The notes under the pieces: model-generated
Told to the model about the DNA's origin: nothing
Database searches by the model: none
The model's input: the letters and a program-made list of their open reading frames with translations, nothing else
Assembly: GCA_963662715.1 (NCBI GenBank)
Contig: OY759724.1
Coordinates: 659,136-723,135, forward strand
Source of the DNA: Candidatus Omnitrophota bacterium
GTDB lineage: Bacteria > Omnitrophota > Gorgyraeia > Zapsychrales > JANLHA01
Reading direction: 5' to 3'
DNA: 64,000 nucleotides
Shown: piece by piece, positions 1 through 64,000 of the stretch
Position numbering within the stretch: position 1 is the stretch's first letter
How the letters are laid out: each line of letters begins with the position of its first letter
Position numbers and translations under genes: made by a program

Positions 1-418
1 AATCATTCTGGCCCTGATGAAAACTGACCCGTATTGTCGGATACGGAGCCGGCCTTTTGTTCCAATTCAGATGAGTCAGCTTTTTAAATTGCTCCACCGT
101 CAGAGACGGCGGCAAGGCGGTCAGGATATCCACCTTATGCTGCAGCTGTTCCAGCAATTCCCAAATACCCTTGTAAAGAAAAGGTTCGCCTCCTTGCAGG
201 GTCAACGGGACACCGGCCGGGAGTTTCAGACGGTTCAATCCCTGAATCCATAATTGCGGGGATAATTCAGAAAAAGAACTGTCATTAATAAACGGCTGAT
301 TTAAATTTGTTATGCAATAGGAACACCTAAGGAAACAGCGGTTCGTGAGATAAATCCCGATATAATCCGTATCCTGAGGGAGACAGATGGCAGATAAAAC
401 TTTTTCAGCTATTGGCAT
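1..418 (-). CDS. Radical SAM protein, partial (5' portion; runs off window edge)
   Basis: Manual minus-strand translation from ATG at 416-418 gives MPIAEKVLSAICLPQDTDYIGIYLTNRCFLRCSYC, containing the CX3CX2C radical-SAM cluster motif, and later TLQGGEPFLY (glycine-rich SAM-binding motif). In-frame stop upstream at 449-451. Missing from the ORF track because it lacks a stop inside the window. Confidence 0.6.
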   Translation of the reverse strand, partial: MPIAEKVLSAICLPQDTDYIGIYLTNRCFLRCSYCITNLNQPFINDSSFSELSPQLWIQGLNRLKLPAGVPLTLQGGEPFLYKGIWELLEQLQHKVDILTALPPSLTVEQFKKLTHLNWNKRPAPYPTIRVSFHQGQND

Positions 419-782
419 AGTACGAATATCAGCTTGACTGTTTATATATTAAATATTATTTTTCACTTGGTTCATGAAAGAAGCATGCCGGACAGGGCAT
501 ATCTTTATCACAAGGGAAGATGATGCCTCCTGAATCACGCAACCCCGGACTCTCCCCCCTCAGGAGTCGGACAGCCCCCGACAAAAGCCTGGACGGCGCA
601 CCGATGGACGCCTTGACAAATCCTCTAAATATTTCTTTATAATATGTGTATTATATAAAATAAAAATAACGAAAGCAATAAAAGGAAGGATATTTTACCG
701 CAAAGAATCCGCCTCTCAGGAGACGGCTGGTTTGGCCCAAAAACGCCCGGCCGCCAGCCGGGAGAAACATTTTTTCATTCAC

Positions 783-825
783 ACAAAAAACAGCCGGGAA
801 GACAGGAAGGGAGTCTTTCCGGCTG
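783..825 (-). terminator. Rho-independent terminator after the coiled-coil gene
   Basis: Imperfect 13-bp inverted repeat cagccgggaagac / gtctttccggctg (one mismatch) with a 9-nt loop. On the minus strand it is followed by TTTTTTGTGT (plus-strand a-tract 785-790). It lies 28 nt past the stop at 853. Confidence 0.55.
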
Positions 826-852
826 ATGACGGTCCTAAGGACATTTAAAAAA

Positions 853-2802
853 TTAACGCCGTTCTTTAATAAGCTGTTTAAGTTCTGTCTGCCGTTTCTG
901 ATACTCTTCAATACGTTTATTCAAAATTTCTTCTTCCTGCTTATAGAAGTCCAACAAACGTTTACCGAAATCTGCCTTCTCTTTTTCAAGCTGTTCCTGG
1001 AGCTTCCGGTTTTCTCTCTCTTGTTCGTTCGTCAATGATTCCAGGGTGGACTGCTCTTTTTGCAGCGCAGAGAATTCTTCTTTAAGATTATTGCTCAACG
1101 CTTTCAATTCCGCCATCCGGTCCTCTCTCGCTTCTTTCTCTTGTTCTAAGTCATTCAATTCTTGCGTAATACGCCTGTTTTCGGCCTGCTGATGTTTATA
1201 CAACTCCTCCAAATCATCGTATTCCGCTTTGGCCTCATCAAATTCCTTGATCAATTTCTGCAGTTTCTTATTTTCTTCCTCCTGGTCTTTGGCCAGGGTT
1301 TCCAGTTCGACCTTCTCTTTCTGCAAAGAGCCGTATTCCTCTTTCAACATCTTATTAAGGTCCTTCAATTGATCTGTGCGGGACTGTTTTTCTTCTTTCT
1401 CCTTCTCCAACGACGCCAATTCCGTCCTGATACGTTTATTCTCCGCCTGCTGCTCAATAAACAATTTTTCCAGACCATCATATTCGGCTTTGGCCTGCTC
1501 AAACTCTTTTATGACCTTTTGCAGCTTTTTATTCTCTTCCTCCTGATCTTTCGCCATCGTTTCCAGTTCGACCTTTTCTTTCTTCAAGGAAACATACTCC
1601 TCTTTCATCATCTTATTCAAATCCTTAAGTTCATCCATACGCTGCTGTTTTTCGCTCTTCTCTTCCTCCAGCCCCGCCAGCTGATCCTTGATACGCTTGT
1701 TATCCTGTTGCTGTTGCTCAAACAACACTTCCAGTTCCTCGTACTTCACCTGGGCCTTTTCAAATTCTTTTATCAACTTTTTAAGTTTCTTGCTTTCCTC
1801 TTCCTGAGCCTTGGTCAAAGACTCCAGCTCGACATTCTCCTTTTGCAAAGATGAATATTCCTCTTTTAAGGCCTTATTAACTTCCGTGATCTCATCCATC
1901 CGCGACTGCTTTTCTTTCTTTTCGGTCTCCATCTTGTTCAGCTTTTCCGACAACTTATCATTATCTTTCTGCTGTTCCTGAAACAGGGCTTCCATTTCAT
2001 TATAATCCGCCTGCACCTTTTCAAATTCAGCGATCAGCCTTTCATATTTCTCCTTTTCGCTTTCCTTCTTCTTGGCTAAAGCTTCAATCTCCATATTTTC
2101 ACTCCGCAGGCCTTCATATTCTTCCTTCAACCGGGTATTAATCGTCGTTAATTCACTGACACGTTCCTGCTTTTTGCTTGTCTCCGACTCCAGATCTTCC
2201 ATCTTCGTCTGCAAGGCTTCGTTCTCAGACTGCTGTTTCTCAAAGGACGACTCCAGGTCTTTATAATCCTTTTCCGCCTGTTCATACTGCTTCACGAGTT
2301 CCAGGTTGGTCTCCTCCAGCTGAGTATTCTTCTCCTCCTGCAGCCGGATCTCCTCCTCCTGCTGGACAATCCTGTCCCGCAAAAGATTATTCTCCTCCTG
2401 CTGCCGGACAAACATATCCTGGAGCTCATCATATTCATTTTGCCGTTTTTGAAAATCAGCCAGAACCTGTTTATTCAGATGTTTCAACTCCAGAATTTTT
2501 TCCTTAAGATCATCGTTCAACTGCTCCTGGGACTTCATTTTATTTTTCAAGACTTTGTATTCTTCTTTCAAATACTGCTTGTTCTTTTTAAGTTTCATAT
2601 TCTCTATGGCCTGCTTTTCATTTTCTTCAACACGCTTTTCATTATATTCTTTATGGACGTGGCTGTAGGGGCGCAACTGCCATTCATACAAATCCTTCTC
2701 TGCTGCCTGAACCGAAGGGCTGTACGCGCACCAAGTTATCAAGAATAAAAACACCCATGAGGCCAATAACCTTCTTAATTGCCGTTCTGTTGCTTTAGTC
2801 AT
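853..2802 (-). CDS. Secreted/periplasmic giant coiled-coil tandem-repeat protein (hypothetical)
   Basis: Start placed at the internal ATG (MTKATERQLRRLLASWVFLFLITWCAYSPSVQA-AEK), which has a signal-peptide-like N-terminus and an AGGAGA RBS 7 nt upstream. The body is K/E/Q/L-rich heptad-like sequence in about six tandem units of about 87 aa (LKEEYxxLxKExVELExLxKxQEEEnKKLqKlIKEFExAkAeY...). The ORF-track start at 2877 is an upstream extension. Confidence 0.6.
   Translation of the reverse strand: MTKATERQLRRLLASWVFLFLITWCAYSPSVQAAEKDLYEWQLRPYSHVHKEYNEKRVEENEKQAIENMKLKKNKQYLKEEYKVLKNKMKSQEQLNDDLKEKILELKHLNKQVLADFQKRQNEYDELQDMFVRQQEENNLLRDRIVQQEEEIRLQEEKNTQLEETNLELVKQYEQAEKDYKDLESSFEKQQSENEALQTKMEDLESETSKKQERVSELTTINTRLKEEYEGLRSENMEIEALAKKKESEKEKYERLIAEFEKVQADYNEMEALFQEQQKDNDKLSEKLNKMETEKKEKQSRMDEITEVNKALKEEYSSLQKENVELESLTKAQEEESKKLKKLIKEFEKAQVKYEELEVLFEQQQQDNKRIKDQLAGLEEEKSEKQQRMDELKDLNKMMKEEYVSLKKEKVELETMAKDQEEENKKLQKVIKEFEQAKAEYDGLEKLFIEQQAENKRIRTELASLEKEKEEKQSRTDQLKDLNKMLKEEYGSLQKEKVELETLAKDQEEENKKLQKLIKEFDEAKAEYDDLEELYKHQQAENRRITQELNDLEQEKEAREDRMAELKALSNNLKEEFSALQKEQSTLESLTNEQERENRKLQEQLEKEKADFGKRLLDFYKQEEEILNKRIEEYQKRQTELKQLIKERR
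960..2130 (-). repeat. In-frame tandem repeat of about 261 bp (about 87-aa units) inside the coiled-coil gene
   Basis: The protein units LKEEY...KQxRMDEL...LNKM recur about six times. The periodicity is visible in the DNA as ttcttcctcctg / tttcagttcgac-type motifs repeating at the same spacing. Confidence 0.5.
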
Positions 2803-3090
2803 ACGATTCTCCTCAATTAACGTTTTAGTTAGGAAAGACATATTAATAGTATTCAATAAAACAAAATAAAATGTCAAGAGGACAGACTAGGACTATATAG
2901 GACATTTAATATACTACTAATACTATTTTACAAAAAAAAGCTCTTCAAAAAACATAACATCAATATCTACAGCATGTTACACATCTAAAAGGCCCTGTCC
3001 AGAGAAAAATTATTTCTCTTTACTTGGAAACTTTTAATAATTATCATAATAAATTAAGGATTCCGGCAATCTCCCGGGAAAAACAGGCAC

Positions 3091-3717
3091 ATGGACAAAA
3101 TAAACACGCCCAAAGTATCGAGCTATCAAACAGTCATAAACTCCATCGAGGATGATTATGATACGTATCAATGGTTCGGCTATCTGCTGTGGCAAGAACA
3201 ACCCAAAACTCTCCTCTGTGAGGCTGCCGGCATAGATCGCCTTTATTCAAACCTGGCCGACAAAGAAAGGAACGAACTTTTAGGAAGAACGGTCATCTTT
3301 ATTTTAGTGTATGTTTTTATTCGAACCCAGATGGCATACATGGCCCTGCCCGTTTTACCGCTTTGCCTCGGTTTGTTCTTCTTAAAGAAGGGGAAAAAAG
3401 AAATCATTATAAAGCTTTCTTCGTTGTTCCTGCAACAGGAATTTTCCCAAGACATCTTTGGACAAAAAACCTTATACCAACTGGCGGAAATCATAAGCAA
3501 AAAATATCACACGACATCTTTAGTTGATGTCATTTTCTTTAATGAGAATTTCTTCAGATTATTCCTCATAGGCATTTTTCTCCTTTTTGTCTCTCCTTTT
3601 ATCTTCGTCAACATTTTTGATAACCTGCTTGTCATCATTCTTTTTATGTTTTTCATCAAATCCATCGTCACCAGCCGATGGACATATCGGCACCCCAAAC
3701 TGATGCGGCTTATATGA
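3091..3717 (+). CDS. Hypothetical membrane protein
   Basis: 208-aa ORF with an ATG start and several hydrophobic segments (FILVYVFIRT, LPVLPLCLGLFF, LFLIGIFLLFVSPFIFV, LLVIILFMFFI). No recognisable motif. It is convergent with the downstream rSAM gene. Confidence 0.4.
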   Translation: MDKINTPKVSSYQTVINSIEDDYDTYQWFGYLLWQEQPKTLLCEAAGIDRLYSNLADKERNELLGRTVIFILVYVFIRTQMAYMALPVLPLCLGLFFLKKGKKEIIIKLSSLFLQQEFSQDIFGQKTLYQLAEIISKKYHTTSLVDVIFFNENFFRLFLIGIFLLFVSPFIFVNIFDNLLVIILFMFFIKSIVTSRWTYRHPKLMRLI

Positions 3718-3751
3718 AGAACCCCCTGGATATAAGGGGACGGGTGGGGAA

Positions 3752-5674
3752 TCAGGCAAGTGTCAGGATGATCTTAATAAATAAAAAAATAGACAGAGTT
3801 AAAAGCCAGCCGTTTTGGGCTGTCGTGAGGAAGAAAAAGGTTTTTATAAGGGGGTACACGTGTTTTAAAAGCCGATATTTCATCCGCCTGGGTTGAAAAA
3901 GCAGTCGGAACGTCGTATACCATTTCCAATTCGCGTTTATAATGCGGTCCTCCTTAAGCATATCCGCAAAATGCTGGGTCCCCGGCATAGGCGTCAGAAT
4001 ACTAAGGATGGTCCAGGAAGGAAAAATCGACAGGCAAAACAACCAATTCGCTATTAAGTGGGCGTATTTATCTGAGTCAAATCCGAAAATGTAATGCCCT
4101 TTAACATTGATCCCCGCCTTTTTAACGATTCGCGTATATTCCAAATATTTTTCAGCCATTCCCAGTTTACCGCCCTGATTTTTCTCAGGCGATGAATGCC
4201 TAATTTCATATCCCACTAAAATGCCGATACAGCCACTCTTTTTGGCCAAAGATAAAATCTCAGGATTAGCGGCGATATCGATACTGCAATGTCCTGTCCA
4301 GACGATTTTTAAGGGGATCAGGGCCTCAAACAATTCCTTGACATAAGCCGGATTTGTATAAATATTACTGTCAAGAAAATGAAAATACTTATATCGAGGA
4401 CGAAGTCTTTGAACCAGCTCAATGACTTCCGATACGGGTTTTTGGTAGGTTCTCCCCTCATAGATGTTGTAGACGGCACAAAAATAACAATGAAACTTAC
4501 AGCCGCGGTTCGTTTCAAGGTAATCTTTGACTTCCGGCAGGGGCGCTTGCAACAAATACCGGTGGACTTTCTGATATTGCTCTTCCGTGCCGACTCCATG
4601 GTAGATGGGCTTCAGACGGTCATTTTCATAATCATGGATAACCTCCCCCCACACGCCCTCAGCTTCCCCCAAAACAACACTGTCACAGAACTCCGAAGCC
4701 TCATGCGGCAGGCTGGCCACATGAGGCCCCCCCATCACAACCTTGGCTCCGTGGCGTTTATACTCTTTGGCAATCTTGTATGCTTCAAAACTGTTTGAAG
4801 TGTAGCATGTTATGGCCACAAGAACATCGGCTTTATAATATCTTCTGCGCCAGAAAACCCGGGAAAAGGTTCTCACTCGATATTCCGGAGGCGTCAAAGC
4901 CTTCAGCACGGTAAAAACCGGAGGATAAAATCGCAGGGCAAAGGAAGCCATGCTTTCAAAGAAAGATCCACCGCCGAAAGGGTTGATCAGAATAAGTTCT
5001 TTGGAGGAATGATAGCGGCGCCCGACGGTGGGATATCCGCTCAGGATAAATTTTGTCGATAGGACAAAAATCAGCAAAAGAACATATTGGGAAAGGAGAA
5101 CCAGGACATCAGACAGAACATACGCCTTCATCCGGACAAAAGACTGACAAGACAAAATCCCGATATAAATGACATATAAGACCACCGGGGGGACCGTCCG
5201 TTCAAGACAAAACCGCCCCGGCCGCCATTTCACGCGGGTATCTGCTTTATACTTTTTCCGGATCATATACAAACTAAGCCAAACCAGCAGCAGCCCGTCA
5301 AGTCCTCCTCCGAGCAAGTTCAGGTTCCAGTCAGGATTTACGGCATAAAACAGAAATAACAGGAAAAATTTCCCGAAATGGATAAACAGGTAAAAGAGCA
5401 GAAAATCCCGGACATTCCGCCAGAAATCCTTGACCGAGACACAATACTTCTCCCCGGAGCACAACTCTACCAGAGCGCCGTAAAGGCCGCTTCCCAGGAC
5501 AAACTTCAACGCGTGCCCGGAGATGATAATGAGGAAGGCGTGAGTCTCGACCGCATGTTGGGGAAAATAAGAACCGCGGATATAGACCTCGGCAAAAAAA
5601 AGCAACATGACGGCGGAAATATAGGAATGAAGAATTGCGGAAGCCGACTGTAGTGACGAGAGGAATTTTTTCAT
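3752..5674 (-). CDS. B12-binding (class B) radical SAM enzyme with N-terminal polytopic membrane domain
   Basis: The N-terminal roughly 250 aa is strongly hydrophobic with multiple TM segments. It is followed by a Rossmann-like B12-binding-type segment (VLVAITCYTSNSFEAYKIAKEYKRHGAKVVMGGPHVAS) and the radical-SAM motif CKFHCYFC (CX3CX2C). ATG start at 5674. Confidence 0.7.
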   Translation of the reverse strand: MKKFLSSLQSASAILHSYISAVMLLFFAEVYIRGSYFPQHAVETHAFLIIISGHALKFVLGSGLYGALVELCSGEKYCVSVKDFWRNVRDFLLFYLFIHFGKFFLLFLFYAVNPDWNLNLLGGGLDGLLLVWLSLYMIRKKYKADTRVKWRPGRFCLERTVPPVVLYVIYIGILSCQSFVRMKAYVLSDVLVLLSQYVLLLIFVLSTKFILSGYPTVGRRYHSSKELILINPFGGGSFFESMASFALRFYPPVFTVLKALTPPEYRVRTFSRVFWRRRYYKADVLVAITCYTSNSFEAYKIAKEYKRHGAKVVMGGPHVASLPHEASEFCDSVVLGEAEGVWGEVIHDYENDRLKPIYHGVGTEEQYQKVHRYLLQAPLPEVKDYLETNRGCKFHCYFCAVYNIYEGRTYQKPVSEVIELVQRLRPRYKYFHFLDSNIYTNPAYVKELFEALIPLKIVWTGHCSIDIAANPEILSLAKKSGCIGILVGYEIRHSSPEKNQGGKLGMAEKYLEYTRIVKKAGINVKGHYIFGFDSDKYAHLIANWLFCLSIFPSWTILSILTPMPGTQHFADMLKEDRIINANWKWYTTFRLLFQPRRMKYRLLKHVYPLIKTFFFLTTAQNGWLLTLSIFLFIKIILTLA

Positions 5675-5755
5675 GCGAGGTCTCGGCAGACAGGACAGCG
5701 TCCTGTCTGCATCAATCGTTTTGCATGAAGACAGGATAAAGAGGCTGCCCTTTTT

Positions 5756-6121
5756 TCAGTCTGTTAAATCTTTGATTTTGGCAATAAGATGTTCTTGATC
5801 GAAAGGCTTGGTTATATAGGCATCTGCTTTTACGGCCCGGCCGATATCTTTATCATAATCACGGTTTCTCGCGGTCAAAAGGATGACAGGAATCGAGTGA
5901 TATTTTTCATCCGACTTTAACTGCGCACAAATACTGGCCCCCTGGATGTCGGGCAGCATCATATCCAAAATAATACAATGAGGCGGCTCCTGCCGGACCA
6001 AAGCTAAAGCGTCGGTGCCGTTATACGCACAGCTGATGTTATACCCGAGCCTTTTCAGCCGGGAAGAAATCAGGTCAACAATGTCCGGCTCATCGTCAAC
6101 AATCAAAATTTTCTTGGTCAT
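5756..6121 (-). CDS. Single-domain response-regulator receiver (CheY-like)
   Basis: 121 aa. Contains ILIVDDEPDI, the acceptor Asp context IILDMMLPD, and the TARN / KADAYITKPF receiver C-terminal motifs. RBS GCAGGAGAAGG precedes the ATG. Confidence 0.75.
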   Translation of the reverse strand: MTKKILIVDDEPDIVDLISSRLKRLGYNISCAYNGTDALALVRQEPPHCIILDMMLPDIQGASICAQLKSDEKYHSIPVILLTARNRDYDKDIGRAVKADAYITKPFDQEHLIAKIKDLTD

Positions 6122-6152
6122 CCTTCTCCTGCCCGGGTTGGCTTGTCATGGA

Positions 6153-7061
6153 TCATTTCACGAGACCTTGCTGTTTTGTGAAATCGTATTCTATTTCCAT
6201 CCGCCCCTCACCGGCATAAATCTGTCTTTTGTAAAGAGCGCCCTTGTCATAGAAATCAATCTGCCGCAATGACCCCCGCTTATAGTACTTACTTTGTCCA
6301 TGAAGTCTGTTCTGATGATAACTCTCCTCGGCAATGATTTTTCCGTCAGGCTCATAATTCTTCTTGACCCCTTCCAGAAGGCCTCTCTCCAGATTATAGG
6401 ACTGCTTCACTCTCCCGCTCTTATAAAATTCCTGAACATTCCCCGTCATTTTACCGTCAACCCATGTCGCCACTTTGGCCACCTCACCCGTGGGATAATA
6501 CTCGCGGAATATCCCGCTTTCTTTGCCTTGCTTATATTCCTGCTCCGAATACAAACTGCCGTCACTGTTATAGGTCTTAAGGACCCCTTCCAGGTCTCCC
6601 CCTTTATAAGTCCCTTCCTCGATCAACTGTTCCTTCGGGTTATATTTCTTAAAAGTACCGTGAGGTAAACCGTCCTTATAAATGTATTCCTTGCTCAAAG
6701 TTCCCACTTCATAATATTCCTGGTTGAGCCCGTCAGGACGTCCGTTCAGATATTCTATCTTGCTCTTCAGCTTCCCGTTAGGATAATAACCGGTAACTAA
6801 CCCGCTTAACCGGCCCTGCTCATACGTGCTGACCGATTTGACTTTCCCGCTTTCATAATAAGTCTTGGCTTTGCCGTGCAACTTTCCAAATTGTTTGATC
6901 CCCTTCTGTCTCAGCCGCCCGTCACGGTCATAGGATTTATAAACGCATTTCTCAACCGTTTTCTGTTTTTCCAAGGGGATGTCTTCACAGTCTCTTGCTC
7001 CGCAGGAAATAGACATAAAAGCGAAGATACTAAAAGAAAGGATTTTAAGGCTTCTTTTCAT
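6153..7061 (-). CDS. Lipoprotein with MORN-variant (YwqK-like) repeats
   Basis: The signal peptide plus a lipobox-like Cys (FAFMSISCGA) is followed by many repeats of YxxGxLxxxxxYxxGxxxG (YYPNGKLKSKIEYLNGRPDG, YKDGLPHGTFKKY, EYYPTGEVAKVATWVDGKMTG and others). Confidence 0.6.
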   Translation of the reverse strand: MKRSLKILSFSIFAFMSISCGARDCEDIPLEKQKTVEKCVYKSYDRDGRLRQKGIKQFGKLHGKAKTYYESGKVKSVSTYEQGRLSGLVTGYYPNGKLKSKIEYLNGRPDGLNQEYYEVGTLSKEYIYKDGLPHGTFKKYNPKEQLIEEGTYKGGDLEGVLKTYNSDGSLYSEQEYKQGKESGIFREYYPTGEVAKVATWVDGKMTGNVQEFYKSGRVKQSYNLERGLLEGVKKNYEPDGKIIAEESYHQNRLHGQSKYYKRGSLRQIDFYDKGALYKRQIYAGEGRMEIEYDFTKQQGLVK

Positions 7062-7187
7062 ATTACGCTCTTCTCCTTAACCGAATTCATATATTATTAT
7101 CTATTATTATCACATCTCGTCTTAGGAAGCAAAGATATTTCTCGGACTTCGAAACCCCGGCCGCCCATGCACTCAACGCAACAACTT

Positions 7188-9452
7188 TTATGGCGGTTCT
7201 GCAATCAGAGACTGAATATCATTGATATACTGTTTATGCAACAATTCCTGCGTCATAGCCTCCGCGCTTTTCAGATTTATCCGGGCCACCCCTTCCTGAA
7301 TCTTAGACAAATGATGGGGATCCAGGCTGAATTTTCGGATACCTATTCCTAAAAAAAAGGCCGTGTACCGCTCATCCTGGGCCATTTGTCCGCAAATGGA
7401 GACATCTTTATTCCTGGCCTTTGCCGCTTCCACGATTCTCTTCAGGGATCTGATGATGGCCGGGTGATGGGGCAGGTATAAATCAGCGACTTTTTCGTTT
7501 GTCCGGTCAACAGCCAACATATACTGGATAAAATCATTCGTCCCGATACTGAAAAAATCGACAAATTCGGTCAAGTCATCAATGATTTCCAGGACGGCAG
7601 GCAGCTCAATCATCATGCCGACTTCCGGGGACGGGTGATGGGGGCATCCGGCGCTTTCCAGCTCCTTTATCGTTTTCCGGACTTCCTCCTTCGCTTCAAG
7701 GAACTCTTCGACAGAAGAAATCATCGGGAACATAATCCTCAACCGGGCCTGCGTCCCGGCTCTCAAGATAGCCTTAAGCTGCTGCTGAAAGACCTCTTTA
7801 TGGCGCAGAGAAAAACGGATGGAACGCATACCCAGGAAAGGGTTTTCCTCTTTCGCATAACAATAATAAGATAAAACCTTATCCCCGCCGATGTCCAGAG
7901 TGCGAAAGGTGACCTCTTTCCCCTGCATATCATCCGCCAGCTTCTTATAAATGACGTACTGCTCTTCTTCGGTGGGCAAAGAAGACCTTATAATAAAAGG
8001 GAACTCCGTGCGGTAAAGGCCCACGCCTTCAGCCTGGTAGGCACAAGCTGTTTTCAAATCACTCAATAAATTGATATTCGCCAGCAATGTCACCCGCTCT
8101 CCGTCCGCGGTCACTGTCTGCGCGCGGGTCGGGGGGGCCGAGGCTTTAAGCCGTGATCTGTCAGCCTCTTTTTGCCGCAAGGCTTTTAAGACATCTTCCT
8201 GGGGACTAATGAATATGTGGCCCTGTTCCCCGTCGATACAGATTTTTGTGTGGGGAGGCAAATGCAGGAGATCATCCTCATCGGTTATGATAAGGGGGAT
8301 CTCCAGAGAAGCGGCCAAGATAGACAAATGCGACGTAACTCCTCCGCTTAAAAGAATCAAGCCTTTAATATTCTGGGAATATAATTTTAAGATTTCCGAA
8401 GGATACAATTCCTGGGCAATAACAATATGACTTTTGTAAAAATCGGCCCGTTCTTCCCCCTTCTCCAAGCACCCTAACAGCCTGAGGCCCACATCAAGAA
8501 CATCGTATTTCTTTTCTTTCAGATAATCGTTCGGCAAGGATTCAAACATCGTCACATATCTTTTAACCGCAACCATAATGGCTTGCCGCACAGGAACCTG
8601 CTGTTCAATCTGATGCTCGATGGAACGGATAAACTCCTCGTCTTTCAGCATTAAAAGCTGTGCGGTAAAAATAAGAGAAGCGACGTCTCCCAATTTTTCT
8701 TCGACTTGTTTTTGGGCTTTCTCTAATTGCGCTGTCGTCCGTTTTACCGCTTCATGAAAGTCGGCTATGGTCATCGTCTGACAGGAGAATGTCAAAGACA
8801 TCTGAGACAGGGAGATGTCCCGTTCATACACAGCAGCCTCAGCGAAAGCAAACCCTTCAGCCCCCACCCGCGCTTTAATAAACTTCAGCTGACTGGACTT
8901 TGCAGAGGCTGCCGGGGGCTGCCGGGGCGGCTCTTTCAACCCGGCTAAAATCTTCGTCATTTCCAGAGTATTCGCCAGCTGGGAGGCGATCACTTTACAG
9001 GCATTAATATCGGCATTTGTAAAATAATTCTTCTGCGAATTCTGAACGACAAGAACCCCGATCCGGGTCTGCCCCCTTAAAATAGGGACGCTCAGGAAGG
9101 ACTCAAAAGGCTCCTCCCCTATTTCAGGAAAATATTTAAAAGAGTGATTCCCGCTTGCGTCCCGCTCACAAATAGGCCTCATTTCCTTCAGGGACAAACC
9201 GGTCAGCCCTTCCCCCAACTTAAGACGCACGTTTTTTGCCGCCTCTTTCTTTAACCCTTTGGTCGCCGTTAAAACGAGCTCTTGCTTTTCTTCGGAATAC
9301 AGATAAATCGAACAAACATCAGTCTGCATATGGTCTGCCACCATTTCGACTGTCTTTTGGAGAAAGGCTTCCAGACTCGAGGCATCTGCAAAAAGGCCGG
9401 ATAATTCACCGACATTACATAAAAGTTGTGAATGATCCCTTTTTTTAGACAT
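7188..9452 (-). CDS. ptsP: Phosphoenolpyruvate-protein phosphotransferase PtsP (GAF domain + enzyme I, PTS-Ntr type)
   Basis: An N-terminal GAF-like region is followed by the enzyme-I PEP-utilising domain (active-site His in GGVTSHLSILAASLEIPL) and the C-terminal PEP-binding TIM barrel (GMMIELPA, GTNDFIQY). Start set at the internal ATG (MSKKRDHSQ). The track ORF extends to 9545, across the tRNA, and is over-called. Confidence 0.8.
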   Translation of the reverse strand: MSKKRDHSQLLCNVGELSGLFADASSLEAFLQKTVEMVADHMQTDVCSIYLYSEEKQELVLTATKGLKKEAAKNVRLKLGEGLTGLSLKEMRPICERDASGNHSFKYFPEIGEEPFESFLSVPILRGQTRIGVLVVQNSQKNYFTNADINACKVIASQLANTLEMTKILAGLKEPPRQPPAASAKSSQLKFIKARVGAEGFAFAEAAVYERDISLSQMSLTFSCQTMTIADFHEAVKRTTAQLEKAQKQVEEKLGDVASLIFTAQLLMLKDEEFIRSIEHQIEQQVPVRQAIMVAVKRYVTMFESLPNDYLKEKKYDVLDVGLRLLGCLEKGEERADFYKSHIVIAQELYPSEILKLYSQNIKGLILLSGGVTSHLSILAASLEIPLIITDEDDLLHLPPHTKICIDGEQGHIFISPQEDVLKALRQKEADRSRLKASAPPTRAQTVTADGERVTLLANINLLSDLKTACAYQAEGVGLYRTEFPFIIRSSLPTEEEQYVIYKKLADDMQGKEVTFRTLDIGGDKVLSYYCYAKEENPFLGMRSIRFSLRHKEVFQQQLKAILRAGTQARLRIMFPMISSVEEFLEAKEEVRKTIKELESAGCPHHPSPEVGMMIELPAVLEIIDDLTEFVDFFSIGTNDFIQYMLAVDRTNEKVADLYLPHHPAIIRSLKRIVEAAKARNKDVSICGQMAQDERYTAFFLGIGIRKFSLDPHHLSKIQEGVARINLKSAEAMTQELLHKQYINDIQSLIAEPP

Positions 9453-9483
9453 GATGAGGTCAAGATGAGAATACAAAACAGGA

Positions 9484-9560
9484 TGGTCGGGGAGGAGGGA
9501 TTCGAACCCTCGACCCCATGCTCCCAAAGCATGTGCGCTAGCCAACTGCGCTACTCCCCG
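9484..9560 (-). tRNA. tRNA-Pro (anticodon UGG)
   Basis: The reverse complement reads CGGGGAGTAGCGCAGTTGGCTAGCGCACATGCTTTGGGAGCATGGGGTCGAGGGTTCGAATCCCTCCTCCCCGACCA (77 nt). The acceptor stem is CGGGGAG/CTCCCCG. The anticodon stem CATGC/GCATG closes the loop TTTGGGA, giving anticodon TGG with G37. The T-loop is GGTTCGAATCC. CCA is encoded. Confidence 0.85.
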
Positions 9561-9673
9561 AGTGCTTATCTCAAACGGGATAGTATAACACGCTCCCTAA
9601 GTATTTGCAATCATTACTCCGGGACCTCTGCCCCCTTCTGGAATGCGATAAGCTTGTTAACCCCCGCTAATAT

Positions 9674-9679
9674 GCTATA
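9674..9679 (+). promoter_or_regulatory. Candidate -10 hexamer (TATAAT) 10 nt upstream of the AsmA-family gene ATG
   Basis: The sequence gctataatattttttATG contains a perfect TATAAT at 9674-9679 and has no Shine-Dalgarno between it and the ATG at 9689. This suggests a very short or leaderless 5' UTR. Confidence 0.25.
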
Positions 9680-9688
9680 ATATTTTTT

Positions 9689-12600
9689 ATGATACGGAAG
9701 CCTTTTCTAATAATAGCTATCGTTCTCATAATGATTTTAGGAGGACTATATTATATTAATAATGTTTTCCTCCCGATTCAACTTAAAGAGCTCATCAATT
9801 CAAAGGCTCAAACAGCCCTCAAACGTGATATTGATTTTTCGCACATCAATTATCAGCCGTTCAGGGGCTTTGTGATTAAAAACATAACCATCTTCCGTAA
9901 AGATGCCCCGAATCTCCCGCTTATTCATATTAAGGAAGTCCGCTTTAATATCCTTTTTGCTCCTCTGCTCCAACGTCAGGAACTTGTCATCCCTTCCGTA
10001 ACAATCAAGGAACCCTTCTTTCATCTTATCCGCTATCAAGACCAACAATGGAACTTCGCTGATCTGCTTCAGAAACCCGCGTCACAGAAGCAACAAAAAG
10101 GGCTCCGGCTGTTTCTAGGTAAAATTAAGATAGAAAAAGGACAAATCGAGACAGTAGATCTCCTGACGGATCCGGCAGTGAAAATCCTGTTAAACAACAT
10201 ATTTCTCACCTGCAAATACTCATTAACAAAAAGACTCCTTGACTTTTCACTGAATTCTGAAATATATACGGCCCAATCCACCTTTTCTTCCAAAGGGACC
10301 TTGCAGTTACCTGATAAAAAACTTCAAACCCAATTGAAAGCGAAAAATATTGACCTGATCCCGCTGCTGAAAATGTTTTATCACAACGAGCATATAATTT
10401 TATCAAAAGCAGATATTTCACAGGCGGATATATCGATCGCGACCCATTCAAAAGGGGCCTGGAAGATCAAAGGGGATTTTTCGGGAAAAACCAATGCCCA
10501 ATTCAACACAAAGAATTTCAAGAACGACTTTTCCGTCCAGGGATCGGATATCTTTTACGACGGGGAAAATTATAAATTTCAAGGGAAAATTTCTCTCAAC
10601 AAGGCCGAGCTTGAAGAGGACGGAATAAAAATTGCCCAGGGCAACTTGCTCTTAAAAGCCAATCAGATCATTTTCCTCCCGGCCAAGAATGCCGTGGATA
10701 TTAAAGGCCACCTTCAGATGACTCCCGTCTATATTAACCCGAACACAACTTTTTCCCTATCGGCCGGGGGATTGGATATTGCTGAATTACATTATCTGAG
10801 ATCAAAACAGGCGCAGCTTTTGACAGGAGAACTGTCCTTACAGCAATGCAAAGTCATTTCGGACGCCCATTCATTCAAATTTGACAGTCTCCAGTCCCCC
10901 TTTGTTCTTAATCAGGGAAACCGAAAAATGGACGTGACCTTGTCGTCCCCGTCCATCAAAAAGGCCGACCTTCTAGTTTCAAAAAAATCATTTCTGGCTG
11001 AAGAGATCAACCTTAAAGAGTCCGTGCTGAGAATCGTTGGCTCGGACACGACGTTCAAGACAGCCTTACATGCCGTAAATATGAAAGCCGCGTTAACCGA
11101 AACCGTACAGTTTATAGGGAATCCATCGGCGGAACTGACAATTCAACACTTTCCGGCTGACATAGAGCCCTGGAGTTATGTCGGGGCCCTGCAATTCTCC
11201 AATGACAGGATTGTTGGGATCAACAAAGTTGGGGAAATCAAGGATATCAGCGGGTACATCAAATTCACCCAGGACAGGCTTAAGACGCCCCAGCTCACTT
11301 TTGTAGCTAAGGACACCCAAGTGACTCTTTCCGGATCGATGAGCAACTTCAGCAATCCGTATCTCGGGATCGTGTTAAGCGCAGAAAGTTTTGATTTAAG
11401 TCAATTAAACACTCTCTTTGCCGATAAACTTCAAGAGCTTCAAATCGTTCCGAAAGGGCGCGCTGCCGTCGAGTTATCCTTCACCGGACAGGCCCTGTAT
11501 CCCAAAGACGCTCAGCTCGAAGTCAATGCGGAATTGGATGACGTTGAAGTGATTTCCGCCAAACTCCCAGCGCCTGTCACTCACATGAGCGGATATATTC
11601 AATATATGAATAATTACCTGTCGTGGAAAAATCTAACCGGAAATTTTTATGGAAAAACTTATTCATTAACCGGGGAGTTCAGAGACTTCCAACAGCCTCT
11701 CATCACGACACAAGTAACGTCCGAGGACGTTCAAGCCTTGGTTAAATTAAATATTGATCAGCAAAAAATCAATATTGATACCCTTAAGGGGAATTATTAC
11801 AATTCGGTATTTGATATTTTTGGAGAAGCTGATTTACAGGAATCAGGTCCTCCCCAATTCACTCTCAAAGGGGCCTTCTCCATCGACCTGGATGATATTC
11901 AACATTTGTCCCCCGGGATCAGAGAAAAAATTGACCCCTTCGGGCTCCACGGCATCCTTTCCGTCAAATGCCTGTTCCAGGGAGATATCAACACCTGGAA
12001 AACAGGCATCATCAGCCTCAATGCCTCCGGCCCAAAACTTTCCGTAAAAGGCTACTCATTAAATAAATTGAACCTTCTCTATCAACGGACAAAATCTTTT
12101 CAAAGCAAACTCACCGTATCCGCTTCCCTCTACGGCGGCGACATGAAAGTCACATCTTTGAGCAATATCAATAATGCTCTGCTCCCCAGCAAAGTGTCCC
12201 TATTGTTAACCGATCTGAATCTCGCCCAAATAAGCAAAGATGCCCAATGGAAGAAGAAAGATCTTTCCGGGACCCTTTCCCTGCAACTGCAGGCCGAGGG
12301 GCCGCTGCTGCAGACCGAAAACATAACGGGCCAGGGTTCAATTTCAATCCTCAACGGTGAAATATGGACTCTGAGCCTGCTGAAAGGCCTGGGAAAACTT
12401 TTGTTTATCCCGGAATTTGAAGGTGTGGTGTTTACGAAAGGCTCAGCTGATTTCAACATTCGCGACAACAGGATCTCGACACAGAATCTTTTGCTGATCA
12501 GCAAATCCATGGAAATGCGCGGGAAAGGATGGATAGACAAGAAAAAAAATATTCAAATGGACGTTAATCCGAAATTCTACGAAACAGAAATCCTGCGATC

Positions 12601-12832
12601 AGAATCACTCAAAAAACTCCCCACAGCCATTATCAGCCAGGCGGACAACTACATGAACATAAAAATATCAGGAAGCCTGGATAAACCTCAGTTTCATATC
12701 GACACGTCTCCGATCAGCGTTATTAAAAAAACGGCGGATGTCCTTATCGAAGGCACAACGGACATTCTCATGGAAGGCATGCAAAGCACGGTTGAGGGTG
12801 TTCAGGGTATCGTGGAAGATATCCTGCAATAG
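9689..12832 (+). CDS. AsmA-family outer-membrane biogenesis protein
   Basis: 1047 aa. An N-terminal TM anchor (FLIIAIVLIMILGGLYYI) is followed by a long low-hydrophobicity region rich in T/S/N/K and lacking cysteine pairs, the composition expected of a beta-rich periplasmic domain. This is the typical AsmA / TamB-like architecture. It is the only large plus-strand gene in this region. Confidence 0.5.
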   Translation: MIRKPFLIIAIVLIMILGGLYYINNVFLPIQLKELINSKAQTALKRDIDFSHINYQPFRGFVIKNITIFRKDAPNLPLIHIKEVRFNILFAPLLQRQELVIPSVTIKEPFFHLIRYQDQQWNFADLLQKPASQKQQKGLRLFLGKIKIEKGQIETVDLLTDPAVKILLNNIFLTCKYSLTKRLLDFSLNSEIYTAQSTFSSKGTLQLPDKKLQTQLKAKNIDLIPLLKMFYHNEHIILSKADISQADISIATHSKGAWKIKGDFSGKTNAQFNTKNFKNDFSVQGSDIFYDGENYKFQGKISLNKAELEEDGIKIAQGNLLLKANQIIFLPAKNAVDIKGHLQMTPVYINPNTTFSLSAGGLDIAELHYLRSKQAQLLTGELSLQQCKVISDAHSFKFDSLQSPFVLNQGNRKMDVTLSSPSIKKADLLVSKKSFLAEEINLKESVLRIVGSDTTFKTALHAVNMKAALTETVQFIGNPSAELTIQHFPADIEPWSYVGALQFSNDRIVGINKVGEIKDISGYIKFTQDRLKTPQLTFVAKDTQVTLSGSMSNFSNPYLGIVLSAESFDLSQLNTLFADKLQELQIVPKGRAAVELSFTGQALYPKDAQLEVNAELDDVEVISAKLPAPVTHMSGYIQYMNNYLSWKNLTGNFYGKTYSLTGEFRDFQQPLITTQVTSEDVQALVKLNIDQQKINIDTLKGNYYNSVFDIFGEADLQESGPPQFTLKGAFSIDLDDIQHLSPGIREKIDPFGLHGILSVKCLFQGDINTWKTGIISLNASGPKLSVKGYSLNKLNLLYQRTKSFQSKLTVSASLYGGDMKVTSLSNINNALLPSKVSLLLTDLNLAQISKDAQWKKKDLSGTLSLQLQAEGPLLQTENITGQGSISILNGEIWTLSLLKGLGKLLFIPEFEGVVFTKGSADFNIRDNRISTQNLLLISKSMEMRGKGWIDKKKNIQMDVNPKFYETEILRSESLKKLPTAIISQADNYMNIKISGSLDKPQFHIDTSPISVIKKTADVLIEGTTDILMEGMQSTVEGVQGIVEDILQ

Positions 12833-12878
12833 TCCCCGGGCAGGAAACCGCCCCCCCGACAACAAAAACGGCAAGCGT

Positions 12879-13475
12879 TTAGCCCAAGTATTTTTCCAGC
12901 AAGACTCTGAATTTCTTCAAAGCTTTCGCCCGATGACTGATCCGGGCTTTTACGGCAGGGTCCAGCTCCCCGAATGTTTTGAGATACCGGGGAATCATAA
13001 AAAGAGGGTCATAACCGAAGCCATTAGTCCCTTTTAGGCCTTCAGAAATCAGGCCCGGGCAGGTGCCCGAGACAACATCAATCACCCCCTTTTTATCTGC
13101 CAAAGCAATACAACAGCGATACCGGGCGGTCCTTTCTTGCAAGGGCACCCCTTTTAAAAGCCTCAGAACTTTTAAATTATTTTTCCGGTCATCGGCTTTC
13201 GGCCCGGAAAACCGGGCTGAATAAACGCCGGGCCGGTTATCCAAAGCCGTGATTTCCAACCCGGAGTCTTCTCCCATCGTTAGCGTCCCGGTAAAGGTCG
13301 CAATCGTTATGGCCTTTTTAACAGCATTACTGCGGAAAGTTGTCCCGTCCTCAACGATGGCCGGCAGTCCCTGATAATCAGCCAGAGATGTCATGCGGAC
13401 AGGCATATCTTTTAACAGGTCCTGTATTTCCACCAGTTTCCCTTTATTTTTTGTCGCGATAAGCAATTCTTGCAT
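12879..13475 (-). CDS. rdgB: Non-canonical purine NTP pyrophosphatase (RdgB/HAM1 family)
   Basis: From the internal ATG (MQELLIATKNKGKLVEIQDLL) the protein carries the Ham1 motifs TKNKGKLxE, EDSGLEI, ARFSG, FGYDPLF and AKARISHRAKAL. The track start at 13532 is an upstream extension. Confidence 0.8.
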   Translation of the reverse strand: MQELLIATKNKGKLVEIQDLLKDMPVRMTSLADYQGLPAIVEDGTTFRSNAVKKAITIATFTGTLTMGEDSGLEITALDNRPGVYSARFSGPKADDRKNNLKVLRLLKGVPLQERTARYRCCIALADKKGVIDVVSGTCPGLISEGLKGTNGFGYDPLFMIPRYLKTFGELDPAVKARISHRAKALKKFRVLLEKYLG

Positions 13476-13509
13476 CCTAAAATCCTTCCCGGAATAAATA
13501 CAGCGGAAG

Positions 13510-14235
13510 TTAGAGTTCTTGTAAAAAGACAAGGGGGTCTAACTGCTGTTTCTGCATCTTTATCAGATCCCGGATACCTTTACGGGCCAGTTTTAAAAGC
13601 TGGTCATATTGATCCTGGGAAAAGGGCTGGCCTTCCGCCGTCCCCTGAATTTCCACAAAAAGCCCCTGCCCGAGCATCACAACATTCATATCCATCCCGG
13701 CACGGGAATCTTCCTGATAGCACAGATCCAATAATAATTTTTCCTCAACGATTCCGACGCTTACAGCCGCCACATAATCGAGCAACGGAACAGCCTTTAA
13801 CATTTTGCGTTTCTTCAGATGTTTTAATGCAAGAGCCAAAGCGATAAAGCCGCCGGTAATAGCCGCCGTTCTCGTTCCCCCATCCGCCTGAATGACATCG
13901 CAATCGACTTTCACCGTCCGTTCCCCCAACCGGCCTAAATCAACGACCGAACGCAGAGACCGGCCGATCAAGCGTTGAATTTCATAAGTCCGGCCACTGG
14001 TCACATTGCGTTTGATGCGCGTTGAACAGGAACGCGGCAGCATCCCGTACTCAGCGGTAACCCAGCCCTGCCCAGAATTCTTTAAGAACCCCGGGACAGA
14101 TTCTTCGACGCTTGCCGTACACAAAACACGCGTCTGGCCGAATTCCATCAAACAGCACCCTTCCGCATATTTCGTGTAATTCTTGGTCACTTTAATCCTG
14201 CGCAATTGATTGCGGGAACGTCCGTCAGGTCTCAT
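13510..14235 (-). CDS. rph: Ribonuclease PH
   Basis: [19 protein letters not shown], the [19 protein letters not shown] phosphate-binding signature, and its length of 241 aa. The rph-rdgB pairing is a conserved arrangement. Confidence 0.85.
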
Positions 14236-14270
14236 GTTCTCCCCTTTTTTAATAAATATCTCGACATGGC

Positions 14271-14675
14271 TTATTTCTTCGGACCCCGGTATTCTGCCCT
14301 AACGGTTGTCGTAATACCGCCGCGGGGGTTCATTACGGCTTCAACCGTTGCCCAGCGAGGCTGGCAGGCTTTGACAATGTCATCCAGTATTCTGTTGACA
14401 AGATGTTCATGAAATATCCCGATATCACGAAAAGCGACAATATACATCTTAAATGATTTCAATTCCAGGCACCACCGGCGGGGCGAATAAGAAACTTGTA
14501 TCACGGCAAAGTCCGGCAACCCGGTCTTGGGGCAGATGCAGGTAAATTCCGGGACCTCAAGGTCGACCGTATATGTCCGGTTGGAATACTGATTTTCCCA
14601 GACCTCAATATCCGGAAGCGCCATGTTTCTGACACGGCCTTGCAATCCTTCGTAGGAACTTTTTTTCTTTTTCAT
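14271..14675 (-). CDS. queF: NADPH-dependent 7-cyano-7-deazaguanine reductase QueF
   Basis: 134 aa. Carries the QueF motif [15 protein letters not shown] and a tunnel-fold C-terminus. It is the last gene of the que cluster. Confidence 0.8.
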
Positions 14676-14697
14676 AACATCCTCTCGATCAATTATT

Positions 14698-15402
14698 TTA
14701 ACGCAAATTCATCAACTTATGCCATTGAGGCAGAACTTTGACATTCGGAAGAAATTTCAGGCAATAATTTTGATAGTCCATGCATTTCTTTATAATATTC
14801 TTTTCCAGCTCCATCATATTCGGCTGGAGGATCAAACACAAATCCATGTCGATACGGGCCAGCAATTCAACGGCCTGTGTTATATCATGCTTCACCGTTG
14901 TTTCCGACACAACGGCTTTCACAAAAACATCCGCCTTCCCTTTCTGCAAAGCAAGCTTTAAAAACTGTTCATGGGCCTGCCAATGCTCCTGGCCCCGGGT
15001 TGAACTTGGCAGCTTAAAGTCCATGGCAATAAAATCCAGGTCCGCAACAATCCGGCCCAATTCCTGAAAAAGCGTTCCATTGGTGTCTAAATAAAGCGGC
15101 ATACCCGCTTTCTTTAGTTTTGGAATCAAATTCTGCAGGAAAGGGACCTGCAGCAGCGGCTCCCCCCCCGTCAGACTGACAGAATGACAATTTTCCCATA
15201 ATTCCATCACGCGCAGAAAGACATCCTCCACGTCCATCTCCGGGGCGGTAAGAACGGTTTCCGACAATGATTGCGGAGTGTCACACCACACACAATTCAG
15301 ATTACAGTCAAAAAACCTCACGAAGACCTGTTTCAGCCCTGCATAGGGACCTTCCCCCTGCAAGGACGAAAATATCTCTGTAACTTTCGCTTTTGAACTC
15401 AT
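14698..15402 (-). CDS. queE: 7-carboxy-7-deazaguanine synthase QueE (radical SAM)
   Basis: Reading from the internal ATG gives MSSKAKVTEIFSSLQGEGPYAGLKQVFVRFFDCNLNCVWCDT, the characteristic QueE N-terminus with a CX14CX2C-type cluster. It overlaps the queC stop by 4 nt. Confidence 0.8.
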   Translation of the reverse strand: MSSKAKVTEIFSSLQGEGPYAGLKQVFVRFFDCNLNCVWCDTPQSLSETVLTAPEMDVEDVFLRVMELWENCHSVSLTGGEPLLQVPFLQNLIPKLKKAGMPLYLDTNGTLFQELGRIVADLDFIAMDFKLPSSTRGQEHWQAHEQFLKLALQKGKADVFVKAVVSETTVKHDITQAVELLARIDMDLCLILQPNMMELEKNIIKKCMDYQNYCLKFLPNVKVLPQWHKLMNLR

Positions 15403-16142
15403 GACCGTTTTCTCTTGGATAACATTAACGGGTCCAGTAATCCCATGTCCTGAAACCCTTTCATACGCAGGCAGCAACTGTCACACTTACCGCAAGGAAG
15501 CCGTCCGCCCTTATAACATGACCAGGTGAACTGGAAAGGGACCTGCAGCTGCAGGCCCAAATGAATAATCTGGGCTTTGGTCATATGAATTAAAGGTGTC
15601 TTGATTTTGATAGCCTTCTTTTCAACCCCGGACTTTAGACCAGATCTTAACACCCGGCTGAAAGCCGAATAAAATTCCGGACGGCAGTCCGGGTATCCCG
15701 AATAGTCTATCGCATTAGCTCCTATAAAGATAACCCTGGCCCCGACAGTCTCCGCAAAAGAAGCGGCAAAGCTTAAAAAGATGATGTTCCGGGCAGGGAC
15801 ATAGGTCGAGGGGATATCCCGGGGGGAGATGGTCCGGTGTTGAGGAAGCGGCACATTTTTATCAAGTAAAGCCGATCCCTTCCAAGGGAATGTTATACGA
15901 ACAATCTTTTGAGGGCTTTGAGTCAGCCGGGCTAATTTTTGCGCCTGTTGAATTTCTTTGCGGTGGCGCTGCCCGTAATGAAAAATAAGGCAATGGGTAT
16001 GGTACCCTTGTTTTTTTGCCAAAAAGAGTGTCGTGGCAGAATCTAAGCCCCCCGAGAGCAGGACAACGGCTCTCTTGGACGGTTGGGAAGAAAGGACGGC
16101 TTTACGGGGCGTACGGCGCGAAGATGTTCTCTTTTTATTCAT
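15399..16142 (-). CDS. queC: 7-cyano-7-deazaguanine synthase QueC
   Basis: PP-loop VVLLSGGLDSATTL and a C-terminal Zn-binding Cys cluster (CGKCDSCCLR). Start placed at the ATG (MNKKR). The track start at 16154 is a GTG. Confidence 0.8.
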   Translation of the reverse strand: MNKKRTSSRRTPRKAVLSSQPSKRAVVLLSGGLDSATTLFLAKKQGYHTHCLIFHYGQRHRKEIQQAQKLARLTQSPQKIVRITFPWKGSALLDKNVPLPQHRTISPRDIPSTYVPARNIIFLSFAASFAETVGARVIFIGANAIDYSGYPDCRPEFYSAFSRVLRSGLKSGVEKKAIKIKTPLIHMTKAQIIHLGLQLQVPFQFTWSCYKGGRLPCGKCDSCCLRMKGFQDMGLLDPLMLSKRKRS

Positions 16143-16497
16143 AATAGGTGACACTGGCTTTGTCCGACTCCCAAATTCTTACTCTGATAATTTTAAACGG
16201 TTCGCAGTCCTTGGTAAATTCCCTGTAAATATATTGTGCAAGGTTTTCCGTTGTCGGATTCTTCGCCTGAAAAACGGGAAGGTCGTTCAGGCAGCCGTGG
16301 TCCAGTTCTTTTAAGAAAGCGTTGAGTTTTGCTCTGAGTTCCTTAAAATCCATAACCAAACCTATATCATTGGTGGCCTCCGCCTGAATTGTCACCTCCA
16401 GTTTCCAGGTATGTCCGTGAAGATCTTTACACGAACCGTCGTATCCCTGCAGGAAGTGAGCGGCAGCAAAATCTCCCCCGATTGTCAACTCATACAT
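16135..16497 (-). CDS. queD: 6-carboxy-5,6,7,8-tetrahydropterin synthase QueD
   Basis: 120 aa. The PTPS motifs FAAAHFLQGYDGSCKDLHGHTWKLEV and the Zn-binding His residues are present. A GAGG RBS lies about 10 nt upstream of the ATG. Confidence 0.8.
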   Translation of the reverse strand: MYELTIGGDFAAAHFLQGYDGSCKDLHGHTWKLEVTIQAEATNDIGLVMDFKELRAKLNAFLKELDHGCLNDLPVFQAKNPTTENLAQYIYREFTKDCEPFKIIRVRIWESDKASVTYYE

Positions 16498-16510
16498 AAT
16501 GTAAACCTCG

Positions 16511-17314
16511 CTATGAAAAGGTAATTCTCTGAATATTCTTGATATTATACCCCAGAAACCGTTTAGCGAGTTTCTGAAAATGTTCCGGCTGATCGCTTAC
16601 CAGGAATTCATAACGGGGCACCCGTTTTGGGGTCCTGAGTCCCTGACGGCTGTTCAAAAGCTCTTTGACGCGCTTGCTGACTTCCATGGCAGAATCTATG
16701 AGCGCCACCTGGTTCCCCAGGACATTCTTAATGACGGATTTCAGCAAAGGGTAATGCGTGCATCCCAGAATAAGCGTGTCCGCCCGGGACTTTTTGATCT
16801 TATTGAGATATTCCTCGGCAATGCTTCGGGTCACATCTTTATGAAACCAGCCTTCTTCCACCAAAGGGACAAATAAAGGACACGGCTGGCTGATCACCGT
16901 GATCAGCGGATCCCGGGCATTGATTTGTTTGGCATAAGACTGGCTATGAATCGTTGCCTGCGTTGCGATAACTCCGACCTTTTTATTTCTTGTCACCCGG
17001 ACAGCCCGGTCCACCCCCGGCTCTATGACGCCGACAATAGGGACCGGGAACTTCCGGCAAAGACTTTCCAGGGCATAACTGGAGGAAGAATTGCAGGCCA
17101 CCACAATCATTTTAACTTTATATTTCGACAACATGGCGGCGTTTTCCAACGAAAACTTCACGATAGAATCCCTGGATTTCGTACCGTAGGGCACTCTTGC
17201 CGTGTCCCCCAAATAGACGATATCTTCATAAGGAAGGTGACGCATCATCATCTTCATAACCGTCAGTCCTCCCAATCCTGAATCAAATACCCCTATAGGT
17301 TGTCTTTTGTCCAT
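16511..17314 (-). CDS. murI: Glutamate racemase MurI
   Basis: PIGVFDSGLGGLTV, IVVACNSSS and LILGCTHYPLL (both catalytic Cys motifs). Confidence 0.8.
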   Translation of the reverse strand: MDKRQPIGVFDSGLGGLTVMKMMMRHLPYEDIVYLGDTARVPYGTKSRDSIVKFSLENAAMLSKYKVKMIVVACNSSSSYALESLCRKFPVPIVGVIEPGVDRAVRVTRNKKVGVIATQATIHSQSYAKQINARDPLITVISQPCPLFVPLVEEGWFHKDVTRSIAEEYLNKIKKSRADTLILGCTHYPLLKSVIKNVLGNQVALIDSAMEVSKRVKELLNSRQGLRTPKRVPRYEFLVSDQPEHFQKLAKRFLGYNIKNIQRITFS

Positions 17315-17401
17315 CTTTCTTCTACCTTATATGGCTTGTTTATTTTCACGGCAGGCATTGTGCTGCCCCCTTGGGGCGCGGAATCCCCAGAAGCCCCCTT
17401 A

Positions 17402-18526
17402 TCAAAACCGCCGGTGATCTACGTACTCCTTTATGCCTTTAGATATTCCATCGGCAAGACTTTGTCGGTACTGGGGGGAATTAAGCGATCGTTCCTCCCG
17501 GGAATTAGAAAGGAATCCCACTTCAATTAAAACAGCCGGCATCAAAGTATTCCGTAACACGAAAAACCCTGCCCTGAATACCCCACGGTTTTTCGCGCGT
17601 GTTTCTCTTTCAAGCCTTTCAGAAAGCAGAACAGCTAATGAATTTGACGCCGAAGCTTTATGCTGAAAAAGCATGTCCGAAACAATAGCTTCTACCGCGT
17701 CATCTTTTCTTTGCAGAGATAATTGCTTGAAAAAGATATCATGATTTCTTTCCCTTTGGGGATCCTTTTTCTCTTTCCACTCAAGATCCCTGAGGAAGTA
17801 CACTTCCAGTCCGGAAGGCCTGCGGGACGTGCTGGAATTCGCATGGATACTAATAAACAAATCCGCCCCGTACTGACTGGCCAGCTCCGTACGCTTCTCC
17901 AAAGAAATAAATTGATCGTTCGTACGGGTCATTTTCACATCATAATGATACTCTTTCAAATTATTCCTTACTCTTTTCGCGATATCAAGGACAACGTCTT
18001 TTTCATACGTTCCCGTCACTCCGATAGCCCCGGGGTCTTTTCCCCCATGCCCCGCGTCTATAACGATGCGATAAGACCTGAAGAAATCATCGGCCGTACG
18101 GTCCAACAATTCCAAAACAACTTTTCTGCGGAAGTCGGGAGGGACGATAATTCTTCCCCTCAGACGCTTAAGCGGCCTGCTCAAATAGACTTTCTTCTGA
18201 TTGACAACCACAACCTCGCTGCCGACCAGTCCTTTTGCCGATAAGGAGCCTTTACTTAACGTGACAGCTTGCGATACGCTGTCCCAGTACCAGTTGATGT
18301 CATATTGTTCACATAACTCCTTTAAAGACGTTGTTTCCCTTGGTGTCTGGACAGACACACATCCCGGCAGCAGGAAAAGAAGACACAGAACAAAAGCACA
18401 TTTATGTCTTATAGCAAAAATGGGAAAGCCTCCTTTTATTGAAGACGTCCGGATATAATTGAATATCATTATACGTTTGCCGGTCAAGACAAACAAGAAA
18501 AATAAGCAAAAACCCCAATATTTCAT
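17402..18526 (-). CDS. N-acetylmuramoyl-L-alanine amidase (Amidase_3 family, AmiC-like), lipoprotein-type N-terminus
   Basis: IVIDAGHGGKDPGAIG, ADLFISIHANS and LIEVGFLSN are Amidase_3 signatures. The N-terminus is hydrophobic with LLPGC (lipobox-like). The exact start is uncertain between two ATGs. Confidence 0.7.
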   Translation of the reverse strand: MKYWGFCLFFLFVLTGKRIMIFNYIRTSSIKGGFPIFAIRHKCAFVLCLLFLLPGCVSVQTPRETTSLKELCEQYDINWYWDSVSQAVTLSKGSLSAKGLVGSEVVVVNQKKVYLSRPLKRLRGRIIVPPDFRRKVVLELLDRTADDFFRSYRIVIDAGHGGKDPGAIGVTGTYEKDVVLDIAKRVRNNLKEYHYDVKMTRTNDQFISLEKRTELASQYGADLFISIHANSSTSRRPSGLEVYFLRDLEWKEKKDPQRERNHDIFFKQLSLQRKDDAVEAIVSDMLFQHKASASNSLAVLLSERLERETRAKNRGVFRAGFFVLRNTLMPAVLIEVGFLSNSREERSLNSPQYRQSLADGISKGIKEYVDHRRF

Positions 18527-18669
18527 GACGACGTCATGTCCTTTTGCTGCATCTTAACGAAAACACAGGCTGTCATCCCGCGCCCACAGGTGCGGGCAGA
18601 CACGACCGGGAATTATTTTCCTCCTGTAAATGATCTTTGTACGCGGGCGGGGTCAAAAAAATCATTTGG

Positions 18670-20451
18670 TTAAAAGGACCCCCCGGACATGATATCCGAG
18701 GACACATCCCCTGTTATAAGTTTCGGGGTCAAAAATATAACAATTTCCGTCTTTCTCGATAACAGATCTCTATTCCGGAACGCCATACCGACAAGAGGCA
18801 CATCCCCCAGAACAGGGACTTTATTTTCAGAGTTAATTTTCTCATCTTTAATAAGCCCGCCGATGACGATGGTAACGCCGTTCTTAACCATCACCACGGT
18901 TTCTGCTTCAGAGGTTTCCACAACAGGAATCGTGTTATTATTACTGGTCGTCAAAGTCCGGGTCACCGAACTCACCTCCGGACGGATCTTCATGGTAATA
19001 AATTCGTCCCTGTGAATCGTGGGCGTGACGTAAAGCTTAATCCCGACATCAATAAAACTGATGCTTTCGGCTGTCGTCGTAGGGCCACTGGCCGGGGTCG
19101 TTGTCGTCGTTGTCACATACGGTTCCTGGGACCCGACAAGAATCCTCGCCTCCTGATTATTTACGGCCGTGATTCTCGGAGAAGACAAAATATTTGTTTC
19201 TCCCGTGCTCTCCAACGCTTCCAGGAGAGCAGTATAGTCGTCCGTGTCCAAGGTCCCGATTGTGATCGTCCCGCCCTTATCGGAACTGTTGAGAATACTG
19301 AAGTCCCCCTTGATATTCATGTCATGGTAATCCCGGACAATCGCCTCCCAGTCGACCCCGAATTTCTGTTCCTCGCTCAAGACGACCTGCAGAATTTTCG
19401 CTTCAATGAGAACCTGTGATTCCTGGACATCGAAGGATTCCACGATTCTATCCACCTCTTCAATGGCGACGGCGGTATCCCGGACAATGACCTTATTGGA
19501 CCTCGTATCAAATTTGATCTGCCCGACATTTTTCGTTAACACCTCACTGATTTTCTGGGACAGGTCCTCCGCCTTGGCATAGCTTAACTCATAGACTTTT
19601 GTTTCCACCGGCGTATCTATTTTATTGACCAAAGCTTCCATATCAGCGATGACATCAGGAGAGTCCGAGATGACAATAATATTGGACTTGGCGTCGAAAA
19701 TGATTTTCCCCAGGTAGCTCTTCATCTGAGTCAAAAGGGTGACAACATCCTGAGCGTCGGCATAAATGATCTGCAGAATTTTTGATTCAAGGGCCCCGCC
19801 GAATTTATAACCATAGCGTTTTTCAAATTCGGGGGCCGTCATAACATGGATGATGCCCTCATTCTCTTTATAAGCTAATCCATTCGAATCCAGGATGATC
19901 CGTAAAGCATCTTCCCAGTAAACATCCTTCAGGTAAATTGTCACCGTCCCGTTCACACCTTTTCCTGCGATAATATTCTCCCCGCTTTTCTGAGCAATCA
20001 ATTTTAAAACGTCCGTAATATCAACGTTTTTCATCTGCAACACATCGATCAACCCGGAACGAGATACGTCTGTGCCTGAAGATGTCCGGCCGGGAGGGGA
20101 CTCCCCGTTATTCCGGGGGACGAGAGCGGTAGGAAGTTCCTCGTCCAAAGACTCCGCCAAAAAATCCGTCACAACAATGTTCTGCGGGTCCTTATATAAT
20201 TCCTGTCTGACAATGGAACTGATCATCGTTACCGTATTGTCCGTATCCCGGACAACCTGAGAGGTGTTAGAAACGGACCGCTCTTCCCGCAGGTCATTCC
20301 GCTGTCCGTCATAACTGTCAAGAGCCTGGCGAATCATCTCTTCCCGGTCCTGCGTCAATCCTTTGGAAACCGGGGAACAAAGGGCCATGACGACGGCAAA
20401 AACAACCCCCCGGAACATATTTCGTCTCATCAGCTGTATTCTTTCATTCAT
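18670..20451 (-). CDS. gspD: Type II secretion system secretin GspD
   Basis: A signal peptide (from ATG MNERIQLMRRNMFRGVVFAVVMALCSP, RBS GGGAGG) is followed by N0/N1-like domains (TIYLKDVYWEDALRIILDSNGLAY) and the C-terminal secretin domain (NILSSPRITAVNNQEARILVG ... VVMVKNGVTIVIGGLIKD ... VPVLGDVPLVGMAFRNRD ... IVIFLTPKLI). Confidence 0.75.
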   Translation of the reverse strand: MNERIQLMRRNMFRGVVFAVVMALCSPVSKGLTQDREEMIRQALDSYDGQRNDLREERSVSNTSQVVRDTDNTVTMISSIVRQELYKDPQNIVVTDFLAESLDEELPTALVPRNNGESPPGRTSSGTDVSRSGLIDVLQMKNVDITDVLKLIAQKSGENIIAGKGVNGTVTIYLKDVYWEDALRIILDSNGLAYKENEGIIHVMTAPEFEKRYGYKFGGALESKILQIIYADAQDVVTLLTQMKSYLGKIIFDAKSNIIVISDSPDVIADMEALVNKIDTPVETKVYELSYAKAEDLSQKISEVLTKNVGQIKFDTRSNKVIVRDTAVAIEEVDRIVESFDVQESQVLIEAKILQVVLSEEQKFGVDWEAIVRDYHDMNIKGDFSILNSSDKGGTITIGTLDTDDYTALLEALESTGETNILSSPRITAVNNQEARILVGSQEPYVTTTTTTPASGPTTTAESISFIDVGIKLYVTPTIHRDEFITMKIRPEVSSVTRTLTTSNNNTIPVVETSEAETVVMVKNGVTIVIGGLIKDEKINSENKVPVLGDVPLVGMAFRNRDLLSRKTEIVIFLTPKLITGDVSSDIMSGGSF

Positions 20452-20476
20452 AACGGCATACGCCTCCCTCAATATT

Positions 20477-20983
20477 CTATTTGTCCTCCAGCAATAATTC
20501 AACAGGGGAATCATGAATCATAATAACCACCTTATTTTCCTGAATGTCCTGTAATGTGCCTTTCCCAATGCTGTCTCCCCGGGAAAAAAAAGATGTTTGC
20601 TTATCCGCTGTATCTTCTATAATCGCCAAAGGGTGCTGGTCCATAACAATGCCTAAAAGCCGGAAATGAGACACATCCGCCTGCTGTTCCGTAAGAATTA
20701 CTGCGGCCTTTCTTTGCGGAACGGCTTTTGCGGGTTCTTTCCTGTAAGGGATAATAAAAACATCTCTTTCCCCAAAAATCCTGGAATATTCGTCAAAAGA
20801 AACAGATATTTCGGGCTGCAGAAACGCCTCGGAACGGATATTTTTTCCCGGCATCTGAGCTAAGGAAAGCCCTAACGGGACCGCCGGGGAAAAATACAGC
20901 CTCGTGACGATAAATATCGTCAAAAGAACAGAAAAAAACAATAAAATGTTCGTGATCTTCTTGTACGAATACCGGACGTCCAT
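20477..20983 (-). CDS. GspC / PilP-like inner-membrane secretin-interacting protein (putative)
   Basis: From the internal ATG (MDVRYSYKKITNILLFFSVLLTIFIV) there is one TM anchor, then a segment resembling the GspC HR / PilP domain (FRLLGIVMDQHPLAIIEDTADKQTSFFSRGDSIGKGTLQDIQENKVVIMIHDSPVELLL). It sits immediately upstream of gspD. Confidence 0.4.
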   Translation of the reverse strand: MDVRYSYKKITNILLFFSVLLTIFIVTRLYFSPAVPLGLSLAQMPGKNIRSEAFLQPEISVSFDEYSRIFGERDVFIIPYRKEPAKAVPQRKAAVILTEQQADVSHFRLLGIVMDQHPLAIIEDTADKQTSFFSRGDSIGKGTLQDIQENKVVIMIHDSPVELLLEDK

Positions 20984-21166
20984 ATCTCTCCGCGCCTCAT
21001 TTCTTCTGACGGATTTCTCCACCCCCCGGCATCCGGGCCGGGCAGAGAGCCTGTCGGAAATGCTCAAGCAGTACTCTGGCATAAGAGCCCTGTCATGTCA
21101 AATCAAAAATATAAGCCCCATAATTTATTCTCACCGACCTCTGCCTCTTGAATCCCGGGCGTGCCT

Positions 21167-21697
21167 TTAAGGGATCAAAACCTTGGTGAGGCGAAAACGG
21201 CAGCGGAGCTCATTCGTCCGCTGGGATTTTCTGCTGATATCCGCCTCATCAACAAAATAGTCATACGGCGATTTCTGCAATATGAAAATAAATTCCATGA
21301 CTTTAATAAAATCCCCTTCCAAGACCAAACTGACAGAAAATTCCTTATAATGGTTCAATCCTTTAGGCTTGTTCGGTTTCAGGTCGGCAATATTCAGATT
21401 ATTACTGGCAGCCGTTGATTCAATCTCGGTCAGGACACTCGACATCACTTCTCCGTCCGACTGTTTTTGCCGGTAACTGTCCAGCCATTGACGGTATTTC
21501 TGCTGAACAGCCTTACTTTTATGAATCGTACGGGAGGCGCTGAGCCATTCCTTTTGCGAATTCTGAATTTGCTTATCCAGCCATTCCGATCTTTCTTTTA
21601 TGGGCGTATAAACAAAATTATTCAAGACATATACGCCGATAACCCCAAGACAGACAATAAAGACATTTCTTTCCCTGCGGCTAAAATGAGTTGTCAT
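21167..21697 (-). CDS. gspM: GspM / PilO-like T2SS inner-membrane protein (putative)
   Basis: About 176 aa from the ATG (MTTHFSRRERNVFIVCLGVIGVYVL). It has a single N-terminal TM followed by a coiled-coil/periplasmic domain. Its ATG overlaps the gspL stop as TAATG, indicating translational coupling. The call rests on position between gspL and gspC/D. Confidence 0.45.
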   Translation of the reverse strand: MTTHFSRRERNVFIVCLGVIGVYVLNNFVYTPIKERSEWLDKQIQNSQKEWLSASRTIHKSKAVQQKYRQWLDSYRQKQSDGEVMSSVLTEIESTAASNNLNIADLKPNKPKGLNHYKEFSVSLVLEGDFIKVMEFIFILQKSPYDYFVDEADISRKSQRTNELRCRFRLTKVLIP

Positions 21698-23139
21698 TAC
21701 GGCGCCACGCTTTCCTTGTGAGATAATTGACATACAATCTTAAACTCGACATATTCCTCTTTAAACCTTTTCCTTTCCGTGGCATATTCTAAAGCGACCT
21801 TTTGAAATATTGCGGAATCCACCAGATTATTATGAAACTGGTTCACGGAACTTCTCGACTCTCCAAAACCGAGCAGAATAATCGTCCCCTGATGATCCAG
21901 CTGCAGCGATCGGAGAGAAATGGGTTCGGGGACCTGAAGAAAAAGTCTTTTAATAATTTCAACGAGGATCGTGCGGTCCTGAATTTTATCTTTCAAGAAC
22001 TCGATTGATTGAATCGTCTCTTCCGCCTTCCTCACGTCAGGCTGTATGGCCTTGATTTCTGCTTTCATTGCAGCTAATTGTCGGCCTTTCTGATAATTAT
22101 CAAGATTGAAAGCCACCCACAACAAAATGCACGCGCTTGTCAGGACAGCCCAGAACTTAAACAATTCTTTCCTTTTCACCTTTGAAGACTTGCTCTGGAT
22201 AATCTCCGCGGGAATAAGATTCATGCCCTCGAAGACCGGCAGGCCGAGACACCCGAGGCTTGCTGTAAAGGATAAATCTTCCTGATCCGTAAATTGCGGC
22301 TGACGGTCTTTCTTCTGCCGCATAGATATCCCGCGGGGAGAAATCACTTCCACCCCGGGGATTCCTGATGTTTCCAGCTGCCGTTGCAAAGAAACGACGG
22401 GCCGGTCAGAAAGGATATAAAAACGGGATAAAGCACTCCCCATGCGTTCTCTCGCGTACGTTTCGACAGTCATCTGAATCTGTTGCAGATAATCCCCCCC
22501 GCCGCCTTTCAGGATATCCTGATGACCGAAAGGCAGGTAACGGGAAAAAAGCAACCGGTCCCCTTGCACGATACAAAGTTCCGAACAGGAACGGTCAATA
22601 TCAAGGATAATGACGGCATCATTTTTGTGTTGAACTCGCGCAAGGATATTGGCTCTGTACCAGGAAAGGATTCCTATGGATGTCAGGACGACATTTTGAC
22701 AGGAGAGGTGCGCAGACGAGAGCACGTTCAAATATCTTTCTACGATCTCCTTCTGGACAATCTGCACAAGGATTTTAGAGTAGCCTTGCGCATCCTGGCC
22801 GACAATGGCATGACAATAGACGATATCCTCCCGGGCAAAAGGGATCTGCTGATGTATTTGCAAATCGAGCATACGCTGAATCTCCGCTGGAGAATCTGAC
22901 GGCAGCGACATCAACTTTACCGTCACAAAACGCCGGGGGATCACGAGGATAAGCCGCCCGCCCTTGCTGTGCGTCCCGGCGCCTTCCTTAACAATGGCCG
23001 GCAGTTCTTCCGGCGTTGTTTCTGTTATATCCTTTACAAAAGACCGGAAAACTACCGGGAGACCGCGCTGTATTCTTGCCTGCAGGATCTTGACCTGACC
23101 GTCGGTAATTTCAAACGTGCTTCTGTATTTGTCTTTCAT
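21697..23139 (-). CDS. gspL: GspL-like protein (PilM-type actin-like cytoplasmic domain fused to PilN-like TM/periplasmic domain)
   Basis: The N-terminal half has a PilM/FtsA-like fold (ILDIDRSCSELCIVQGDRLLFSRYLPFGHQDI). Then comes a TM segment (FWAVLTSACILLWVAF) and a PilN-like periplasmic part. The track start at 23172 is a TTG, so the start was set at the next ATG. Confidence 0.55.
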   Translation of the reverse strand: MKDKYRSTFEITDGQVKILQARIQRGLPVVFRSFVKDITETTPEELPAIVKEGAGTHSKGGRLILVIPRRFVTVKLMSLPSDSPAEIQRMLDLQIHQQIPFAREDIVYCHAIVGQDAQGYSKILVQIVQKEIVERYLNVLSSAHLSCQNVVLTSIGILSWYRANILARVQHKNDAVIILDIDRSCSELCIVQGDRLLFSRYLPFGHQDILKGGGGDYLQQIQMTVETYARERMGSALSRFYILSDRPVVSLQRQLETSGIPGVEVISPRGISMRQKKDRQPQFTDQEDLSFTASLGCLGLPVFEGMNLIPAEIIQSKSSKVKRKELFKFWAVLTSACILLWVAFNLDNYQKGRQLAAMKAEIKAIQPDVRKAEETIQSIEFLKDKIQDRTILVEIIKRLFLQVPEPISLRSLQLDHQGTIILLGFGESRSSVNQFHNNLVDSAIFQKVALEYATERKRFKEEYVEFKIVCQLSHKESVAP

Positions 23140-23156
23140 GATGTCTCTTTCAGTCC

Positions 23157-24251
23157 TCAGCTTCTTTTCCAATAGACAATGGAAAAATTATCCCGGAAAA
23201 CAACGGCCTCTATATTAGAATGAACGGCCGATGAACCATATCCCCCATCAACGTAAATACGGAAATAGCTGGAAATCTTTGTGCGGCTTTGCAGCATTTT
23301 CAGGGCAATAATTCTCTCTTCGCTGTTTAAAGCCAACTGGCCGACATCAATAATTTTGTCGTCAGCCGTCCCTAACTGCCCGTCGTCCCCTTTTCGGTAG
23401 TCGCATATTTTTTCTACAACACCGTCCGCGTCCTCCAGCTCCGTGTTCGTCTGGCTTCCCGTCAAGGACCTGGCCAGAGCCGTGAGAACCGGGCGCGAGG
23501 CGGTATCCATATTCACCTGAAACCTGCCGGCCGGGGGATAAACGGTCACATAATCTTTAATTTTTTTAAAAATATCCTCGGTCATGCCTTTGACCAAACG
23601 AAGTTCATCGACACTTTCAAAGGCGTAATTCTTACAGTGTCGTGGCGGGCTCTGATTGCTGTAAAAATCCTCTTCCGCGCCGTAAGGGGCGTTGAACGTC
23701 GTTTCATCCCCATCAACCCAATCGACAACAGAAGCCGCAACGATATCCGCGGCCTCCTCTTCAAAACCAAAATATATCACAAGATATTTTAAAATCTGGT
23801 AATTTTGTGAAGTCAGCAGATTAACGTTTATCCGGCTTTCCTCATCTTCAAATCCGAAGAAAACCTGCCTCTCCTCATCCTTCATTTTCATAAATTTAAC
23901 GTCAAAAAATCCGTCTCCCAACGGGACATTGCGGAAAAGCTCCTCCGGCTGCTGTTTGTCCTCCAGAACAATACCGCACTGATAAAGAGTATCAAACGTC
24001 CGCGTCTCAGAATTCAAGCTGTCTTTTTGAAGCTGGGCCATCGCATACATCAATCCGGCCAGGGCCGCGTGTTTCGTCCTAAACTTTTCCCTCTGATGCT
24101 TTGTTAAAGCCAATTCCACACTGGCCTGCCGGCTTATCCCCATGATTAAGACAGAAAGAATGGCTACGATCCAAAGCACGACAATAAGCATGACCCCGGA
24201 CCGGTCCTTCAGCCGGACCGGTTTTTTCTTTGTTAAAATATCTGTCATCAT
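23157..24251 (-). CDS. gspK: Minor pseudopilin GspK
   Basis: The N-terminal hydrophobic helix GVMLIVVLWIVAILSVL is the typical GspK N-terminus, followed by a large periplasmic domain. The track start is a TTG, so the start was set at the ATG with a GGAG RBS (MMTDIL...). Confidence 0.55.
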   Translation of the reverse strand: MMTDILTKKKPVRLKDRSGVMLIVVLWIVAILSVLIMGISRQASVELALTKHQREKFRTKHAALAGLMYAMAQLQKDSLNSETRTFDTLYQCGIVLEDKQQPEELFRNVPLGDGFFDVKFMKMKDEERQVFFGFEDEESRINVNLLTSQNYQILKYLVIYFGFEEEAADIVAASVVDWVDGDETTFNAPYGAEEDFYSNQSPPRHCKNYAFESVDELRLVKGMTEDIFKKIKDYVTVYPPAGRFQVNMDTASRPVLTALARSLTGSQTNTELEDADGVVEKICDYRKGDDGQLGTADDKIIDVGQLALNSEERIIALKMLQSRTKISSYFRIYVDGGYGSSAVHSNIEAVVFRDNFSIVYWKRS

Positions 24252-24268
24252 TGCGTTCTCCGGTGACA

Positions 24269-25072
24269 TCATTTCCAAAGCCCTAACGGGACAAGAATAT
24301 CTTTCTGCAACGCCAAAATATCTTCGGAATCCTGGGGATTCACGAGGACCATTTCCACTCTGATCAGAGACGGATGCTCAGTTTTTTTCCACGCCGTCTC
24401 CCAGCCGACATCATCCCCGGCAGCCCCTCTAGCGACATGCGCATAAGAGAACTTCAAGCTCCCCTCCTGAACATAACGGTTCAGGATCTCAAGCTCCTCT
24501 CCTAATTGCGATTCTTCCGAATCCCCCTCTTCGGAAGGAAAAAGTTTTTCCTCCCTGACAAGATATTGCAGGCGTTCTCCGTCGTCCGTCTGCGTTAACG
24601 TTATCGGGGTATTCCGGGAAGAAGAACTGCCGACAATAACTTTATGCACGACCCCGTAATCCGGATCCATTAAAAAATACCGCACTTCTTTCAGCCCGTC
24701 TTCCGTGGGGCGGAGCAATGTCAGCCGGGAAGCTTCTCCACAAAAAAAATCATCAGCATCCTCCCCCCCGTTTCCCTTTTGATGATAGGGCACCATACTT
24801 TCAACATCCAGGGCGAGCACATCCAAAGACCAAAAGGCCGACCGGTTGAGTTGTTCCAATCTCCGGGTCTTCTTTTGAATCTGTATGGCGCTTGCATAGG
24901 TGCCATACAGGCTTCCGGCAATAATGGAGACCATCCCTAAAGCCAACAGGATTTCCACTAAAGTAAAACCGAACGCATACGCGGGCCCGGAGAAGGCTCC
25001 GCCGGCCTTTCCCGGCCCTCTGTTTTTCCGGCAGGCGATTTCACATCCGTTTTTCATAACATCACGTGGCAT
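24269..25072 (-). CDS. gspJ: Minor pseudopilin GspJ (prepilin-type N-terminal methylation motif)
   Basis: Contains a GFTLVEILLALGMVSIIAG prepilin cleavage/methylation motif. Start set at the ATG (MPRDVMKNG), giving a leader of about 35 aa. The longer track start would give an implausible 59-aa leader. The start remains uncertain. Confidence 0.5.
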   Translation of the reverse strand: MPRDVMKNGCEIACRKNRGPGKAGGAFSGPAYAFGFTLVEILLALGMVSIIAGSLYGTYASAIQIQKKTRRLEQLNRSAFWSLDVLALDVESMVPYHQKGNGGEDADDFFCGEASRLTLLRPTEDGLKEVRYFLMDPDYGVVHKVIVGSSSSRNTPITLTQTDDGERLQYLVREEKLFPSEEGDSEESQLGEELEILNRYVQEGSLKFSYAHVARGAAGDDVGWETAWKKTEHPSLIRVEMVLVNPQDSEDILALQKDILVPLGLWK

Positions 25073-25493
25073 TAAAAACGAACCCCTGCATAGAGAAAGA
25101 ACGCTTTCTCCCGCCCAACATCCACGAGACTTCAAAAAGAAACTCATTCAGCCGTTCGCCGACGCTTTCATTGGCACTCTGAGCAGATTGCAGGGCATAA
25201 TGAAATTCCTCAAAAGGGTCCGGAAAGTCCCCCTCTTCCTGTTTATCCTGCTCGATACTCCCCCGGGCGAAAATACGCGACATATAATTATCCGAAATGT
25301 AAATGGCTTTCGAATAGTCACGGCTGTAAACCGTGGCCCTGTAACTCTGCGCCAAAGAATGGATAAGAAACGTCAGGCTCAGGGAAAAAACCGCGATGGC
25401 CAAAAGGACTTCCAGAAGCACAATCCCGGCGACAGAGGAAAAGACCTGAAAAGCTTTCCGTTGTTTTTTCCGAACAAAAAATTTCTTTAACAT
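25062..25493 (-). CDS. gspI: Minor pseudopilin GspI
   Basis: 143 aa. The N-terminus has GIVLLEVLLAIAVFSLSLTFL, a type-IV-pilin-like hydrophobic helix with Glu at +5. Confidence 0.5.
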   Translation of the reverse strand: MLKKFFVRKKQRKAFQVFSSVAGIVLLEVLLAIAVFSLSLTFLIHSLAQSYRATVYSRDYSKAIYISDNYMSRIFARGSIEQDKQEEGDFPDPFEEFHYALQSAQSANESVGERLNEFLFEVSWMLGGRKRSFSMQGFVFNAT

Positions 25494-25502
25494 AAACCCG
25501 CT

Positions 25503-26006
25503 CTAAGAATCCGAGGAAAAGGGCAATACTTCCACCAGCCCCCTGACCCCTTCCGTTGTTATTAAAAAACAATCCGTTTCCCGGCAGATATTGGCCTGAA
25601 ATTTTTCAATTTGTCCATCAGGATAAAAGACGACGGACTCTTTGCCTGCCGTTAACTGCATATCATCCGGGACCTCGTCCCGGCGTCCCCACGGACCTTC
25701 CAAAGCCTGAAACTGGCCGCCGTTCTCCTCCCAAGAATCGTCCGGGAAAGACTGTTCAATCCCGTACGTCTGAAACTGGGAGTCAAAAGAGAGCCGCATT
25801 TCAATCCCGCGGGTGATCGCGGCGCTTTGCGCATAACGCATCAAATAGGCCAGTTTATAAGCCGTATTCCGCAACTGGAGCCGCGCCAAGGACACGCTGA
25901 AATGAGGCAAGGAAACCGCTGCTATCACAGCCAACAGGACCACCACAATTAAAATTTCGATTAAAGTGAATCCTTCCTTCAACCTCCGCTCTGCCTCTTG
26001 TATCAT
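25503..26006 (-). CDS. gspH: Minor pseudopilin GspH
   Basis: MIQEAERRLKEGFTLIEILIVVVLLAVIAAVSLP carries the canonical G-FTLIE prepilin motif. The length of 167 aa fits GspH. Confidence 0.6.
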   Translation of the reverse strand: MIQEAERRLKEGFTLIEILIVVVLLAVIAAVSLPHFSVSLARLQLRNTAYKLAYLMRYAQSAAITRGIEMRLSFDSQFQTYGIEQSFPDDSWEENGGQFQALEGPWGRRDEVPDDMQLTAGKESVVFYPDGQIEKFQANICRETDCFLITTEGVRGLVEVLPFSSDS

Positions 26007-26008
26007 CT

Positions 26009-26536
26009 CTACTCCTGCTGCCAGTTGACGACATCGTCATCGCTTTCTATCCCGTCAGATCCATAAGAAAAAAGGTCATAACCTTCTGAATTATGAGCAC
26101 CCGGACACTTATAAACATACTCCTGCTTCCAGGGATCCAGCGGGACGACTTTCTTTTTGAGATACGGCCCGCCCCAATCCTGCGGGACCGGCGCTTCTGT
26201 CGGAGCTTCAATTAAAGCTTTTAATCCCTGTTCTGTTGTCGGGAAACGGCCGTTATCAAGCTCATACATATCCAAGGCCACGGATAAATTGGCCTCTATA
26301 TCAGCAACCGCTGCCGCTTGCTGAGCCTGCGATTTTTTCCCGGAAAAATTGGGAACAACCATAGCGGCCAAAACCCCGATAATAACAACTACGAGCAATA
26401 TTTCCACCAGCGTAAATCCCCTGCAGGTCCGGGCAAGGCCCGCGGCCCGGCGGCCCCTCTTATAAAGTTGAAATGCGATTGCCCCACCCCCCTGATCAAC
26501 TCTCTGATACAGCATGAAAATTATTTCTTTCCTCAT
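26009..26536 (-). CDS. gspG: Major pseudopilin GspG
   Basis: RGFTLVEILLVVVIIGVLAAMVVPNF ... ANLSVALDMYELDNGRFPTTEQGLKALIEAP ... DPWKQEYVYKCPG is the classic GspG sequence. Start set at the ATG with an AAGGGGGA RBS (MRKEIIF). The track ORF begins further upstream. Confidence 0.8.
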   Translation of the reverse strand: MRKEIIFMLYQRVDQGGGAIAFQLYKRGRRAAGLARTCRGFTLVEILLVVVIIGVLAAMVVPNFSGKKSQAQQAAAVADIEANLSVALDMYELDNGRFPTTEQGLKALIEAPTEAPVPQDWGGPYLKKKVVPLDPWKQEYVYKCPGAHNSEGYDLFSYGSDGIESDDDVVNWQQE

Positions 26537-26661
26537 AATGTGTCCCCCTTTTTGATATCTTAAAGATCCCGGGAGAACATCTCGTCCCGGGCATATTTCC
26601 TCTCCCGCGGCATTTACAGTCCGGGACAAAGAGCCTCGCGACAAAGCCGCTGTTATTTTTC

Positions 26662-27894
26662 TCAACGAATAATCAGATTCATCCTGAAAATAGGCAAAAG
26701 CATTCCCAAGACAATAAAACCGATAAACAAACCTAAAACAAGAATCAAGACAGGTTCAATAAGGCTCGTGATTCTTTTCATGGCTCTTTCAGACTGATGT
26801 TCGTAAAATACCGCCAGTTTTGTCAGTCCGACATGTAACTGGCCTGTTTCTTCCCCGATCGCGACCATATTGGCGGCGGCCTCCGGGAAAAGAGAACTGG
26901 CCTGCATCGACTGTGTTAAACTCGCCCCTTCTGTGACCTGCTGCGTCATCTTAGCGATATCCTGCTTCAGGAGTTCATTATCAATGACATGCTGAACCGT
27001 ATCAATGGCTGTGACGACCGTTACCCCGTTGCCCAGCAACGTGCCCAACGTCCTGGCAAACCGGCCTATTTCAACGTCCTTAATAAACTGTCCGATAACA
27101 GGCAATTTCAGTTTCAAACCGTCTATCTTTATCTTCCCTTCCGTCGTGGAATAAAGATGCTTTAAATATACGCCGGTCAAAACACCGGCCCCGATCAGCA
27201 ACCACCAAAAACGGGCCAGGAACCGGCTGACAGCCAGAAGCATCATCGTCACCAACGGCAATGATTCGTTCATATCAATAAAAATCGTCGAGATACGGGG
27301 GATCACCCATGTCAAGATCACAAAAATTGTCACTCCGCCGGCCAGCAGCAAAAAAGCCGGATAGAAAAGACTGGTTCTGACCTGGGCCCGCACATCATAA
27401 TCCTTCTCGACAAAATCAGCGACGCGGTCCAAAACAATATTAAGATTCCCGCCCACCTCTCCTGACCTGATGATATTGACATACAGCGGAGAAAAAAGGG
27501 CCGGGAATTGCGTCAAGGCCGTTGACAACGGCCCTCCCGCCTGAATGACGGAGATCATCTGCTGGGTCATCTGCTTGAAATGCTTATTTTTAATTTGTTT
27601 ATGAACAAGCTGCAGAGCCCGCAAAACAGGAACCCCGGCATTGACGAGGTCACTGAGCTGTCTGGTAAAAATCATAACGTCCTGAACCCGGACTTTCTGG
27701 GCCAACGGGGAAGGAGATATAACATTTTTGATCTTTTTCTGAATCTTTTTATCCGATGTCACTTTAACATCCAGGGGCGTATACCCCGTCTGAAGAAGAC
27801 GGCTGATAGCCATATCAACGTTATCGGCCTCAATCATCCCTTCGATAATTTGTGCGGGCCCCTGTTTAGCCTTATAATAGAAAACCTGTTTCAT
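26662..27894 (-). CDS. gspF: Type II secretion system inner-membrane platform protein GspF
   Basis: 410 aa. It shows two repeated GspF/PilC cytoplasmic-domain units separated by TM helices, and has the typical N-terminus (FYYKAKQGPAQIIEGMIEADNVDMAISRLLQTGYTPLDV). Confidence 0.8.
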   Translation of the reverse strand: MKQVFYYKAKQGPAQIIEGMIEADNVDMAISRLLQTGYTPLDVKVTSDKKIQKKIKNVISPSPLAQKVRVQDVMIFTRQLSDLVNAGVPVLRALQLVHKQIKNKHFKQMTQQMISVIQAGGPLSTALTQFPALFSPLYVNIIRSGEVGGNLNIVLDRVADFVEKDYDVRAQVRTSLFYPAFLLLAGGVTIFVILTWVIPRISTIFIDMNESLPLVTMMLLAVSRFLARFWWLLIGAGVLTGVYLKHLYSTTEGKIKIDGLKLKLPVIGQFIKDVEIGRFARTLGTLLGNGVTVVTAIDTVQHVIDNELLKQDIAKMTQQVTEGASLTQSMQASSLFPEAAANMVAIGEETGQLHVGLTKLAVFYEHQSERAMKRITSLIEPVLILVLGLFIGFIVLGMLLPIFRMNLIIR

Positions 27895-27912
27895 AAATAA
27901 CGCCGTTTCCCC

Positions 27913-29622
27913 TTAGAAATTCTTATCATCCTTCGTCACTCGGATAATTTCACTGGCCGTGGTTTGGCCTTTAACAACCTTTTCCCAGCCGTGCTGCAGC
28001 AGCGACACCATACCTTTATCCCTGGCTTTCCTTGCGATCTGGCTGGCTGTGGCCCGGGACAAAATCATTTCGCGAATCTCTTCATTCAGCGAAAGAAACT
28101 CGTAAATACCTTCCCGCCCGCGGTATCCCGTGAAATGACAAGACTCGCATCCGTCCGCCTCGTAAATCGTCTGCGACGTTTCTATGCGGACCGACGCTCC
28201 GAATATCTTGAGCATGTCTTCCGTAACAGAAGCCGGTTTCTTGCATAAAGGACATAACGTGCGGACGAGTCTTTGCGCGATAAAACACTCCACGGAACTG
28301 CAAATCAGATAAGGCTCCACGCCCATGTCCACAAGCCGGGTTATCCCGCTGGCCGCGTCATTCGTGTGCAAAGTCGAGAAGACCAAATGCCCGGTCAGGG
28401 CTATCTGTGTCGCTATTTCGGCGGTTTCCTTGTCCCGGACTTCTCCGACCATCATGATGTCCGGGTCATGGCGCAGCATGGCTCTCAACCCCTGGCTGAA
28501 CGTCAAGTGTATCGCGGGATTAATCTGTATCTGCGTGATGCCCTTCAACTGATATTCAATAGGGTCTTCTATCGTAATGATCTTTTTATCCGGATGGTTG
28601 ACATGCGCGAGGCAGGAATACAATGTCGTGGTTTTCCCGCTGCCGGTCGGCCCCGTAACAAAGATAATCCCGTGGGGTTTTTGGATCAACTGCTCAAGCA
28701 AAGCCTGCTCTCTGGGGGACAACCCCAGATCATTCATATCATAAAGCCGGTTTGAACTGAGGATACGGATCACGACACTTTCGCCGAACTGGGTCGGCAA
28801 AAATGACACACGGAGATCCAGGTTGATTTCCCCGACCTTAACTTTAAACCGCCCGTCTTGGGGCAGTCTTTTCTCCGCGATGTTCAGGTTGGACATGATT
28901 TTGATCCGTGAATTGATGGCTTCCTTAAAATGCCAGATATTCATAGGAACTTTTGTATCATAAAGAATTCCGTCGACCCTGTACCGGACTTTCAAATCTT
29001 TTTCGTAAGGCTCAATATGGATATCCGTCGCACGATCCTTATAGGCCTCCAGCAGGATCTGGTTGATGAACTTCCCGATTGAGGCATCGGAATCGATTTG
29101 TTCGATATCATCAACGCCCTTATCCTGTTCGTGCACCGCCGCAAACGTTCCCTTCATTTGCGCGATCGTCTCGGCTCCGACCCCGTAATACTGCCTGATG
29201 GCCTCCAGGATATCTTGCTCCCGGGCCAAAACGGTTTTTATTTTTGAAGCATGCACCAAATGAACCCCGTCTTGAATATAAATATTGTGGGGCTGGGCGG
29301 TCGCAATGGTCAAAAGATCCTCTTCCGAATCATAATCGACCGGAATGACTTTATAATGAGTCGCAATGGTGACCGGGATTCTCTGCAGAATACTTTTCTC
29401 AATGCGGAGGAGTTTTAAATCAAGAAAATCCACCCCCAGATATTCCGCCAACAGTCGATACATCCTCTTCTCTTCTTTGATAAAACCCAAATTGAACAAG
29501 ACAACCCACAACAGCTCGTGTGTCGCCTGCTGCTTCAGCAAGGCCTCATCCAACTGCTGTTGCTGGATAAAACCCTGTTCAACAAGCAGTGCCCCGAAAT
29601 CTGTTTCTGTGATGATTTTCAT
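27913..29622 (-). CDS. gspE: Type II secretion ATPase GspE
   Basis: An N-terminal N1E-like domain is followed by Walker A VTGPTGSGKTTTLY, Asp-box, Walker B IMMVGEVRD and a tetracysteine motif (CPLCKKP ... CESCHFTGYRGR). An AAGGGA RBS precedes the ATG. Confidence 0.85.
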   Translation of the reverse strand: MKIITETDFGALLVEQGFIQQQQLDEALLKQQATHELLWVVLFNLGFIKEEKRMYRLLAEYLGVDFLDLKLLRIEKSILQRIPVTIATHYKVIPVDYDSEEDLLTIATAQPHNIYIQDGVHLVHASKIKTVLAREQDILEAIRQYYGVGAETIAQMKGTFAAVHEQDKGVDDIEQIDSDASIGKFINQILLEAYKDRATDIHIEPYEKDLKVRYRVDGILYDTKVPMNIWHFKEAINSRIKIMSNLNIAEKRLPQDGRFKVKVGEINLDLRVSFLPTQFGESVVIRILSSNRLYDMNDLGLSPREQALLEQLIQKPHGIIFVTGPTGSGKTTTLYSCLAHVNHPDKKIITIEDPIEYQLKGITQIQINPAIHLTFSQGLRAMLRHDPDIMMVGEVRDKETAEIATQIALTGHLVFSTLHTNDAASGITRLVDMGVEPYLICSSVECFIAQRLVRTLCPLCKKPASVTEDMLKIFGASVRIETSQTIYEADGCESCHFTGYRGREGIYEFLSLNEEIREMILSRATASQIARKARDKGMVSLLQHGWEKVVKGQTTASEIIRVTKDDKNF

Positions 29623-29666
29623 AATCCCTTCTTCATGTTTTCATCCGGCCCGCCTTAATCAGCCCT

Positions 29667-31586
29667 TTAAAAATGCCGGTCCTCCTGAGCCAGAACAATC
29701 GCCAGGTTCTTTTGGGCGCTCTCATAACGAGGATCAATACGCAAAGCTTCCTGGAAATGATAGACAGCATGAACGGTCTCTCCCTGTTTCATATATATAG
29801 CACCGACGCTGTTATGCACCAAAGCGTTATCCGGATGATAAATAAGAATCTCGGAAAAATGCTTGCGGGCCTTTTCCAGAGCCCCTTGCTTCATATATAA
29901 ATCTCCCAAAACACTATGAATATATAAACTGTCCGGTTGACCGGCCAACGCCTGCAGATACATTTCCCGGGCTTGCTCGGGCTTGTTCTGAAGCACATAG
30001 AAGTTCCCCAAATTCTTTAATGTTTCCGGATCACGACTGTCCAGAGCGCGGGCTTTCAGCAAATATTTCTCCGACAGCTCATATTGTCCTTCTTCCATAA
30101 GAAGAACACCGTAATTGCTGTTGGCTTGCGCATACTCAGGATTCAACCGCAGGGCCTGCTCATAAAAAACTTTTGCCCTTTTTAAGTCTCTTTCTTCATA
30201 AAATATATTCCCAAGATTATTATAATTTCGAAAATTTTCCGATTGAAACAACGCGGCATCCAGAAAATGCCTTTTCGCCGGCTCTTTTTTCCCGTCTTTA
30301 AGATAGGCCAATCCCAGGTTATAATGCGCAACCGGATGACGGGGGGCATGCCGCAAAACAAATCCCCATAAAGAATAGCCGTTGTTCCAGACCCGGCTCT
30401 GCTGAAAGGTCCCCAGCGCCATCCCTCCGATGATGAATACCGCGGCGACATTCAAGGATATCCTCTGAATCCTGTGGCTGGCCGTTGCGGAAGCCAGCCT
30501 CTCATACAGAATCCCGCATAGGATACAGAAGCCTAAACAGGGCAAATACATAAACCTGTCCGCCACGGGATTGAGCCCGGAGGAAACGGGATCCGTACGC
30601 AACAGGAAAAAAATCGACACCAGGTAAAACAGGAAAGAAAAATGCAGCCATTTGTTACAGTTTTTAGTGAGTAAAAAAAGGACCAGCAAGGCACATGCCA
30701 GCAAAGATAAAAAGTACGGCACATGGGTCCAGGACACAGGGAGCGGGTAAAAATAAAGCGGGGAGAGATGAACCGGGAGAAAGAATTTGTAAACATAAAA
30801 AACAAACGACCACAGCCATAATAAAATATTTACCGAGACCGGGCTGCCGGGGCTCCCCCCCATATTCAGCCTGTAGGTTATCCACGCTACGGGAACAGCG
30901 TATAACACAAAAGGGATTTTTTCCTTCAAAACTTTCCCGCACAATCTCCTGCCGCGGAACCAATCGCAAACAAGAAGCGCAAGAGGCAGACTCACCGCCA
31001 TAGGCTTGGACAGCATGCCCAGGAATCCGAATAATATAGCAGCATAGTAGGGTCTTCTTTCTCCTGTCCGGATAAAATTCATATACTGCACCAGAGCCAG
31101 CATATAAAAGAACGCGTACAGCACATCTTTCCGGGCGCTCATCCAGGCAACAGGTTCGACGTGTATGGGATGAAGGCCAAAAATCAGGGCAGCTGCACCG
31201 GCAGCCCTGGCGGATGCCCCCAGCTGAAGGGCGAACTTATAGACGAGACAAACCACGCCTATATGAAGCAGCAGATTATCGAGATGATAGACAATCGGAT
31301 TCTCTTGAAAAAAAAGATGTTCCAGGGAGAAAGACAGGATCGTTAACGGGATATATATATCGCAAACTGTACTCTTGAAGATCCGGACAATATTGCCCAG
31401 GCTGAATTGACGGGCCATTTGATTCCATTCAAAATTATTCTGATCATCCCAGACAAAATGCCCCGTTAAAACCGGCCCATAAGCGGCCAGTATCAGCACA
31501 ATCCCTAAAAAAAGCCGTCCCCGGCCGGGAGATAAAAAAGAAATCTTTTTCATAGAAAGACGCATAAAATGAATCGCAATCTGCAT
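29667..31586 (-). CDS. TPR-repeat membrane protein with GT-C-like (PMT/TMTC-like) N-terminal polytopic domain
   Basis: The N-terminal roughly 400 aa contains about 10 TM helices. It has a DD-type motif (HFVWDDQNNF) in the first periplasmic loop, as in GT-C glycosyltransferases of the PMT/ArnT type. The C-terminal roughly 230 aa consists of TPR repeats (NLGNIFYEERDLKRAKVFYEQALRLNPEYAQA...). The start could be ATG 31586 or ATG 31553. Confidence 0.55.
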   Translation of the reverse strand: MQIAIHFMRLSMKKISFLSPGRGRLFLGIVLILAAYGPVLTGHFVWDDQNNFEWNQMARQFSLGNIVRIFKSTVCDIYIPLTILSFSLEHLFFQENPIVYHLDNLLLHIGVVCLVYKFALQLGASARAAGAAALIFGLHPIHVEPVAWMSARKDVLYAFFYMLALVQYMNFIRTGERRPYYAAILFGFLGMLSKPMAVSLPLALLVCDWFRGRRLCGKVLKEKIPFVLYAVPVAWITYRLNMGGSPGSPVSVNILLWLWSFVFYVYKFFLPVHLSPLYFYPLPVSWTHVPYFLSLLACALLVLFLLTKNCNKWLHFSFLFYLVSIFFLLRTDPVSSGLNPVADRFMYLPCLGFCILCGILYERLASATASHRIQRISLNVAAVFIIGGMALGTFQQSRVWNNGYSLWGFVLRHAPRHPVAHYNLGLAYLKDGKKEPAKRHFLDAALFQSENFRNYNNLGNIFYEERDLKRAKVFYEQALRLNPEYAQANSNYGVLLMEEGQYELSEKYLLKARALDSRDPETLKNLGNFYVLQNKPEQAREMYLQALAGQPDSLYIHSVLGDLYMKQGALEKARKHFSEILIYHPDNALVHNSVGAIYMKQGETVHAVYHFQEALRIDPRYESAQKNLAIVLAQEDRHF

Positions 31587-31631
31587 ATGTTTATGACACG
31601 ATAAACCTGTTAATATATCCCTGCCGAACGG

Positions 31632-33203
31632 TTATTTCTCCTGAAGCTCCGGGATGAAAAAGATGATATACTCCGTACGGAGAATAAATCTGTTTTCACT
31701 GCGAAAGATAAAGCCAAAAAGGGGCAAATCGCCCAGGAGGGGAACTTTAGACGTTTTTTCAACTTCTTTTTCTCTCAACAATCCCCCCAGAATAATCACG
31801 TCCGCCCCGTCGATCGGCAGTTCCGCAGAAACCTGCGGCTGAAACGGCTTGTCTGAAGAAGCCTCCAGCGTCGGACGATTATCGGCCAGCCAGTGAAGAT
31901 GCGGACTCAGCCGGACAAGATATTTCTTTTCCGGAAGGGCATTGACCAGAATTTTCATCTTCATGGCAAACCCTTCATCATCCTTAAAATCCCCGGGGAC
32001 ATTCATCGTGTCCCAGCCCCATTCCTTCTCACTATTTAACTGGGAGACCCCGGAAAAATCGTTCAAATCAATAAGCTGGCCCGCGGCATCTAAGGCGTCT
32101 TTTAAGACAGGAAAATCTTCCTTCGTAATTGTGCCCAGGCTCAACCGGTTCTCCTCAGGTGAGCCGTTCTGTTGATCCCCTAAAATATCAAAATTTTTAT
32201 AATCGGAAACAATGGCGTCCCAGTCAATGCCCCCCTGATGTTCCTCATTCAGTTGAATTCTCGAAACCTGGATGCGCCAACGGACTTTAATAAGTTTATC
32301 CAGGTCCTGAATCATTTGCTCAATCTCCGATATTTTCTGCGCCGTATCCGTCACGGTTACGGAATTCGTGTCCCCGTCAAGAACAAGCTGCCCCAGATCT
32401 TCGGTGAGTGTCTTGGAGATCTTCTCCACGACAATGTCCGCCTTAACAAACTGGAATGAAAACACCTTTGTGACCAGGGGCGGGGTATCCCAGGACCGCA
32501 GCAAAGATTGCATTTGCTTCAAGGGTTCTTCGCTGTCCATAAGAATAAGCTGCTGGTTCTTTTCATCAGCGAAAAAATGTCCTTTAAGGCTCTTCAGCTG
32601 CACCAGATTCTTTTTCATGTCATCCACGGAACGGTATTCCAGTTTAATAACTTCAACCTGTGTTTCCGGGGCAAAAGGACGCCCCATCTTCTGTTCATAC
32701 TCTTCCCGGGAAACAACACGAATGACCTGCTCCTCCTGCATATAAGCCAAGTCACTCATCAACGTCACGACGGACAATAAATTCTCAAGGGAAACATCCT
32801 TTAAGCACAAAGTGATAAACCGAGTCGGCAGGACATCAGCTTCAATATTTAAATGGCTCTTTTCTGTCAAAACTTTTATGACATCCGACAAAGGGGTCCG
32901 GGCAAAATCCACTTCGGATATGACCCGATCCCACTCGTCTTCCATTCTCTTATCTTCTTCCGGGGCAGCGGCAGGACTGACAGCGACAGCCCGCTGGACA
33001 TCCAACTCTATGGTAAAAAATTCCTTCGTCTTACCCGGGGAAAGCCCCTCCTGTTCCGGAACAGTTTCGTTCATCGGGACCGGCAACGAATCGTCGGAAG
33101 AAACAATTTCATTTTTAAGCGATGGAATCCGGGCCCCGGATTCTTCCGCATACACTTCAGCCCCTAAAAAAAGGCAAACAAGAAAAAGACAAAAATATCG
33201 CAT
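31632..33203 (-). CDS. Divergent secretin-family outer-membrane protein (second secretin)
   Basis: A signal peptide (MRYFCLFLVCLFLGAEVYA) and N-domain-like segments are followed by a C-terminus alignable to the gspD secretin domain (GGIDWDAIVSDY ... KYLVRLSPHLHWLADNRPTLEAS ... DVIILGGLLREKEVEKTSKVPLLGDLPLFGFIFRS ... EYIIFFIPEL). Compare gspD: GVDWEAIVRDY ... IKLYVTPTIHRD ... TIVIGGLIKD ... VPVLGDVPLVGMAFRNRD ... EIVIFLTPKL. Confidence 0.55.
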   Translation of the reverse strand: MRYFCLFLVCLFLGAEVYAEESGARIPSLKNEIVSSDDSLPVPMNETVPEQEGLSPGKTKEFFTIELDVQRAVAVSPAAAPEEDKRMEDEWDRVISEVDFARTPLSDVIKVLTEKSHLNIEADVLPTRFITLCLKDVSLENLLSVVTLMSDLAYMQEEQVIRVVSREEYEQKMGRPFAPETQVEVIKLEYRSVDDMKKNLVQLKSLKGHFFADEKNQQLILMDSEEPLKQMQSLLRSWDTPPLVTKVFSFQFVKADIVVEKISKTLTEDLGQLVLDGDTNSVTVTDTAQKISEIEQMIQDLDKLIKVRWRIQVSRIQLNEEHQGGIDWDAIVSDYKNFDILGDQQNGSPEENRLSLGTITKEDFPVLKDALDAAGQLIDLNDFSGVSQLNSEKEWGWDTMNVPGDFKDDEGFAMKMKILVNALPEKKYLVRLSPHLHWLADNRPTLEASSDKPFQPQVSAELPIDGADVIILGGLLREKEVEKTSKVPLLGDLPLFGFIFRSENRFILRTEYIIFFIPELQEK

Positions 33204-33334
33204 AGTTATTAATAAAACCTTTACCTTTTTAGCCCTGCCATAAAACTCATGCTTTGTGCGTCTGCAGAGCGTTGTTGAGAGGCCTTCCCGCCTCCGATGG
33301 GTTTTCCTGGCTCAGAGAGCCCCCCCAAAAATGT

Positions 33335-34672
33335 TTATTCTTTCAAATCAGATTTAAACTTATCCAGTTGTTGCCGCGAATAAACATTGTCAGGGTATTC
33401 CCTCACCAAACCTTCTTCAATATCAATGGCTTCCTGTATCCGCCCCATTTTGTAAAGGACCTCGGCTTTGGTATCTAAAAAAGCAAAATTATCCGGATCC
33501 AAAGTCAGGGCCTTATTTATCAATTCAAGCGCACGGGGCAAATGGATGTCATTTTCAGCATAAATCCAGGCCAAATCATTATAAGGCCCCGGAGATGAAG
33601 GTTGATGGTTAATGCTTTTAAGCAACAGCGTTTCTTTACCCTTGAAGTCAAGCTCGTGATACTGTTGTTGAAATTCAAAATAAGTCGGATTACTCATCGC
33701 AAAAATGACAATAGAAATAAAGGTCATGCCGCCGTTGTAAACATAATGCATAATAATCCCCGGGATAGCCGATCCCGTACGCATTCTCTGTAAAGTCAGG
33801 ATCAAACCCAGGACGGCCACCACCAATATGGCCAGCCAATCCCCCCAATATTGTTCAACGTGCAGCAAGGCAAAGAGGCATGGAATGATAATGATCGCCG
33901 CCTTTTTTCCTTTGATCTTCTCCAGGATATAATAAAAATACCCCCGGAAAAGAATCTCCTCCAGGAAAGGCGCCATAAAAACCGCAACAATCATCAACGC
34001 CGGGAAGACCCACATGGCCGTTGTTGATTCAGCAAGCTGGCTGAGCGGAGTGGCCGGCTGGGTTTCCCGCGAATAAATAATCCAGCTGGAAATCCCCGCC
34101 ATGCAGGCACCGGCCAAAAACGGCACGACGGTCAATTTCCACCAAGAAAGATTATGCCGCTTAAGCCCGAGTATTTCCAGGAACGATATGGACGTATACT
34201 TATGCACGGAACGCCGGATAATCCATAAAAGAACAAGCGGGGAGGCGGCAGAAATAACCACAACTTCCCCCAGTTCGGATTGCAGCGGCGGGTAAAGGCT
34301 GTAAAGGATCTTAAGCCCCAACGTAAACAGGGACATCCATACAGACCATATCAGGATTGATCCCAAAAGGTCCACGGACAGGGAAAGACGAAGCCCAAGG
34401 ACCTCCGGGTCCTTTCTTTCCCCGGGCAAATGTCTTGTAAAGCCATACCGTTTAACCAAATAAACCGGAAGGACAAAAAAGAAGCAATACGTTGAAAGCT
34501 GTGCCCACTGCTGAGAAAAAACGAATGCGATCAGAAGTAAGAATCCGTACACGGCCACAGGCCAGGTCAGGGTCTGAAAATATTTTTTATACAGGGCAGG
34601 ATCTTGTCTCCTGATAACGAAAGAATCAAGATAAAGGAACCCAAAAACAATTAATAATAAAACCGGAGACAT
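33335..34672 (-). CDS. CPBP-family intramembrane glutamic endopeptidase (CAAX protease/Abi) fused to C-terminal TPR domain
   Basis: A polytopic N-terminus carries the CPBP motifs EEILFRGY (motif 1), LFALLHVEQY (motif 2) and HYVYNGG (motif 3). The C-terminal roughly 110 aa are TPR-like (YNDLAWIYAENDIHLPRALELINKALTLDPDNFAFLDTKAEVLYKMGRIQEAIDI). A strong AAGGAAG RBS is present. Confidence 0.65.
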   Translation of the reverse strand: MSPVLLLIVFGFLYLDSFVIRRQDPALYKKYFQTLTWPVAVYGFLLLIAFVFSQQWAQLSTYCFFFVLPVYLVKRYGFTRHLPGERKDPEVLGLRLSLSVDLLGSILIWSVWMSLFTLGLKILYSLYPPLQSELGEVVVISAASPLVLLWIIRRSVHKYTSISFLEILGLKRHNLSWWKLTVVPFLAGACMAGISSWIIYSRETQPATPLSQLAESTTAMWVFPALMIVAVFMAPFLEEILFRGYFYYILEKIKGKKAAIIIIPCLFALLHVEQYWGDWLAILVVAVLGLILTLQRMRTGSAIPGIIMHYVYNGGMTFISIVIFAMSNPTYFEFQQQYHELDFKGKETLLLKSINHQPSSPGPYNDLAWIYAENDIHLPRALELINKALTLDPDNFAFLDTKAEVLYKMGRIQEAIDIEEGLVREYPDNVYSRQQLDKFKSDLKE

Positions 34673-34790
34673 TACAACTTCCTTTCAGCATCCCCTCAAT
34701 CTCACAAGGCCACAGCGGTAGACAGAATAACAGATTCATACACATAAAATAAAGGACCGGATAATTCTTACGAGGCAGGAAGATTGAGCT

Positions 34791-35147
34791 TTAATTTCCT
34801 GGCATTGCATCGTCAACAACAACCCTTAAACGACCGTCAGGGTAATAAAATTTCGTAACGCCACTCTTTCTTGTCCAGACACTGGCCTTCCGTCCGTTCT
34901 CATGATAATTTAATTTGCGAAGCACTTCCCCGTTCTTATAAACATAATCCAATTTCACCTGGCCATTACGGTAATAAGCCTTCTTCCGGACGATCAGGTC
35001 GTCCCGGAACTTAACATAGAGCCGAAGGTTACCATTATCATAATACTCCTTTTCGACATAATTCCCTTGGGGATGTTTGGCAAAAGCCATAGGAGCGTTA
35101 TAAATAATATTAGTAAGTATTAAAGTTAATATTAGTAATTTTTTCAT
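34791..35147 (-). CDS. Small exported protein with MORN-variant (YwqK-like) repeats
   Basis: A signal peptide is followed by repeats EYYDNGNLRLYVKF, YYRNGQVKLDYVYKNGEV and YHENGRKASVWTRKSGV. It is a paralog-type of the 6153..7061 product. Its own RBS (GGGG) and an AT-rich upstream region are present. Confidence 0.5.
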   Translation of the reverse strand: MKKLLILTLILTNIIYNAPMAFAKHPQGNYVEKEYYDNGNLRLYVKFRDDLIVRKKAYYRNGQVKLDYVYKNGEVLRKLNYHENGRKASVWTRKSGVTKFYYPDGRLRVVVDDAMPGN

Positions 35148-35324
35148 TTATACCCCTTTTTCTTTTTTTATATTATAAAACATTATTACCTTTTGGCAAA
35201 TACCTTCACACAATCCTCACATTTTTTCAAAATTGCCACATTTTCCCCTAAAATAGGGCCCCCTCCCGCTCCCGGGGAACGGCCTTACTTAATCCCTGCC
35301 CTTTCAACACAATAGAAATGAAGT

Positions 35325-36125
35325 CTACTCTGAATTTCCCATAGGAGAAACAAGAGGATTCATTTCAGGGCAAAAGTCGGTTAAAGTTTGTTTTAATATC
35401 TCCACCTTTCGTTTTAATATCGCATCATTCTTTATCCACTTATGGACGATGCGGTTTTGATTCTCTACCATAAGAGACGCAAATATTTCGGCCCGGTCCT
35501 CGTCCGGACTTTTCATGGAATAATCAGTCACAAACCCCGGAATGGAAGGCGCGTAATAATTTAACGGGTTAGCGGAGCGTTGACGGGGCCGGGGATATTC
35601 ATATTGAAATCCCGGAACATTCATACTCCCCCACAGGTCTCCTGCCCAGGAAAAGCCTGCTTGGTTTTCAAGCATATGATACAATTCATGATGAATGTTA
35701 TGCCGTTGTTTTATTTTATTTCCCCGGTTTCGCAGGAAATCAAGCATGATAAAATCATGACCTATCTGATAAAGCCCTTCCGTAGGAGAATTTTCATAAA
35801 ATTGCCTCTTAACTAAAAAAACACACTTTAAACGGATTTCTTTAAAAAAACAATCCGGATACCTCCCCAGTTCTTCTTTAAGAAGCAACAGAAAGGCATG
35901 GACGTCTTTGGCATCTTCCGGGCCGGGAGGAGCGACAACAATCTTCGTCTCCGGGACAGCCGGGAGTTCCGTCAAAATAACCCGGGCCCCGAAATCCTGC
36001 TGAATTCCGGCGATAAGCTGTTCAATATCGGAAAGGCTTTGCGCGGCGAGGAAGGATGAAGACATAACAAGCAGGCTGAGAAAAAAACAGCAGAATACAG
36101 CAATCCTAAAATGTCTCTTTTTCAC
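35325..36125 (-). CDS. Exported putative zinc metallopeptidase (HExxH motif)
   Basis: Signal peptide (FRIAVFCCFFLSLLVMSSSFLAAQS). There is a single HELYHM motif with acidic and His residues downstream. The GTG start overlaps the upstream gene stop (GTGA). No finer family assignment is possible by eye. Confidence 0.45.
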   Translation of the reverse strand: MKKRHFRIAVFCCFFLSLLVMSSSFLAAQSLSDIEQLIAGIQQDFGARVILTELPAVPETKIVVAPPGPEDAKDVHAFLLLLKEELGRYPDCFFKEIRLKCVFLVKRQFYENSPTEGLYQIGHDFIMLDFLRNRGNKIKQRHNIHHELYHMLENQAGFSWAGDLWGSMNVPGFQYEYPRPRQRSANPLNYYAPSIPGFVTDYSMKSPDEDRAEIFASLMVENQNRIVHKWIKNDAILKRKVEILKQTLTDFCPEMNPLVSPMGNSE

Positions 36126-36646
36126 TTTTTATCCGTGAGCAGTAATTCTTCCCGCAAATGAGGCCTTTTGAGCCGGAAAAGCAAATAAGCAAATACCGTG
36201 ACAGGCACGATGGATATGAAACCCCATTCGAGAATCGAGAAAAAAGAATATACAAGCAATCCCGCGATGATAAAAGACGACAAGCGATAGGCCCAGATGC
36301 GTTTATTTTTCAAATAAACAGAACAGACGACCAGGCTGAAGGAAAGGAACGCAATAATGAAAACAGTAAAGCCGTCGGGTTCGACCAACAAAATATTATA
36401 TCCGGGCTTTGTATTTAAATATTGCAGGACGGGGATCGAGAGGAAGAAAATGGACAAAATCACATAATATCCTAATAACCCCACAATCTGAATTTCCTTG
36501 GCGACCAGGTCCAGTTCACTGAAATATTTTCCTTTGAACTGCTCCCGGCGTTTCATAACCAGGTGAAAAACCAAAAAAAACGGAATAATGTTGATCAGAA
36601 ACATCCGGCACATTAATTCAATGTAGACCCAGTCTATGGAGGACAT
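36122..36646 (-). CDS. Hypothetical membrane protein
   Basis: 174 aa with 4-5 hydrophobic helices. An AGGAG RBS lies 8 nt upstream of the ATG. Its stop overlaps the start of the next gene. Confidence 0.4.
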   Translation of the reverse strand: MSSIDWVYIELMCRMFLINIIPFFLVFHLVMKRREQFKGKYFSELDLVAKEIQIVGLLGYYVILSIFFLSIPVLQYLNTKPGYNILLVEPDGFTVFIIAFLSFSLVVCSVYLKNKRIWAYRLSSFIIAGLLVYSFFSILEWGFISIVPVTVFAYLLFRLKRPHLREELLLTDKK

Positions 36647-36877
36647 TCGTTTGCTCCTACATTAAAATGATTTTTATACGGCCTGACTTTACCCTGAGTC
36701 AGGCGCCATCAGATAGTTTACACTAATCGTCCCGATAGTGATAACCATTTTCTTTGTTTGCAAAAATATCCTTATAAACGCTTTTCTTAATTTTCACGCT
36801 CAGCCCCTGAAATAATATGAACAAATCATCCCTTCAGGTGATGCGAGACAATCAGCTTTCCAAACACATGACAAACA

Positions 36878-38431
36878 TTATAAATCTATCGTATACCCGT
36901 CATTATCATTAAGATAGGGGTAACCGTGACGGTAATTTTTATGATCCAGTTCGATCAGGATTCCTTTTAATTCCTGAGGGGCAGCGTTTTCCTGCAAAGC
37001 GACCCCACGCCCCTTGTATCGCCAGATGCGATATATTCTTTCTTTTAAAAAAGGCCCAGAATAGATCGGTTTATTATACGGGTCAAAGCGGCATTCCTGC
37101 CCAAGGAATAAAAGTTTTATCCGGGAAGGATGATAAGGATAATAATGGTACTTCTTATATATATTATTAGTTTCAATGAAAACAAAACAAAGATTCATTT
37201 GAATAAAAAACAGGCAGGCAAAAACAACAGCTTTATTCAACCGGGATAAGAATAATAAACGTGCCAAGAATATGGCAAAAAATACAGACCAATATGTTCC
37301 GTACCAATAAGGCCCCCAGATAACATTGGAAACAGTCATAAACAAATTATGAAACAATATCAGCATTGACAATCCGAAAGCCCATAGGATAAGTTCGATA
37401 TGGATCGTGCTGTCCCGGGGAATCCGTCTTTGCTGATAAAATGCGCGGACGACAAGGACCGACAGCGTTATGACACATAAACAGTTCACCGCCCCTAACA
37501 ACTTAAACCATACCAGACTGTTGGGAGAGATTTTGACGATCCCCAGCGTATCAAAAATTAATAATGCTGCGTTTCGGGACAAATTTTGAATAAACACGCT
37601 GAAGGTTCTTTCATGAAATAATCCTTCGATCTTGCCGTATCCTTGAATCGGATCAAAACAGCCGGCGGAGTTTGTCATCATCGGCAGAAACTTTGTATAC
37701 AACAACAAAGCCAGCACTGGGATTAACAGGAACCCCGTGAGCCTCACCCTATCCGTCAGTAAATACGGAAAAAATAACACAACAGCAGGGTAAATGAGAA
37801 GTGCTGTTTCGTCCCAGAAGAAACTTATGAGCATCAACATGAGGAACCCGGCGAAACGCCAAGAGGGGAACGAACGGCTTTTGTCACAATGGGGTGGTGA
37901 TGATTTGCATAGCGTTGAGGCATAAAACAGGCACAGGATGATGGAAAAATTCGTCATGGCTTTCGCTGGACGAAAAAGCATGACAACAAGCGACAAGAAG
38001 CCGGGGGACAGCAAATAAAAAGCGACAGCAGCTAAAGCGGTATTGGCGTCTATTTTTATGTTTCGAAGAAACCGGAACATAAAAATGGGGGATAATATTA
38101 AAGAAAATATCCATGTCAAGGATAAGCTGGGGTGCGGAGCGACGGCTTGCCATAACCAAACACGAAACTTGGTATCGATAATTTCAAAATAGGAAGATAG
38201 CGGCCTGGATATCCGGGGTGCATATTCGAAAACATTCCAGTTTAAGCCAAGCTGAAAATCCTGCAGGCTGAGATCTTTTCCTTGGTCCAATATCTGGCTT
38301 TTTATCCAGAATTGCTCAGGATGCATCCAGACATGATCATAAGACAACAAAAGGAACGCAATAAATACGTAGGCAAAAGAAAGCAAAAGCGCGGCAGGGT
38401 AATTTCGAATAAATTGAAGGAACGCTCGCAT
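36878..38431 (-). CDS. Hypothetical polytopic membrane protein (possible GT-C-like glycosyltransferase)
   Basis: 517 aa, with at least 10 hydrophobic segments. It is rich in aromatic residues. A long periplasmic-loop-like hydrophilic stretch lies near the C-terminus. No catalytic motif was identified. Confidence 0.4.
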   Translation of the reverse strand: MRAFLQFIRNYPAALLLSFAYVFIAFLLLSYDHVWMHPEQFWIKSQILDQGKDLSLQDFQLGLNWNVFEYAPRISRPLSSYFEIIDTKFRVWLWQAVAPHPSLSLTWIFSLILSPIFMFRFLRNIKIDANTALAAVAFYLLSPGFLSLVVMLFRPAKAMTNFSIILCLFYASTLCKSSPPHCDKSRSFPSWRFAGFLMLMLISFFWDETALLIYPAVVLFFPYLLTDRVRLTGFLLIPVLALLLYTKFLPMMTNSAGCFDPIQGYGKIEGLFHERTFSVFIQNLSRNAALLIFDTLGIVKISPNSLVWFKLLGAVNCLCVITLSVLVVRAFYQQRRIPRDSTIHIELILWAFGLSMLILFHNLFMTVSNVIWGPYWYGTYWSVFFAIFLARLLFLSRLNKAVVFACLFFIQMNLCFVFIETNNIYKKYHYYPYHPSRIKLLFLGQECRFDPYNKPIYSGPFLKERIYRIWRYKGRGVALQENAAPQELKGILIELDHKNYRHGYPYLNDNDGYTIDL

Positions 38432-38685
38432 GTATGTTGGCTTAAATTTTATAAATTAAATTTTTTATTTAATAGTCTAGCAGTAAACGTCTGAAATGTC
38501 CGGGATAAAAAAGGCGCAAAAGAACGGGGCAAAAATGCCGGGCTCATCAAAAAAAGGCAAACATATGGACAAAACTTCCTGATAAGAGTATCTTAAACAT
38601 AAGAAAATTCAATCGCACTGTTCATGTTTCTCAAAGGAGTTTCCCGGGAAACGACCTCCATAAACCTAAAGGGTTGTTTATAGTT

Positions 38686-40410
38686 ATGGCGACATTATCA
38701 AAACCCTTCGGAAACAGAAAAACATATTTTCTTTCTTTACTGATTATCATCACGGTTAATTTGATTGTCTTCTCTCCCTCGTTTCATATCCGGGCCAAAG
38801 GCGACCATATCGCCTATCTCATCGAAACCGCCGACATAGAAGACCTGACAGAGTTAATTAATTACAGTTATTCCTACTGCCGGACACGGGTTATTTATCC
38901 CGGAGACCGCATCTTATTCCGCCCGCTGTTTTATGTTCTTCTTTCCCTTGAGAAATGGCTTTGGGGTTACAATTTCATTTATTGGCAAATAACGGGCTTC
39001 TTCTTTCATATCATCATCCTGTCTTTACTCCTTAGAGCATTAAATACGCTTCAGAGCCACAACATTTCATTTCTTTTTGTCCTGTTCTTTTCTGTCTTAT
39101 ACATCGGACACGATCTGGTGACATGGCACCACATGCACGGCTACTTAGTGTTCATAATTTTGCTTCTCTTCTCCTTTATTCATTTTATTCATTACGTTCA
39201 AAATGAGCAGAAAAATCACAAGAATTTATGGAGCATGATCGGATGCCTCTTGCCCGCTGTGTTTATCAATGAGTTCGGCGCTGTCGCTGCCATAATATTC
39301 TGGGGCACTTTACTGATTCACCGCAAGTTTGTTCTGTCTCCCCGGAGGAAAGGGAATGACGCGGACAAAAGATGCTTCCGGAAATTCAACAATTTGACTT
39401 TCCTCTTTCTGCCCGTGATAATCTATTTTTATTTAAGCCTGATCGACTTCAACCTGAGATTTTCAACAGGCTGTCTTTCCCAGGGATCAAACTTTTTTGC
39501 TTCTCTGGCTTCTCCCGGAAAACTCCTTATGCATTTCGTCTCCCTTCTCCTGGCCAGCTTTAGCCTTCCGGTTATTCCTGCGGCGTTCATGATATTTGTC
39601 GATGAAAAAAATTATGCCCAATTCATGAACCTTTCCCTCATCATGCAATATGACCCGCACACAAAAACTTTCTTCATATTAAATATCCTTCTTCTGCTGA
39701 CCGCCGTGACGACAGGGGGCATGCTTATTTACAACCTGAGCAAAGACAAAATCCGGCTGAGCCCTAAGCTACGCGAGGCCTGTCACAATAAACAAATTCA
39801 AGATCTTCTTATCATGACATCCCTATGCAGTTTAATGCTTACGGCTTATATTTTTGTCCTGGTATTTTTCCGGACATCAGGAAAAACCCTCTCGTATGTT
39901 TCTAATAATCTATACCATTTTTATATTCTGACCATATTCCCGGCCATTATTAGCTACTGTATATTTTTTGTCATCCATAATATCTTTATTAAGCACCAAA
40001 AAATGCTGACAAGCCTGACTGTCGTTGTGCTAGTGCTCGGAATTTCTTTAAATGCTTCAAAAGTATACATGTTAAATAACATTGCTCAAAAAAAATACGC
40101 TCCCTGGACTCAGTTTATCAGAGAATTAGGACAATTTGTCAATGAACATAAAGAAGAACCCGGGTTCTCTTTTTTCTTTGTAAGCCGAGACACCCCGAAT
40201 TATTTCCGCGTAACGGCCGAAAACAACCTGGAAAAGAAAGAGATACTCGGGTACACTTCCGATTTTCTTTTCCGGAGATATATCAACACCCTTTCTCCGA
40301 AATATTATCTTATTTTCAGACAGCACGAAGGCATTGTCCCTTTCCAATCCCAAAAAGAGGCAGAAAAATACCTGCAGCAAGAACAGACAAACCGCTTAAC
40401 AGCTGAATAA
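38686..40410 (+). CDS. Hypothetical polytopic membrane protein
   Basis: About 574 aa counted from the ATG (MATLSKPF). The track start at 38674 is a TTG. It has at least 12 hydrophobic segments and a soluble C-terminal domain. It lies divergent from 36878..38431 across an AT-rich promoter region. Confidence 0.4.
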   Translation: MATLSKPFGNRKTYFLSLLIIITVNLIVFSPSFHIRAKGDHIAYLIETADIEDLTELINYSYSYCRTRVIYPGDRILFRPLFYVLLSLEKWLWGYNFIYWQITGFFFHIIILSLLLRALNTLQSHNISFLFVLFFSVLYIGHDLVTWHHMHGYLVFIILLLFSFIHFIHYVQNEQKNHKNLWSMIGCLLPAVFINEFGAVAAIIFWGTLLIHRKFVLSPRRKGNDADKRCFRKFNNLTFLFLPVIIYFYLSLIDFNLRFSTGCLSQGSNFFASLASPGKLLMHFVSLLLASFSLPVIPAAFMIFVDEKNYAQFMNLSLIMQYDPHTKTFFILNILLLLTAVTTGGMLIYNLSKDKIRLSPKLREACHNKQIQDLLIMTSLCSLMLTAYIFVLVFFRTSGKTLSYVSNNLYHFYILTIFPAIISYCIFFVIHNIFIKHQKMLTSLTVVVLVLGISLNASKVYMLNNIAQKKYAPWTQFIRELGQFVNEHKEEPGFSFFFVSRDTPNYFRVTAENNLEKKEILGYTSDFLFRRYINTLSPKYYLIFRQHEGIVPFQSQKEAEKYLQQEQTNRLTAE

Positions 40411-40580
40411 CCAATGATCGTCACCCGTCTTCGGGACTCCACAGGCCGGATGGCAGAATGTGCCTGTCCACATCAGGGCGTGCATTTAATTTTTCTTTGG
40501 ATCTTAACAGAGAATTTAAAGGAAGGCGGACGCCGATAAAGCAACCATCCGTGCTGGATCAGGATTTCAAAAAAAGCCCA

Positions 40581-41135
40581 TTACCCCCGGAGCACAAAAA
40601 TCTTTTTAATACGGGAACAGATATCCTGCACCTGGACAGGCTTTTCGATAAATTCCACAAATTTAAAAGAAGCAAAAGAATCTTTCTGCAGACGCCGGTC
40701 TGAAAAGATAAAGACCGGAATTTTCCGGCCGATCGGACTGGCTCTTAAAGATTTCATGAAATCCCAGCCGTGAGAGGCAAGCAAATGACAGTCACAAATA
40801 ATGAGATCCGGCACCAGTTGCCTCACCTTATTTAAACCTGTCGCCTCATCCTGGGTGAGGAAAGGCTGAAACCCCAGGTATTTGACCTCCTTGCATACCT
40901 GGTAGCCCAGCCCTTTCTTCCGCATAATGCAAAGGATGACCCGGGCCAGCATGTTTTTCATTCTGCGCTCCATCTCACTAACGAGTTCAGAGGCCGTCAC
41001 CTGGTCCACCCCCAGTTCGACTAACTTATCAATAATATCCGACTTGTACAGACCGGCTAAAACCTGCTGAGCGACAAAATCATAAAGGTGAATGATATCT
41101 CTTTCTCTTTTTATTCTTTCCTGTTCATCCGTCAT
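40581..41135 (-). CDS. Receiver-domain-containing protein (atypical response regulator)
   Basis: The C-terminal about 110 aa resemble a receiver (LVPDLIICDCHLLASHGWDFMKSLRAS ... IPVFIFSD). The N-terminal 75 aa are helical with no DNA-binding motif seen. A strong AGGGAG RBS is present. Confidence 0.45.
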   Translation of the reverse strand: MTDEQERIKRERDIIHLYDFVAQQVLAGLYKSDIIDKLVELGVDQVTASELVSEMERRMKNMLARVILCIMRKKGLGYQVCKEVKYLGFQPFLTQDEATGLNKVRQLVPDLIICDCHLLASHGWDFMKSLRASPIGRKIPVFIFSDRRLQKDSFASFKFVEFIEKPVQVQDICSRIKKIFVLRG

Positions 41136-41153
41136 GGATTCCTGACTCCCTAA

Positions 41154-42713
41154 CTAAGGGCCTGCTGTTCCGGCAAGAATCGCCTGAGCGACATTTTCCG
41201 CTATTAAACGGTTGCCTTTCGGCGTACAATGGCCGAAATTACCGGCAAAAGAATCCGAGAAAATCTCGTTATATTCTCCGTGCAGAAGCTCATTCTCAAA
41301 ATTCTGTTTATTTTCCAAGAAGACGATATCCCGCTGATCCGAAAAAATTTCTTTAAGCGGCCCGACATTTCTAAGCGGGTATTGCATGCAAAAAAGACGT
41401 ACGCGCCGGTCCAGGATCATTCTGGCGATCTCCCGGTAATTCCTGACCGTGACCGGCAAATAGCTCTCTTCTTCCTCCCGCAGGGCCTTCGCTTTCTGCG
41501 CCATCTGCCGGGCTTTTTTTCCGTCTCCCATCTTTCTATAAAGCTGCGCTAATTGTTCATATTGCAAAAAATCATCCGGATATTCTTTCACCGATTCCTG
41601 CAAAACGACCTCTGCCTCCTCGAGATAGTTATGATCCATAAGCCACTTTCCGATGGTGCCGTCCACTTTAAAAAGCTTAGTATCCTGCTCAAAGACTTTT
41701 TCATAAATGTCCTTGGCCTCTTTTTCCCGTCCGAGCGCTTCATAGCAACGGGCCATTTCCATATGAGCTAAAACAGTATCCGTGTTTATGGTAACGGCTT
41801 TATTTAAAAGAGGCAGCGCTTTATCACAATGATCCTCTTCAGCATAGCTGCGGGCTAGTTCCACATAAGCCCCATAATTATCGGGGTCCAGCTGAATCGC
41901 ATGTTCAAACTGCTCTTCGGCTTCGGGATATCTCTTATGCATCCGGTAAAACCATCCTAAATGCACATGATAATAACTTTCCAGCGTTCTCAGTTTTCTA
42001 AGCTGCAGATATCCTTTTTTCCGCTTTTCAATATTTTTTTCCTGCGACATCTGAATATTGAGAATTTTTATCAGAGACTGTATCTTTTGAATATTTTCCT
42101 GGGCCGCTTCCGAGCCTTTGGCATCACTGATATATTCCTCCTCTAAAATCCGCTGCCGTTCCGCGTTATGCTGGTCCAAATAAGAATCCCCTCCCCGCCA
42201 CTCCCGCATTTTGGCCGTGATATGAAGCTTGAGATATTGCAGAAGCCGGCAGGTCCGCCAACGGGAAAAAACAGAAAACACGCCGCCCCGGTTCTGAACG
42301 GGTGCCTGCATCTTGAGCGAATCGTTGATTCCGATCATCGCGACGACGGCCTGAGGCCGGTATGTCTGAAGATATCTGGGAAGCCGCGCCAAAATATCCG
42401 AGGAAGTTTTCGAAACCAACCCTTTGTTAATGACCTTGAACGTGATCCGGGACTGTTTCCGGTTCAATATCTGCTCCAGTTGAGACGGATAGGAATTCTC
42501 GCCGCCCAAAGCCGTCGTCGATTCTCCAATGCATAAAATCCGGAACTCCTGCCGGTCAAAGGTCGCTTTATTCGAGGACTCCTGAAGAAGAGAAAAAACG
42601 GCCCCTCCTATTCTTAATCCCGCTTCTAAAATCAATATCGTCAAAACACATCCGAGAAACAGAAGAAAAATTTTCTGATAAAATTTTGTGGGCTGGTGAG
42701 GAGAACGTTTCAT
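41154..42713 (-). CDS. SGNH/GDSL-family hydrolase with a central TPR-repeat insertion
   Basis: An N-terminal TM anchor is followed by SGNH block I ILCIGESTTA and block III MIGINDS. A TPR region of about 250 aa comes next (YPEAEEQFEHAIQLDPDNYGAYVELARSYAEEDHCDKALPLLNKAV...). SGNH block V closes the protein (DSFAGNFGHCTPKGNRLIAENVAQAI). Start set at the ATG. The track start is a TTG. Confidence 0.5.
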   Translation of the reverse strand: MKRSPHQPTKFYQKIFLLFLGCVLTILILEAGLRIGGAVFSLLQESSNKATFDRQEFRILCIGESTTALGGENSYPSQLEQILNRKQSRITFKVINKGLVSKTSSDILARLPRYLQTYRPQAVVAMIGINDSLKMQAPVQNRGGVFSVFSRWRTCRLLQYLKLHITAKMREWRGGDSYLDQHNAERQRILEEEYISDAKGSEAAQENIQKIQSLIKILNIQMSQEKNIEKRKKGYLQLRKLRTLESYYHVHLGWFYRMHKRYPEAEEQFEHAIQLDPDNYGAYVELARSYAEEDHCDKALPLLNKAVTINTDTVLAHMEMARCYEALGREKEAKDIYEKVFEQDTKLFKVDGTIGKWLMDHNYLEEAEVVLQESVKEYPDDFLQYEQLAQLYRKMGDGKKARQMAQKAKALREEEESYLPVTVRNYREIARMILDRRVRLFCMQYPLRNVGPLKEIFSDQRDIVFLENKQNFENELLHGEYNEIFSDSFAGNFGHCTPKGNRLIAENVAQAILAGTAGP

Positions 42714-42733
42714 GGGGAAGTCCGGCAATTCCT

Positions 42734-43759
42734 TTAATTAACCTGCCTGCTTTGGATCTCTTGTTCAGCGAGTTTTAAAGCCCGGATATCCTTTTTATCC
42801 TGCGGGTTCATAACCGGGCAGTATAAAACCCGCAGGGGCTCCGCCTCTTTATATTTTGAATGCCATTGAATGAGAGCCGCGGCTGTCGCTAACACGGTCC
42901 GGGAAGGATTCCGGGATTTTAAAATAAGCACGGGCCCCGGATAGGCCTCCTCCAGCTGCATCAGCAGATCTTCCGGCCAGGCATGCTGTTGAAGCTGATG
43001 ATTCTCGTATTCATTCCGTCCTAAAACAGCCACCGAATCCTCACTCAAACGAAAATACCGGCCCCATTTCAGGATCTCTGTTTCCCGATAATGGCGACAA
43101 CCGAATTGCAGAAAATCTTTCATCTTATTTCCGAAAGGGGGTTCCGTCAGCAAACAGCCTCCGGCCGGCGGCGCAAAAGTTTTAATCCCCCACTCCTCAG
43201 CCAGGGCCAGCTGCCTTTTCCGGGACCGGCCGGAAATATCTAAAAGCCGGCGCCGGTCAACCATCCCCTCCTCCTCGGGAACCGTGGACGGCAGCAAAAG
43301 AGCTGAAAGAGGCCTCAGCAGTCGCCCTTTTAAAGACAAGGCTTTCTCAACGGCACGCAGGCTGTCCTTCTTTTGAGATTTCGGTCTTTGGCCCATAACT
43401 TCTCCGGTGAAAATAAATTCCCCCCCTATTTCCAGCAGGTATTGCGCGGCTTTTTCCATCATAAACAAATGGCAATCCATGCACGGGTTAAAGGCGCTGC
43501 CGTACCCGAACCGCGGGCGCTTCAGCATTTCCAGATAGTCGTTTTCCAGCTGAAAAATCTTCAAGGCGATATGCTGTTCCTCAGCCATGGCCCGGACATG
43601 ATGCATCTTCTCATTTCCCCAGGGAAAGACAAAAAAAATCCCATAGACTTCAACACCTAAATCTTTCATAAGCCGGACAGCCAAAGCACTGTCCAGGCCT
43701 CCGGATATCAGCCCTACAGCTTTTATTTTTGCGCCGCTATGACTTTCCATGTTTTTCAT
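42734..43759 (-). CDS. PP-loop ATPase of the MnmA/TrmU tRNA 2-thiouridylase family (probable)
   Basis: PP-loop KAVGLISGGLDSALAVRL. It also has NPCMDCH and AGGCLLTEPPFGNKMKDFL, which align with the two catalytic-Cys regions of MnmA (NPDILCN and DSTGICFIGER-F-FL). Length is about 340 aa. Start set at the ATG. The track start is a GTG. Confidence 0.5.
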   Translation of the reverse strand: MKNMESHSGAKIKAVGLISGGLDSALAVRLMKDLGVEVYGIFFVFPWGNEKMHHVRAMAEEQHIALKIFQLENDYLEMLKRPRFGYGSAFNPCMDCHLFMMEKAAQYLLEIGGEFIFTGEVMGQRPKSQKKDSLRAVEKALSLKGRLLRPLSALLLPSTVPEEEGMVDRRRLLDISGRSRKRQLALAEEWGIKTFAPPAGGCLLTEPPFGNKMKDFLQFGCRHYRETEILKWGRYFRLSEDSVAVLGRNEYENHQLQQHAWPEDLLMQLEEAYPGPVLILKSRNPSRTVLATAAALIQWHSKYKEAEPLRVLYCPVMNPQDKKDIRALKLAEQEIQSRQVN

Positions 43760-43800
43760 GCTTATAATTACCTGGCCCGAAAAATCAGGCACAATCGGTC

Positions 43801-44097
43801 CTACAAAAAATCAATCTGGTGATCACAGATTTCAACGGCGTGATACCCGTCAATGAGATTCAGAATACTCTGCAAGGCACTTTGAATATAGGAGCGGTCA
43901 TTCCCTATCATGCTGAAGCCCAGCATGGCTGTCTGCCATTTATCATGGCCGTCAAGTTCAGCCATCGACACATTATATGACGGCCTGATTTTATCTTTCA
44001 AACGCCTTAAGACCATGCGCTTATCCTTGAGGGATAAAGATTCCCCGATAAACAGATCCACGTATAAAACACCGATATGAATCGCCGGTTCCGACAT
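43801..44097 (-). CDS. DUF503-family protein
   Basis: 98 aa. HIGVLYVDLFIGESLSLKDKRMVLRRLKDKIR matches the DUF503 consensus (HIGVLxVEL...SLKEKRxVVRSLKDRLR). A strong GAGGAGAAGC RBS is present. Confidence 0.5.
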   Translation of the reverse strand: MSEPAIHIGVLYVDLFIGESLSLKDKRMVLRRLKDKIRPSYNVSMAELDGHDKWQTAMLGFSMIGNDRSYIQSALQSILNLIDGYHAVEICDHQIDFL

Positions 44098-44210
44098 GCT
44101 TCTCCTCAGAATGAAATTTTAAAAAAAATCTGAAGAATCAGACGTTCAGCCTTTTATATTATACCCTCCCCCCCGGGAAACACATCAGCAATATGCCCGC
44201 CAAGAGCCCG

Positions 44211-45152
44211 TTATGCTGTTCTGACCAGTTTAGCCAAAAAGAAACCTGTCATAAAACGGGTCGGAAGAACCCGGCAACATTGTGTGAGGCGGGCATCAAA
44301 ATCCCGCTTTTGCCAGGTTTCCAAGCACGGATAGGTTGCGACAGACGGCAGATCAATGGCCTGGATCTGAAAATTCCGGTCCGTCTTTCTCAGGAACCAG
44401 TCCAGCACACCCTCGTTTTCTTCCGGGGCAAAGGTACACGTGGAGTAAACCAATATCCCGCCCGGCTTTAACAAACGGCCTGCGGCCAATAAAATCCCCC
44501 GTTGTTTTCTGACCATCTCCCTGATCTTTCTCAGGCTCCAGTAAGAATACGTCTTGGGGGCCCGGATATGAAAACGGCCTTCGGAACTGCAGGGGACATC
44601 CACCAGCACCTTGTCAAACGCCTCCCCGGATGTTCTATAACGCCTGGCATCCAGACAATAAAAAGACACATTCTCAGCCCCCAGGCGAAGGGCGACGTTT
44701 TTTAACTTGTAAAATCTTGACCGGATCGCTTCCACGGCGACAATGCTTCCCTGATTCTGCATTAAAGCGGCCATTTGTGTCGTCTTGCTTCCCGGAGCGG
44801 CGCACAGATCACAGACTCTTTCCCCCGGCAGAGGATTCAAGACCAGTGCCGGCAACATACTTGCTAGACTCTGCCTGTAAAGACAGCCCTTGTCAAAATA
44901 CGATGTCTCCAACAAATTCAAAGCCTCGGGACTTTCCAGAACCCAGGCCGCGGGATTCCAGTCGACATCCTGAAAAGCGATCTTTTTTTCTTTCAATAAA
45001 GCAATAATTTCTTTGCGGTCGGTTTTCAGGGTATTAATGCGAAGACTGAGCACAGGCTCCGACATGAAGGAAGACATCACACAGGAAAAATTCTCCTCGG
45101 GAACGATATGCCGCAAACGCTCAATAAAAAGGGGCGGTAATCCGGTATCCAT
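44211..45152 (-). CDS. RNA cytosine-C5 methyltransferase (NOL1/NOP2/Sun, RsmB/RsmF family)
   Basis: SAM-binding VCDLCAAPGSKTTQMA, the catalytic motif IV DKVLVDVPCSSEG and the motif VI Cys in LVYSTCTFAPEENE. Confidence 0.7.
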   Translation of the reverse strand: MDTGLPPLFIERLRHIVPEENFSCVMSSFMSEPVLSLRINTLKTDRKEIIALLKEKKIAFQDVDWNPAAWVLESPEALNLLETSYFDKGCLYRQSLASMLPALVLNPLPGERVCDLCAAPGSKTTQMAALMQNQGSIVAVEAIRSRFYKLKNVALRLGAENVSFYCLDARRYRTSGEAFDKVLVDVPCSSEGRFHIRAPKTYSYWSLRKIREMVRKQRGILLAAGRLLKPGGILVYSTCTFAPEENEGVLDWFLRKTDRNFQIQAIDLPSVATYPCLETWQKRDFDARLTQCCRVLPTRFMTGFFLAKLVRTA

Positions 45153-45158
45153 TTTCTC

Positions 45159-45467
45159 CTACTGGGCCCTCGCTTTTTCCTCTAAAGAACGGACTTTCCC
45201 ATCCATAGACAAAACTTTATCCTTGCGTTCATCCACTTCCAGGAAAACAACGACTCTGTCCGCATGCACCAATACAGCCTGATGAATCTTTGCCGCCAGG
45301 ACATACAACGTCTCCAAGGAAGGCCCTTCGATGATCGTACCCATGGACGTTATGTGATATTTGAAGTCCTGTTCTTGTTTAAGAATCCGGACGACCGGCA
45401 CAAGAAATTCACTGACAGAAGCTGTCGGCGTTCCCAAAGGAATAACTTTCATTTCCATGACAGGCAT
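45159..45467 (-). CDS. MTH1187/YkoF-family (thiamine-binding-like) protein
   Basis: 102 aa. MEMKVIPLGT ... ITSMGTIIEGPSLETLYVLAAKIHQAV ... VVVFLEVDERKDK matches the family pattern. Strong AAGGAGGG RBS. Confidence 0.55.
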   Translation of the reverse strand: MPVMEMKVIPLGTPTASVSEFLVPVVRILKQEQDFKYHITSMGTIIEGPSLETLYVLAAKIHQAVLVHADRVVVFLEVDERKDKVLSMDGKVRSLEEKARAQ

Positions 45468-45653
45468 ATATGGCCCTCCTTGTATAAACGGCTTTCGCAG
45501 CCTGGACCTCCAGAGACAATTCCCTCATATTATAAGGGACTCTGGAAAAAAGATAAGCATTATTATCGTAAAACTCGATTGCATGTTAGCCGAAAAGATG
45601 ATAAAAAAAATACAGTATCAAACATGCGCTGTTTTTAAGCTCAAAATAGGGGG

Positions 45654-46535
45654 ATGTCTTTCATGACTGATACAACCAGGAAACGGTTCCGTTTTCATGC
45701 CAAAAACCGAAACGGCGACTATGAAGACGGGGAGATTGAATCTTTAAGCCAGAACCATGCTCTTGACCAGCTCGATGCCAAAGGCCTCTCTGTCATCTCT
45801 ATCTCAGAAATCAAACAAACGTCTCCTCAGGATGCCCCGCCGCAGGCCACGCCCCCGAAACCTCCGGCCATCTCCAAGGCCCTGGCCAATAAACTCCTGT
45901 ACGGATTTATTGTCTGTGCATTTATTTTATCGGTCCTGTTCCTGGCCGGGATTGTGCGTGACGGATCAAAACAGGCCCGGCTGACATATCATATTGTCCG
46001 GGTGAAGCCTTCGGGACCGAACGATTTCCGCCGCAAAGACATTACCATAAAAGTCCCCAGGGGGGCTAGGAGCAAGTTTATCAAAACGGTCTCCCAGAAG
46101 ATCTATGACGATGTCAAAAAGAACAATCCTGTCATGGAAGAGGCTCAATTGTTCTTTTTTTCCGAGAATCAAGACGTTGATGTTCATAATCCTATTGCTG
46201 TCCTGCGCTGGAACTGGGAAGGCTACGGAGCATGGGAATACAACTTCAGCTTTCAGCACGAACAGGATGCCGATAAAAAAGTGATATTCAAACAAAAGCA
46301 ATATAAACGGGACAAATTTGTCGTCTACGAGTTCACGTTACCGTCTAATGTCTCCATCGACTCTTCCATGACTGTGGCGAAAGACCAGCTGGAGGCTCTG
46401 GCGCCTCAATGGGAGAAAAAAGTCAAAACGATAAAAGTTGACGTTCATTATGAAGGGTACACCAGAAATTTAATGACCTGCGAATACGACTTCAGCGGGG
46501 AAGGGGCGCAATGTGCCCTCAAGTCCAAAAAATAG
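45654..46535 (+). CDS. Hypothetical membrane-anchored protein with GspF/PilC-N-terminal-like cytoplasmic domain
   Basis: The N-terminus FRFHAKNRNGDYEDGEIESLSQNHALDQLDAKGLSVISI resembles the first cytoplasmic domain of GspF/PilC. A Pro/Ala-rich linker and a single TM (LLYGFIVCAFILSVLFLAGIV) follow, then about 190 aa of periplasmic domain. The true start may be at ATG 45663. Confidence 0.45.
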   Translation: MSFMTDTTRKRFRFHAKNRNGDYEDGEIESLSQNHALDQLDAKGLSVISISEIKQTSPQDAPPQATPPKPPAISKALANKLLYGFIVCAFILSVLFLAGIVRDGSKQARLTYHIVRVKPSGPNDFRRKDITIKVPRGARSKFIKTVSQKIYDDVKKNNPVMEEAQLFFFSENQDVDVHNPIAVLRWNWEGYGAWEYNFSFQHEQDADKKVIFKQKQYKRDKFVVYEFTLPSNVSIDSSMTVAKDQLEALAPQWEKKVKTIKVDVHYEGYTRNLMTCEYDFSGEGAQCALKSKK

Positions 46536-46620
46536 GGAAAGCCCCTTGCCTAAGGCCACAGACTTTCATGGGCAGAGAGGTAAAGCACAAAAAAAGCGAT
46601 ACTTACAGAGATAAAAACAA

Positions 46621-46651
46621 CAACCCATCCCAACCAGGGGTTGCTTTTTTT
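46621..46651 (+). terminator. Rho-independent terminator
   Basis: caaccc-atcccaacca-ggggttg hairpin followed by cttttttta, about 85 nt after the stop at 46535. Confidence 0.6.
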
Positions 46652-46700
46652 ATTTGATGTCACGGCTTTCTCCTTTCTTAAAAACTCCCCCTCAAAAGCC

Positions 46701-48845
46701 CTATCGGTCCAGGGCCTGCATCGCCGTGGTAAACTCCGAAAAATCCGTTATCGGCTCCCGGCACGTCTCTTGTTGGCAGATATAAACGGCAGGACAAGCC
46801 TGTTTATGTTTTTTAGCGTAAAAAAAGGCTTTCAAAAATTCCTGTTTTTCCGTTTCCCCGGCACAAGGAGGCACCAGGGACACAACAGCATGAGGAGCAA
46901 AGGATTGATTCAGATGATCCAGCATGGCCTGCACCTCGGGGTTCTCTTGCCTCCCGATGAAAATAATTTCCTGCCGCGGGCCCAACAATAAATCACAGGC
47001 AACAAGCAACTGCGGATAAGTCGCCGGCGCTTCCTGGATGACAGAGGAAAAAAACCGGCAGAGCTTTTCGGCCTTGGCATACCATTCGGTTTGACCGGTA
47101 AATTGAGAAAGCCGGATCAGGTCCCAAGCGGCTAACGCATTGCCGGAAGGAAGAGCTCCCGAGTAAATATATTTCTGCCTGTCGATGATTTGCGGATCGT
47201 CCTGACCTGTCAGGAAAAAACCTCCCTCGGAAGGATCCTCAAAGAGTTCGATCATGCTCTCTGTCAGCATGTGCGCCTTCTGCAGATATTCCACTTTAAA
47301 TGTGGCCTGATAAAGTTCAATGAGACCATAAATAAAAAAAGCATAATCGTCTAACATGCCCAGTACGGCCGCCTCTTGATCCCGGTACCGGTGAAAAAGC
47401 CGTCCGTCATCCCGGACGAGGTTTTTGAGCAGGAAATCAGCCGTCTGTTCGGCGCTTCGGGCATATTGAGGTTTGTTAAGAACTCTCGCCCCTAACGAAA
47501 GCGCGGCCATCATAAGCCCGTTCCAATCGGCCAAGATCTTGTCGTCCCGGTGCGGACGGGGCCTCTGAGCCTGTGCCCCCCGGAGTCTCTTCCGTGCAAG
47601 ACAAAGGCATTCTTCAATCTCCTCGGGCCTCTTTCGAAAATGACGGGCTGTCTGCAGCAAGTCCTGCTCTATCATCAGAATGTTCTTCTGTGGAAACGCG
47701 CCTTTAGGACCGCTGCGGATGTTCCCTGATGTTTTTATCCCGTAATAATAGGCAAAAATCTCTTTTTCTTCCTTGGAAAGGCAGGAATCTATCTCATGAA
47801 CATCCCATAAATAATAGGCCCCTTCTTCTAACACATCCACAGGTGGAGAAGCAGAGGCGTCCCTGCGGGGCAAACTGTCGGCATCTTCCGCGGAATAAAA
47901 CCCGCCCCCTTCATCATGTAAATTCCCCAATACATATTCTATGGTTTCTTCGGCCACCCGCTTATAATCCATCTGCCCGGTGACCTGATAAGTTTCCAGA
48001 TAAGCGACGGTCAACAGGGCCTGGTCGCACAGCATCTTTTCAAAATGCGGCAGCTGCCAGAATTGATCCACGGAATACCGGTGAAACCCGCCCCGCAGAT
48101 GATCCCGGATGCCTCCCCGGCTCAAAGCCTGGAGCGTCCTGTTAACCATGAATAAAGCTTCCTGGTTACGGGAGCGGCTCCAATACCTCAACAGAAAGGA
48201 AAGGCTGTGCGGCTGGGGGAATTTCGGCCGGATACCAAACCCCCCGTTTTTTCTGTCAAAATGACTCTCCATGGACTGAAAAACTTTCTGAAGCAAAGAG
48301 GCTTCCACCGGGGAAGGCTCCGGGGAGGGCCGTGCCTCTTTCAGCAAGGCCATAATTTTATCGGCTGTCTGGTCGACCTTCCCTCTTTCCTTCTCCCACA
48401 CCTCTTTTACGGATAACAGGACCTCTTTAAATCCGGGACGTCCGCCCTGCCGGTCCAAAGCGAAATAGGTCCCCGCAAAAAAAGGACGGCCGTCAGGTGT
48501 CAGGAAAAGATTCATCGGCCACCCCCCGTTTCCGGCAAGAAGCATGACGGCCTGCATATAGTAATTATCGATGTCCGGACGCTCCTCCCGATCAAGCTTG
48601 ACAGGAATAAAATGCTGGTTAAGAATCCGGGCCACGTCCACGTCCTGAAAAGACTCCCTCGCCATAACATGACACCAATGGCACGTTGAATAGCCGATCG
48701 ATAAAAAAACCGGCCTGCTTTCCGCCTGAGCCTTACGGAAAGCTTCTTCTCCCCAAGGATACCAATCAACCGGGGTCCCGGCGTGCTGTTGCAAATAAGG
48801 GCTTTTTTCTCCGCCCAGACGGTTGCGGCGGACATTCTCTTCCAT
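46701..48845 (-). CDS. Thioredoxin-domain protein of the YyaL/DUF255 family (thioredoxin-like + six-hairpin glycosidase-like fold)
   Basis: [52 protein letters not shown] is the DUF255 thioredoxin-like N-terminus. The long alpha/alpha-toroid-like remainder is about 715 aa. Start set at the ATG (MEENVRR). Confidence 0.7.
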
Positions 48846-49000
48846 AATGTTCCTCTTGCTCTGCGGGAGGGACAGGGAAGCCAACAATCTTATACAAAGA
48901 GGTGCCGGCCTTCTGCCGCACGATCATAAACATATCGATAAATAACAAACGGCAGAGAAAATCTTCTATCCCTGCCGTCAACGTCCCAACCGGATAATGA

Positions 49001-49207
49001 TCACACTTTTATCTTCAACGCTTTCCTGTAAGTTCTGTTGATGGCTTTTACCATCCTGTCATACGCCTCCTCGGGTGTCTTCCCCTCGGTCAAATGGTCA
49101 TCACACAAAGCTGCGAATCCCGCACGATTTTTGATATTGAATATTTTGACACTTTTTTCCCCGATTTTCACCGAAACTCCTTTCTGTTCATATTCATTGC
49201 CGACCAC
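49001..49207 (-). CDS. HicB-like (UPF0150) antitoxin-fold small protein, orphan
   Basis: 68 aa. KIFNIKNRAGFAALCDDHLTEGKTPEEAYDRMVKAI resembles the HicB/UPF0150 core (xPELPGCxSQGxTxEEALxNxKEAI). It has only a GTG start and no adjacent HicA. Confidence 0.3.
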   Translation of the reverse strand: MVGNEYEQKGVSVKIGEKSVKIFNIKNRAGFAALCDDHLTEGKTPEEAYDRMVKAINRTYRKALKIKV

Positions 49208-49367
49208 CTTTCTATACTTCCCGGGACATACAAAAACAAAAATATCAGCCTCGGCTGATTCATTCTGCTTAGAAGGCCTCTACAATGAAACGGAACATCC
49301 TTCTTCAGGTGAAACGCGCGTCAAAAACACCATAAATCCCTGAGGGTTTCCCTGTTCCGAAAAAACC

Positions 49368-49730
49368 TCAGGTTTCTAAAACCTTGTTGATGGAATCCAG
49401 GATATAAACTAAATCCGAAGTCTTAACAATAAAATCATCAGCTCCGGCCTGGCGGGCGCGGGTTACATCAATAGCCTGTTCCTTATTCGTAAACATGATG
49501 ACCTTGACATTCCCGTGCTCCTCCTTCATTTGCTGGCAGATATCAAAACCATTGCCATCCGGAAGCATAATATCCAGCAGAACTAGGTCCGGCTGTGCTT
49601 CCCGGAATTTTTCCAGAGCCACCTGTCTGTTTTCTGCCGTAAGGACATCATAGCCCGTCGATTTAAGACGCATATCCATCACAGAGAGCATATCCTCTTC
49701 ATCTTCGACAATTAAAACCTTTTTAGACAT
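49368..49730 (-). CDS. Single-domain response-regulator receiver (CheY-like)
   Basis: From the ATG with an AAGGAGA RBS: MSKKVLIVEDEEDMLSVMDMRL ... DLVLLDIMLPDGNGFDIC ... VIMFTNK ... ADDFIVKT. Confidence 0.7.
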   Translation of the reverse strand: MSKKVLIVEDEEDMLSVMDMRLKSTGYDVLTAENRQVALEKFREAQPDLVLLDIMLPDGNGFDICQQMKEEHGNVKVIMFTNKEQAIDVTRARQAGADDFIVKTSDLVYILDSINKVLET

Positions 49731-49884
49731 AGTTGTCTCCTTCATTCAGTGATGATCCATATTAGGACATATCCAATATAGAAACTATTTTCTTATACTT
49801 TCAACATTAATGGAACAATTTTTTAAAATTTTATCAGCCTCCGTTGCTTTCATACGGGATCGTCCGGCAGGACGTTTCCTTTTC

Positions 49885-51261
49885 TCACGGCAGCTGAGTT
49901 TCTCTGACGGCCTCTTTTGGGAAACTAATCCACCACACACACAGCCAGATGACAATGGCCATTAAACTGATAATAAAAACAATGGTTGGGCCGTGGATGA
50001 TCACCAGAGGAATAGCGACAAAAGGCCAAAGGCCTCCCCCCATAAGAGGCTCATGAATCAGCTGTTTATATCCAAAAGCTGATATGGCTTTTGTTTCCAT
50101 CTTCGGGTCAACGACCCGAAGTAAAAGCAGTCCTGTTGACGTCACTCCCATAGACTGCCCCAGTTGAACAATGGCCCGTTCAAACCAGGCGTCCGGAAGG
50201 ATACGCCGGGCCAGCCAAAGGACACAAAAAACATTCCAAAACACTGTAACCAGAACCAGGCACAGGAAGGGGATAAAACCTTCAGCGATGTTTTTAACAT
50301 TCAAAGTCACGATAGCCGAAATAATCAGATAATCCAGAGCCAGGCAGGAAACCCGCTGCATCTTCCGCGGTTCAACGGGGATTTTCGGCAGATAGAACTT
50401 CAACAAATAGCATAACAGGATCGCCCCAAAGATGCTGAATGGCGCCAAAGGGATGATCCGGAATAACTGCTTTTCGGACAAAACAAAAATAAAGGATTCC
50501 AATAACATGAACCCGTGCTTCACGGCAAACCCTATCAATATGGCCAAAGCAATAAGCAAAAGATGCAGGAGATATGCGCCAAAAGCATTACAACCCACCG
50601 GAGCCCCCCCGGAACAGGCATCCCCTCCGGCATCCTGACTCAACTGATTCTTCACGGCCACCACATCCTCGGTCCGTTTTATGACAGCCGTGTATCCTTG
50701 CCGGACAGCCCAGTTAATAAGAAACATTCCCGTCACAAGTGCGGAGAGGATACCGAAAGTCGCCGCGGCAAAACTGTAGTCCGCCCCTTTGGCCCAGTTG
50801 AGGGTCTCGAACGTTGACTTGAGCGCAGCCGTTGTCCCGTGCCCCCCTTCGAACCCCAAAGGGATAATAATGCCGAGATGCGGCGGAGTATTAAAGGACG
50901 GGGCCAAAACAACCCAAGAGACAAAGATAGCGATACAATATTGTCCCCATGCAACAATTTGGCCATAAACAAGCTGCGGCCCGCAATATTTCCAGATATT
51001 TCTGGGGGCCAGGGAGGGCAAGCTAAAACTCATGAACAATCCGGCGAAAACGATGTTAATGAGATGCACCGGGAATTCCTCCCAGCCCCGCGTTAAGGCG
51101 GAAGGGAGAAAGCGTCCTGTCACTTGGATAATAAGCAGACCGAGAAGCCCGCTCGTTATTGACGGAGGCAAGAAAATTTTCTGGAATATTTTCTTTTTAT
51201 TAATCTTCTGGCCGGCAAGACGAAGCAAATATAAACATACAATGGAAATAATATAGTTCAT
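49885..51261 (-). CDS. Polytopic transporter, possibly sodium/glutamate symporter (GltS-like)
   Basis: About 458 aa from the ATG (MNYIISIV). It has more than 10 TM segments. A GFEGGHGTTAAL-type motif resembles the GltS re-entrant loop. The assignment is tentative. Confidence 0.4.
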   Translation of the reverse strand: MNYIISIVCLYLLRLAGQKINKKKIFQKIFLPPSITSGLLGLLIIQVTGRFLPSALTRGWEEFPVHLINIVFAGLFMSFSLPSLAPRNIWKYCGPQLVYGQIVAWGQYCIAIFVSWVVLAPSFNTPPHLGIIIPLGFEGGHGTTAALKSTFETLNWAKGADYSFAAATFGILSALVTGMFLINWAVRQGYTAVIKRTEDVVAVKNQLSQDAGGDACSGGAPVGCNAFGAYLLHLLLIALAILIGFAVKHGFMLLESFIFVLSEKQLFRIIPLAPFSIFGAILLCYLLKFYLPKIPVEPRKMQRVSCLALDYLIISAIVTLNVKNIAEGFIPFLCLVLVTVFWNVFCVLWLARRILPDAWFERAIVQLGQSMGVTSTGLLLLRVVDPKMETKAISAFGYKQLIHEPLMGGGLWPFVAIPLVIIHGPTIVFIISLMAIVIWLCVWWISFPKEAVRETQLP

Positions 51262-51523
51262 AGTCCCTGCCCCGGTGAAAAATTCACCCGCATCATCCTT
51301 ACAATCATACAAGAAACTTACGCATATGGGAACCCTAAAAATAGACAATAAACAACGGAATCCGTCCCTCCCCATAAAGGGTATCGCAAAAATCTACGGG
51401 AGATAAAAAAGGACGAGAGGGAAAAAACCTCCGGCTTGTCCGTAAACATATCATAATCTATAATGGGACAAAGACCGCTTCCTTAAAGCCAAACACTTCA
51501 AACTCTACTGAAGGGAAAAACCT

Positions 51524-52474
51524 ATGCGGATACTGAATTACGGGGCCGGAGCCGTCGGATTAGGTATTGATTCCTGTCTTTTATCATCCGGCTGTTCGGT
51601 CGATATTATCTCACGTCCGGAAACCGTCCGGGCATTAAAAGAGCACGGCCTAAAACGCACCGGGATATTCAAAGAGCACTTGACGCCCCCTTCCCGCTTC
51701 GGAGCTTATGTTTCCCTCAATGATCTGCCTTCCCAAGAATATGATTATATCCTGGTTTCCACGAAATCTTTTGATTCCCGCACGGCAGCTCAGGACATCT
51801 GTCACACCCCCCGTCTCTACAACAAACAGACCAGAATCATCCTTTTCCAAAACGGATGGGGCAATGCAGATTTATTCACATCCTTTTTTCCCAAGGAGCA
51901 AATTTTCTGCGCCCGGGTCATTACGGGTTTTATCCGGCCGGCCCTTTATACCGTCGAAGTAACCGTGCATGCCGATGCCATCCATATCGGCAGCCTCTTC
52001 CAAGAAGAGACAAGGGACATTGAAGATTTATGTCAGGCCATAACCCGGGGAGGAATTCCCTGCCAGGCGACGAAAAGCATTGGCAAGGATTTATGGGCCA
52101 AAATGCTTTATAACTGCGCCTTGAACCCCCTGGGCGCCATCCTTAACGTGCCTTACGGACACCTCGGACAACGCGATGAAACAAAAGAATTAATGAATAC
52201 CATTGTTTCCGAAGTTTTTGACGTCATGAAAGCCGCCGGCTACCATACTCACTGGTCCACGGCCGAAGCTTATCTGGACATTTTTTATTCCAGGCTCCTC
52301 CCTCTCACCGCCGGACATCATTCTTCGACGCTTCAGGATATCCGGGCGGGGAAACGGACAGAGGTCGACGCGCTCAACGGCATCGTCGTTCAACTCGCCC
52401 GGTCCCGCAATATAAATGTTCCAGCTAATCAAACGGTGTACCGCATGGTCAAATTTCTCGAACAAAAACCTTAA
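51524..52474 (+). CDS. panE: 2-dehydropantoate 2-reductase (PanE/ApbA family)
   Basis: MRILNYGAGAVGLGIDSCLL (N-terminal GxGxxG Rossmann motif), the ApbA central region, and C-terminal STLQDIRAGKRTEVDALNG (active-site Lys/Glu motif). GAAGGGA RBS. Confidence 0.7.
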   Translation: MRILNYGAGAVGLGIDSCLLSSGCSVDIISRPETVRALKEHGLKRTGIFKEHLTPPSRFGAYVSLNDLPSQEYDYILVSTKSFDSRTAAQDICHTPRLYNKQTRIILFQNGWGNADLFTSFFPKEQIFCARVITGFIRPALYTVEVTVHADAIHIGSLFQEETRDIEDLCQAITRGGIPCQATKSIGKDLWAKMLYNCALNPLGAILNVPYGHLGQRDETKELMNTIVSEVFDVMKAAGYHTHWSTAEAYLDIFYSRLLPLTAGHHSSTLQDIRAGKRTEVDALNGIVVQLARSRNINVPANQTVYRMVKFLEQKP

Positions 52475-52537
52475 ATATTCCTAACTCCCTAAAATTTTTC
52501 GAGGCTTCAATTCAACCTGTCCACGGGACAAACAGAA

Positions 52538-52566
52538 AGGCAGTGAGCTGTCACTGCCTTTCTTGA
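52538..52566. terminator. Candidate hairpin terminator between convergent genes
   Basis: aggcagtga-gctg-tcactgcct perfect 9-bp stem followed by ttcttg. The T-tract is weak, so the call is only moderate. Confidence 0.4.
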
Positions 52567-52583
52567 AAATCTCAGAAATAAAA

Positions 52584-52931
52584 TTATGCCCGAATCTTGA
52601 AAATATTATTAATGACCTTCGGGTCCCCGGCCGTAGCCTTTTTAGCGATATTAATAATATCCAAAGAAATGATGGATACAAAAATGAGGAATAACAGCAT
52701 GAAAATTTTCATATTCTTTGACCAGGAATCGATCTGCCAGTCCAAATTTTTTTCATCAATACCAAAGACAGCGGCACTGCTGAAAAACAGGACGCCGGTG
52801 CTTAAAATAAACGCAATATGCATGACACGATGCACCAGCAATTCGGCAAGGCATAGAACAACAAAAAACACCAAAAAAGACAAAGAAACAAATTCGGCTG
52901 TCTTGATCCGTTCGTCTTGAGTCCTTATCAT
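52584..52931 (-). CDS. Small hypothetical membrane protein
   Basis: 115 aa with 3 hydrophobic helices and an ATG start. No motif recognised. Confidence 0.3.
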   Translation of the reverse strand: MIRTQDERIKTAEFVSLSFLVFFVVLCLAELLVHRVMHIAFILSTGVLFFSSAAVFGIDEKNLDWQIDSWSKNMKIFMLLFLIFVSIISLDIINIAKKATAGDPKVINNIFKIRA

Positions 52932-53074
52932 TTACCCCTCCTGAAAAAATAATTTAAATATATCATAAACATCAATGACAGCTCGAGCAAGAGGAATGAT
53001 AAAAATTTGTCTCATAAAAAAGGGCAGAGAATAATCATGATTATTCTCTGCCCCAAAAAAGAAAAAGACAGGTC

Positions 53075-55021
53075 TTATTCCTTATTTTCTTCTTTATTCT
53101 TCTCCTCTACAACTTGAGCCGTTATTTTCGACGGGGCCTGTTCATAATGGGAAAACTTCATGGAATAGCTGCCCCGGCCCCCTGTCATCGAACGCAAATC
53201 TGTAGCATACTTGAACAATTCCGACAAAGGGATCTGCGCTATGATCGCTTCATTCTTGCCTTTGGCCTCCTGCCCCTGAATTCTTCCCCTCCGGGAGCTG
53301 ATGTCCCCGGAAATCTGACCGATGAAGTCACTGGGGATGACGATCGTCACTTCCATAATCGGTTCAAGTAAAATAGGCCCGGCCTGTTTCACGGCCTCTT
53401 TCAAGGCCATAGCCCCGGCGATCTGAAAAGCCATATCGGAAGAATCAACGGCGTGGAAGGAACCGTCAACAAGATTAATCTGAATATTAATGATCGGAGA
53501 TTTGGCGATAACGCCTTCGGTAATCGTCTGTTTAACGCCTTTTTCTACGGAAGGGATATAATTCTTGGGGATAGCCCCGCCGAAAATCTTATTAACAAAT
53601 TCATATTCTTCGCCGTCCCGGGGGATAGGGGCTATTTCCAGATCCACGTCCCCGTATTGCCCCCGCCCGCCAGACTGTTTTTTATATTTGTAACGGTACC
53701 GGGCCGTCTTGGTAATGGTTTCCCGGTAGCGGACTTTCGGCGTCCCCAGTTCCACATCCAGATTATACCGGCTTTTCATGCGGTCCAGAATGACCTTCAG
53801 GTGCAAATCCCCCATCCCGGAGATAATAAGCTCTTTTGTCTCGGTGTCTCGCTCGATCTGCAGAGTATGGTCCTCCTCACACATCCTATGCAAACTCGTT
53901 GATATCTTTTCCTCATCCGCCCGCGTTTTAGGCTTGATGGATGCCGACAAAGACGGCGCAGGGTAAGCGATGGGAGCAAAGGCATATTTTTCACCGGAAG
54001 CGGTGATGGTATCTGAAACATGGCTGTTTTTCAATTTCGGCAATGCGACAATATCCCCGCACTCCGCCTGGACAACTTTTGTCTGCTCCTTCCCCTGCAA
54101 AAGGCTGATGGTGCTGACATGTTCCTTGGTCTTGTTGGTGACGTTATAGCAGTCCGAATTGGCCTGCATTGTCCCGCTGACGATCCGAAACAGTGACAAC
54201 TGTCCAAGATGCGGATCAAAAAGAGACTTAAAAACAAAGCCGGAGAAAGGCCCTTCTGATGAAAGAGAGACTTCTTTTTCCTCCTCGGAATCGGAAAGCA
54301 GACCTTTAAATGCGGGCCGTTCAACCGGGGAAGGGAGATAAGCGATAACAGCCTCCAGCAGAGCTTCAACGCCTTCATCATTTAAAGCGCTGCCGCAAAT
54401 GACAGGGTAAATTTTCGCATCAACGACAGCCTGCCGCAAAACACCTTTAACATCATCCGGGGATAACGTCCCTTCCTCTAAATATTTCTCTAAAAGTTTG
54501 TCATCTGATTCGGCAATAGCCTCAATAAATTCCGAAGACTCAAGATCAATCTTAACGGCCTTATTGGACAACTGCTCCTGGATAGAAGCGATGGCTTCAT
54601 CCACTTTCGCTTCTTCTTTGTCAGTTTTGTTAACATAAATAAGACACGGCAATCCCATGGCCTTTAATCTGTCCCAGGCATCCTCTGTCCCGACTTCCAC
54701 GCCGTTAACAGCATCGACCACCAGGATCGCGGCGTCCGTCGCCTGAATGGCGGACACGGTTTCACCGACAAAGTCCATGTACCCGGGAGTATCAATCATC
54801 TGTATCTGATGATCTTTATAATTCACTCTCAGGAAACTTGAATTGATGGATATCTTGCGTTCCTGCTCGTCTTCATTATAATCACTTACGGAGGTGCCTT
54901 GCATGACATCCCCTTTTCGTGTCGTTGCCTTGCAAAAGAACAAGATGCTTTCGGCCAAAGTGGTTTTCCCGCTATGGGCATGCCCGACCAAGGTGATATT
55001 TCGTTTTAATTTTACATCCAT
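53075..55021 (-). CDS. Elongation factor G-family translational GTPase (EF-G paralog)
   Basis: G1 GHAHSGKTT, G3 DTPGYMDF and G4 NKTDK, followed by domains II-V-like sequence. Total length is 648 aa, shorter than canonical EF-G. GGGGAAGG RBS. Confidence 0.7.
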   Translation of the reverse strand: MDVKLKRNITLVGHAHSGKTTLAESILFFCKATTRKGDVMQGTSVSDYNEDEQERKISINSSFLRVNYKDHQIQMIDTPGYMDFVGETVSAIQATDAAILVVDAVNGVEVGTEDAWDRLKAMGLPCLIYVNKTDKEEAKVDEAIASIQEQLSNKAVKIDLESSEFIEAIAESDDKLLEKYLEEGTLSPDDVKGVLRQAVVDAKIYPVICGSALNDEGVEALLEAVIAYLPSPVERPAFKGLLSDSEEEKEVSLSSEGPFSGFVFKSLFDPHLGQLSLFRIVSGTMQANSDCYNVTNKTKEHVSTISLLQGKEQTKVVQAECGDIVALPKLKNSHVSDTITASGEKYAFAPIAYPAPSLSASIKPKTRADEEKISTSLHRMCEEDHTLQIERDTETKELIISGMGDLHLKVILDRMKSRYNLDVELGTPKVRYRETITKTARYRYKYKKQSGGRGQYGDVDLEIAPIPRDGEEYEFVNKIFGGAIPKNYIPSVEKGVKQTITEGVIAKSPIINIQINLVDGSFHAVDSSDMAFQIAGAMALKEAVKQAGPILLEPIMEVTIVIPSDFIGQISGDISSRRGRIQGQEAKGKNEAIIAQIPLSELFKYATDLRSMTGGRGSYSMKFSHYEQAPSKITAQVVEEKNKEENKE

Positions 55022-55138
55022 ATAGCCTTCCCCGTGTTTAATAATTAATGACTTAGCTTTACTGTAAACAAATAAAAACCCTCCCCCCTCCTCTGCAAGA
55101 TCTGCCTAGAAGCCAAAGGACCGATTTATACTTTATAT

Positions 55139-55588
55139 CTACTTAAATATGACTTCCCCGGATTCGACATCAAGGGCAACATGATGCTGTCCGGCGTCCT
55201 GGGCGGAATTTTCCCGCAACCGAATGTTCTTTTGCTTTAAAATTTCTATAGTTGAATTTAAATTCTTTATATATTCCGGGTCATTCTCATCATGCGGGAC
55301 ATTCTCTCCCGTAACAAGCGCCACTTCAATACTTTCCCTGTCCGCCCCTATAAGAGCCATATCTTCGACCATTTCCTCAATCGCCTCTGCCGCGCTCCGC
55401 AATGTTGACGAATGCCATTTTTTATCCATACGGCCGGAAAAATACAACGCATGCGCTAAACCGCCGATCTTATGATTAGCATCATAAGCTAAAATAACCA
55501 AACAGGCCCCGTTCGTATCAGATTCCAGAACAACCTCACCCTGCCCCGCCATAATCTCGCCTCGATGTACGTCAATTATCCTTTTCAC
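55139..55588 (-). CDS. cheD: CheD-like chemoreceptor glutamine deamidase
   Basis: MKRIIDVHRGEIMAGQGEVVLESDTNGACLVILAYDANHKIGGLAHALY aligns with the CheD N-terminus and catalytic Cys region (VKVGIAEMAVSK ... GSCVAVALYD ... IGGLAHIMLP). A GTG start with a strong AAAGGAGGA RBS is retained. Confidence 0.55.
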   Translation of the reverse strand: MKRIIDVHRGEIMAGQGEVVLESDTNGACLVILAYDANHKIGGLAHALYFSGRMDKKWHSSTLRSAAEAIEEMVEDMALIGADRESIEVALVTGENVPHDENDPEYIKNLNSTIEILKQKNIRLRENSAQDAGQHHVALDVESGEVIFK

Positions 55589-55624
55589 TCAGTCCTCCTT
55601 TGTTGAGATAAAAAGATGCGACAA

Positions 55625-55668
55625 TAAAAAAAAGGCAACCTGAGATTAGGTTGCCTTATTTTTCTTCG
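55625..55668. terminator. Bidirectional Rho-independent terminator
   Basis: Perfect 10-bp hairpin aaggcaacct-gagatt-aggttgcctt, flanked by an A-run (aaaaaaaa) on the 5' side and a T-run (atttttctt) on the 3' side. Confidence 0.55.
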
Positions 55669-56143
55669 CAATTTTTTATTTTAACAATCATAAAGCTATT
55701 ACCCCCCTGTAATAGTTTTAAATATTTTACTACTAAGCGCCCTTATTTGCAAGAAATATCCGCAGAAGACCGGGCAAAATAAAAATGTCCGCGATCAAAA
55801 AACATCCATTCTTCCAATATAAATGTCCCGGTTGTTTGAATTTATCGCTTTAAGTCTTGAAAAAAAACCGGAGAAATAAATTCTCCGGTTTAGTGATGAG
55901 TAACTGGTTATTTTTAACTGGACGATGCGTATTGGTGTGGAAAATCAGGTAGGTTTACCACTATACGATCGTAGTCTTAATAAATATAACACAAAAATTC
56001 TTCCGTCGCAATATTTGCCGAAAACCGGCCGGACCTGTTTTGGCCTTTTCCTCCGTTATTTCCTTCTGCTTACAGACTTTTCGGCAAAATCTATTCATGA
56101 AAATATATTGTTCACACAAATCAAACTCATAAGCACCAATAGG

Positions 56144-57550
56144 TTACAATAATTCCTGCTGTGGGCCGGCTGAATCTTGCTGCGGACGCGCCATAAAAAT
56201 CAGGGCCAAGACGGCCAAAGGGAAAAAATGCAGAATCAGGCGGGAAAGCGTCGTATCTCTCTGCTCAATCCAGATATAAGCGTTTGTGCAAAGAAACAGA
56301 AGAAACAGAATAACAAAAAACAAGGTCATGCAAAGGCAAAACCATTTGAAAAAAGGATGAATTTTTGAGCGGAACGAAAAAAACGAGCTGAAAACAAGCA
56401 AACTCCATATGACGTTCCAATTCCCGCTCCAGAATAATTCCTGAATAAGCTTGCTGAAAATAAACGGAATCCGGGCCAAATTCTGCCGACCGAGTTCATA
56501 AACAACCCCGACAGACATGCCTTGTCTCATAAATTTAAACAACGGGAAGAGCAGAGATATCCCCAAACACGGGAAAATAAAGTTTAAAGCCGTTTTCATG
56601 CGACGGCCGGACAAAGATTTGTCCGAAAACAGCAGGCCAACGAATAAAGCTCCGTAAACCAAAAGATAGGCCATGCCCTCCCGTTTTGTAAATGTGGATA
56701 TCCCGGCGAATACCCCGGCGAGGACCAAAAACCGGGTCTCTTTCTCCGCATACCACAAGAAAATCATCATAAGGGTGACACAGTTATAAACCATCAGAGT
56801 AAAATCCATATATCCTAATGAAGCATGCAGGGCAAAAAGATTGGATGTAAACAACAAGCCGACACTCCACAAAGCCCGTCTGCTGTTTAAAAAGTAATTC
56901 ACAAATTCATAGTGAATCACAATATAAGAGAGAAGATAAAAAGGGATAAAAACTTTAACAATCTGGTCACTCCAATAACCTAAATTCAAAACCATCCATG
57001 TCTGCAAGAGAGAGACATGCAGAGGATACCCCCGGTACAGAATATCCTGCGGTAAAACAATATTTTTGTTAAAGAAAAAAACTTTGGCATTAAGAGTGTT
57101 AATTTTCAAGGGGTCAAATCCATAAACGGGAATATGAAAGGCGCGCCAGAAAATATAAACACACTGAAAAACCACAAAAAGGATAATAATGATGTCTAAG
57201 AATTCCCAATAAATCTCATAAGGAGATGGTCGGGATAACTCTTTCCGCACCAAATCCTCATTAACAGCACCTTGCTGTCCCTGCCCAGACCGTTTCTTAG
57301 AAACACTCCTTATGATTCCTATAAAAATCAAGCCAAGCAAGAAAAGATGAAGCCCCTGCCCGGCAAACGAACCTCCCAGCATATTCCAGGATAACATTAC
57401 AATCGTCAAAATCCCGGTGCCCAGAATAAACGAGAGGGATATCTTAGCGGGGACCGTCAGCTCCTCCCTGGGAAAAAGAAAAGACAAAGAAACAGACCCT
57501 ATAAGCCAGGGGATAAAAAGAGCAATACCTATCGCAAAGCCCGGGATCAT
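56144..57550 (-). CDS. Hypothetical polytopic membrane protein
   Basis: 468 aa with at least 11 hydrophobic segments. The start ATG overlaps the upstream gene stop (ATGA). Confidence 0.4.
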   Translation of the reverse strand: MIPGFAIGIALFIPWLIGSVSLSFLFPREELTVPAKISLSFILGTGILTIVMLSWNMLGGSFAGQGLHLFLLGLIFIGIIRSVSKKRSGQGQQGAVNEDLVRKELSRPSPYEIYWEFLDIIIILFVVFQCVYIFWRAFHIPVYGFDPLKINTLNAKVFFFNKNIVLPQDILYRGYPLHVSLLQTWMVLNLGYWSDQIVKVFIPFYLLSYIVIHYEFVNYFLNSRRALWSVGLLFTSNLFALHASLGYMDFTLMVYNCVTLMMIFLWYAEKETRFLVLAGVFAGISTFTKREGMAYLLVYGALFVGLLFSDKSLSGRRMKTALNFIFPCLGISLLFPLFKFMRQGMSVGVVYELGRQNLARIPFIFSKLIQELFWSGNWNVIWSLLVFSSFFSFRSKIHPFFKWFCLCMTLFFVILFLLFLCTNAYIWIEQRDTTLSRLILHFFPLAVLALIFMARPQQDSAGPQQELL

Positions 57551-58290
57551 CGCCGCCCTCCCTGTCTTACAGCCATGAGACTCTTGTGATCATAAGGAGA
57601 AAACCAGTGAAATCCGGGAGGCAGAGCCTTAAAAGGCTCATCTTTCATAAACATAATGAGAACGTCAGGGTCACTGATATCGGGTTTTAAAATATCGATA
57701 GGGTAAAGGAAATACGCAAGTTCTGTTTTCCAGAACAACCCCAGGCCCTTCTCAAGATACAAATCACTTAAAAGACGTGCCCGGGCATACCCTGATATGT
57801 GTTGATGACAGTAGCGGGAAAATCCATAGGTTTGTTTATAAATTTGGGCATATTTATTCTGAACATCTTCGCCTTTGAAATGCTGATATTCAAAGGCGAA
57901 TTGTCTAAGCTGAAATTTCACCTGGAAAAATGTTAATATAAAAAGCATAATCCAGGCCCCTGTCTTGAGTGTCTTTAATCCCTTTCGGAGAAAAAAGCGG
58001 GGGGAATTGTCTGCATGACGCCTGTTTCTGTAAGCCAGCCAGAGGGAAGAAAAAAAGATCAAAGCATACCCATACCACAAAATATTCAACGGGCCAATCT
58101 GACGATAGAGACAACGGTTGGGCGTCATGGCATAAAAAGTATCAATGAAGGAAACCATGGGAGAAGACGTATGCCAGGTAAAAGGAAAAAAAACAACAAA
58201 CAAAACAAACAACACAATTCCGACTCCCAGCTTGATTGTGCGGGGTAACGTTTTCTGATCTTCTTCTTTATTATGGAAAGCAGCTGCCAT
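57547..58290 (-). CDS. Hypothetical membrane protein
   Basis: 247 aa with several TM helices. It is co-transcribed (4-nt overlap) with 56144..57550. Confidence 0.4.
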   Translation of the reverse strand: MAAAFHNKEEDQKTLPRTIKLGVGIVLFVLFVVFFPFTWHTSSPMVSFIDTFYAMTPNRCLYRQIGPLNILWYGYALIFFSSLWLAYRNRRHADNSPRFFLRKGLKTLKTGAWIMLFILTFFQVKFQLRQFAFEYQHFKGEDVQNKYAQIYKQTYGFSRYCHQHISGYARARLLSDLYLEKGLGLFWKTELAYFLYPIDILKPDISDPDVLIMFMKDEPFKALPPGFHWFSPYDHKSLMAVRQGGRR

Positions 58291-58788
58291 TGATACGGCC
58301 TTTAAAATTTAAAAATTTTCGAGATCATTATCAACCACCCATATCTTTTAGGCTAATTCACCTTAAAGGAAAAAACCTTAAAGTAAAATAAACAACTTCT
58401 ATGATATTCATTTTAAAACGTTCTTACCAGTAAAATTAATACTATTTAGGAAGCCGCTTGAGAAATACATTCTTAAAGTGTTTAGGGCATCGGGGCCTAA
58501 TTAATTTTTAAAGGAACTTCCAAGTATTTCACCTCTTAATATATTTATATGATATGTTTAACATATTGTTGATGTTAAAAATAATAGACACACATCCATG
58601 CATACCTGTCCAGGACTGTCCTAGACTGAGCAAAAGAGGCAAGAACAGAAAAACACGAATTATGAACAAATATTTCACAAAACAATAAATTTACTCCATT
58701 AATTAATATTTGGTACATTTCTTGCTTGTAATTAATACGTTAACTTCGCATCACAGCAAAAATATATATCAATTTAGGAGGTTTTTCA

Positions 58789-59577
58789 ATGAAACAGTCA
58801 CTTAGAAACATCAGCATCATCTTTTTAGCGGTTATAGGAGTTGTGGCTCTGACCAGCAGCCCGGCTTCAGCACAAGCTGCCGCAACAATTCCAGTTGACC
58901 TGGAATTGAGTTTGGTTATTGACATTTCCGGAAGTGTCAGCGCTTCTGAATATGCAACACAAATCCAGGGTTATGGAAATGCTTTTAAAAGCGCTGCTGT
59001 TATCAATGCCCTTGATAACGGACAATACGAACAAATCGCCGTTAATGTCGTATTCTACAGCGGTAGCGCCGCGGAAGTTGTGGAATGGACTCTCGTTGAC
59101 CAATCCAACTCCTCTGCTTTTGGGGACACGCTTATTGCTTTAGCCGACCCAAACAATCTGGGCAGCTTGACCGGTGTGGCCAATGCCATTGATACAGCCG
59201 ACAATCTGTTTTTCACCAATATCTACGAAGGTGACAGACTTGTTATGGATGTTTCCGGTGACGGAATTGAAAACGTAGACAGCGTAGCAGACGTTTTAAG
59301 TGCACGCGATATCGCCCTGGCCTTGGGAATTGATGCCATCAACGGTCTTGTTATTGATGATGAAACCGGTGTCGTGGATTTTTATGCTGACAACGTCGTT
59401 GGAGGAGACGGGGCTTTCTTACTCGTTGTTGATTCTTTTGATGATTTGCAGCCGGCTATCATTGAAAAACTCGCCAGAGAAATCGGCGATGATCCTGTTG
59501 TCCCTGAACCAGCCACTCTTTCCCTGTTAGGCTTTGGCTTAATGGGATTAGCTGGTTTCAGAAAAAAGAGAAGCTAA
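58789..59577 (+). CDS. von Willebrand factor A-domain protein carrying a PEP-CTERM sorting signal
   Basis: A signal peptide is followed by the vWA MIDAS motif DLELSLVIDISGSVS and the TADN / DGIENVDS motifs. The C-terminus VPEPATLSLLGFGLMGLAGFRKKRS has the PEP motif, a hydrophobic helix and a basic tail, which together define PEP-CTERM. Strong TAGGAGG RBS. Confidence 0.75.
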   Translation: MKQSLRNISIIFLAVIGVVALTSSPASAQAAATIPVDLELSLVIDISGSVSASEYATQIQGYGNAFKSAAVINALDNGQYEQIAVNVVFYSGSAAEVVEWTLVDQSNSSAFGDTLIALADPNNLGSLTGVANAIDTADNLFFTNIYEGDRLVMDVSGDGIENVDSVADVLSARDIALALGIDAINGLVIDDETGVVDFYADNVVGGDGAFLLVVDSFDDLQPAIIEKLAREIGDDPVVPEPATLSLLGFGLMGLAGFRKKRS

Positions 59578-59893
59578 TATAATTATATATATTTATGAAA
59601 CTCCACGGCCTCACGGCCGTGGTTTCTTAACTATTTTGACTGTGCAAACGCAGCTAAAATTCTATCTGCGTTTGTCCTCGGTCTTCCCGGCCTTGATATT
59701 CGATGTATCGCTTTATCGATTCTTCGTCGGCTCCAACCGTTGACACAAAATACCCTGCTGACCATATCCTGAGTTATCCCGCCATAAATACAATAAACAG
59801 CATATCGCACAAACCCATGGGAACAAAATATCGCAGGGAAAGCATTCACAGCAAGGCAGGATGACGACAAGGCATGATTCACTGCACGGGATT

Positions 59894-62800
59894 TTATTCT
59901 GACACACAATCATAACACTGAATAGCAGATTGGCCATCCTGTCCCGAATAGGTAAACAAAATAATACTTGTTTTTAGACACTGCTCTGTTTCCTCACAAG
60001 AAGAACAGTCAACATACAAGCCCTCTCCCACACAACGCTTATCTCCTTTTTCAAACCTGCATTCGAAGCAAGCTTCTCCGCTGGACAATGTCTTGGCAAA
60101 AGTGCAGTTAGGACAATTTTTGCACTCTTTCTCCGTTAAATAACCTATCGAACTGCAGGTTTCCTTCTTTTTCTGACATATATAACATTGTTCTCCTTGT
60201 TTAGTCCTTTTTGTCCCTTCACATTCCTTTTTCGAATCGGATTTGCAGGCAAGACATTCTTGCTCCGTTAACAGACCGAGATCCGAACAAAGCTGTGGTT
60301 TCTCCTCGCAGCTGTAACACTGCCGGCCTTCTTTGGTCTTCTGATCTTTCTTACACTGATTCTTAGGATCCTCTTCACACAGAGAACATTCCTCTTCAGA
60401 AATTAAACCAAGATCGATACATTCTTCCGGTTTATCCATACAGCCGTAACATTGTTTCCCTTCCCTGGTCCTCTGATCTTCGACACATTCCTTCTTCGGG
60501 TCTTTGGTGCAAATCGCGCACTCTTCTTCAGCCAGCAATCCAAGGTCGACGCATGCTTCCGGCTTGTCCATACAGCTGTAGCATTGCCGGCCTTCTTTAG
60601 TTTTCTGATCCTCGACACATTCTTTCTTCGGGTCTTTGGTGCAAATCGCGCACTCTTCTTCAGCCAGCAATCCAAGGTCGACGCATTCTTCCGGTTTGTC
60701 CATACAGCTGTAGCATTGCCGGCCTTCTTTAGTCCTCTGGTCTTCGACACATTCCTTCTTCGGATCTTCGACACATACCGCGCATTCCTCCTGTGACAGC
60801 AGACCTAAATCTTCGCACTCTTCCGGCTTATCCATACAGCTGTAGCATTGCCGGCCTTCTTTAGTCTTCTGGTCTTCGACACATTCCTTCTTCGGATCTT
60901 CGACACATACCGCGCATTCCTCCTGTGACAGCAGACCTAAATCTTCGCATTCTTCCGGCTTGTCCACACAACCGTAACATTGTTTCCCTTCCCTGGTCTT
61001 TTGATCCTCGACACATTCCTTCTTCGGGTCTTCGGCACATACCGCGCATTCCTCCTGTGACAGCAGACCTAAGTCTTCGCATTCTTCCGGCTTGTCCATA
61101 CAGCTGTAGCATTGCCGGCCTTCTTTAGTCTTCTGGTCTTCGACACATTCCTTCTTCGGATCTTCGACACATACCGCGCATTCCTCCTGTGACAGCAGAC
61201 CTAAATCGACGCATTCTTCCGGCTTGTCCACACAACCGTAACATTGTTTCCCTTCCCTGGTCTTTTGATCCTCGACACATTCCTTCTTCGGGTCTTTGGT
61301 GCAAATCGCGCACTCTTCTTCAGCCAGCAATCCAAGGTCGACGCATTCTTCCGGCTTGTCCATACAGCTGTAGCATTGCCGGCCTTCTTTAGTCCTCTGG
61401 TCTTCGACACATTCCTTCTTCGGATCTTCGACACATACCGCGCATTCCTCCTGTGACAGCAGGCCTAAATCTTCGCATTCTTCCGGCTTGTCCACACAAC
61501 CGTAACATTGTTTCCCTTCCCTGGTCTTTTGATCCTCGACACATTCCTTCTTCGGGTCTTCGGCACATACCGCGCATTCCTCCTGCGACAGCAGGCCTAA
61601 ATCTTCGCACTCTTCCGGCTTATCCATACAGCTGTAGCATTGCCGGCCTTCTTTAGTCTTCTGGTCTTCGACACATTCCTTCTTCGGATCTTCGACACAT
61701 ACCGCGCATTCCTCCTGTGACAGCAGACCTAAATCTTCGCATTCTTCCGGCTTGTCCACACAACCGTAACATTGTTTCCCTTCCCTGGTCTTTTGATCCT
61801 CGACACATTCCTTCTTCGGGTCTTCGGCACATACCGCGCATTCCTCCTGTGACAGCAGACCTAAATCTTCGCATTCTTCCGGCTTGTCCATACAGCTGTA
61901 GCATTGCCGGCCTTCTTTAGTCCTCTGGTCTTCGACACATTCCTTCTTCGGATCTTCGACACATACCGCGCATTCCTCCTGTGACAGCAGACCTAAATCG
62001 ACGCATTCTTCCGGCTTGTCCACACAACCGTAACATTGTTTCCCTTCCCTGGTCTTTTGATCCTCGACACATTCCTTCTTCGGGTCTTTGGTGCAAATCG
62101 CGCACTCTTCTTCAGCCAGCAATCCAAGGTCGACGCATTCTTCCGGTTTGTCCATACAGCTGTAGCATTGCCGGCCTTCTTTAGTCCTCTGGTCTTCGAC
62201 ACATTCCTTCTTCGGGTCTTTGGTGCAAATCGCGCACTCTTCTTCAGCCAGCAATCCAAGGTCGACGCATTCTTCCGGTTTGTCCATACAGCTGTAGCAT
62301 TGCCGGCCTTCTTTAGTCCTCTGGTCTTCGACACATTCCTTCTTCGGATCTTCGACACATACCGCGCATTCCTCCTGTGACAGCAGACCTAAATCTTCGC
62401 ATTCTTCCGGCTTGTCCACACAACCGTAACATTGTTTCCCTTCCCTGGTCTTTTGATCCTCGACACATTCCTTCTTCGGGTCTTCGGCACATACCGCGCA
62501 TTCCTCCTGCGACAGCAGGCCTAAATCTTCGCACTCTTCCGGCTTATCCATACAGCTGTAGCATTGCCGGCCTTCTTTAGTTTTCTGATCCTCGACACAT
62601 TCCTTCTTCGGATCTTCGACACATACCGCGCATTCCTCCTGCGACAGCAGACCTAAATCTTCGCATTCTTCCGGTTTATCCATACAGCTGTAGCATTGCC
62701 GGCCTTCCCTGGTCTTCTGATCTTCGACACATTCCTTCCTCGGGTCTTCGACACATACCGCGCATTCCTCCTGTGACAGCAGACCTAAGTCTTCGCATGC

Positions 62801-64000
62801 TTCCGGCTTGTCCATACAGCTGTAGCATTGCCGGCCTTCTTTGGTCTTCTGATCTTCGACACATTCTTTCTTCGGGTCTTCGACACATACCGCGCATTCC
62901 TCCTGTGACAGCAGACCTAAATCTTCGCATGCTTCCGGCTTATCCACACAGCTGTAGCATTGCCGGCCTTCTTTGGTCTTCTGATCTTCGACACATTCTT
63001 TCTTCGGGTCTTCGACACAAATCGCGCACTCTTCTTCAGCCAGCAATCCAAGGTCGACGCATGCTTCCGGTTTATCCACACAGCTGTAGCATTGCCGGCC
63101 TTCTTTAGTCTTCTGATCTTCGATACATTCCTTCTTCGGGTCTTCGACACATACCGCGCATTCCTCCTGTGACAGCAGACCTAAATCTTCGCATGCTTCC
63201 GGCTTATCCACACAGCTGTAGCATTGCCGGCCTTCTTTGGTCTTCTGATCTTCGACACATTCTTTCTTCGGGTCTTCGACACATACCGCGCATTCCTCCT
63301 GTGACAGCAGACCTAAATCTTCGCATGCTTCCGGTTTATCCACACAGCTGTAGCATTGCCGGCCTTCTTTAGTCTTCTGATCTTCGATACATTCCTTCTT
63401 CGGGTCTTCGACACATACCGCGCATTCCTCCTGCGACAGCAGGCCTAAATCAATACATTCTTCCGATTTATCCATACAGTTGTAGCATTGCCGGCCTTCC
63501 TTGGTCTTCTGATCCTCGACACATTCCTTCTTCGGGTCTTTGACACATACCGCGCATTCCTCCTGTGACAGCAGACCTAAATCGACGCATTCTTCCGGTT
63601 TATCCATACAGCTGTAGCATTGCCGGCCTTCTTTAGTTTTCTGATCCTCGACACATTCTTTCTTCGGGTCTTCAGCACATACCGCGCATTCCTCCTGTGA
63701 CAGCAGGCCTAAATCTTCGCATGCTTCCGGTTTGTCCATACAGCTGTAGCATTGCCGGCCTTCTTTGGTCTTCTGATCTTCGACACATTCTTTCTTCGGG
63801 TCTTCAGCACATACCGCGCATTCCTCCTGTGACAGCAGGCCTAAATCTTCGCATGCTTCCGGCTTGTCCATACAGCTGTAGCATTGCTGACCTTCTCTGG
63901 TCTTTTGATCTTCGACACATTCCTTCTTCGGGTCTTCGACACATACCGCGCATTCCTCCTGCGACAGCAGGCCTAAATCAATACATTCTTCCGGCTTGTC
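59894..64000 (-). CDS. Giant acidic cysteine-rich tandem-repeat protein, 3' portion (5' end beyond window)
   Basis: An open minus-strand frame runs from the window edge to the stop at 59894. The body is about 30 copies of a 44-aa unit CYSCMDKPEECEDLGLLSQEECAVCVEDPKKECVEDQKTKEGRQ with six Cys per unit in two CxxC pairs. The final roughly 180 aa are degenerate repeats ending ...QCYDCVSE. The track start at 63871 is only an internal Met, because identical repeats continue to 64000. Confidence 0.7.
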   Translation of the reverse strand, partial: DKPEECIDLGLLSQEECAVCVEDPKKECVEDQKTREGQQCYSCMDKPEACEDLGLLSQEECAVCAEDPKKECVEDQKTKEGRQCYSCMDKPEACEDLGLLSQEECAVCAEDPKKECVEDQKTKEGRQCYSCMDKPEECVDLGLLSQEECAVCVKDPKKECVEDQKTKEGRQCYNCMDKSEECIDLGLLSQEECAVCVEDPKKECIEDQKTKEGRQCYSCVDKPEACEDLGLLSQEECAVCVEDPKKECVEDQKTKEGRQCYSCVDKPEACEDLGLLSQEECAVCVEDPKKECIEDQKTKEGRQCYSCVDKPEACVDLGLLAEEECAICVEDPKKECVEDQKTKEGRQCYSCVDKPEACEDLGLLSQEECAVCVEDPKKECVEDQKTKEGRQCYSCMDKPEACEDLGLLSQEECAVCVEDPRKECVEDQKTREGRQCYSCMDKPEECEDLGLLSQEECAVCVEDPKKECVEDQKTKEGRQCYSCMDKPEECEDLGLLSQEECAVCAEDPKKECVEDQKTREGKQCYGCVDKPEECEDLGLLSQEECAVCVEDPKKECVEDQRTKEGRQCYSCMDKPEECVDLGLLAEEECAICTKDPKKECVEDQRTKEGRQCYSCMDKPEECVDLGLLAEEECAICTKDPKKECVEDQKTREGKQCYGCVDKPEECVDLGLLSQEECAVCVEDPKKECVEDQRTKEGRQCYSCMDKPEECEDLGLLSQEECAVCAEDPKKECVEDQKTREGKQCYGCVDKPEECEDLGLLSQEECAVCVEDPKKECVEDQKTKEGRQCYSCMDKPEECEDLGLLSQEECAVCAEDPKKECVEDQKTREGKQCYGCVDKPEECEDLGLLSQEECAVCVEDPKKECVEDQRTKEGRQCYSCMDKPEECVDLGLLAEEECAICTKDPKKECVEDQKTREGKQCYGCVDKPEECVDLGLLSQEECAVCVEDPKKECVEDQKTKEGRQCYSCMDKPEECEDLGLLSQEECAVCAEDPKKECVEDQKTREGKQCYGCVDKPEECEDLGLLSQEECAVCVEDPKKECVEDQKTKEGRQCYSCMDKPEECEDLGLLSQEECAVCVEDPKKECVEDQRTKEGRQCYSCMDKPEECVDLGLLAEEECAICTKDPKKECVEDQKTKEGRQCYSCMDKPEACVDLGLLAEEECAICTKDPKKECVEDQRTREGKQCYGCMDKPEECIDLGLISEEECSLCEEDPKNQCKKDQKTKEGRQCYSCEEKPQLCSDLGLLTEQECLACKSDSKKECEGTKRTKQGEQCYICQKKKETCSSIGYLTEKECKNCPNCTFAKTLSSGEACFECRFEKGDKRCVGEGLYVDCSSCEETEQCLKTSIILFTYSGQDGQSAIQCYDCVSE
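60400..64000 (-). repeat. Near-identical 132-bp in-frame tandem repeat array with higher-order periodicity of about 792 bp
   Basis: The DNA motif ccggcttgtccatacagctgtagcattgccggccttctttagtcttctggtcttcgacacattccttcttcgg... recurs every 132 bp. Sets of six units recur at 792-bp spacing (antisense track ORFs 60861/61653 and 61125/61917 are offset by exactly 792). Confidence 0.8.

What the first reader, a model, noticed from the sequence alone, without database searches (positions are those of the whole stretch)
3752..6121. Membrane-embedded class-B (B12) radical-SAM enzyme next to a stand-alone receiver domain
A roughly 250-aa polytopic domain is fused N-terminally to a B12-binding and CX3CX2C radical-SAM core. 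This fusion suggests modification of a lipid or other membrane-resident substrate, for example methylation. It lies next to a CheY-like single-domain regulator and an uncharacterised membrane protein (3091..3717). I cannot place it in a characterised family.
Basis: partly seen in the sequence, partly recalled or inferred. Interest (0 to 1): 0.55.

Follow-up and report, generated by a model that had tools for sequence, protein, structure and literature searches.

The report
Membrane radical-SAM enzyme with obligate partner
This is a real, uncharacterised membrane-embedded radical-SAM enzyme whose true conserved companion is the small membrane protein encoded tail-to-tail next to it, not the response regulator; the pair is specific to Omnitrophota and its substrate is unknown.

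Summary
ORF 3752..5674 (-) encodes 640 aa: six N-terminal transmembrane helices, a B12-binding-type Rossmann domain, a CKFHCYFC radical-SAM core and a C-terminal transmembrane helix. More than 100 homologues, almost all from Candidatus Omnitrophota, share this architecture, so the start is not mis-called. No curated family claims it.

The new point is the partner. The 208-aa four-helix membrane protein at 3091..3717 (+) lies convergently downstream of the long-form enzyme in 42 of 56 genes in genome loci. Searching from the partner side, all 23 informative metagenome contigs carry the enzyme. Membrane-domain-less relatives never have the partner (0 of 25). One metagenomic protein (845 aa) is a natural partner-enzyme fusion. 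The partner has no known family or fold, and D22 and W28 are invariant in 149 diverse members.

The CheY-like receiver is canonical but sits next to the enzyme only in the closest relatives.

Most likely the two proteins form a membrane complex with a cytoplasmic active site that performs radical chemistry, possibly B12-dependent methylation, on a membrane-resident substrate. Lipid versus protein substrate, including the partner itself, and cobalamin binding are unresolved. I rate it a new variant of a known enzyme class.

The parts
3752..5674 (-). Gene for the 640-aa membrane-embedded B12-binding-type radical SAM enzyme, stop codon included
   Evidence: ORF; Pfam PF02310 and PF04055; 423 homologues, with the roughly 110 closest of the 120 listed being mostly full-length proteins of about 640 aa; AlphaFold2 pLDDT 82.4
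5009..5674 (-). N-terminal six-helix transmembrane domain (aa 1-222), N-in/C-in. The conserved residues G63, E70, S73, K141 and Y142 all lie on cytoplasmic loops
   Evidence: Hydropathy; model helices; positive-inside counts over 42 family members; conservation; no Pfam hit at E<=1 in 10 members apart from two sub-threshold chance hits (E 0.56, 0.93) in one
4625..4999 (-). Rossmann-type B12-binding-like domain (aa 226-350)
3875..4522 (-). Radical SAM partial TIM-barrel core (aa 385-600)
4478..4501 (-). CKFHCYFC = CX3CX2C [4Fe-4S] cluster motif (aa 392-399); the three Cys are invariant in the family
   Evidence: Position; invariant C392, C396, C399
3755..3820 (-). C-terminal transmembrane helix (aa 619-640). 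It is retained in 16 of the 17 short relatives sampled, which lack the N-terminal domain
   Evidence: Hydropathy; model helix 620-639
3091..3717 (+). Partner gene: 208-aa four-helix membrane protein, convergent with the enzyme gene. It has a cytoplasmic N-terminal helical region with invariant D22 and W28 and a cytoplasmic TLYQxxE...SLVD region
   Evidence: Conserved convergent neighbour; natural fusion P0166; conservation in 153 representatives; topology; no Pfam, NCBIfam or PDB fold match
3722..3739 (.). GC-rich hairpin in the 34-nt spacer between the two convergent stop codons; possible shared terminator
   Evidence: Terminator-like scan; sequence
5756..6121 (-). Stand-alone CheY-like receiver, 81 nt upstream of the enzyme gene on the same strand. 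This is a lineage-specific neighbour, not part of the conserved module
   Evidence: PF00072 at 95.3 bits; adjacent only in the window and L001-L004

Best explanation
The window carries one copy of a two-gene module specific to Omnitrophota. One gene encodes a polytopic membrane radical SAM enzyme with six N-terminal helices, a cytoplasmic B12-type Rossmann domain and rSAM barrel, and a C-terminal helix. The other, convergently transcribed, encodes a four-helix membrane protein.

Shown: the architecture; the N-in/C-in topology of both proteins, which puts the catalytic domain and all conserved loops on the cytoplasmic face; strict two-way gene linkage; co-divergence of the partner with the enzyme's membrane domain; and one natural head-to-tail fusion.

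Inferred: the two proteins assemble into one membrane complex of about 11 helices. The [4Fe-4S] cluster cleaves SAM to the 5'-deoxyadenosyl radical, which abstracts hydrogen from an unactivated carbon of a substrate that reaches the active site from the membrane.

Guess: if cobalamin is bound, as in the structural neighbours MgmA, CysS, TsrM and TokK, the outcome is C-methylation. A lipid, polyprenyl or quinone tail is the leading candidate substrate. The several paralogous modules per genome would then differ in substrate or position. The neighbouring response regulator is not an intrinsic part of the module.
For: Domains and motif.

Model and fold neighbours of class-B type.

Topology by K+R counts over 42 members: the enzyme's cytoplasmic loops score 2.1-5.3 against 0.5-0.6 for the outer loops. 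The partner scores 8.0, 7.4 and 2.7 against 0.1-0.2.

Linkage from the enzyme side: of the long-form genes, 42 have the convergent partner directly downstream, 7 are followed by another tandem enzyme gene, 5 have no partner and 2 lie at a contig edge. None of 25 short-form genes has it. The stop-to-stop distance is typically -4 to +3 nt.

The partner HMM hits none of the short-type loci.

Linkage from the partner side: all four informative places from two partner-first look-ups have the enzyme (the third look-up is cut by the contig end). So do 23 of 23 informative contigs among 27 partner genes found by a motif scan of metagenomes.

The fusion protein P0166 (845 aa) sits on an 11.2-kb contig that has no separate partner.

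Co-divergence: r(partner, N-domain) = 0.80, partial r = 0.54 after removing the catalytic domain.

Sixteen of the 17 short relatives sampled keep the C-terminal anchor, so membrane attachment looks ancestral to the clade.

No conserved small ORF that could be a peptide precursor lies nearby.
Against: No experiment or complex prediction was possible, so assembly is inferred from linkage, one fusion and correlated divergence. Shared phylogeny inflates the last of these.

Convergent rather than operonic arrangement is unusual for obligate subunits.

The membrane-embedded parts of both proteins are poorly conserved (21-23% mean identity) and only cytoplasmic residues are conserved. That fits an anchor or scaffold as well as a lipid-binding site.

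Beyond the partner, the neighbouring genes show no recurrent lipid, isoprenoid or quinone theme.

The top structural neighbour, AprD4, has the same two-domain fold but, from my own knowledge, does not use cobalamin, so methylation is not implied.

Tandem arrays of 2-4 enzyme genes share one partner. That fits a shared substrate as well as a shared subunit.
Confidence: 0.45

Rival explanations
1. The partner is the substrate. The enzyme post-translationally modifies the partner's cytoplasmic region, for example by C-methylation at or near the invariant W28 or D22, producing a modified membrane protein of unknown role.
For: D22 and W28 are invariant in 149 of 149 aligned representatives of a family that otherwise averages about 23% identity. 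Strict one-to-one linkage fits an enzyme-substrate pair, and so do several tandem enzymes per partner. The closest structural neighbours include enzymes acting on protein or amino-acid carbons: MgmA on an MCR glutamine and TsrM on tryptophan.
Against: The conserved partner regions are predicted as packed helices with pLDDT 83-89 rather than a flexible peptide, although that model is only moderate overall at 70.7. A head-to-tail fusion of enzyme and substrate would be unusual. The partner co-diverges with the membrane domain more than with the catalytic domain.
Confidence: 0.2
2. The enzyme is cobalamin-independent. The Rossmann domain is only B12-like, as in AprD4, and the enzyme performs non-methylating radical chemistry such as dehydration, C-C coupling, cyclisation or desaturation on its membrane substrate. 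This rival concerns the chemistry, not the substrate.
Against: The Pfam B12-binding model scores above its curated cutoff. Most other close structural neighbours bind cobalamin: MgmA, CysS, TsrM, TokK and OxsB.
Confidence: 0.3
3. The module belongs to pilus or envelope-protein biogenesis. The enzyme modifies a membrane-inserted pilin or secretion-system component rather than a lipid.
For: Short paralogues of the same clade sit inside Tad/Flp pilus loci with RcpC/CpaB, a secretin, a CpaE-CpaF-like ATPase and DUF192 (L056, L057, L059, L063, L073). The same ATPase family lies near long-form pairs in L008, L012 and L019.
Against: Only 3 of about 50 long-form loci show this. In the window the type II/IV secretion genes are more than 11 kb away. 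No pilin-like small ORF is conserved next to the pairs.
Confidence: 0.08
4. The enzyme is the output of a two-component pathway, with the adjacent stand-alone receiver docking on it and controlling it. This is the association the first reader emphasised.
For: The receiver is canonical, lies 81 nt upstream on the same strand and has no terminator-like site in between. The order MORN-like protein, receiver, enzyme is kept in L001-L004.
Against: The receiver is absent from that position in all more distant loci. Receiver genes make up 29 of 1046 ORFs in the loci, so occasional proximity is expected by chance.
Confidence: 0.07

Closest known systems
Class B (cobalamin-dependent) radical SAM enzymes with solved structures: MgmA (9ccb), CysS (9n1b), TsrM (6wte), TokK (7kdx), OxsB (5ul2)
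   Different: As far as I know, all of these are soluble proteins. None has a polytopic membrane domain, a C-terminal membrane helix or a dedicated membrane partner. Sequence identity is only 11-17%. Cobalamin binding by this protein is untested.
AprD4 (6fd2), radical SAM 1,2-diol dehydratase
   Different: It is a soluble aminoglycoside-pathway enzyme with 14% identity. From my own knowledge, its B12-like domain binds no cobalamin.
Lipid-modifying radical SAM enzymes: hopanoid HpnJ, HpnP and HpnR; GDGT ring synthases GrsA/B; GMGT methylase; the ladderane-type TIGR04072 family; Tes and Mss
   Same: These perform radical chemistry on membrane lipids, and several are B12-rSAM enzymes. There are weak NCBIfam hits to HpnJ, HpnR and TIGR04072. 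Omnitrophota are reported to encode Mss and Hbs homologues (10.1101/2023.10.20.563219).
   Different: All scores are far below the family cutoffs: 60.7 against 577.6, 27.9 against 650, and 39.6 against 360. The Tes authors found at most one predicted helix and could not decide whether it is membrane-bound (PMC8941075). The 2026 review of lipid rSAM enzymes never uses the word 'transmembrane' and describes no polytopic member in the passages I retrieved (PMC13459092).
Methylthiotransferases MiaB and RimO, including eukaryotic CDKAL1
   Different: TIGR00089 scores 24.3 against a cutoff of 251. The first cysteine of the N-terminal auxiliary-cluster triad is absent, since beta-1 reads LINPFGGG. 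No TRAM domain was detected.

Membership tests
Radical SAM superfamily | CX3CX2C motif for the [4Fe-4S] cluster | tested here: met
   CKFHCYFC at residues 392-399; all three Cys are invariant in 26 aligned homologues.
Radical SAM superfamily | PF04055 above its gathering score, and a partial TIM-barrel fold | tested here: met
Class B (B12-binding) radical SAM | N-terminal Rossmann-type B12-binding domain preceding the rSAM core | tested here: met
   PF02310 scores 38.3 bits against 32.1. The model shows the beta-alpha pattern at 226-350. It superposes on TsrM, CysS, TokK and MgmA.
Class B (B12-binding) radical SAM | Actual cobalamin binding and use | not testable with these tools
   No diagnostic sequence motif exists. 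The best structural neighbour, AprD4, has the same fold and, from my own knowledge, no cobalamin.
HpnJ (TIGR03471), BchE (TIGR02026), HpnR (TIGR04367), ladderane-type TIGR04072, PhpK family (TIGR04479) | Score at or above the curated NCBIfam cutoff | tested here: not met
   Scores against cutoffs are 60.7/577.6, 54.7/481.35, 27.9/650, 39.6/360 and 42.4/600. All matches cover the generic core only.
MiaB/RimO methylthiotransferases | Three-Cys auxiliary cluster in the N-terminal domain, and a family HMM score above cutoff | tested here: not met
   TIGR00089 scores 24.3 against 251. There is no Cys in beta-1.
RiPP-modifying rSAM systems | Adjacent short precursor-peptide gene | tested here: not met
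   No ORF of 25-99 aa is conserved within 2 kb of the pairs across the partner-bearing loci.
CheY-like stand-alone receiver (neighbour 5756..6121) | Full-length PF00072 match with the phospho-acceptor Asp and no output domain | tested here: met
   95.3 bits over residues 5-117 of 121. DD at 9-10, D53 and K105 are visible in the translation.
Known anti-phage defence systems (PADLOC) | Significant hit of the enzyme or partner to a defence-system model | tested here: not met
   The only hit is a 29.5-bit partial match of the enzyme to candidate PDC-M51A. The partner has none.

The most novel reading that the evidence does not exclude
The pair is the first example of an integral-membrane radical SAM holoenzyme, made of a polytopic enzyme and a dedicated membrane subunit of unknown fold. 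It would tailor the hydrocarbon chains of Omnitrophota membrane lipids in situ, for example by mid-chain methylation or cross-linking of membrane-spanning lipids. The 2-4 paralogous modules per genome would each set a different position. This would give a genetic handle on bacterial branched or membrane-spanning lipid modifications, whose enzymes are, to my knowledge, largely unassigned.
Probability: 0.2. Interest if true: 0.8.

Novelty: new variant of a known kind. Interest (0 to 1): 0.58.

Why it matters
As far as I know, radical SAM enzymes that act on lipids or membrane proteins are soluble or peripheral. How they reach substrates buried in the bilayer is an open mechanistic question. The Tes authors could not settle membrane association (PMC8941075).

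A phylum-wide, multi-copy family in which the catalytic domain is built onto a six-helix membrane domain and tied to a dedicated membrane partner would be a natural system for studying that problem. It also marks a core but unknown envelope function in Omnitrophota, an uncultivated phylum of ultra-small, probably host-dependent bacteria (PMC10066038).

There is a practical point as well. At least one gene call missed the partner gene and the partner has no family model, so annotation pipelines currently see only a generic 'radical SAM protein'.

Tried and rejected
**Paralogues in the window.** A tblastn of the enzyme against the window found only itself. The paralogues P0007 and P0046 lie elsewhere on the same 3.36-Mb contig. 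Context look-ups for P0001, P0007 and P0046 found nothing on record.

**Partner homologues.**
- A single-sequence search found only the query itself.
- A profile search was limited by the word filter to 7 proteins.
- The exhaustive HMMER search was needed to see the family.

**Known family or fold for the partner and the N-domain.**
- Pfam at E<=1 on 35 partners and 10 N-domains gave nothing consistent.
- NCBIfam gave nothing.
- Foldseek of the partner model against the PDB had a best E of 1.5.
- The afdb50 library was unavailable.
- hhalign of partner against N-domain gave probability 1.6%, so they are not duplicates of each other.

**Other hypotheses tested.**
- RiPP-type precursor: no conserved small ORF.
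- Quinone or prenyl link: UbiA and a UbiE-like methyltransferase lie upstream of the fusion gene in L079, but UbiA recurs in no other locus and the UbiE-like gene in only one, L049.
- Defence system: PADLOC was negative.
- Cobalamin riboswitch or other RNA element: Rfam found only tRNA-Pro.

- The search for related loci with partner alignments failed because no stretch was conserved enough. It was replaced by a degenerate DNA motif scan.

**Literature.** I found no description of a polytopic radical SAM enzyme or of this family.
Full report
**1. What is there**

The minus-strand ORF 3752..5674 encodes 640 aa.
- Pfam places a B12-binding domain at residues 280-341 and a Radical_SAM domain at 388-535, both above their gathering scores.
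- The cluster motif CKFHCYFC starts at residue 392.
- Kyte-Doolittle analysis gives six hydrophobic helices within residues 14-208 and a seventh at 619-640.
- An AlphaFold2 model built on 26 homologues has mean pLDDT 82.4 and pTM 0.79. It shows long helices through residue 221, a Rossmann beta-alpha domain at 226-350, a partial barrel, and two C-terminal helices.
- No NCBIfam model comes near its cutoff. The best is HpnJ at 60.7 bits against 577.6.
- A profile search of PDB sequences finds only AprD4 and MgmA, weakly.

One correction is that the membrane domain is about 222 aa. One addition is the C-terminal membrane helix.

**2. The start is not mis-called, and the family is Omnitrophota-specific**

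A search of 5.8 billion proteins gave 423 hits. Of the 120 listed, the closest roughly 110 are mostly full-length proteins of about 640 aa, with a few shorter partial entries, and the source names that exist are almost all Candidatus Omnitrophota.

In an alignment of 26 of them the N-terminal domain has the same length and helix pattern. It is poorly conserved except for a motif, SGxYGxLxExxSGxE, at residues 61-75 and KY at 141-142.

The same 3.36-Mb contig carries two further paralogues, P0007 at 50% identity and P0046 at 40%. They are not in this window.

A scan of one genome per GTDB species found at least 498 related stretches. The 76 loci kept are nearly all Omnitrophota MAGs or auto-named PVC bins, often with 2-4 copies per genome.

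**3. The real companion is the small membrane protein, not the receiver**

I called ORFs in all loci and clustered them. Only one neighbour recurs: a protein of about 200 aa homologous to window ORF 3091..3717, always on the opposite strand directly downstream of the enzyme gene.

Enzyme-first counts for the long-form genes, 590 aa or more:
- 42 have this convergent partner directly downstream.
- 7 are followed by another tandem enzyme gene (in the arrays seen, the last copy carries the partner).
- 5 have none.
- 2 are at contig edges.

None of the 25 complete short-form relatives, which are about 440 aa and lack the N-terminal domain, has the partner. A partner HMM hits none of the short-type loci.

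The distance between the two stop codons clusters around -4 to +3 nt, so the 3' ends usually touch or overlap. In the window the spacer is 34 nt and holds a GC-rich hairpin at 3722-3739.

Partner-first tests remove the ascertainment bias:
- Two look-ups that started from partner proteins gave four places, each with the enzyme convergent and 0-5 nt away. A third partner's contig ended too soon to tell.
- A degenerate DNA motif for T-L-[YF]-Q-x2-E-x8-P-[ST]-L-V-D found 29 metagenome stretches, 27 of which encode a partner.
- All 23 of those with enough downstream sequence carry the enzyme convergently. Some have arrays of 2-4 enzyme genes per partner.

One gene caller missed the partner altogether (L080).

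By contrast, the receiver lies immediately upstream of the enzyme only in the window and its four closest relatives (L001-L004). These share the block PtsP or other gene, MORN-like protein, receiver, enzyme, partner, coiled-coil protein.

**4. What the partner is**

It has no Pfam, NCBIfam or PADLOC hit. Its model, at pLDDT 70.7, has no PDB fold match.

An exhaustive HMMER search of 1.84 billion cluster representatives finds only 222 members at E<=0.001. Of the 150 listed, all are between 135 and 231 aa (mostly about 200 aa) except one.

The exception, P0166, is 845 aa. It consists of a complete partner followed by a roughly 10-residue linker and a complete enzyme. It sits on an 11.2-kb contig with no separate partner downstream.

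Such a fusion requires the partner's C-terminus and the enzyme's N-terminus to be on the same side of the membrane. K+R counts over 42 pairs agree with that:
- In the enzyme, the N-terminus, loops 2 and 4, and the post-helix-6 segment are basic (2.1-5.3). Loops 1, 3 and 5 are not (0.5-0.6).
- In the partner, the N-terminal 64 residues, the central 54 residues and the C-terminus are basic (8.0, 7.4, 2.7). The two hairpin loops are not (0.1-0.2).

Both proteins are therefore N-in/C-in. The catalytic domain and every conserved residue of both proteins face the cytoplasm.

Across 153 representatives, D22 and W28 of the partner are invariant in all 149 sequences that align at those positions. The TLYQxxE...SLVD region is 80-94% conserved.

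Partner divergence tracks the enzyme's membrane domain (r = 0.80) more than its catalytic domain (r = 0.74). The partial r is 0.54 after removing the catalytic signal. Mean identities are 23% for the partner, 21% for the membrane domain and 49% for the catalytic domain.

The partner is not homologous to the N-domain; hhalign gives probability 1.6%.

**5. How it most likely works**

Shown: the architecture, the topology, obligate two-way linkage, one fusion, and co-divergence.

Inferred: the two proteins form one membrane complex of about 11 helices. Their conserved cytoplasmic loops surround the mouth of the rSAM barrel. SAM cleavage yields a 5'-deoxyadenosyl radical that attacks a substrate delivered from the membrane.

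Sixteen of the 17 short relatives sampled keep a C-terminal anchor, which suggests that membrane attachment is ancestral to the clade.

The chemistry is not resolved. It could be methylation through cobalamin or something else. The best neighbour, AprD4, does not use cobalamin (my own knowledge), while most of the other neighbours do.

The substrate is not resolved either.
- Neighbouring genes beyond the partner vary widely and show no lipid, isoprenoid or quinone theme.
- The UbiA/UbiE pair next to the fusion gene essentially does not recur: UbiA in no other locus, the UbiE-like gene in one.
- No small precursor ORF is conserved.
- The two invariant partner residues and the arrays of several enzymes per partner keep open the possibility that the partner itself is modified. 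Its predicted packed helices and the fusion favour a subunit or adaptor role.

**6. Comparison with known systems**

The catalytic half is a member of the radical SAM superfamily and has the class-B two-domain layout. Cobalamin use cannot be tested here. It fails the membership thresholds of every curated class-B family and of the methylthiotransferases.

As far as I know and as far as the held literature shows, the known lipid-modifying rSAM enzymes are not polytopic. The Tes authors could not decide on membrane association. The 2026 review of lipid rSAM enzymes never uses the word 'transmembrane' and describes no polytopic member in the passages I retrieved. Phrase searches for membrane-embedded radical SAM enzymes returned nothing. 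The main Omnitrophota genomics paper does not mention the family. Omnitrophota are reported to carry Mss and Hbs homologues, which makes a lipid role conceivable but is not evidence for it.

**7. Verdict**

This is a real feature. It is a new architectural variant of a known enzyme class with a previously undescribed obligate partner family. Function is unknown at the level of substrate and chemistry. Interest is moderate to fairly high for radical SAM enzymology and for Omnitrophota biology.

Noticed in passing
L056 9902-18579; L059 9947-20109; L063 70-1479; L073 9962-11368; L057 2689-4005: Short relatives of the enzyme, about 440-470 aa with no N-terminal membrane domain but a C-terminal helix, sit inside Tad/Flp-type pilus loci. 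Their neighbours are a SurA-like PPIase, RcpC/CpaB, a secretin with a TonB_C tail, a fused CpaE-CpaF-like ATPase and DUF192. Often one copy lies at each end of the locus.
   Followed up: partly
L058 2767-3273; L067 2261-2755; L068 11337-11831; L079 806-1306: A different small membrane protein family of about 165 aa lies co-directionally just downstream of another subgroup of short enzymes. It also occurs about 5 kb upstream of the fusion gene in L079. Small membrane companions may therefore be a wider theme in this clade.
   Followed up: no
L099 1363-7165; L100 2-5195; L112 1789-5617; L116 4-5109; L015: Tandem arrays of two to four full-length membrane enzyme genes are followed by a single partner gene. 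In L045 and L116 a further enzyme gene lies divergently on the partner's other side.
   Followed up: partly
window 7188-9560: The longest ORF for the GAF-Enzyme I (PtsP-type) gene starts with TTG at 9545, inside tRNA-Pro (9484-9560, same strand). Its first 30 or so residues (…GAWGRGFESLLPDH…) are translated tRNA sequence, so the true start is probably the internal Met of MSKKRDH, near 9449.
   Followed up: partly
window 853-2877 (-): This 674-aa protein has an N-terminal hydrophobic segment and a long, highly charged Glu/Lys-rich region with visibly repeated units of about 70 aa (…KEEY.SLQKE.VELE.L.K.QEEE.KKL…). It has no Pfam family and only weak SMC-like coiled-coil hits. It is syntenic with the pair in L001-L004 only.
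   Followed up: no
window 6153-7061 (-): A 302-aa MORN-repeat-variant protein lies directly upstream of the receiver. It has a lipoprotein-like N-terminus (…MSISCGA…) and a weak LIC20035-adhesin hit. It is conserved with the receiver in the closest relatives.
   Followed up: no
window 17400-33200 (-): This is a cluster of type II secretion / type IV pilus genes: two secretins (18670-20514 and 31632-33203), a PilM/PilN fusion (21697-23172), a T2SSE ATPase with an MshEN domain (27913-29622) and a TPR protein (29667-31586).
   Followed up: no
L083/L084 3205-9455; L086 3208-9551; L087 1-5837: In one subgroup the pair is flanked by a Wzy_C (O-antigen ligase/polymerase-like) protein on the partner side. 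Upstream of the enzyme, on its strand, are a Methyltransf_30 gene whose end overlaps the enzyme's start in L083 (a 5-148 nt gap in L084, L086 and L087) and a Band_7/SPFH protein. This is a possible envelope-related operon.
   Followed up: no
L080 9920-10549 (-): The partner gene is present and overlaps the enzyme's 3' end by 4 nt, but the public gene call for that contig missed it. The family is therefore probably under-counted in protein databases.
   Followed up: yes
window 59894-63871 (-) and 38674-40410 (+): These large ORFs of 1325 aa and 578 aa have no meaningful Pfam match.
   Followed up: no

Follow-up and report, generated by a model that had tools for sequence, protein, structure and literature searches.

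Gene content and order of the cluster

The window, a 64,000-nucleotide stretch of the genome of an uncultured Omnitrophota bacterium, contains a cluster of 13 co-directional ORFs (18670-33203). The cluster and all other features described here lie on the minus strand. Gene-by-gene annotation with profile HMMs gave matches far beyond chance (T2SSE/GspE, E=1.7e-176; GspF, 5.3e-108; GspG, 1.8e-44; GspK, 2.1e-37; secretin under the PilQ and GspD models, 1.9e-83 and 2.3e-75). Between 18670 and 29622 it identified E, F, G, H, I, J, K, a PilM-PilN fusion, PilO, a GspC-HR/PilP-like protein, and secretin D. The original prediction had assigned such an E-to-D set to the whole cluster. The set is real, but the leftover 3.6 kb is occupied by two genes it did not list, a secretin paralog (secP) and a GT-C/TPR gene. 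The order was likewise only partly as claimed: E to M are arranged as in proteobacteria, whereas the position of C and D at the 3' end is not proteobacterial.

The genes are tightly spaced, as had been predicted, and two junctions overlap. The TAATG overlap at PilMN/PilO is formed by the PilMN stop (21699-21697) and the PilO ATG (21697-21695), and at J/K the K start lies over the J stop in an ATGA overlap. All genes are intact, with 37-82% identity kept in four related loci (L001-L004). The E-F-G-H-(I)-J-K-MN-O-C-D core is also found in more distant loci with PilMN identities of ~30% (L009, L012, L013), although I and J were not detectable in L009. This combination of intact genes and conservation in near and distant loci implies purifying selection.

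Pseudopilins and their processing

The major pseudopilin, GspG (26009-26536), exceeds its equivalog cut-off (TIGR01710, 151 bits; cut-off 88.85), and its best PDB matches are all T2SS GspG/PulG proteins. Its ORF reaches 26665, and the likely start is an ATG with an RBS at 26536. The minor subunits comprise a GspH-like protein (25503-26006; Pfam GspH 24.9 bits, cut-off 21; N_methyl 27.7 bits), a GspI-like protein (25062-25493) whose top match, TIGR01707 gspI, falls below cut-off (30.3 against 44.35), and GspK (23157-24272; T2SSK_1st 74 bits, cut-off 26.2; NF037980 129.3, cut-off 130). The protein in the GspJ position (24269-25072) was assigned by position and size, as HMM searches detected only its N-terminal methylation motif; the gene is kept in L001-L004, L012, and L013. 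Class III signal peptides are present on all five, with cleavage at G|FTLVE in G and J, G|FTLIE in H, G|IVLLE in I, and G|VMLIV in K, which has no Glu5. The motifs of G, H, I, and J are described as G|F(T/I)L(V/I)E. Judged by these scores, the pseudopilins are T2SS-type. The original prediction had named a PilE/FimT/PilV/W/X-like set as the outcome that would overturn it; instead, G, H, I, and K score as Gsp proteins, which leaves its T2SS assignment standing on this point.

As also predicted, no GspO/PilD is encoded in the window: Pfam scans of 40 of its ORFs detected no Peptidase_A24. In tblastn, a PilD query found nothing in the window and matched PilD homologues in unrelated loci. In related loci, no prepilin peptidase was found within 10 kb of the cluster. 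This absence is ordinary, since the enzyme is treated in the literature as a 'loner' that is exchangeable between systems and commonly unlinked (PMC6668835). The five class III signal peptides would require an unlinked prepilin peptidase, probably shared with T4aP systems, whose genes are common in Omnitrophota (PMC10066038).

ATPase, platform, and scaffold proteins

The assembly ATPase (27913-29622; T2SSE 453 bits) belongs to the GspE/PilB family and has an MshEN-type N-terminus. It scored 587.6 against TIGR02533 gspE (cut-off 630.25) and 572.9 against TIGR02538 PilB. The protein is colinear with the PilB model from end to end (model positions 2-564), but the GspE model begins only at residue 80. 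The top PDB match is Myxococcus xanthus PilB (463.6 bits), and EpsE scored 403.6. The adjacent gene encodes the inner-membrane platform protein GspF/PilC (26662-27894; T2SSF 205 bits; TIGR02120 GspF 361.8, cut-off 424).

The GspL equivalent (21697-23139; 480 aa) was correctly predicted to be a fusion of PilM-like and PilN-like domains. Its N-terminal half is PilM-like (TIGR01175, E=4e-15), PilN PF05137 matches with 38.4 bits (cut-off 22.8), and the GspL model fails (22.4 bits, cut-off 65). The fused family is large: 537 representative clusters match at E<=1e-30, and among the 150 listed from these, nearly all are full-length PilMN fusions. The GspM equivalent (21167-21697) passes the PilO model (24.5 bits, cut-off 22) and fails T2SSM (18.4 bits, cut-off 27.8). 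The next protein (20477-20983) is TM-anchored with a C-terminal GspC-HR/PilP-like domain and has no PDZ domain. The earlier 'GspC' call finds an HR-like match here, albeit a weak one: T2SSC gave 18.7 bits against a cut-off of 27, and a profile built from eight orthologues matched GspC HR (3oss, E=0.0016) and PilP (3jc8, 0.019) in the PDB.

Two secretins and the head of the cluster

Secretin D (18670-20451) is canonical, with N0/STN, two Secretin_N domains, and a full secretin domain (Secretin 168.4 bits; profile positions 1-168). It scored 280.8 against the PilQ model (cut-off 284.35) and 254.2 against the GspD model (cut-off 351.35), with near-equal PDB matches to XcpQ (138.9) and PilQ (135.4). 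By these measures D resembles PilQ and GspD about equally, PilQ being marginally ahead.

The secP product (31632-33203; 523 aa; Secretin_N 58.8 bits) has a signal peptide and an N0-N1-N3-secretin fold (AF2 model pLDDT 80; Foldseek against PDB secretins, E=6e-19). Its gate region is degenerate and shortened: the Pfam Secretin profile is covered only at positions 103-167 of 169, and no ILVGxxxPY gate motif was found. The secP-type and D-type secretins fall into two sister clades. The secP gene is an old secretin paralog whose gate has degenerated, and a candidate for a second or hetero-oligomeric channel.

In this clade, secP and the GT-C/TPR gene head the cluster. The latter (29667-31586) encodes a predicted membrane GT-C-fold glycosyltransferase (~410 aa, conserved WDD motif) with a C-terminal TPR. 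Its membrane domain has no Pfam or PDB sequence match, which sets it apart from TMTC/PMT-type GT-C protein O-mannosyltransferases. PilF/PilW/Tgl TPR pilotins are small lipoproteins, whereas this product is a predicted polytopic enzyme. Possible roles include glycosylation or action as a pilotin-like TPR chaperone. Omnitrophota carry very many paralogs of this family, which is therefore not T2SS-specific. The conserved upstream neighbour of secP is a CPBP/Rce1-like intramembrane protease with a C-terminal TPR (33335-34672; Pfam Rce1-like 70.3 bits), which also adjoins secP-type secretins in L001, L005, L006, L007, and L019.

Relationship to T2SS and T4aP machines

The locus probably encodes a complete, intact T2SS-type machine of the type IV filament superfamily. 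The original prediction of a complete T2SS-like set holds for the full gene complement and the Gsp pseudopilins; it does not extend to the platform, where PilM-PilN and PilO fail the GspL/GspM models and pass those for PilN/PilO. Counting against a T2SS assignment, the platform proteins, ATPase architecture, and secretin fail T2SS-specific models and are as much or more T4aP-like. The pilus-type platform and ATPase architecture, together with a secretin that scores similarly as PilQ and as GspD, make this machine a T2SS/T4aP intermediate at the sequence level and not a canonical Gsp system.

With proteobacterial T2SSs (Gsp/Pul/Eps/Xcp) it shares the ATPase, the GspF platform, an equivalog-passing GspG, H-I-J-K including a GspK that lacks Glu5, an HR-like connector, a secretin built of N0, N1, N3, and secretin domains, the E-to-M order, and the lack of a retraction ATPase. 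It differs from them in the PilM-PilN fusion and PilO that replace GspL/GspM (at the level of sequence models), the full PilB-length N-terminus of the ATPase, a GspC-like protein without a PDZ or coiled-coil domain, the 3' location of C and D, the extra gate-degenerate secretin and GT-C/TPR gene, and the lack of a gspO, gspN, gspA/B, or pilotin gene.

An origin of the T2SS from T4aP has been proposed (PMC6668835). Similarities to the T4aP machine (PilBCMNOPQ) include PilM/PilN/PilO homology, the PilP-like beta-domain, the PilB-like ATPase architecture, and the PilQ-like secretin score. Here, however, PilM and PilN form a single protein, GspG takes the place of PilA as major subunit, the minor subunits are of the Gsp type, the PilP-like protein has a TM anchor and is not a lipoprotein, and PilT/PilU, PilY1, and AMIN domains are missing.

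Atypical or 'chimeric' T2SSs of Chlamydiae and T2SS-like systems of Bacteroidetes are also non-proteobacterial with mixed T2SS/T4aP signals (Denise et al., 2019, PMC6668835). Chlamydial T2SSs have neither minor pseudopilins nor GspLM, and in Bacteroidetes the major pilin diverges strongly, whereas this locus has all five pseudopilins, an L/M-equivalent platform, and a canonical GspG. In the same phylum, T2SS-like loci by giant genes likewise contain gspD, gspE, and gspF homologues in a >10-gene cluster, but they also encode a Tad-like rcpC and a rotamase and lie ahead of giant ORFs (West-Roberts et al., 2023, bioRxiv 10.1101/2023.11.21.568195). Neither feature occurs here, where the cluster is set in a housekeeping syntenic block.

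The pilus-like signals could alternatively reflect a non-retractile T4aP-like (or 'generic' TFF) machine whose product is an external fibre for prey or host attachment and which does not secrete. The PilM/PilN/PilO-type platform, the full-length PilB-like ATPase with its MshEN N-terminus, and the slightly better PilQ score of the secretin fit this explanation, as does the report that Omnitrophota, proposed to be predators or parasites, encode and express T4aP (PMC10066038). We nevertheless consider it unlikely. The major subunit can be recognised unambiguously as GspG and has structural relatives only among T2SSs, the minor subunits are H-I-J-K, capped by GspK, and HMM scans of the window found no PilA-type pilin, PilT/PilU, PilY1, or FimU/PilVWX.

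Conserved linkage to an amidase-murI block

The cluster runs co-directionally into a conserved syntenic block (12879-18526) of genes matched by Pfam and NCBIfam models: Amidase_3 (17402-18526), murI (16511-17314), queD, queC, queE, queF, rph, and rdgB. This run-on was predicted, together with a lack of obvious terminators. The D/amidase junction is, however, the widest intergenic gap of the block (143-200 nt), with a weak terminator-like hairpin at the end of D (18702-18680; folding z-score only -1.39). Block order is identical in L001-L004 and is kept, in full or to the locus end, in L005, L006, L008, L011-L013, L020, and L021. There are minor differences: additional sequence separates queF from rph in L013 and rph from rdgB in L012, and L020 gave no rph match. 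The order from cluster to rdgB persists in Omnitrophota relatives down to ~30% identity, and secretin followed by amidase is the most persistent adjacency. The amidase/murI link, originally thought unusual, is therefore real but typical of the lineage, not an oddity of this genome.

This neighbourhood raises the possibility that the cluster, secP, the amidase, and murI form one envelope-remodelling module into which the T2SS genes were merely inserted. The secretin paralog and amidase would then act jointly on the outer membrane or on peptidoglycan, for instance during division or envelope biogenesis. Consistent with this idea, a secP-type secretin lies directly upstream of Amidase_3-murI-que with no T2SS genes between in L005, L006, L020, and L021, a CPBP protease precedes it in L005 and L006, and the two secretin types are sister clades. 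Yet D-type secretins that end full T2SS cassettes are equally amidase-adjacent (the window, L001-L004, L008, L011-L013), and Pfam detected no AMIN domain in the amidase or either secretin. Moreover, the block includes unrelated housekeeping genes (queDCEF, rph, and rdgB), so conserved order alone is no proof of common function. Overall, we regard a dedicated envelope module as quite improbable. Functional coupling and co-transcription of the cluster with the amidase-murI block are no more than possibilities; the amidase may open peptidoglycan for a trans-envelope machine.

A secretin-containing pseudopilus for competence (DNA uptake), of HofQ/ComG type, is most implausible. In its favour are weak NCBIfam matches of H/I/J to ComGD, ComGE, ComGF, and ComGG, weak matches of both secretins to HofQ, and a weak HHH_3/ComEA-like match in GspK. 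All Com matches, however, are below cut-off and due to the common N-terminal helix, a helix-hairpin-helix motif is normal in GspK, and ComEA, ComEC, DprA, and PilT are absent from the window and the related loci examined.

Proposed function

For the favoured T2SS-type machine, the established T2SS model suggests how the parts would operate. A hexameric GspE/PilB-family ATPase would drive the GspF platform to polymerise GspG into a short periplasmic pseudopilus, with the H-I-J-K tip complex as its cap. The PilM-PilN fusion, PilO, and the TM-anchored GspC-HR/PilP-like protein would connect the platform in the inner membrane with secretin D at its N0 ring, and folded periplasmic proteins would exit through this secretin. 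This is mostly an ordinary export machine, distinguished by its pilus-type scaffold proteins and a second, altered outer-membrane channel gene. TXSScan-based surveys of Omnitrophota report T4aP and not T2SS (PMC10066038), suggesting that clusters of this kind may have been classed as pili.

Gene order and junctions

Every gene between 12879 and 34672 lies on the minus strand. In the direction of transcription, Pfam and NCBIfam models identify a CPBP/Rce1-type protease with TPR repeats (33335–34672), the 523-aa secretin-family protein secP (31632–33203), a 639-aa polytopic membrane protein with C-terminal TPR repeats (29667–31586), a GspE/PilB ATPase (27913–29622; T2SSE, 453 bits) and GspF (26662–27894). 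These are followed by the pseudopilin genes, namely GspG (26009–26536), a GspH-like gene (25503–26006), a GspI-like gene (25062–25493), a pseudopilin in the J position (24269–25072) and GspK (23157–24272), and then by a PilM-PilN fusion (PilMN, 21697–23139), a PilO-like protein (21167–21697), a small transmembrane protein with a weak GspC-HR match (20477–20983) and a full secretin, D (18670–20451). After D, the Pfam and NCBIfam models place Amidase_3, murI, queD, queC, queE, queF, rph and rdgB on the same strand, in that order. A plus-strand AsmA/DUF748 gene faces the end of this block convergently.

The original prediction read 18670–33203 as a T2SS-like set running from E to D. That gene list is correct, but its true extent is 18670–29622; the upper 3.6 kb of the interval hold the second secretin and the membrane/TPR gene, neither of which had been listed. 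The TAATG overlap it described is present where the PilMN stop meets the PilO start (21699–21695), and J and K overlap by ATGA. The remaining gaps within the cluster measure 2–45 nt, except at F/G (about 125 nt), O/C (84–183 nt), CPBP/secP (131 nt) and D/amidase (143–200 nt), the last being the largest and falling precisely at the end of the secretion genes. The claim that the cluster lacks obvious terminators also held: a terminator consensus scan gave weak matches only (40, against a shuffled mean of 23), and the D/amidase spacer showed no significant folding (z = −1.39). The very end of D coincides with a single weak hairpin. Promoter and terminator scans together returned many matches above shuffled expectation, each of them weak, with no convincing gene-end terminator or operon boundary. 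Rfam at the gathering threshold found one tRNA only in the window, and the stretch from the T2SS to the que genes therefore holds no riboswitch or leader RNA.

Filament subunits

GspG scored 151 bits against TIGR01710, above the equivalog cut-off of 88.85. Its top PDB matches were exclusively PulG, GspG and EpsG, and its sequence carries the C-terminal motif YDLFSYGSDG...DVVNW. GspH passed its Pfam cut-off (24.9 against 21), as did GspK (T2SSK_1st, 74 against 26.2), which also reached 129.3 with NF037980, whose cut-off is 130. For the GspI-like protein, the GspI model was the top match at 30.3, under its cut-off of 44.35, and J is identified from its position and N-methylation motif only. Class III signal peptides of the form G↓F/I-x-L-x-E are found in G, H, I and J, while the K cleavage site, G↓VMLIV, is without Glu5; this absence is typical of GspK proteins. 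The locus thus encodes the minor pseudopilin set H, I, J and K with the Glu5-less K expected of a T2SS. The cleavage motifs are kept in four relatives, save that residue −1 of H is Ala in L002–L004 (loci L001–L021 are related loci from other genomes and metagenomes).

We found no PilA-type major pilin with a FimU/PilVWX/PilY1 minor set, as a type IVa pilus (T4aP) would have, among the pseudopilins of the window. PilA models (36 bits, cut-off 400) aligned no further than the N-terminal helix, the PilV model reached 20, under its cut-off of 52.2, and all matches to PilA, PilV and Com models were confined to this shared helix. The window contains no PilT, PilA or PilY1; its single T2SSE-family ATPase is PilB/GspE-like and scored 183.8 with the PilT model TIGR01420, below the cut-off of 319.1, leaving no PilT/PilU candidate.

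The 5' end of GspG is atypical. Between 26416 and 26665, every in-frame ATG, GTG or TTG start leaves a leader of at least 33–40 residues before G↓FTLVE, compared with 11–17 residues in relatives, and about 190 extra nt separate F from mature GspG in the window. The GspG leader is therefore unusually long, unless translation begins at a non-canonical start.

Motor, platform and secretin D

The remaining components were less readily assigned to one system. The ATPase scored 587.6 with the GspE model TIGR02533 (cut-off 630.25), in an alignment starting at residue 80, and 572.9 with the PilB model TIGR02538 (cut-off 675.65), in a full-length alignment over model positions 2–564; in PDB searches, PilB outscored EpsE (463.6 versus 403.6 bits). 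GspF passed Pfam T2SSF, and TIGR02120 was its highest-scoring model (361.8; cut-off 424), above the PilC models. The platform proteins did not reach the GspL model (TIGR01709, 22.4 against 65) or the GspM models (T2SSM, 18.4 against 27.8; NF040576, 16.9 against 60), whereas the Pfam models for PilN (38.4 against 22.8) and PilO (24.5 against 22) were passed. The PilM part of the fusion scored 26.7 against a Pfam cut-off of 27 and 55.6 against 133 for TIGR01175, and the sole solved relative of the fusion is PilM. Since GspL itself consists of a PilM-like domain joined to a PilN-like domain, PilMN is a GspL equivalent. Judged by architecture, PilMN and PilO would be the functional equivalents of GspL and GspM. 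The PilMN family comprises 537 clusters (50% identity, E ≤ 1e-30); of the 150 listed, almost every one is full-length.

The GspC-like connector has a weak HR-like domain (Pfam, 18.7 against 27), with weak profile-level matches to the GspC HR domain (3oss, E = 0.0016) and PilP (0.019), and no PDZ domain was detected in it. D is clearly a secretin (168.4 bits over the full profile). It scored 280.8 with PilQ (cut-off 284.35) and 254.2 with GspD TIGR02517 (cut-off 351.35), and matched XcpQ and PilQ about equally.

On these profile scores, the filament subunits class as T2SS-type and the remainder as pilus-like or ambiguous. We conclude that the predicted machine is of T2SS type on a T4aP-type platform, a hybrid composition consistent with the derivation of T2SS from T4aP (PMC6668835). 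By analogy with established T2SS, the machine would export folded periplasmic proteins.

The N-terminus of the ATPase (29467–29598, residues 9–52) passes the MshE-type c-di-GMP-binding motif model NF053729 (40.8 against 38 bits). The first Arg of the motif is Asp in the window ATPase and variable in relatives. We considered that c-di-GMP might control the ATPase through this MshEN motif. PilZ and GGDEF genes lie upstream of the CPBP-secretin pair in L005.

Prepilin peptidase

The original prediction had also stated that the window encodes no prepilin peptidase, and this was confirmed: Peptidase_A24 matched none of the 40 window ORFs scanned with Pfam, a set that takes in all but four ORFs of ≤125 aa. 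A tblastn search with a P. aeruginosa PilD sequence found no match in the window or in L001–L021 (within 10 kb of the cluster); as a positive control, the same query matched homologues in the unrelated loci L042, L051, L056 and L058. The prepilin peptidase has been described as a "loner", exchangeable among T2SS, T4aP and Com systems (Denise et al., 2019; PMC6668835), and T4aP genes are common across all Omnitrophota classes (PMC10066038). A cluster of this kind without a linked GspO/PilD is accordingly nothing out of the ordinary.

A second secretin and a predicted glycosyltransferase

The product of secP has a signal peptide and passes both Secretin_N (58.8 against 28.2) and Secretin (45.4 against 27.5). 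Its AF2 model (pLDDT 80, folded parts >90) has an N0-N1-N3-beta-domain layout, and Foldseek matched the model to InvG, GspD, PilQ and XcpQ at E values of 6e-19 to 5e-15. With N0/N1/N3 domains and a C-terminal secretin beta-domain, secP belongs to the secretin family. The central part of the secretin domain is not conserved in secP: the Pfam Secretin profile is covered at positions 103–167 of 169 only, its last third. In the alignment, D, all D-type relatives and the outgroup secretins carry the segment LSSPRI...ILVGxxxPY...VTP, which we take from published secretin structures to be the gate; in secP this segment is replaced, and its hairpin falls about 14 residues short of theirs. Residues 442–456 of secP have low confidence in the AF2 model.

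We considered whether secP is a pseudogene or decaying duplicate. This was ruled out, as the gene is intact and confidently folded, with orthologues at 47–51% identity and a distinct clade extending to about 30%. In a neighbour-joining tree, Omnitrophota secretins form two clades. Members of the D clade have the canonical motif and stand at the end of T2SS cassettes; those of the secP clade have the degenerate motif and adjoin CPBP and/or amidase genes. We take secP, therefore, to be a paralog of long standing that has been maintained, rather than debris. Upstream of secP-type secretins, the conserved neighbour is an intramembrane protease of CPBP/Rce1 type with TPR repeats (33335–34672 in the window).

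The product of the adjacent membrane/TPR gene (29667–31586) is polytopic, with a GT-C fold whose first periplasmic loop bears an acidic motif. Among 50 homologues, D47 never varies, D48 hardly does, and several charged residues are likewise conserved. Alignment partners of the TPR domain are OGT (23.5) and the type IV pilus pilotins PilW and PilF (about 21.5). The membrane domain had no Pfam match even at E ≤ 10 and no PDB sequence match, Pfam searches at E ≤ 10 with five isolated membrane domains returned nothing relevant, and sequence did not place the protein in a curated PMT/TMTC family. We designate this GT-C/TPR gene a predicted glycosyltransferase. It stands at the head of the cluster in L001–L004 and L007. 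Because the family is hugely expanded in Omnitrophota, this placement may or may not be secretion-specific.

D-type secretins (D of the window, L001–L004, L008, L009 and L013) share a conserved Thr-rich stretch, PYVTTTTTTPASGPTTTAES, near the gate hairpin, with variants in L011 and L012. Its position corresponds to the degenerate segment of secP. Given the GT-C glycosyltransferase in the operon, O-glycosylation of this stretch of D is conceivable.

A broader proposal can be framed, which we regard as improbable. Under it, secP-type proteins would be an old and hitherto undescribed group of Omnitrophota secretin paralogs whose canonical gate was lost, and whose genes stay linked to that of a CPBP protease on the upstream side and that of a peptidoglycan amidase on the downstream side. 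They and the canonical secretin might build an outer-membrane portal, either dual-channel or hetero-oligomeric, or else a separate envelope-remodelling module, and the GT-C/TPR enzyme of the operon might glycosylate or chaperone components.

Synteny with the amidase and housekeeping genes

A contig scan with a single PilMN query returned no loci, and an alignment-based scan returned three. Many homologues bear Omnitrophota or Omnitrophica names. The closely related loci L001–L004 share 45–51% identity with the window in PilMN and 71–75% in the ATPase; their order from secP to rdgB is the same, with AsmA opposite, and L001 also has CPBP upstream. L007 matches the 5' part, from CPBP to F.

Further arrangements occur in more distant metagenomic loci, whose PilMN is about 30% identical. 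In L012 and L013, E/F-G-H-(I)-J-K-MN-O is followed by an interval of ~1.4–1.7 kb and then by C-D-amidase-murI-queDCEF-rph-rdgB. L008 and L011 have D-amidase-murI-que, and L014 and L016 have D-E-F-G-H-(J)-K-MN-O. In L017 (1308–10899), a secP-type secretin, amidase, murI, queD and queC are followed directly by E-F-G-H-J. L005, L006, L020 and L021 carry (CPBP-)secretin-amidase-murI-que with no T2SS genes between. Across these arrangements, the most persistent adjacency is secretin then amidase. The linkage of secretion genes to amidase and murI, which the original prediction had called unusual, is thus real and a conserved feature of the lineage. The conserved order beside queDCEF, rph and rdgB is no proof of shared function, and we only infer that the amidase might open peptidoglycan for the machine.

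At its N-terminus the amidase (17402–18526) carries a Cu_amine_oxidN1-like domain, and it may have a lipobox, LLPGC. AMIN domains mediate the known link of PilQ to septal peptidoglycan; because the amidase is without AMIN, that link is not directly applicable. In L017, the T2SS genes have been relocated inside the same housekeeping block. Between PilO and the GspC-like gene, L012 encodes a 274-aa ExeA/GspA/MshM-like AAA ATPase (7857–8681), for which NCBIfam pepcterm_ATPase was the top match (174 bits, below cut-off). The ~1.4–1.7 kb O-C interval also occurs in L013 and L009, its AAA ATPase content having been checked in L012 only. The window and L001–L004 are without this ATPase and have the 84–183 nt gap instead.

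Other features of the window

We considered as an exported substrate the HExxH protein at 35325–36125, which combines a Sec signal peptide with Peptidase_Mx1/LIC13305-like matches; nothing ties it to the system. Upstream of it lie two multi-TM proteins with no Pfam matches (36878–38431, 517 aa; 36122–36646, 174 aa), and the larger of them may resemble a polytopic glycosyltransferase too. The gene at 58789–59577 encodes a DUF1194 protein that bears a PEP-CTERM sorting signal. On the minus strand, 59894–64000 encodes a protein of >1,325 aa that continues past the window end and contains about 30 near-identical 44-aa Cys-/Glu-/Lys-rich tandem repeats (MDKPEACEDLGLLSQEECAVCAEDPKKECVEDQKTKEGRQCYSC); it had no meaningful Pfam match. 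This repeat protein accounts for the strong GC and AT skew at 60–64 kb. The longest ORF of a PtsP-like (GAF + PEP-utilising) gene (7188–9545) is annotated with a 5' end that overlaps the sole RNA gene of the window, tRNA-Pro(TGG) (9484–9560, minus strand), so that the true start of the PtsP-like gene must be further downstream.

Relation to known systems and implications

T2SS-like loci of Omnitrophota have been reported beside giant genes (bioRxiv 10.1101/2023.11.21.568195); unlike the cluster described here, those carry rcpC and a rotamase. Other surveys of the phylum describe T4aP and Tad systems (PMC10066038). In the literature searched, we found no description of this cluster type, the secP family or the secretin-amidase adjacency. 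The cluster is real and complete, and both its completeness and its unlinked peptidase are ordinary features. What sets it apart is its hybrid composition, a duplicated secretin with a degenerate gate, the GT-C/TPR gene and the conserved synteny with housekeeping genes.

Uncultured and mostly ultra-small, Omnitrophota are suspected to be predators or parasites, and it is chiefly their secretion and attachment machines that hint at how they interact with hosts. With Gsp pseudopilins, a PilM-N/O platform and a PilB-like motor, the locus is a clean, complete intermediate between T4aP and T2SS, and for this reason it bears on the evolution of T2SS from pili. The gate-degenerate secretin and the phylum-wide conserved secretin-amidase adjacency provide testable leads on how trans-envelope machines are assembled in Omnitrophota.

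Follow-up and report, generated by a model that had tools for sequence, protein, structure and literature searches.

The window analysed here is a 64,000 nt stretch of DNA from a Candidatus Omnitrophota bacterium, and all of the features described below are encoded on its minus strand. A single ORF with an ATG start (nt 31632–33203) specifies a secretin-like protein of 523 aa, here called the head secretin. Directly upstream of it is a gene for a CPBP (Rce1-like) intramembrane protease with C-terminal TPR repeats (nt 33335–34672; Pfam Rce1-like, 1.7e-19, plus TPR). Downstream is a gene for a 639-aa polytopic membrane protein, also with C-terminal TPR repeats (nt 29667–31586), which separates the head secretin from gspE; the first-pass annotation was correct in placing the secretin gene upstream of gspE, but the two are not direct neighbours. 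Pfam and NCBIfam recognised only the TPR repeats of the 639-aa protein, similarity to PilW/PilF/Tgl falling below the cutoffs. Its N-terminal 425 aa gave no Pfam match even at E<=10, and searches of PDB sequences returned no match outside the TPR region. A 'FVWDDQ' loop in this protein presumably resembles those of GT-C/TMTC-type glycosyltransferases.

The next genomic region is a T2SS/T4P-like core (nt 20477–29622, identified by NCBIfam and Pfam) that encodes GspE with an MshEN domain (nt 27913–29622), GspF (nt 26662–27894), GspG (nt 26009–26665, true start uncertain), the pseudopilins H/I/J/K (nt 23157–26006), a PilM-PilN fusion (nt 21697–23172), PilO/GspM (nt 21167–21733) and a GspC-like protein (nt 20477–21082). 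It is followed by the gene for the canonical tail secretin, GspD/PilQ-like and 614 aa long (nt 18670–20514), which matches PF00263 over profile positions 1–168 (1.4e-49), scores 280.8 bits against the TIGR02515 PilQ model (cutoff 284.35) and aligns through the gate with the structures of XcpQ and PilQ. Beyond this lies an Amidase_3 - MurI - QueD/C/E/F - RNase PH - Ham1 block (nt 12879–18526, from the window ORFs). No terminator-like intergenic site was seen in the run of genes from CPBP through the head secretin and the TPR gene to GspE. PEP-CTERM, a signal for exosortases rather than for CPBP proteases, is the only sorting tag seen in the window.

Domain structure of the head secretin

The ORF at nt 31632–33203 codes for an intact outer-membrane secretin, a paralog of the canonical GspD; the earlier suggestion that the block carries two secretin-domain proteins is borne out by Pfam, BLASTP, AlphaFold2 (AF2) and Foldseek alike. 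Pfam returned Secretin_N in two stretches (6.1e-16, 58.8 bits), and the secretin HMM that had been proposed as a check, PF00263, matched at 45.4 bits (gathering score 27.5, E 8.5e-12), covering only positions 103–167 of the 169 in the profile. Pairwise alignment with the window GspD (BLASTP) gave 32% identity over residues 105–376 (E 2e-43) and 41% over residues 470–520 (E 4e-12), with no alignment for approximately residues 377–469. The three motif pairs quoted previously (GIDWDAIV / GVDWEAIV, IILGGLL..VPLLGDLPLFG / IVIGGLIKD..VPVLGDVPLVG and the terminal IFFIPEL / IFLTPKL) are found in both translations. The AF2 model, a monomer built from an input alignment that includes canonical secretins, has a pLDDT of 80.8, and Foldseek matched it over its full length to InvG, PulD, GspD and PilQ with probability 1.0. 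A full secretin fold was thus returned in place of the periplasmic, barrel-less N-domain protein that had been considered as an alternative.

Reading from the N-terminus, the sequence begins with a predicted Sec signal peptide (about aa 1–19, MRYFCLFLVCLFLGAEVYA followed by EE; nt 33147–33203), in which no lipobox was seen on inspection. Orthologs have comparable hydrophobic N-termini that end in A/G-x-A before E. Residues 14–84 are of low confidence in the AF2 model and are likely to form a disordered linker. There follow three N-domains, N0 (aa 94–165), N1 (aa 182–238) and N3 (aa 243–301), which are the periplasmic ring-building domains (nt 32301–32924; AF2, Pfam and BLASTP) and correspond in AF2 secondary structure to those of the GspD paralog, domain for domain. 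The secretin domain (aa 306–520, nt 31644–32288) comprises the first outer-barrel strand, lip hairpin, helix, gate hairpins, amphipathic helical loop (AHL) and last strand (AF2 elements E306-318, E333-360, H364-374, E375-398, E412-438, E460-486, H497-500 and E501-520), so that in the monomer model every element of the double-walled barrel is present in canonical order, with the inner hairpins shortened. The AHL (VPLLGDLPLFGFIFR, aa 487–501, nt 31701–31745) retains the motif VPxLGDxPxxGxLF, and its columns P488, D492, P494 and F500 are invariant or nearly so across 56 secretins. This loop is described as the most conserved secretin motif and as central to membrane insertion (PMC6155069). The protein ends three residues past the last barrel strand and has no S-domain.

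A shortened gate under relaxed selection

The barrel-forming region had been described as highly diverged. The divergence is real but is limited to the inner-barrel gate, GATE1 and GATE2 (aa 375–465, nt 31809–32081; alignments, AF2 and mapping onto XcpQ); the gate has lost half of GATE1, and the outer barrel, lip and AHL remain in place. In the AF2 models the arms of GATE1 measure 24+12 aa in the head secretin and 34+21 aa in GspD, and the length between the kink positions is 15 residues compared to 30. Both kink glycines of the tail paralog are replaced (G461 by D398, G491 by A413), and the head secretin accordingly lacks the full-length GATE1 hairpin with kink glycines. GATE2 has diverged from the canonical form, and residues 439–459 are modelled as a low-confidence loop. 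An HMM of the canonical gate scored −3.2 bits against the head secretin and 165 bits against GspD. GATE1 is described as the physical barrier of the secretin lumen (PMC6155069), and the same element is altered in mutants whose gate leaks or stands partly open (pIV GATE1/GATE2, PulD G458S and V. cholerae GspD G453A); the residue equivalent to PulD G458 is D398. Those are laboratory point mutants, whereas the short gate of the head secretin and its relatives is natural, fixed and conserved.

Purifying selection extends over the entire gene. Omega is 0.03–0.26 in the folded regions outside the gate and 0.06–0.36 within it. The gate of the canonical paralog has an omega of 0.02 and 94–100% identity among orthologs, making it the most constrained part of that protein. 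Selection is maximal at the gate of canonical secretins but relaxed about 10-fold, though still purifying, at the gate of the head secretin.

A gate-reduced secretin family

Homology searches returned 799 representative matches at E<=1e-30. Among the 144 new top-ranked matches, each of which represents one cluster at 50% identity, 107 were gate-reduced, defined as scoring below 35 bits on the canonical-gate HMM. The median score was 1.5 bits in this group and 127 bits in the 36 canonical matches. All named gate-reduced members belong to Omnitrophota. In a neighbour-joining (NJ) tree, all 24 of the sampled gate-reduced sequences fell in one clade with a bootstrap of 99% (93% after removal of the gate columns), and the head secretin grouped with gate-degenerate secretins and apart from the canonical ones, although NJ trees of such fast-evolving sequences may be subject to long-branch attraction. 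On these alignments and trees the family appears to be old, monophyletic and Omnitrophota-wide, having split from the canonical T2SS secretin of the phylum. Its members are also alike in their proportions: the distance from the GxDW motif to the AHL is 161 residues in the head secretin (family median 165, canonical 179), and that from the start of the AHL to the C-terminus is 38 residues (family median 41, canonical 73). ORFs are intact in each sampled lineage, with signal peptides retained.

Some members are reduced further. Those at loci L088, L101 and L173 carry N3 alone, and those at L102 and L103 have no N-domain at all but an intact signal peptide; secretin-domain-only versions are 227–251 aa long. 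Members of either kind cannot dock to an inner-membrane platform. The possibility that the single 'orphan' secretins found between a CPBP gene and Amidase_3 are head/tail recombinants was rejected, as a sliding-window comparison of P0009, P0010 and P0011 with the head and tail consensus sequences revealed no switch point. The family is previously undescribed; the literature on Omnitrophota, on orphan, paired and gate-lacking secretins and on the secretin structure of A. caldus yielded no description of it.

Gene context in related genomes

The first-pass annotation had suggested checking whether the head/tail pair is conserved, and both the pair and its gene order are found again in the relatives L007, L008 and L009. 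L001, L003–L006 and L089 share the head part (for L091, L094 and L095 the comparison covers the tail-secretin loci without their upstream regions). The order of the T2SS core is the same in L001, L003, L004 and L007–L009. Only in the window family is the gene for the 639-aa protein conserved; it is missing at L171, where a family member directly precedes GspE. In most lineages, the gate-reduced secretin lies directly upstream of an Amidase_3-MurI-Que operon with no T2SS genes between. This adjacency was seen in nine independent contexts (L002, L087, L099, L102, L103, L169/170, L173, L174 and the P0150 contig), at one of which, L099, T2SS genes are found 3 kb downstream. Often a CPBP protease gene is located just upstream of the secretin, either adjoining it or separated from it by one or two small genes (window family, L002, L087, L088, L101, L169, L171, L172 and the P0150 contig). 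The window shows the same arrangement, with the CPBP gene directly upstream of the head secretin and the amidase block following an inserted T2SS block. At L018, L096 and L098, a T2SS of this type is accompanied by only one secretin, the canonical one.

Possible functions

Since the family usually occurs without an adjacent secretion machine, the head secretin probably serves as an independent channel rather than as a spare part for the T2SS. We give an even chance to the full form of this reading, a self-standing outer-membrane channel with a vestigial gate that is not an obligatory part of the T2SS. In such a scheme the protein would be exported by Sec, its AHL would insert the barrel into the outer membrane, and it would assemble alone into a multimeric barrel. 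As judged from the monomer model, the lumen would be wider than that of a normal secretin, or closed in some other way, and the protein would work as an envelope channel independently of the neighbouring T2SS. The T2SS block of this genome, from the TPR-membrane gene through GspD, would merely sit between the head secretin and the amidase-MurI operon. The contexts were read at locus level, and lineages with an 'orphan' copy may hold a T2SS or T4P elsewhere in the genome, with the secretin used in trans. A pore that stood ungated at a width of tens of angstroms should also carry a cost to the cell, so that the lumen may be plugged in another way.

A stronger version of the channel reading, which we consider unlikely, is that the family forms gate-less, constitutively wide pores, in effect a secretin turned giant porin that would serve motor-free uptake or exchange of macromolecules in ultra-small, host-dependent Omnitrophota. 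The secretin-domain-only versions would then be its minimal form.

The first-pass annotation had linked both secretins to one apparatus. A second secretin is certainly present, but it belongs to a gate-reduced clade whose members lie in nine amidase contexts with no T2SS genes between and persist intact at L171 beside a visibly decaying T2SS, and nothing was found that favours the hetero-oligomer, cap or shared-machine models for this genome. A pilotin role, also raised there, is unlikely because the head secretin keeps its barrel and AHL. The idea of a common apparatus nevertheless has a minority claim in the form of a second outlet or partner of the same T2SS. Docked via N0-N1-N3 to the GspC/PilMNO platform, the head secretin would serve as an alternative homo-oligomeric port with its own cargo or fibre, or it would join GspD as a subunit, in mixed rings or in a stack. 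Several observations that count against independence are consistent with this. T2SS genes come immediately after the secretin gene in the window family and at L171, and the run from the CPBP gene through GspE is without a detectable terminator. The pair and the entire gene order are kept in L007–L009, with the head part in six further loci. N0, the contact domain for GspC/PilP in canonical systems, is retained, and N0-N3 are 32% identical between the head secretin and the tail GspD. The order secretin, TPR protein, MshE-like ATPase and GspF also recalls MSHA clusters, including those at Desulfobacterota loci. On the other side, most family members adjoin no T2SS gene, some are without N0 or all N-domains, and L018, L096 and L098 make do with one canonical secretin for a T2SS of this type. 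Interface residues have diverged to 32–41% identity, which would make mixed rings less likely.

More doubtful is an export partnership with the CPBP/TPR protease, through which processed, C-terminally anchored proteins would reach the cell surface. The CPBP gene precedes the secretin in at least nine architectures, and in several of them the stop codon of one gene touches or overlaps the start codon of the next (L003, 9999/10001; L088, 4807–4810; L089, 1221/1223). There is a precedent in myxosortase, a CPBP protease with clients that the T2SS carries to the surface (PMC11980579), and weak NCBIfam matches to Mrt-type sorting proteases were obtained. These matches are far below the cutoffs, however (MrtS 38.5 vs 130, Mrt_core 21.4 vs 100), no candidate tag family was identified, and no CPBP gene lies upstream at L102, L103, L099 or L174; the arrangement RsmB-CPBP-secretin-amidase may be plain conserved gene order.

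It is improbable that the ring derived from this secretin is structural, tethering the outer membrane to the cell wall or inner membrane or providing a scaffold for the amidase, with its lumen irrelevant. Selection is relaxed precisely on the gate, and where the T2SS is absent the gene is invariably found beside Amidase_3-MurI and an AsmA/DUF748-like lipid-transport gene, both of which would fit; the gate region is still under purifying selection, however, and the mini forms keep the barrel and AHL while dropping the periplasmic domains, the opposite of what a tether needs. Hardly tenable is the notion of a decaying duplicate without function, which could account for the lost canonical gate motifs and for gate lengths that differ among relatives, but is already contradicted by intact ORFs and signal peptides in all sampled lineages, an omega of 0.03–0.36 over all folded regions, more than 100 clusters at 50% identity and persistence of the gene where neighbouring T2SS genes are disrupted (at L171 an intact secretin stands beside split GspF and GspG genes and an inserted IS110 element); a pseudogene is likewise ruled out by dN/dS, intact ORFs and signal peptides.

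Comparison with known secretins

Type II and type III secretion, type IV pili and filamentous phages all use secretins as their exit gate, and the inner gate of these proteins is regarded as essential for a tight outer membrane. Here, a large natural family has shortened exactly this gate, with the parts required for insertion under purifying selection, and some of its lineages have shed the periplasmic domains as well. Should the pore state be confirmed, the family would reveal how much simplification a secretin scaffold tolerates. It would also provide structural and nanopore work with minimal large pores, about 200 residues long, that insert themselves, and would represent an unrecognised envelope component of Omnitrophota, a phylum without a cultured model. 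For annotation, a secretin that heads a T2SS-like operon need not belong to the machine encoded there.

The head secretin shares with the canonical T2SS and T4P secretins (GspD, PulD, XcpQ and PilQ) a signal peptide, N0 with ring-building N-domains, outer barrel, lip and AHL. It is below the cutoffs for GspD (TIGR02517, 93.8 bits, cutoff 351.35), PilQ (TIGR02515, 97.8 bits, cutoff 284.35) and MshL (TIGR02519, 64.4 bits, cutoff 250.2), does not have the N0-N1-N2-N3 architecture of GspD, and was found by Pfam to carry neither an AMIN domain nor PF07655 (Secretin_N_2). An extra secretin is presumably also represented by XqhA of P. aeruginosa, which we take to be an orphan secretin paralog. Likewise, M. 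xanthus Mxan_RS15055/Om031 (PMC12475490) is an extra secretin outside of or additional to a dedicated machine, in which the functions of the paralogs are distinct. No report of truncated gates, N-domain loss or phylum-wide synteny was found for either of these in the literature searched.

The MSHA cluster (MshL - MshM/N - MshE - MshG) has a like order of secretin, TPR protein, MshEN-domain ATPase and GspF-like platform. The likeness is positional only. The TPR protein of the window is fused to a large polytopic membrane domain. Orthology of the head secretin with MshL was rejected by best matches and trees, in which its nearest relatives are the tail secretins of Omnitrophota. Desulfobacterota loci show an MshI/J/K-L-M-E-G-like order.

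Head secretin and its gate

The head secretin is encoded by a single ORF (nt 31632–33203, minus strand; ATG start, 523 aa) within a co-directional gene run extending from a CPBP/TPR protease to a canonical secretin. The protease gene (nt 33335–34672, minus strand) comes first, and the head secretin is followed by genes for a 639 aa polytopic membrane protein with C-terminal TPR repeats (nt 29667–31586, minus strand), GspE with an MshEN-type N-terminus (nt 27913–29622, minus strand), GspF, GspG, four pseudopilins, a PilM-PilN fusion, PilO/GspM, a GspC-like protein and, last of the run, the canonical tail secretin (nt 18670–20514, 614 aa). Next in the window are Amidase_3, MurI, QueD/C/E/F, RNase PH and Ham1. 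The first-pass annotation placed the head secretin upstream of gspE, which is correct, but the two are not adjacent, as the TPR-membrane gene intervenes.

The motifs quoted in that annotation were all found in the translations, and its recognition of a second, strongly diverged secretin-domain protein was borne out by BLASTP, Pfam and AlphaFold2/Foldseek. The head and tail secretins share 32% identity over head residues 105–376 and 41% over residues 470–520, while residues 377–469 are unaligned (BLASTP). Secretin_N matched the head protein twice, and PF00263 matched above threshold but only over the last 65 of its 169 profile positions; the tail secretin matches the entire model. Significant matches in PDB sequence searches were limited to head residues ~456–520. 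Its domain-model match, N-terminal ring-building domains and AHL motif place the protein in the secretin superfamily, from which it departs in the gate, and it scores below the cutoffs of each of the GspD, PilQ and MshL families.

AlphaFold2 models of the two paralogs (pLDDT 80.8 for head, 79.9 for tail) show a common order: N0, N1, N3, a long first barrel strand, lip hairpin, helix, inner-barrel gate hairpins GATE1 and GATE2, a barrel strand, the amphipathic helical loop (AHL) and a last strand. The head model aligned over its full length with InvG, PulD, GspD and PilQ (Foldseek, probability 1.0). The barrel-forming region had been described as highly diverged; the divergence is real, but confined to the inner gate and not spread over the whole barrel, and it is likewise in the gate that the predicted structures concentrate their differences. 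The GATE1 arms are 24 + 12 residues in the head model versus 34 + 21 in the tail, the following strand is 12 residues versus 18, and tail strand 528–536 is replaced by a low-confidence loop (head residues 439–459). The tail secretin can be aligned through the gate with the XcpQ and PilQ structures, and by this alignment tail G461 (equivalent to PulD G458 and GspD G453) corresponds to D398 of the head secretin. The second kink glycine, tail G491, corresponds to A413, and the spacing between the two kink positions is 15 residues in the head secretin against 30 in the tail. GATE1 physically bars the ~75 Å lumen, with GATE2 as its buttress; of all secretin motifs the AHL is conserved best, and it has a central part in membrane insertion (PMC6155069). 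The AHL is retained in the head secretin (VPLLGDLPLFGFIFR). At the N-terminus, a predicted Sec-type signal peptide lacking a lipobox precedes a low-confidence linker of ~70 residues. The chain ends three residues past the last barrel strand, so there is no S-domain.

Of the folded parts of the head orthologs, the gate shows the lowest conservation (40–71% identity, omega 0.06–0.36), and the least saturated pair gave omega values of 0.21 for the gate, 0.09 for the N-domains and ~0 for the C-terminal part. Tail orthologs show the reverse, with the gate more conserved than any other part (94–100% identity, omega ~0.02). These values indicate purifying selection throughout the head secretin gene, relaxed roughly ten-fold at the very place where constraint on canonical secretins is highest. 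The head secretin is a real, constrained secretin paralog in which GATE1 is halved and the kink glycines are gone.

The gate-reduced secretin family

The paralog pair is kept in the close relatives L007, L008 and L009, loci located through GspF (65–68% identity), with head secretins of 524–538 aa and tail secretins of 591–607 aa ordered as in the window. Loci L001, L003, L004–L006 and L089 carry a matching head part (CPBP, head secretin, TPR-membrane gene, GspE onward). More distant T2SS blocks of the same type have one canonical secretin, either at the end of the block (L018, order FabF-GspE...GspC-secretin) or directly before GspE (L096, L098).

At E ≤ 1e-30, a search with a head-type profile returned 799 representatives, each standing for one cluster at 50% identity. 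Top hits were scored against a canonical-gate HMM, those below 35 bits being classed as gate-reduced: 107 of 144 new hits fell in this class (median 1.5) and 36 were canonical (median 127). Gate-reduced secretins have a median length of 500 aa, lack a C-terminal extension, and have a GxDW-to-AHL distance of 165 versus 179 in canonical sequences. All 24 sampled gate-reduced sequences formed one clade in neighbour-joining trees (bootstrap 99%; 93% with gate columns removed), and their nearest relatives were canonical Omnitrophota secretins. Where the source names an organism it is Candidatus Omnitrophota/Omnitrophica, except for one sequence labelled Lysobacterales. The clade is old, large and apparently phylum-specific. 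Shorter forms consist of N3 plus the secretin domain (L088, 330 aa; L101, 363 aa; L173, 322 aa) or, in two mini-secretins, of a signal peptide and the secretin domain alone (L102:505–1260, 251 aa; L103:9869–10552, 227 aa). The latter have no N-domains, have lost most of the gate and lie with an RsmB/F methyltransferase gene on one side and Amidase_3 on the other; that of L103 is matched by PF00263 at 7e-14.

What marks the genome position of the clade is its link to the amidase-MurI block, in many cases together with a CPBP protease, and not a link to T2SS genes. Amidase_3-MurI-QueD/C/E/F-RNase PH-Ham1 directly follow a gate-reduced secretin in nine independent contexts (L002, L087, L099, L102, L103, L169/170, L173, L174 and the P0150 contig). 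The block behind these orphans comprises the same genes that come after the tail secretin in the window. At least nine architectures have a CPBP gene upstream, which often runs up to or into the start of the secretin gene; L102, L103, L099 and L174 have none there. Only the window family and L171 have T2SS genes after a gate-reduced secretin. The secretin of L171 is intact, though in the T2SS block beside it (L171:11564–18609) GspF is split into 140 and 292 aa ORFs and GspG into 50 and 89 aa ORFs; this block, which also has an inserted IS110-family transposase amid its pseudopilin genes, looks as if it is decaying. An origin of the orphans as chimeras from head/tail recombination was rejected, as no switch point was found in the three compared (P0009, P0010 and P0011). 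A small MerR-family gene lies immediately upstream of the orphan secretin in several lineages (L002:9575–9892, L169:9684–9941, L174:9796–10029), and database proteins P0272 and P0274 are called as MerR-secretin fusions; the MerR-family protein may be a dedicated regulator.

Possible roles of the head secretin

Extra secretins are known, such as the orphan XqhA of P. aeruginosa, as are leaky point mutants of the secretin gate. M. xanthus has three secretin paralogs with distinct functions (PMC12475490). A literature search turned up neither a natural family of gate-reduced secretins nor a T2SS block with two secretins, and no secretin that is a bare secretin domain. Since the outer barrel, lip and AHL are retained, the head secretin would multimerise by itself into an outer-membrane barrel. 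Its lumen would be wider, or closed by other means, and it would act as a self-standing channel whose proximity to the T2SS in the window is positional; we give this combined reading about even chances. If the pore proves open, the gate-reduced family would be of greater interest.

The first-pass annotation proposed two secretins serving one apparatus. In this form, as a second port or partner of the adjacent machine in the window lineage, the head secretin has perhaps half the likelihood of a self-standing channel: N0 is retained, the head/tail pair is conserved, and no terminator-like site was found in the intergenic gaps from the CPBP gene to GspE, making co-transcription plausible. Rather unlikely is a part in a CPBP-coupled surface-sorting route, for which myxosortase and the T2SS offer an analogy (PMC11980579). 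The protease of the window, an Rce1-like CPBP intramembrane protease fused to C-terminal TPR repeats, is related to Mrt-type C-terminal sorting proteases, though below NCBIfam cutoffs, and its gene is kept immediately upstream of gate-reduced secretins in many lineages. A structural role is less probable still, and decay of the gene, which is under purifying selection, is very improbable.

Other genes of the window

The GspE-like ATPase matches the NCBIfam c-di-GMP-binding motif NF053729 (residues 9–52, 40.8 bits, cutoff 38), a sequence match which suggests that the machine may be under c-di-GMP control. In related T2SS blocks, PilO and the GspC-like gene are separated by a gene for an ExeA-like AAA_22 ATPase (L016:6421–7251, L018:9893–10729, L091:8258–9088); the window lineage lacks it, as only 85 bp lie between the two there (nt 21082–21167). 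The 639 aa membrane protein has a ~400 aa polytopic domain, without a match in Pfam or PDB sequence searches, followed by TPR repeats resembling those of PilF/PilW/Tgl pilotins. Its first loop (GHFVWDDQ) presumably resembles the catalytic loop of GT-C/TMTC-type glycosyltransferases, and the protein may glycosylate pseudopilins or cargo.

A 262 aa secreted protein (nt 58789–59577, plus strand) has a textbook PEP-CTERM sorting signal at its C-terminal end (VPEPATLSLLGFGLMGLAGFRKKRS), which implies an exosortase system in the source organism. The stretch at nt ~36700–40500 has a GC content of 0.41 versus ~0.47 in its surroundings, and holds two divergent ORFs without Pfam hits (nt 36878–38431, minus strand, 517 aa; nt 38674–40410, plus strand, 578 aa). 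It looks like an insertion, because the gene lists of L001, L003 and L004 include counterparts of the genes flanking it to either side but no ORFs like these two. A very large Cys- and acid-rich ORF without a convincing Pfam match (nt 59894–64000, minus strand, >1325 aa) runs past the window end; Omnitrophota are noted for giant proteins.

Follow-up and report, generated by a model that had tools for sequence, protein, structure and literature searches.

A PEP-CTERM gene with a vWA-type DUF1194 domain behind an AT-rich divergent spacer carrying a putative sigma-54 promoter in Candidatus Omnitrophota

We analyzed a gene encoding a 262-aa protein, together with its flanking DNA, in a stretch of 64,000 nucleotides from a Candidatus Omnitrophota bacterium; this whole stretch is referred to below as the window. 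The gene forms a single-gene unit, and the features of the locus are listed in Table 1. Upstream, on the opposite strand, it is adjoined by a divergent gene (57547..58290, minus strand) encoding a membrane protein without a family match, and the next minus-strand gene encodes a membrane protein with a weak PMT_2/GT-C-like match. Downstream lies a convergent ORF with Cys repeats, as reported in an initial annotation of this DNA, and the terminator-like hairpin is located between the two. Elsewhere in the window, we found housekeeping genes and a T2SS/T4P-like cluster, together with genes for TPR proteins and for response regulators of a single domain.

Table 1. Features of the DUF1194-PEP-CTERM locus, with coordinates in the window
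Feature	Coordinates	Strand	Basis
Divergent membrane-protein gene pair, 247 aa and 468 aa	56144..58290	-	ORF list, Pfam/NCBIfam, relatives
AT-rich divergent intergenic region, 498 bp, 29.1% GC	58291..58788	.	ORF list, GC count
Candidate activator (enhancer-binding protein) site, 10-nt x2.3 repeat CTGTCCAGGA CTGTCCTAGA CTG	58605..58628	+	Tandem Repeats Finder (TRF), conservation; function inferred
Sigma-54 -24/-12 promoter-like element TGGTACATTTCTTGCT	58711..58726	+	Pattern match, conservation in relatives
Shine-Dalgarno sequence AGGAGG, 7 nt ahead of ATG	58776..58781	+	Read from sequence
DUF1194(vWA)-PEP-CTERM gene, 262-aa product, single-gene unit	58789..59577	+	ORF list; Pfam and NCBIfam matches
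Predicted Sec signal peptide, residues 1-28	58789..58872	+	Sequence inspection only
DUF1194/vWA-fold domain, MIDAS D45, S47, S49, T128, D158	58894..59487	+	PF06707, alignment, AlphaFold2, Foldseek
PEP-CTERM sorting signal VPEPATLSLLGFGLMGLAGFRKKRS	59500..59574	+	PF07589, TIGR02595
Intrinsic-terminator-like hairpin followed by T-rich tail, 3' of the gene	59603..59622	+	8 pairs, 7 G-C

The N-terminus of the protein has the appearance of a Sec signal peptide: on inspection, MKQSLR is followed by a hydrophobic core and by A-S-A ahead of Q29 (ASA/Q). Residues 1–30 had low pLDDT values, about 51–54, in the AlphaFold2 model of the protein. The central part was assigned to DUF1194 (PF06707), which spans residues 36–233 with an E-value of 1.5e-44 and a score of 152.2 bits against a gathering score of 27; the match is nearly full length (profile positions 2–203 of 206). 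The classical Pfam models VWA and VWA_2 remained below threshold on this protein (17 bits). The AlphaFold2 model, built with 35 homologues, had a pLDDT of 85.8 and a pTM of 0.78, and the 50 matches listed by Foldseek against the PDB were all vWA-fold domains (E-values of about 1e-8 to 1e-6, target TM-score ≤0.72), with SpaC, TRAP, the integrin alpha-M I-domain, and vWF A3 at the top, all with a probability of 1.00. The residues of the DxSxS...T...D MIDAS (D45, S47, S49, T128, and D154/D158) were invariant in the alignment of the 35 homologues. The structural model confirmed a predicted vWA (Rossmann-like alpha/beta) fold despite the sub-threshold scores of the VWA models, and the vWA MIDAS motif read from the DNA in the initial annotation was upheld by the domain match, the model, and the alignment alike. 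DUF1194 has been described as a vWA-like MIDAS fold whose function is still unknown (bioRxiv 10.1101/2024.09.26.615229).

The last residues of the protein (238–262 of 262) read VPEP-ATLSLLGFGLMGLAGF-RKKRS and are followed by the stop codon, so that a PEP motif, a hydrophobic stretch, and a basic cluster succeed one another; the AlphaFold2 model places a helix at residues 243–258. The tail had been called a textbook PEP-CTERM signal, with failure of a PEP-CTERM HMM named as the finding that would speak against it; it scored above both curated cut-offs, with 29.3 bits against 20.7 for Pfam PF07589 (residues 238–259) and 26.2 bits against 16 for NCBIfam TIGR02595. NF033554 was also matched, but in the tail only and with 26 bits where 80 are required. 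A regular-expression search over the 64-kb window found this PEP-CTERM tail as the only one. A profile search with a 48-aa tail query returned two unrelated short proteins, and the genomic context of one of them (locus L094) was uninformative.

A total of 170 homologues of the protein were found, and many of them share the DUF1194 and PEP-CTERM architecture. This combination is widespread, occurring, e.g., in Nitrosococcus, Paremcibacter, and many metagenomic proteins; the architecture is, therefore, not new.

The window contains 49 ORFs with a length of 120 aa or more; all were compared with Pfam, and those left unannotated were also compared with NCBIfam. None of the 49 matched an exosortase model, in agreement with the earlier statement that no exosortase is encoded in the window. 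Neither rpoN nor a sigma-54 activator (PF00158) nor PrsK, PrsR, or PrsT was found among the same ORFs. The absence of the exosortase, rpoN, PF00158, and Prs genes from the window was counted against the explanation preferred below. No relevant literature on Omnitrophota with exosortase, PEP-CTERM, or rpoN was found. From the tail and its analogy with known systems, we infer that the 262-aa protein would depend on an exosortase.

The gene encoding EF-G, 3.8 kb from the vWA gene, was 82–83% identical at the protein level to Candidatus Omnitrophota proteins, and among its 120 best matches the named proteins were almost all from Omnitrophota/Omnitrophica. Syntenic relatives were reached through the EF-G homologues at 83% identity: loci L082 (GCA_964489065.1), L083, L084, L085 (GCA_029559195.1), and L086, to which L095 was added later. 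Their gene order is EF-G, CheD, a 467-aa membrane protein, a 198–237-aa membrane protein, a divergent spacer, a 253-aa VWA-PEP-CTERM protein, and the convergent Cys-repeat ORF. In more distant Omnitrophota (EF-G 68–73% identical), the locus was absent. Between window and relatives, the neighboring genes had identities of 52–83%, with 52–54% for the divergent membrane-protein pair.

The 253-aa protein of the relatives occupies the same locus and shares with the window the promoter, the candidate activator site, the signal peptide, and the tail, but its central domain comes from another vWA family: it matched PF00092 (VWA) with 30.1 bits and had no DUF1194 match. Comparison of the two proteins gave 61–64% identity for the signal peptide, 72% for the tail, and about 30% for the vWA core, the latter over 84 alignable residues. 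The DNA behaved in the same way, with identities of 0.6–0.75 over the codons of the signal peptide and tail and of 0.3–0.45 over the center. The retention of the tail and signal peptide beside a core that is not conserved speaks for selection on a functional sorting signal and lends indirect support to the presumed exosortase dependence.

Among the intergenic regions of the window that exceed 60 bp, 23 in number, the spacer between the divergent genes had the lowest G+C content (29.1% against 46.0% for the window as a whole), and intergenic DNA across the window was generally AT-richer. Tandem Repeats Finder identified two tandem repeats in it, a 15-nt repeat in 1.9 copies (58360–58388) and a 10-nt repeat in 2.3 copies (58606–58628). 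The remaining repeats were short two-copy families at chance level, so the many short A/T direct repeats of the initial annotation were only weakly borne out. The corresponding spacer of the relatives is about 300–420 bp long, and the distal ~170 bp of the window spacer have no counterpart there.

A search with the pattern TGGYAC-N5-TTGCW over both strands of the 64 kb gave a single match, the element in front of the vWA gene, where 0.11 matches were expected. This element agrees with the sigma-54 consensus TGGCAC-N5-TTGCW at 10 of 12 positions, has its GG and GC dinucleotides 10 nt apart, and ends 62 nt ahead of the ATG. Its -24 half reads TGGTAC, with T in place of the consensus C, which was counted against the sigma-54 assignment. 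The syntenic element of the relatives (L082–L086 and L095) reads TGGCACAATTATTGCT or TTGGCACAATTATTGCTT and agrees at 11 of 12 positions, i.e., it is nearer to the consensus than that of the window. From the position of the GC dinucleotide (58724–58725), transcription is predicted to start near 58737; the leader would then measure about 50 nt and not 500.

Upstream of this element, a second conserved block was found. Positions 58602–58626 (ATACCTGTCCAGGACTGTCCTAGAC) were 76% identical to the relatives, whereas the rest of the aligned spacer was 45–47% identical; the block coincides with the 10-nt x2.3 repeat and lies in the only GC-rich island of the spacer (58591–58640, 52% GC). The footprint of the sigma-54 element and the upstream block is supported by only three independent sequences. 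The center of the repeat block precedes the -24 GG by ~97 nt in the window and by ~85 nt in the relatives, and enhancer-binding proteins normally sit at such a distance upstream of -24. The 10-nt repeat in the GC island is a candidate activator site, as judged from its conservation and position. A consensus scan found no IHF-like site between it and the promoter. In a metagenome scan with the combined pattern of activator site and sigma-54 element, a single additional ortholog of the locus (L095) was recovered, but no promoter of a paralog.

The upstream regions of DUF1194 genes in other taxa were surveyed at 74 loci; the products of most of them end in a PEP-CTERM-like tail. The upstream gap had a median of at least 231 bp and exceeded 400 bp at 22 of the 74, and these regions were GC-poor, with a median drop of 7.5 points. 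Sites with at least 10 of 12 consensus positions and invariant GG and GC were sought within 250 nt upstream. Such sigma-54-like sites occurred on the sense strand at 14 of the 74 loci, whereas windows drawn at random from these loci gave an expectation of 0.37, i.e., a ~38-fold excess, and at none on the antisense strand; most of them lay 29–113 nt ahead of the predicted start. Another Omnitrophota locus encoding a DUF1194-PEP-CTERM protein (L022) was without a sigma-54-like site, which was counted against the assignment.

These observations are in line with what was described for PEP-CTERM genes in general. More than 65% of them are single-gene operons with more than 200 nt of upstream non-coding DNA, which is not accounted for by hidden ORFs (Haft et al. 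2006, PMC1569441). In Proteobacteria, the upstream region contains a 17-nt box ending in TTTACA (motif 1), a spacer of ~63 nt, and a sigma-54 motif (motif 2) averaging 71 nt before the start codon; motif 1 lies 32–92 nt upstream of motif 2, and these motifs are paired with PrsK/PrsR/PrsT in the genome (PMC1569441). Shared upstream motifs were confined to Proteobacteria, and other phyla were without them (PMC1569441). RpoN-dependent transcription of a PEP-CTERM gene was demonstrated in Aquincola (PMC9850573). In our survey, motif 1 (TGTCR-N6-TTTACA) was found at at least 10 proteobacterial homologue loci, ~60 nt upstream of the sigma-54 site, and no TTTACA was present upstream of the sigma-54 site in either the window or the relatives.

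Taken as a whole, the explanation that we regard as probable is that of a gene for a PEP-CTERM vWA protein of the adhesin type, located behind enhancer-type sigma-54 promoter DNA that lies between two divergent units. RNA polymerase with sigma-54 would bind the -24/-12 element, and an ATP-dependent activator on the 10-nt repeat, ~90 nt upstream, would open the promoter and switch the gene on, with looping possibly favored by the A/T-rich intervening DNA. Transcription starting near 58737 would yield an mRNA with a short leader. The 262-aa product would be exported via Sec and retained in the inner membrane by its C-terminal helix until an exosortase, cutting it at the PEP motif, passes it on to the outside or the exopolysaccharide, by analogy with the PEP-CTERM/exosortase system; outside the cell, its MIDAS site would bind a ligand via a divalent cation. 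As part of the same probable explanation, the product is a secreted surface or matrix protein of the adhesin type with a predicted metal-binding site and a PEP-CTERM sorting tag. The regulated expression suggested in the initial annotation is very probable.

Three other explanations were considered. According to the first, the spacer is a common sigma-70 promoter region serving the two divergent units, its sigma-54-like hexamers arose by chance, and the tail is a mere membrane anchor in a genome without an exosortase. The spacer is indeed divergent, the intergenic DNA of the window is AT-richer in general, and sigma-70-like hexamer pairs are present, one at 58558–58585 and another, in minus orientation, close to the divergent gene (58334–58306); moreover, both exosortase and rpoN are postulated for the genome, and L022 is without a sigma-54 site. 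However, the sigma-70-like matches in the spacer numbered 5 against 5.1 in shuffled sequence, i.e., they were not in excess. The sigma-54 element is kept, and is nearer to the consensus, in relatives whose surrounding DNA has diverged to less than half identity, and the excess of such sites at homologues is confined to the sense strand. The P-E-P motif and the tail, in turn, are kept across the replacement of the domain between the signal peptide and the tail. On balance, sigma-70 promoter DNA with a simple membrane anchor appears improbable.

According to the second, which we consider very improbable, the gene and its AT-rich flank were acquired recently as an island from elsewhere, and the low G+C content is due to foreign origin or xenogeneic silencing and not to an enhancer architecture. 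The DUF1194 core of the window has 47–50% identity with its counterparts in other lineages and phyla, i.e., it is nearer to them than to the protein encoded at the same locus in the relatives, and the distal part of the spacer cannot be aligned with the relatives; both would fit a foreign origin. Against it, the G+C content of the gene (46.4%) is the same as the window mean, no integrase, tRNA, or flanking repeats were found adjacent to it, and the relatives have the same order of genes as well as a conserved promoter, signal peptide, and tail. Since these are kept, a replacement would have affected no more than the central domain and not the locus as such.

The comparison points to a replacement of the central domain within a conserved frame of promoter, signal peptide, and tail, which fits the protein sequences better than vertical divergence. 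The gene would, thus, be a mosaic in which the ends that direct targeting were conserved and the vWA core was exchanged, a neat small case of a surface protein with a replaced domain. A broader interpretation, possible but on the whole unlikely, is that the locus constitutes a fixed expression-and-sorting frame (the sigma-54 promoter, a clade-specific enhancer repeat, the signal peptide, and the tail) in which vWA-type adhesin domains, DUF1194 in the window and classical VWA in the relatives, are exchanged by recombination, and that it belongs to a sigma-54 regulon distinct from PrsK/PrsR. If so, this would mean modular switching of surface-adhesin specificity in Omnitrophota, a phylum suspected of host-dependent lifestyles.

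According to the third, also very improbable, all 498 bp are transcribed as a long 5' leader, and the gene is controlled after initiation by a small RNA or small ORF, a riboswitch, or an attenuator within it, as the length and AT-richness of the spacer and its short ORFs of 44–51 aa could suggest, but no Rfam family was found in the spacer at E≤1, the conserved sigma-54 element lies just ahead of the ATG, the presumed 5' UTR is the least conserved portion of the spacer (25–32% identity to the relatives), indels of 2–15 nt run through the short ORFs in the relatives, where the spacer can be only ~300 bp long, and Haft et al. likewise saw no missed ORFs in such regions (PMC1569441). The initial annotation was correct in reporting a long AT-rich non-coding region; its reading of this region as a leader is probably wrong because the region is divergent and the conserved sigma-54 element leaves only ~50 nt for a leader.

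With the preferred explanation of a sigma-54-dependent PEP-CTERM vWA gene, the locus can be compared with known systems. It resembles the PEP-CTERM/exosortase (EpsH/XrtA) system (PMC1569441) in its C-terminus, where the PEP motif is followed by a hydrophobic helix and a basic cluster and which is recognized by TIGR02595 and PF07589, in the signal peptide, and in the organization of the gene, which stands alone after an extended non-coding region with a sigma-54 motif at 62 nt (mean of 71 nt there). It differs in its host, a member of Omnitrophota, and in the absence of the PrsR box (motif 1), in whose upstream position a different conserved 10-nt repeat is found. Other DUF1194 proteins, among them those associated with T11SS in Rhodobacteraceae (bioRxiv 10.1101/2024.09.26.615229), are alike in the full-length DUF1194, the Rossmann-like vWA fold, and a MIDAS starting about 10–17 residues after the signal peptide. 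The protein studied here has a PEP-CTERM tail, where such proteins may stop at the end of the domain or be lipidated, and no T11SS/DUF560 gene was found nearby. The pepA gene of Aquincola tertiaricarbonis and Zoogloea (PMC9850573) is also a stand-alone PEP-CTERM gene with a -24/-12 promoter and an upstream enhancer, the latter being a candidate in our case; PepA, however, is without vWA, its regulator is PrsK/PrsR, and its host is a betaproteobacterium.

The gene is, thus, a typical PEP-CTERM gene, and the mild extension is that, in Omnitrophota, the probable sigma-54 promoter is accompanied by another kind of upstream box. The rule formulated in 2006 for PEP-CTERM genes (a single-gene unit, a long enhancer-type region, and a sigma-54 promoter) would also hold at an Omnitrophota locus, outside Proteobacteria. 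The CWGWCC-N2-GA repeats ~90 nt upstream of -24 provide a concrete cis-element with which the regulon and its activator can be searched for. The importance of the locus is modest, and it opens no long-standing question.

The suggested functional link between the vWA gene and the Cys-repeat ORF was not supported: they are separate convergent units, and no Cys-repeat homologue was found near any of the 80 DUF1194 loci of other taxa. No conserved neighbors over these 80 loci were common with the window except generic T2SS and TPR genes (L022, L025). The adjacency of the two genes is kept in the close relatives, but so is the entire 17-kb region. The products of both the vWA gene and the Cys-repeat ORF are predicted to be exported.

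Regarding the syntenic locus in related Omnitrophota, the central vWA domain of the PEP-CTERM protein belongs to different families: DUF1194 in the window versus PF00092 in the relatives. In spite of this difference, the promoter, the signal peptide and the PEP-CTERM tail were kept between them; at the sequence level, this looks like an in-place replacement of the central domain.

Features in the window and at comparison loci (L082–L086 and L095, syntenic loci of related Omnitrophota; L021, DUF1194 homologue locus of another taxon)
Feature	Location	Strand	Remark
Central vWA domain, DUF1194 family	window 58894-59487		
Central vWA domain, PF00092 family	L082 1164-1925; L084 1365-2126; L095 6229-7005		relatives
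Cys-repeat ORF	window 59894-64000	-	reaches window edge
Cys-repeat syntenic orthologue	L083 2193-3494		
Two overlapping membrane-protein genes	window 56144-58290	-	divergent from PEP-CTERM gene
Near-palindrome GTGTGAAAATATTACACAAA	L095 5998-6020; also L082, L084-L086		
TTGTGAAAATATTTTCACAA	L021 about 9780-9800		Desulfobacula DUF1194 locus
Sigma-54-like site TGGCATGTGCCTTGCT	window 30685-30700	-	11/12
GAF-domain PEP-utilising enzyme (PtsP / EI-Ntr-like)	window 7188-9545	-	
Type II secretion / type IV pilus-like cluster	window 18670-33203		
Rce1-like CPBP intramembrane protease fused to TPR repeats	window 33335-34672		after secretion/pilus-like cluster

In the relatives, the -24 element is preceded, at a distance of ~175 nt, by a near-palindrome. 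At the unrelated Desulfobacula locus, TTGTGAAAATATTTTCACAA precedes a 12/12 sigma-54 site by ~55 nt; the window has TATTTCAC only, in two copies 146 nt apart (58521-58547 and 58667-58693). Judged from these sequences, the near-palindrome may either mark the site of a second regulator or be coincidental.

Upstream of proteobacterial DUF1194-PEP-CTERM genes (loci L005, L019, L024, L045, L047-L050, L054, L063, L069 and L071), TGTCR-N6-TTTACA was followed, after a spacer of ~60 nt, by TGGCAC-N5-TTGCT. This two-motif region is the same as that of Haft et al. 2006 (PMC1569441); the PrsR box was re-derived here independently, from the DUF1194 protein family alone.

The convergent Cys-repeat ORF is a tandem array of 27.1 copies of a 132-nt unit, extending up to the window edge. 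Its reading frame was not closed at base 64000; therefore, the ATG listed at 63871 does not mark its true start, and the protein has more than 1368 aa. In the relatives, the orthologue has only 433 aa and ~8 repeats, and its signal peptide contains LFSC, which resembles a lipobox. Over the C-terminal 268 aa, window and relatives share 62-68% identity, indicating a large repeat expansion in the window genome.

The divergent membrane-protein pair was retained in the relatives (52-54% identity). The 468-aa protein resembled PMT_2 / GT-C glycosyltransferases only weakly (E=1.3e-3, under the cut-off), and no family was matched by the 247-aa protein. A putative part of the pair in glycosylating or handling the adjoining surface protein is conceivable.

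Nitrogen-PTS proteins such as PtsP / EI-Ntr are usually found alongside rpoN; the PtsP / EI-Ntr-like enzyme is thus a weak hint of sigma-54 in the window's genome. The sigma-54-like site TGGCATGTGCCTTGCT lies within a TPR gene (29667-31586), with the GspE-like ATPase gene ~1 kb downstream, and its sequence may reflect either chance or an internal promoter. The secretion/pilus-like cluster comprised two secretins, PilM/N/O-like and GspE/F/G/H/K-like genes, and pseudopilins.
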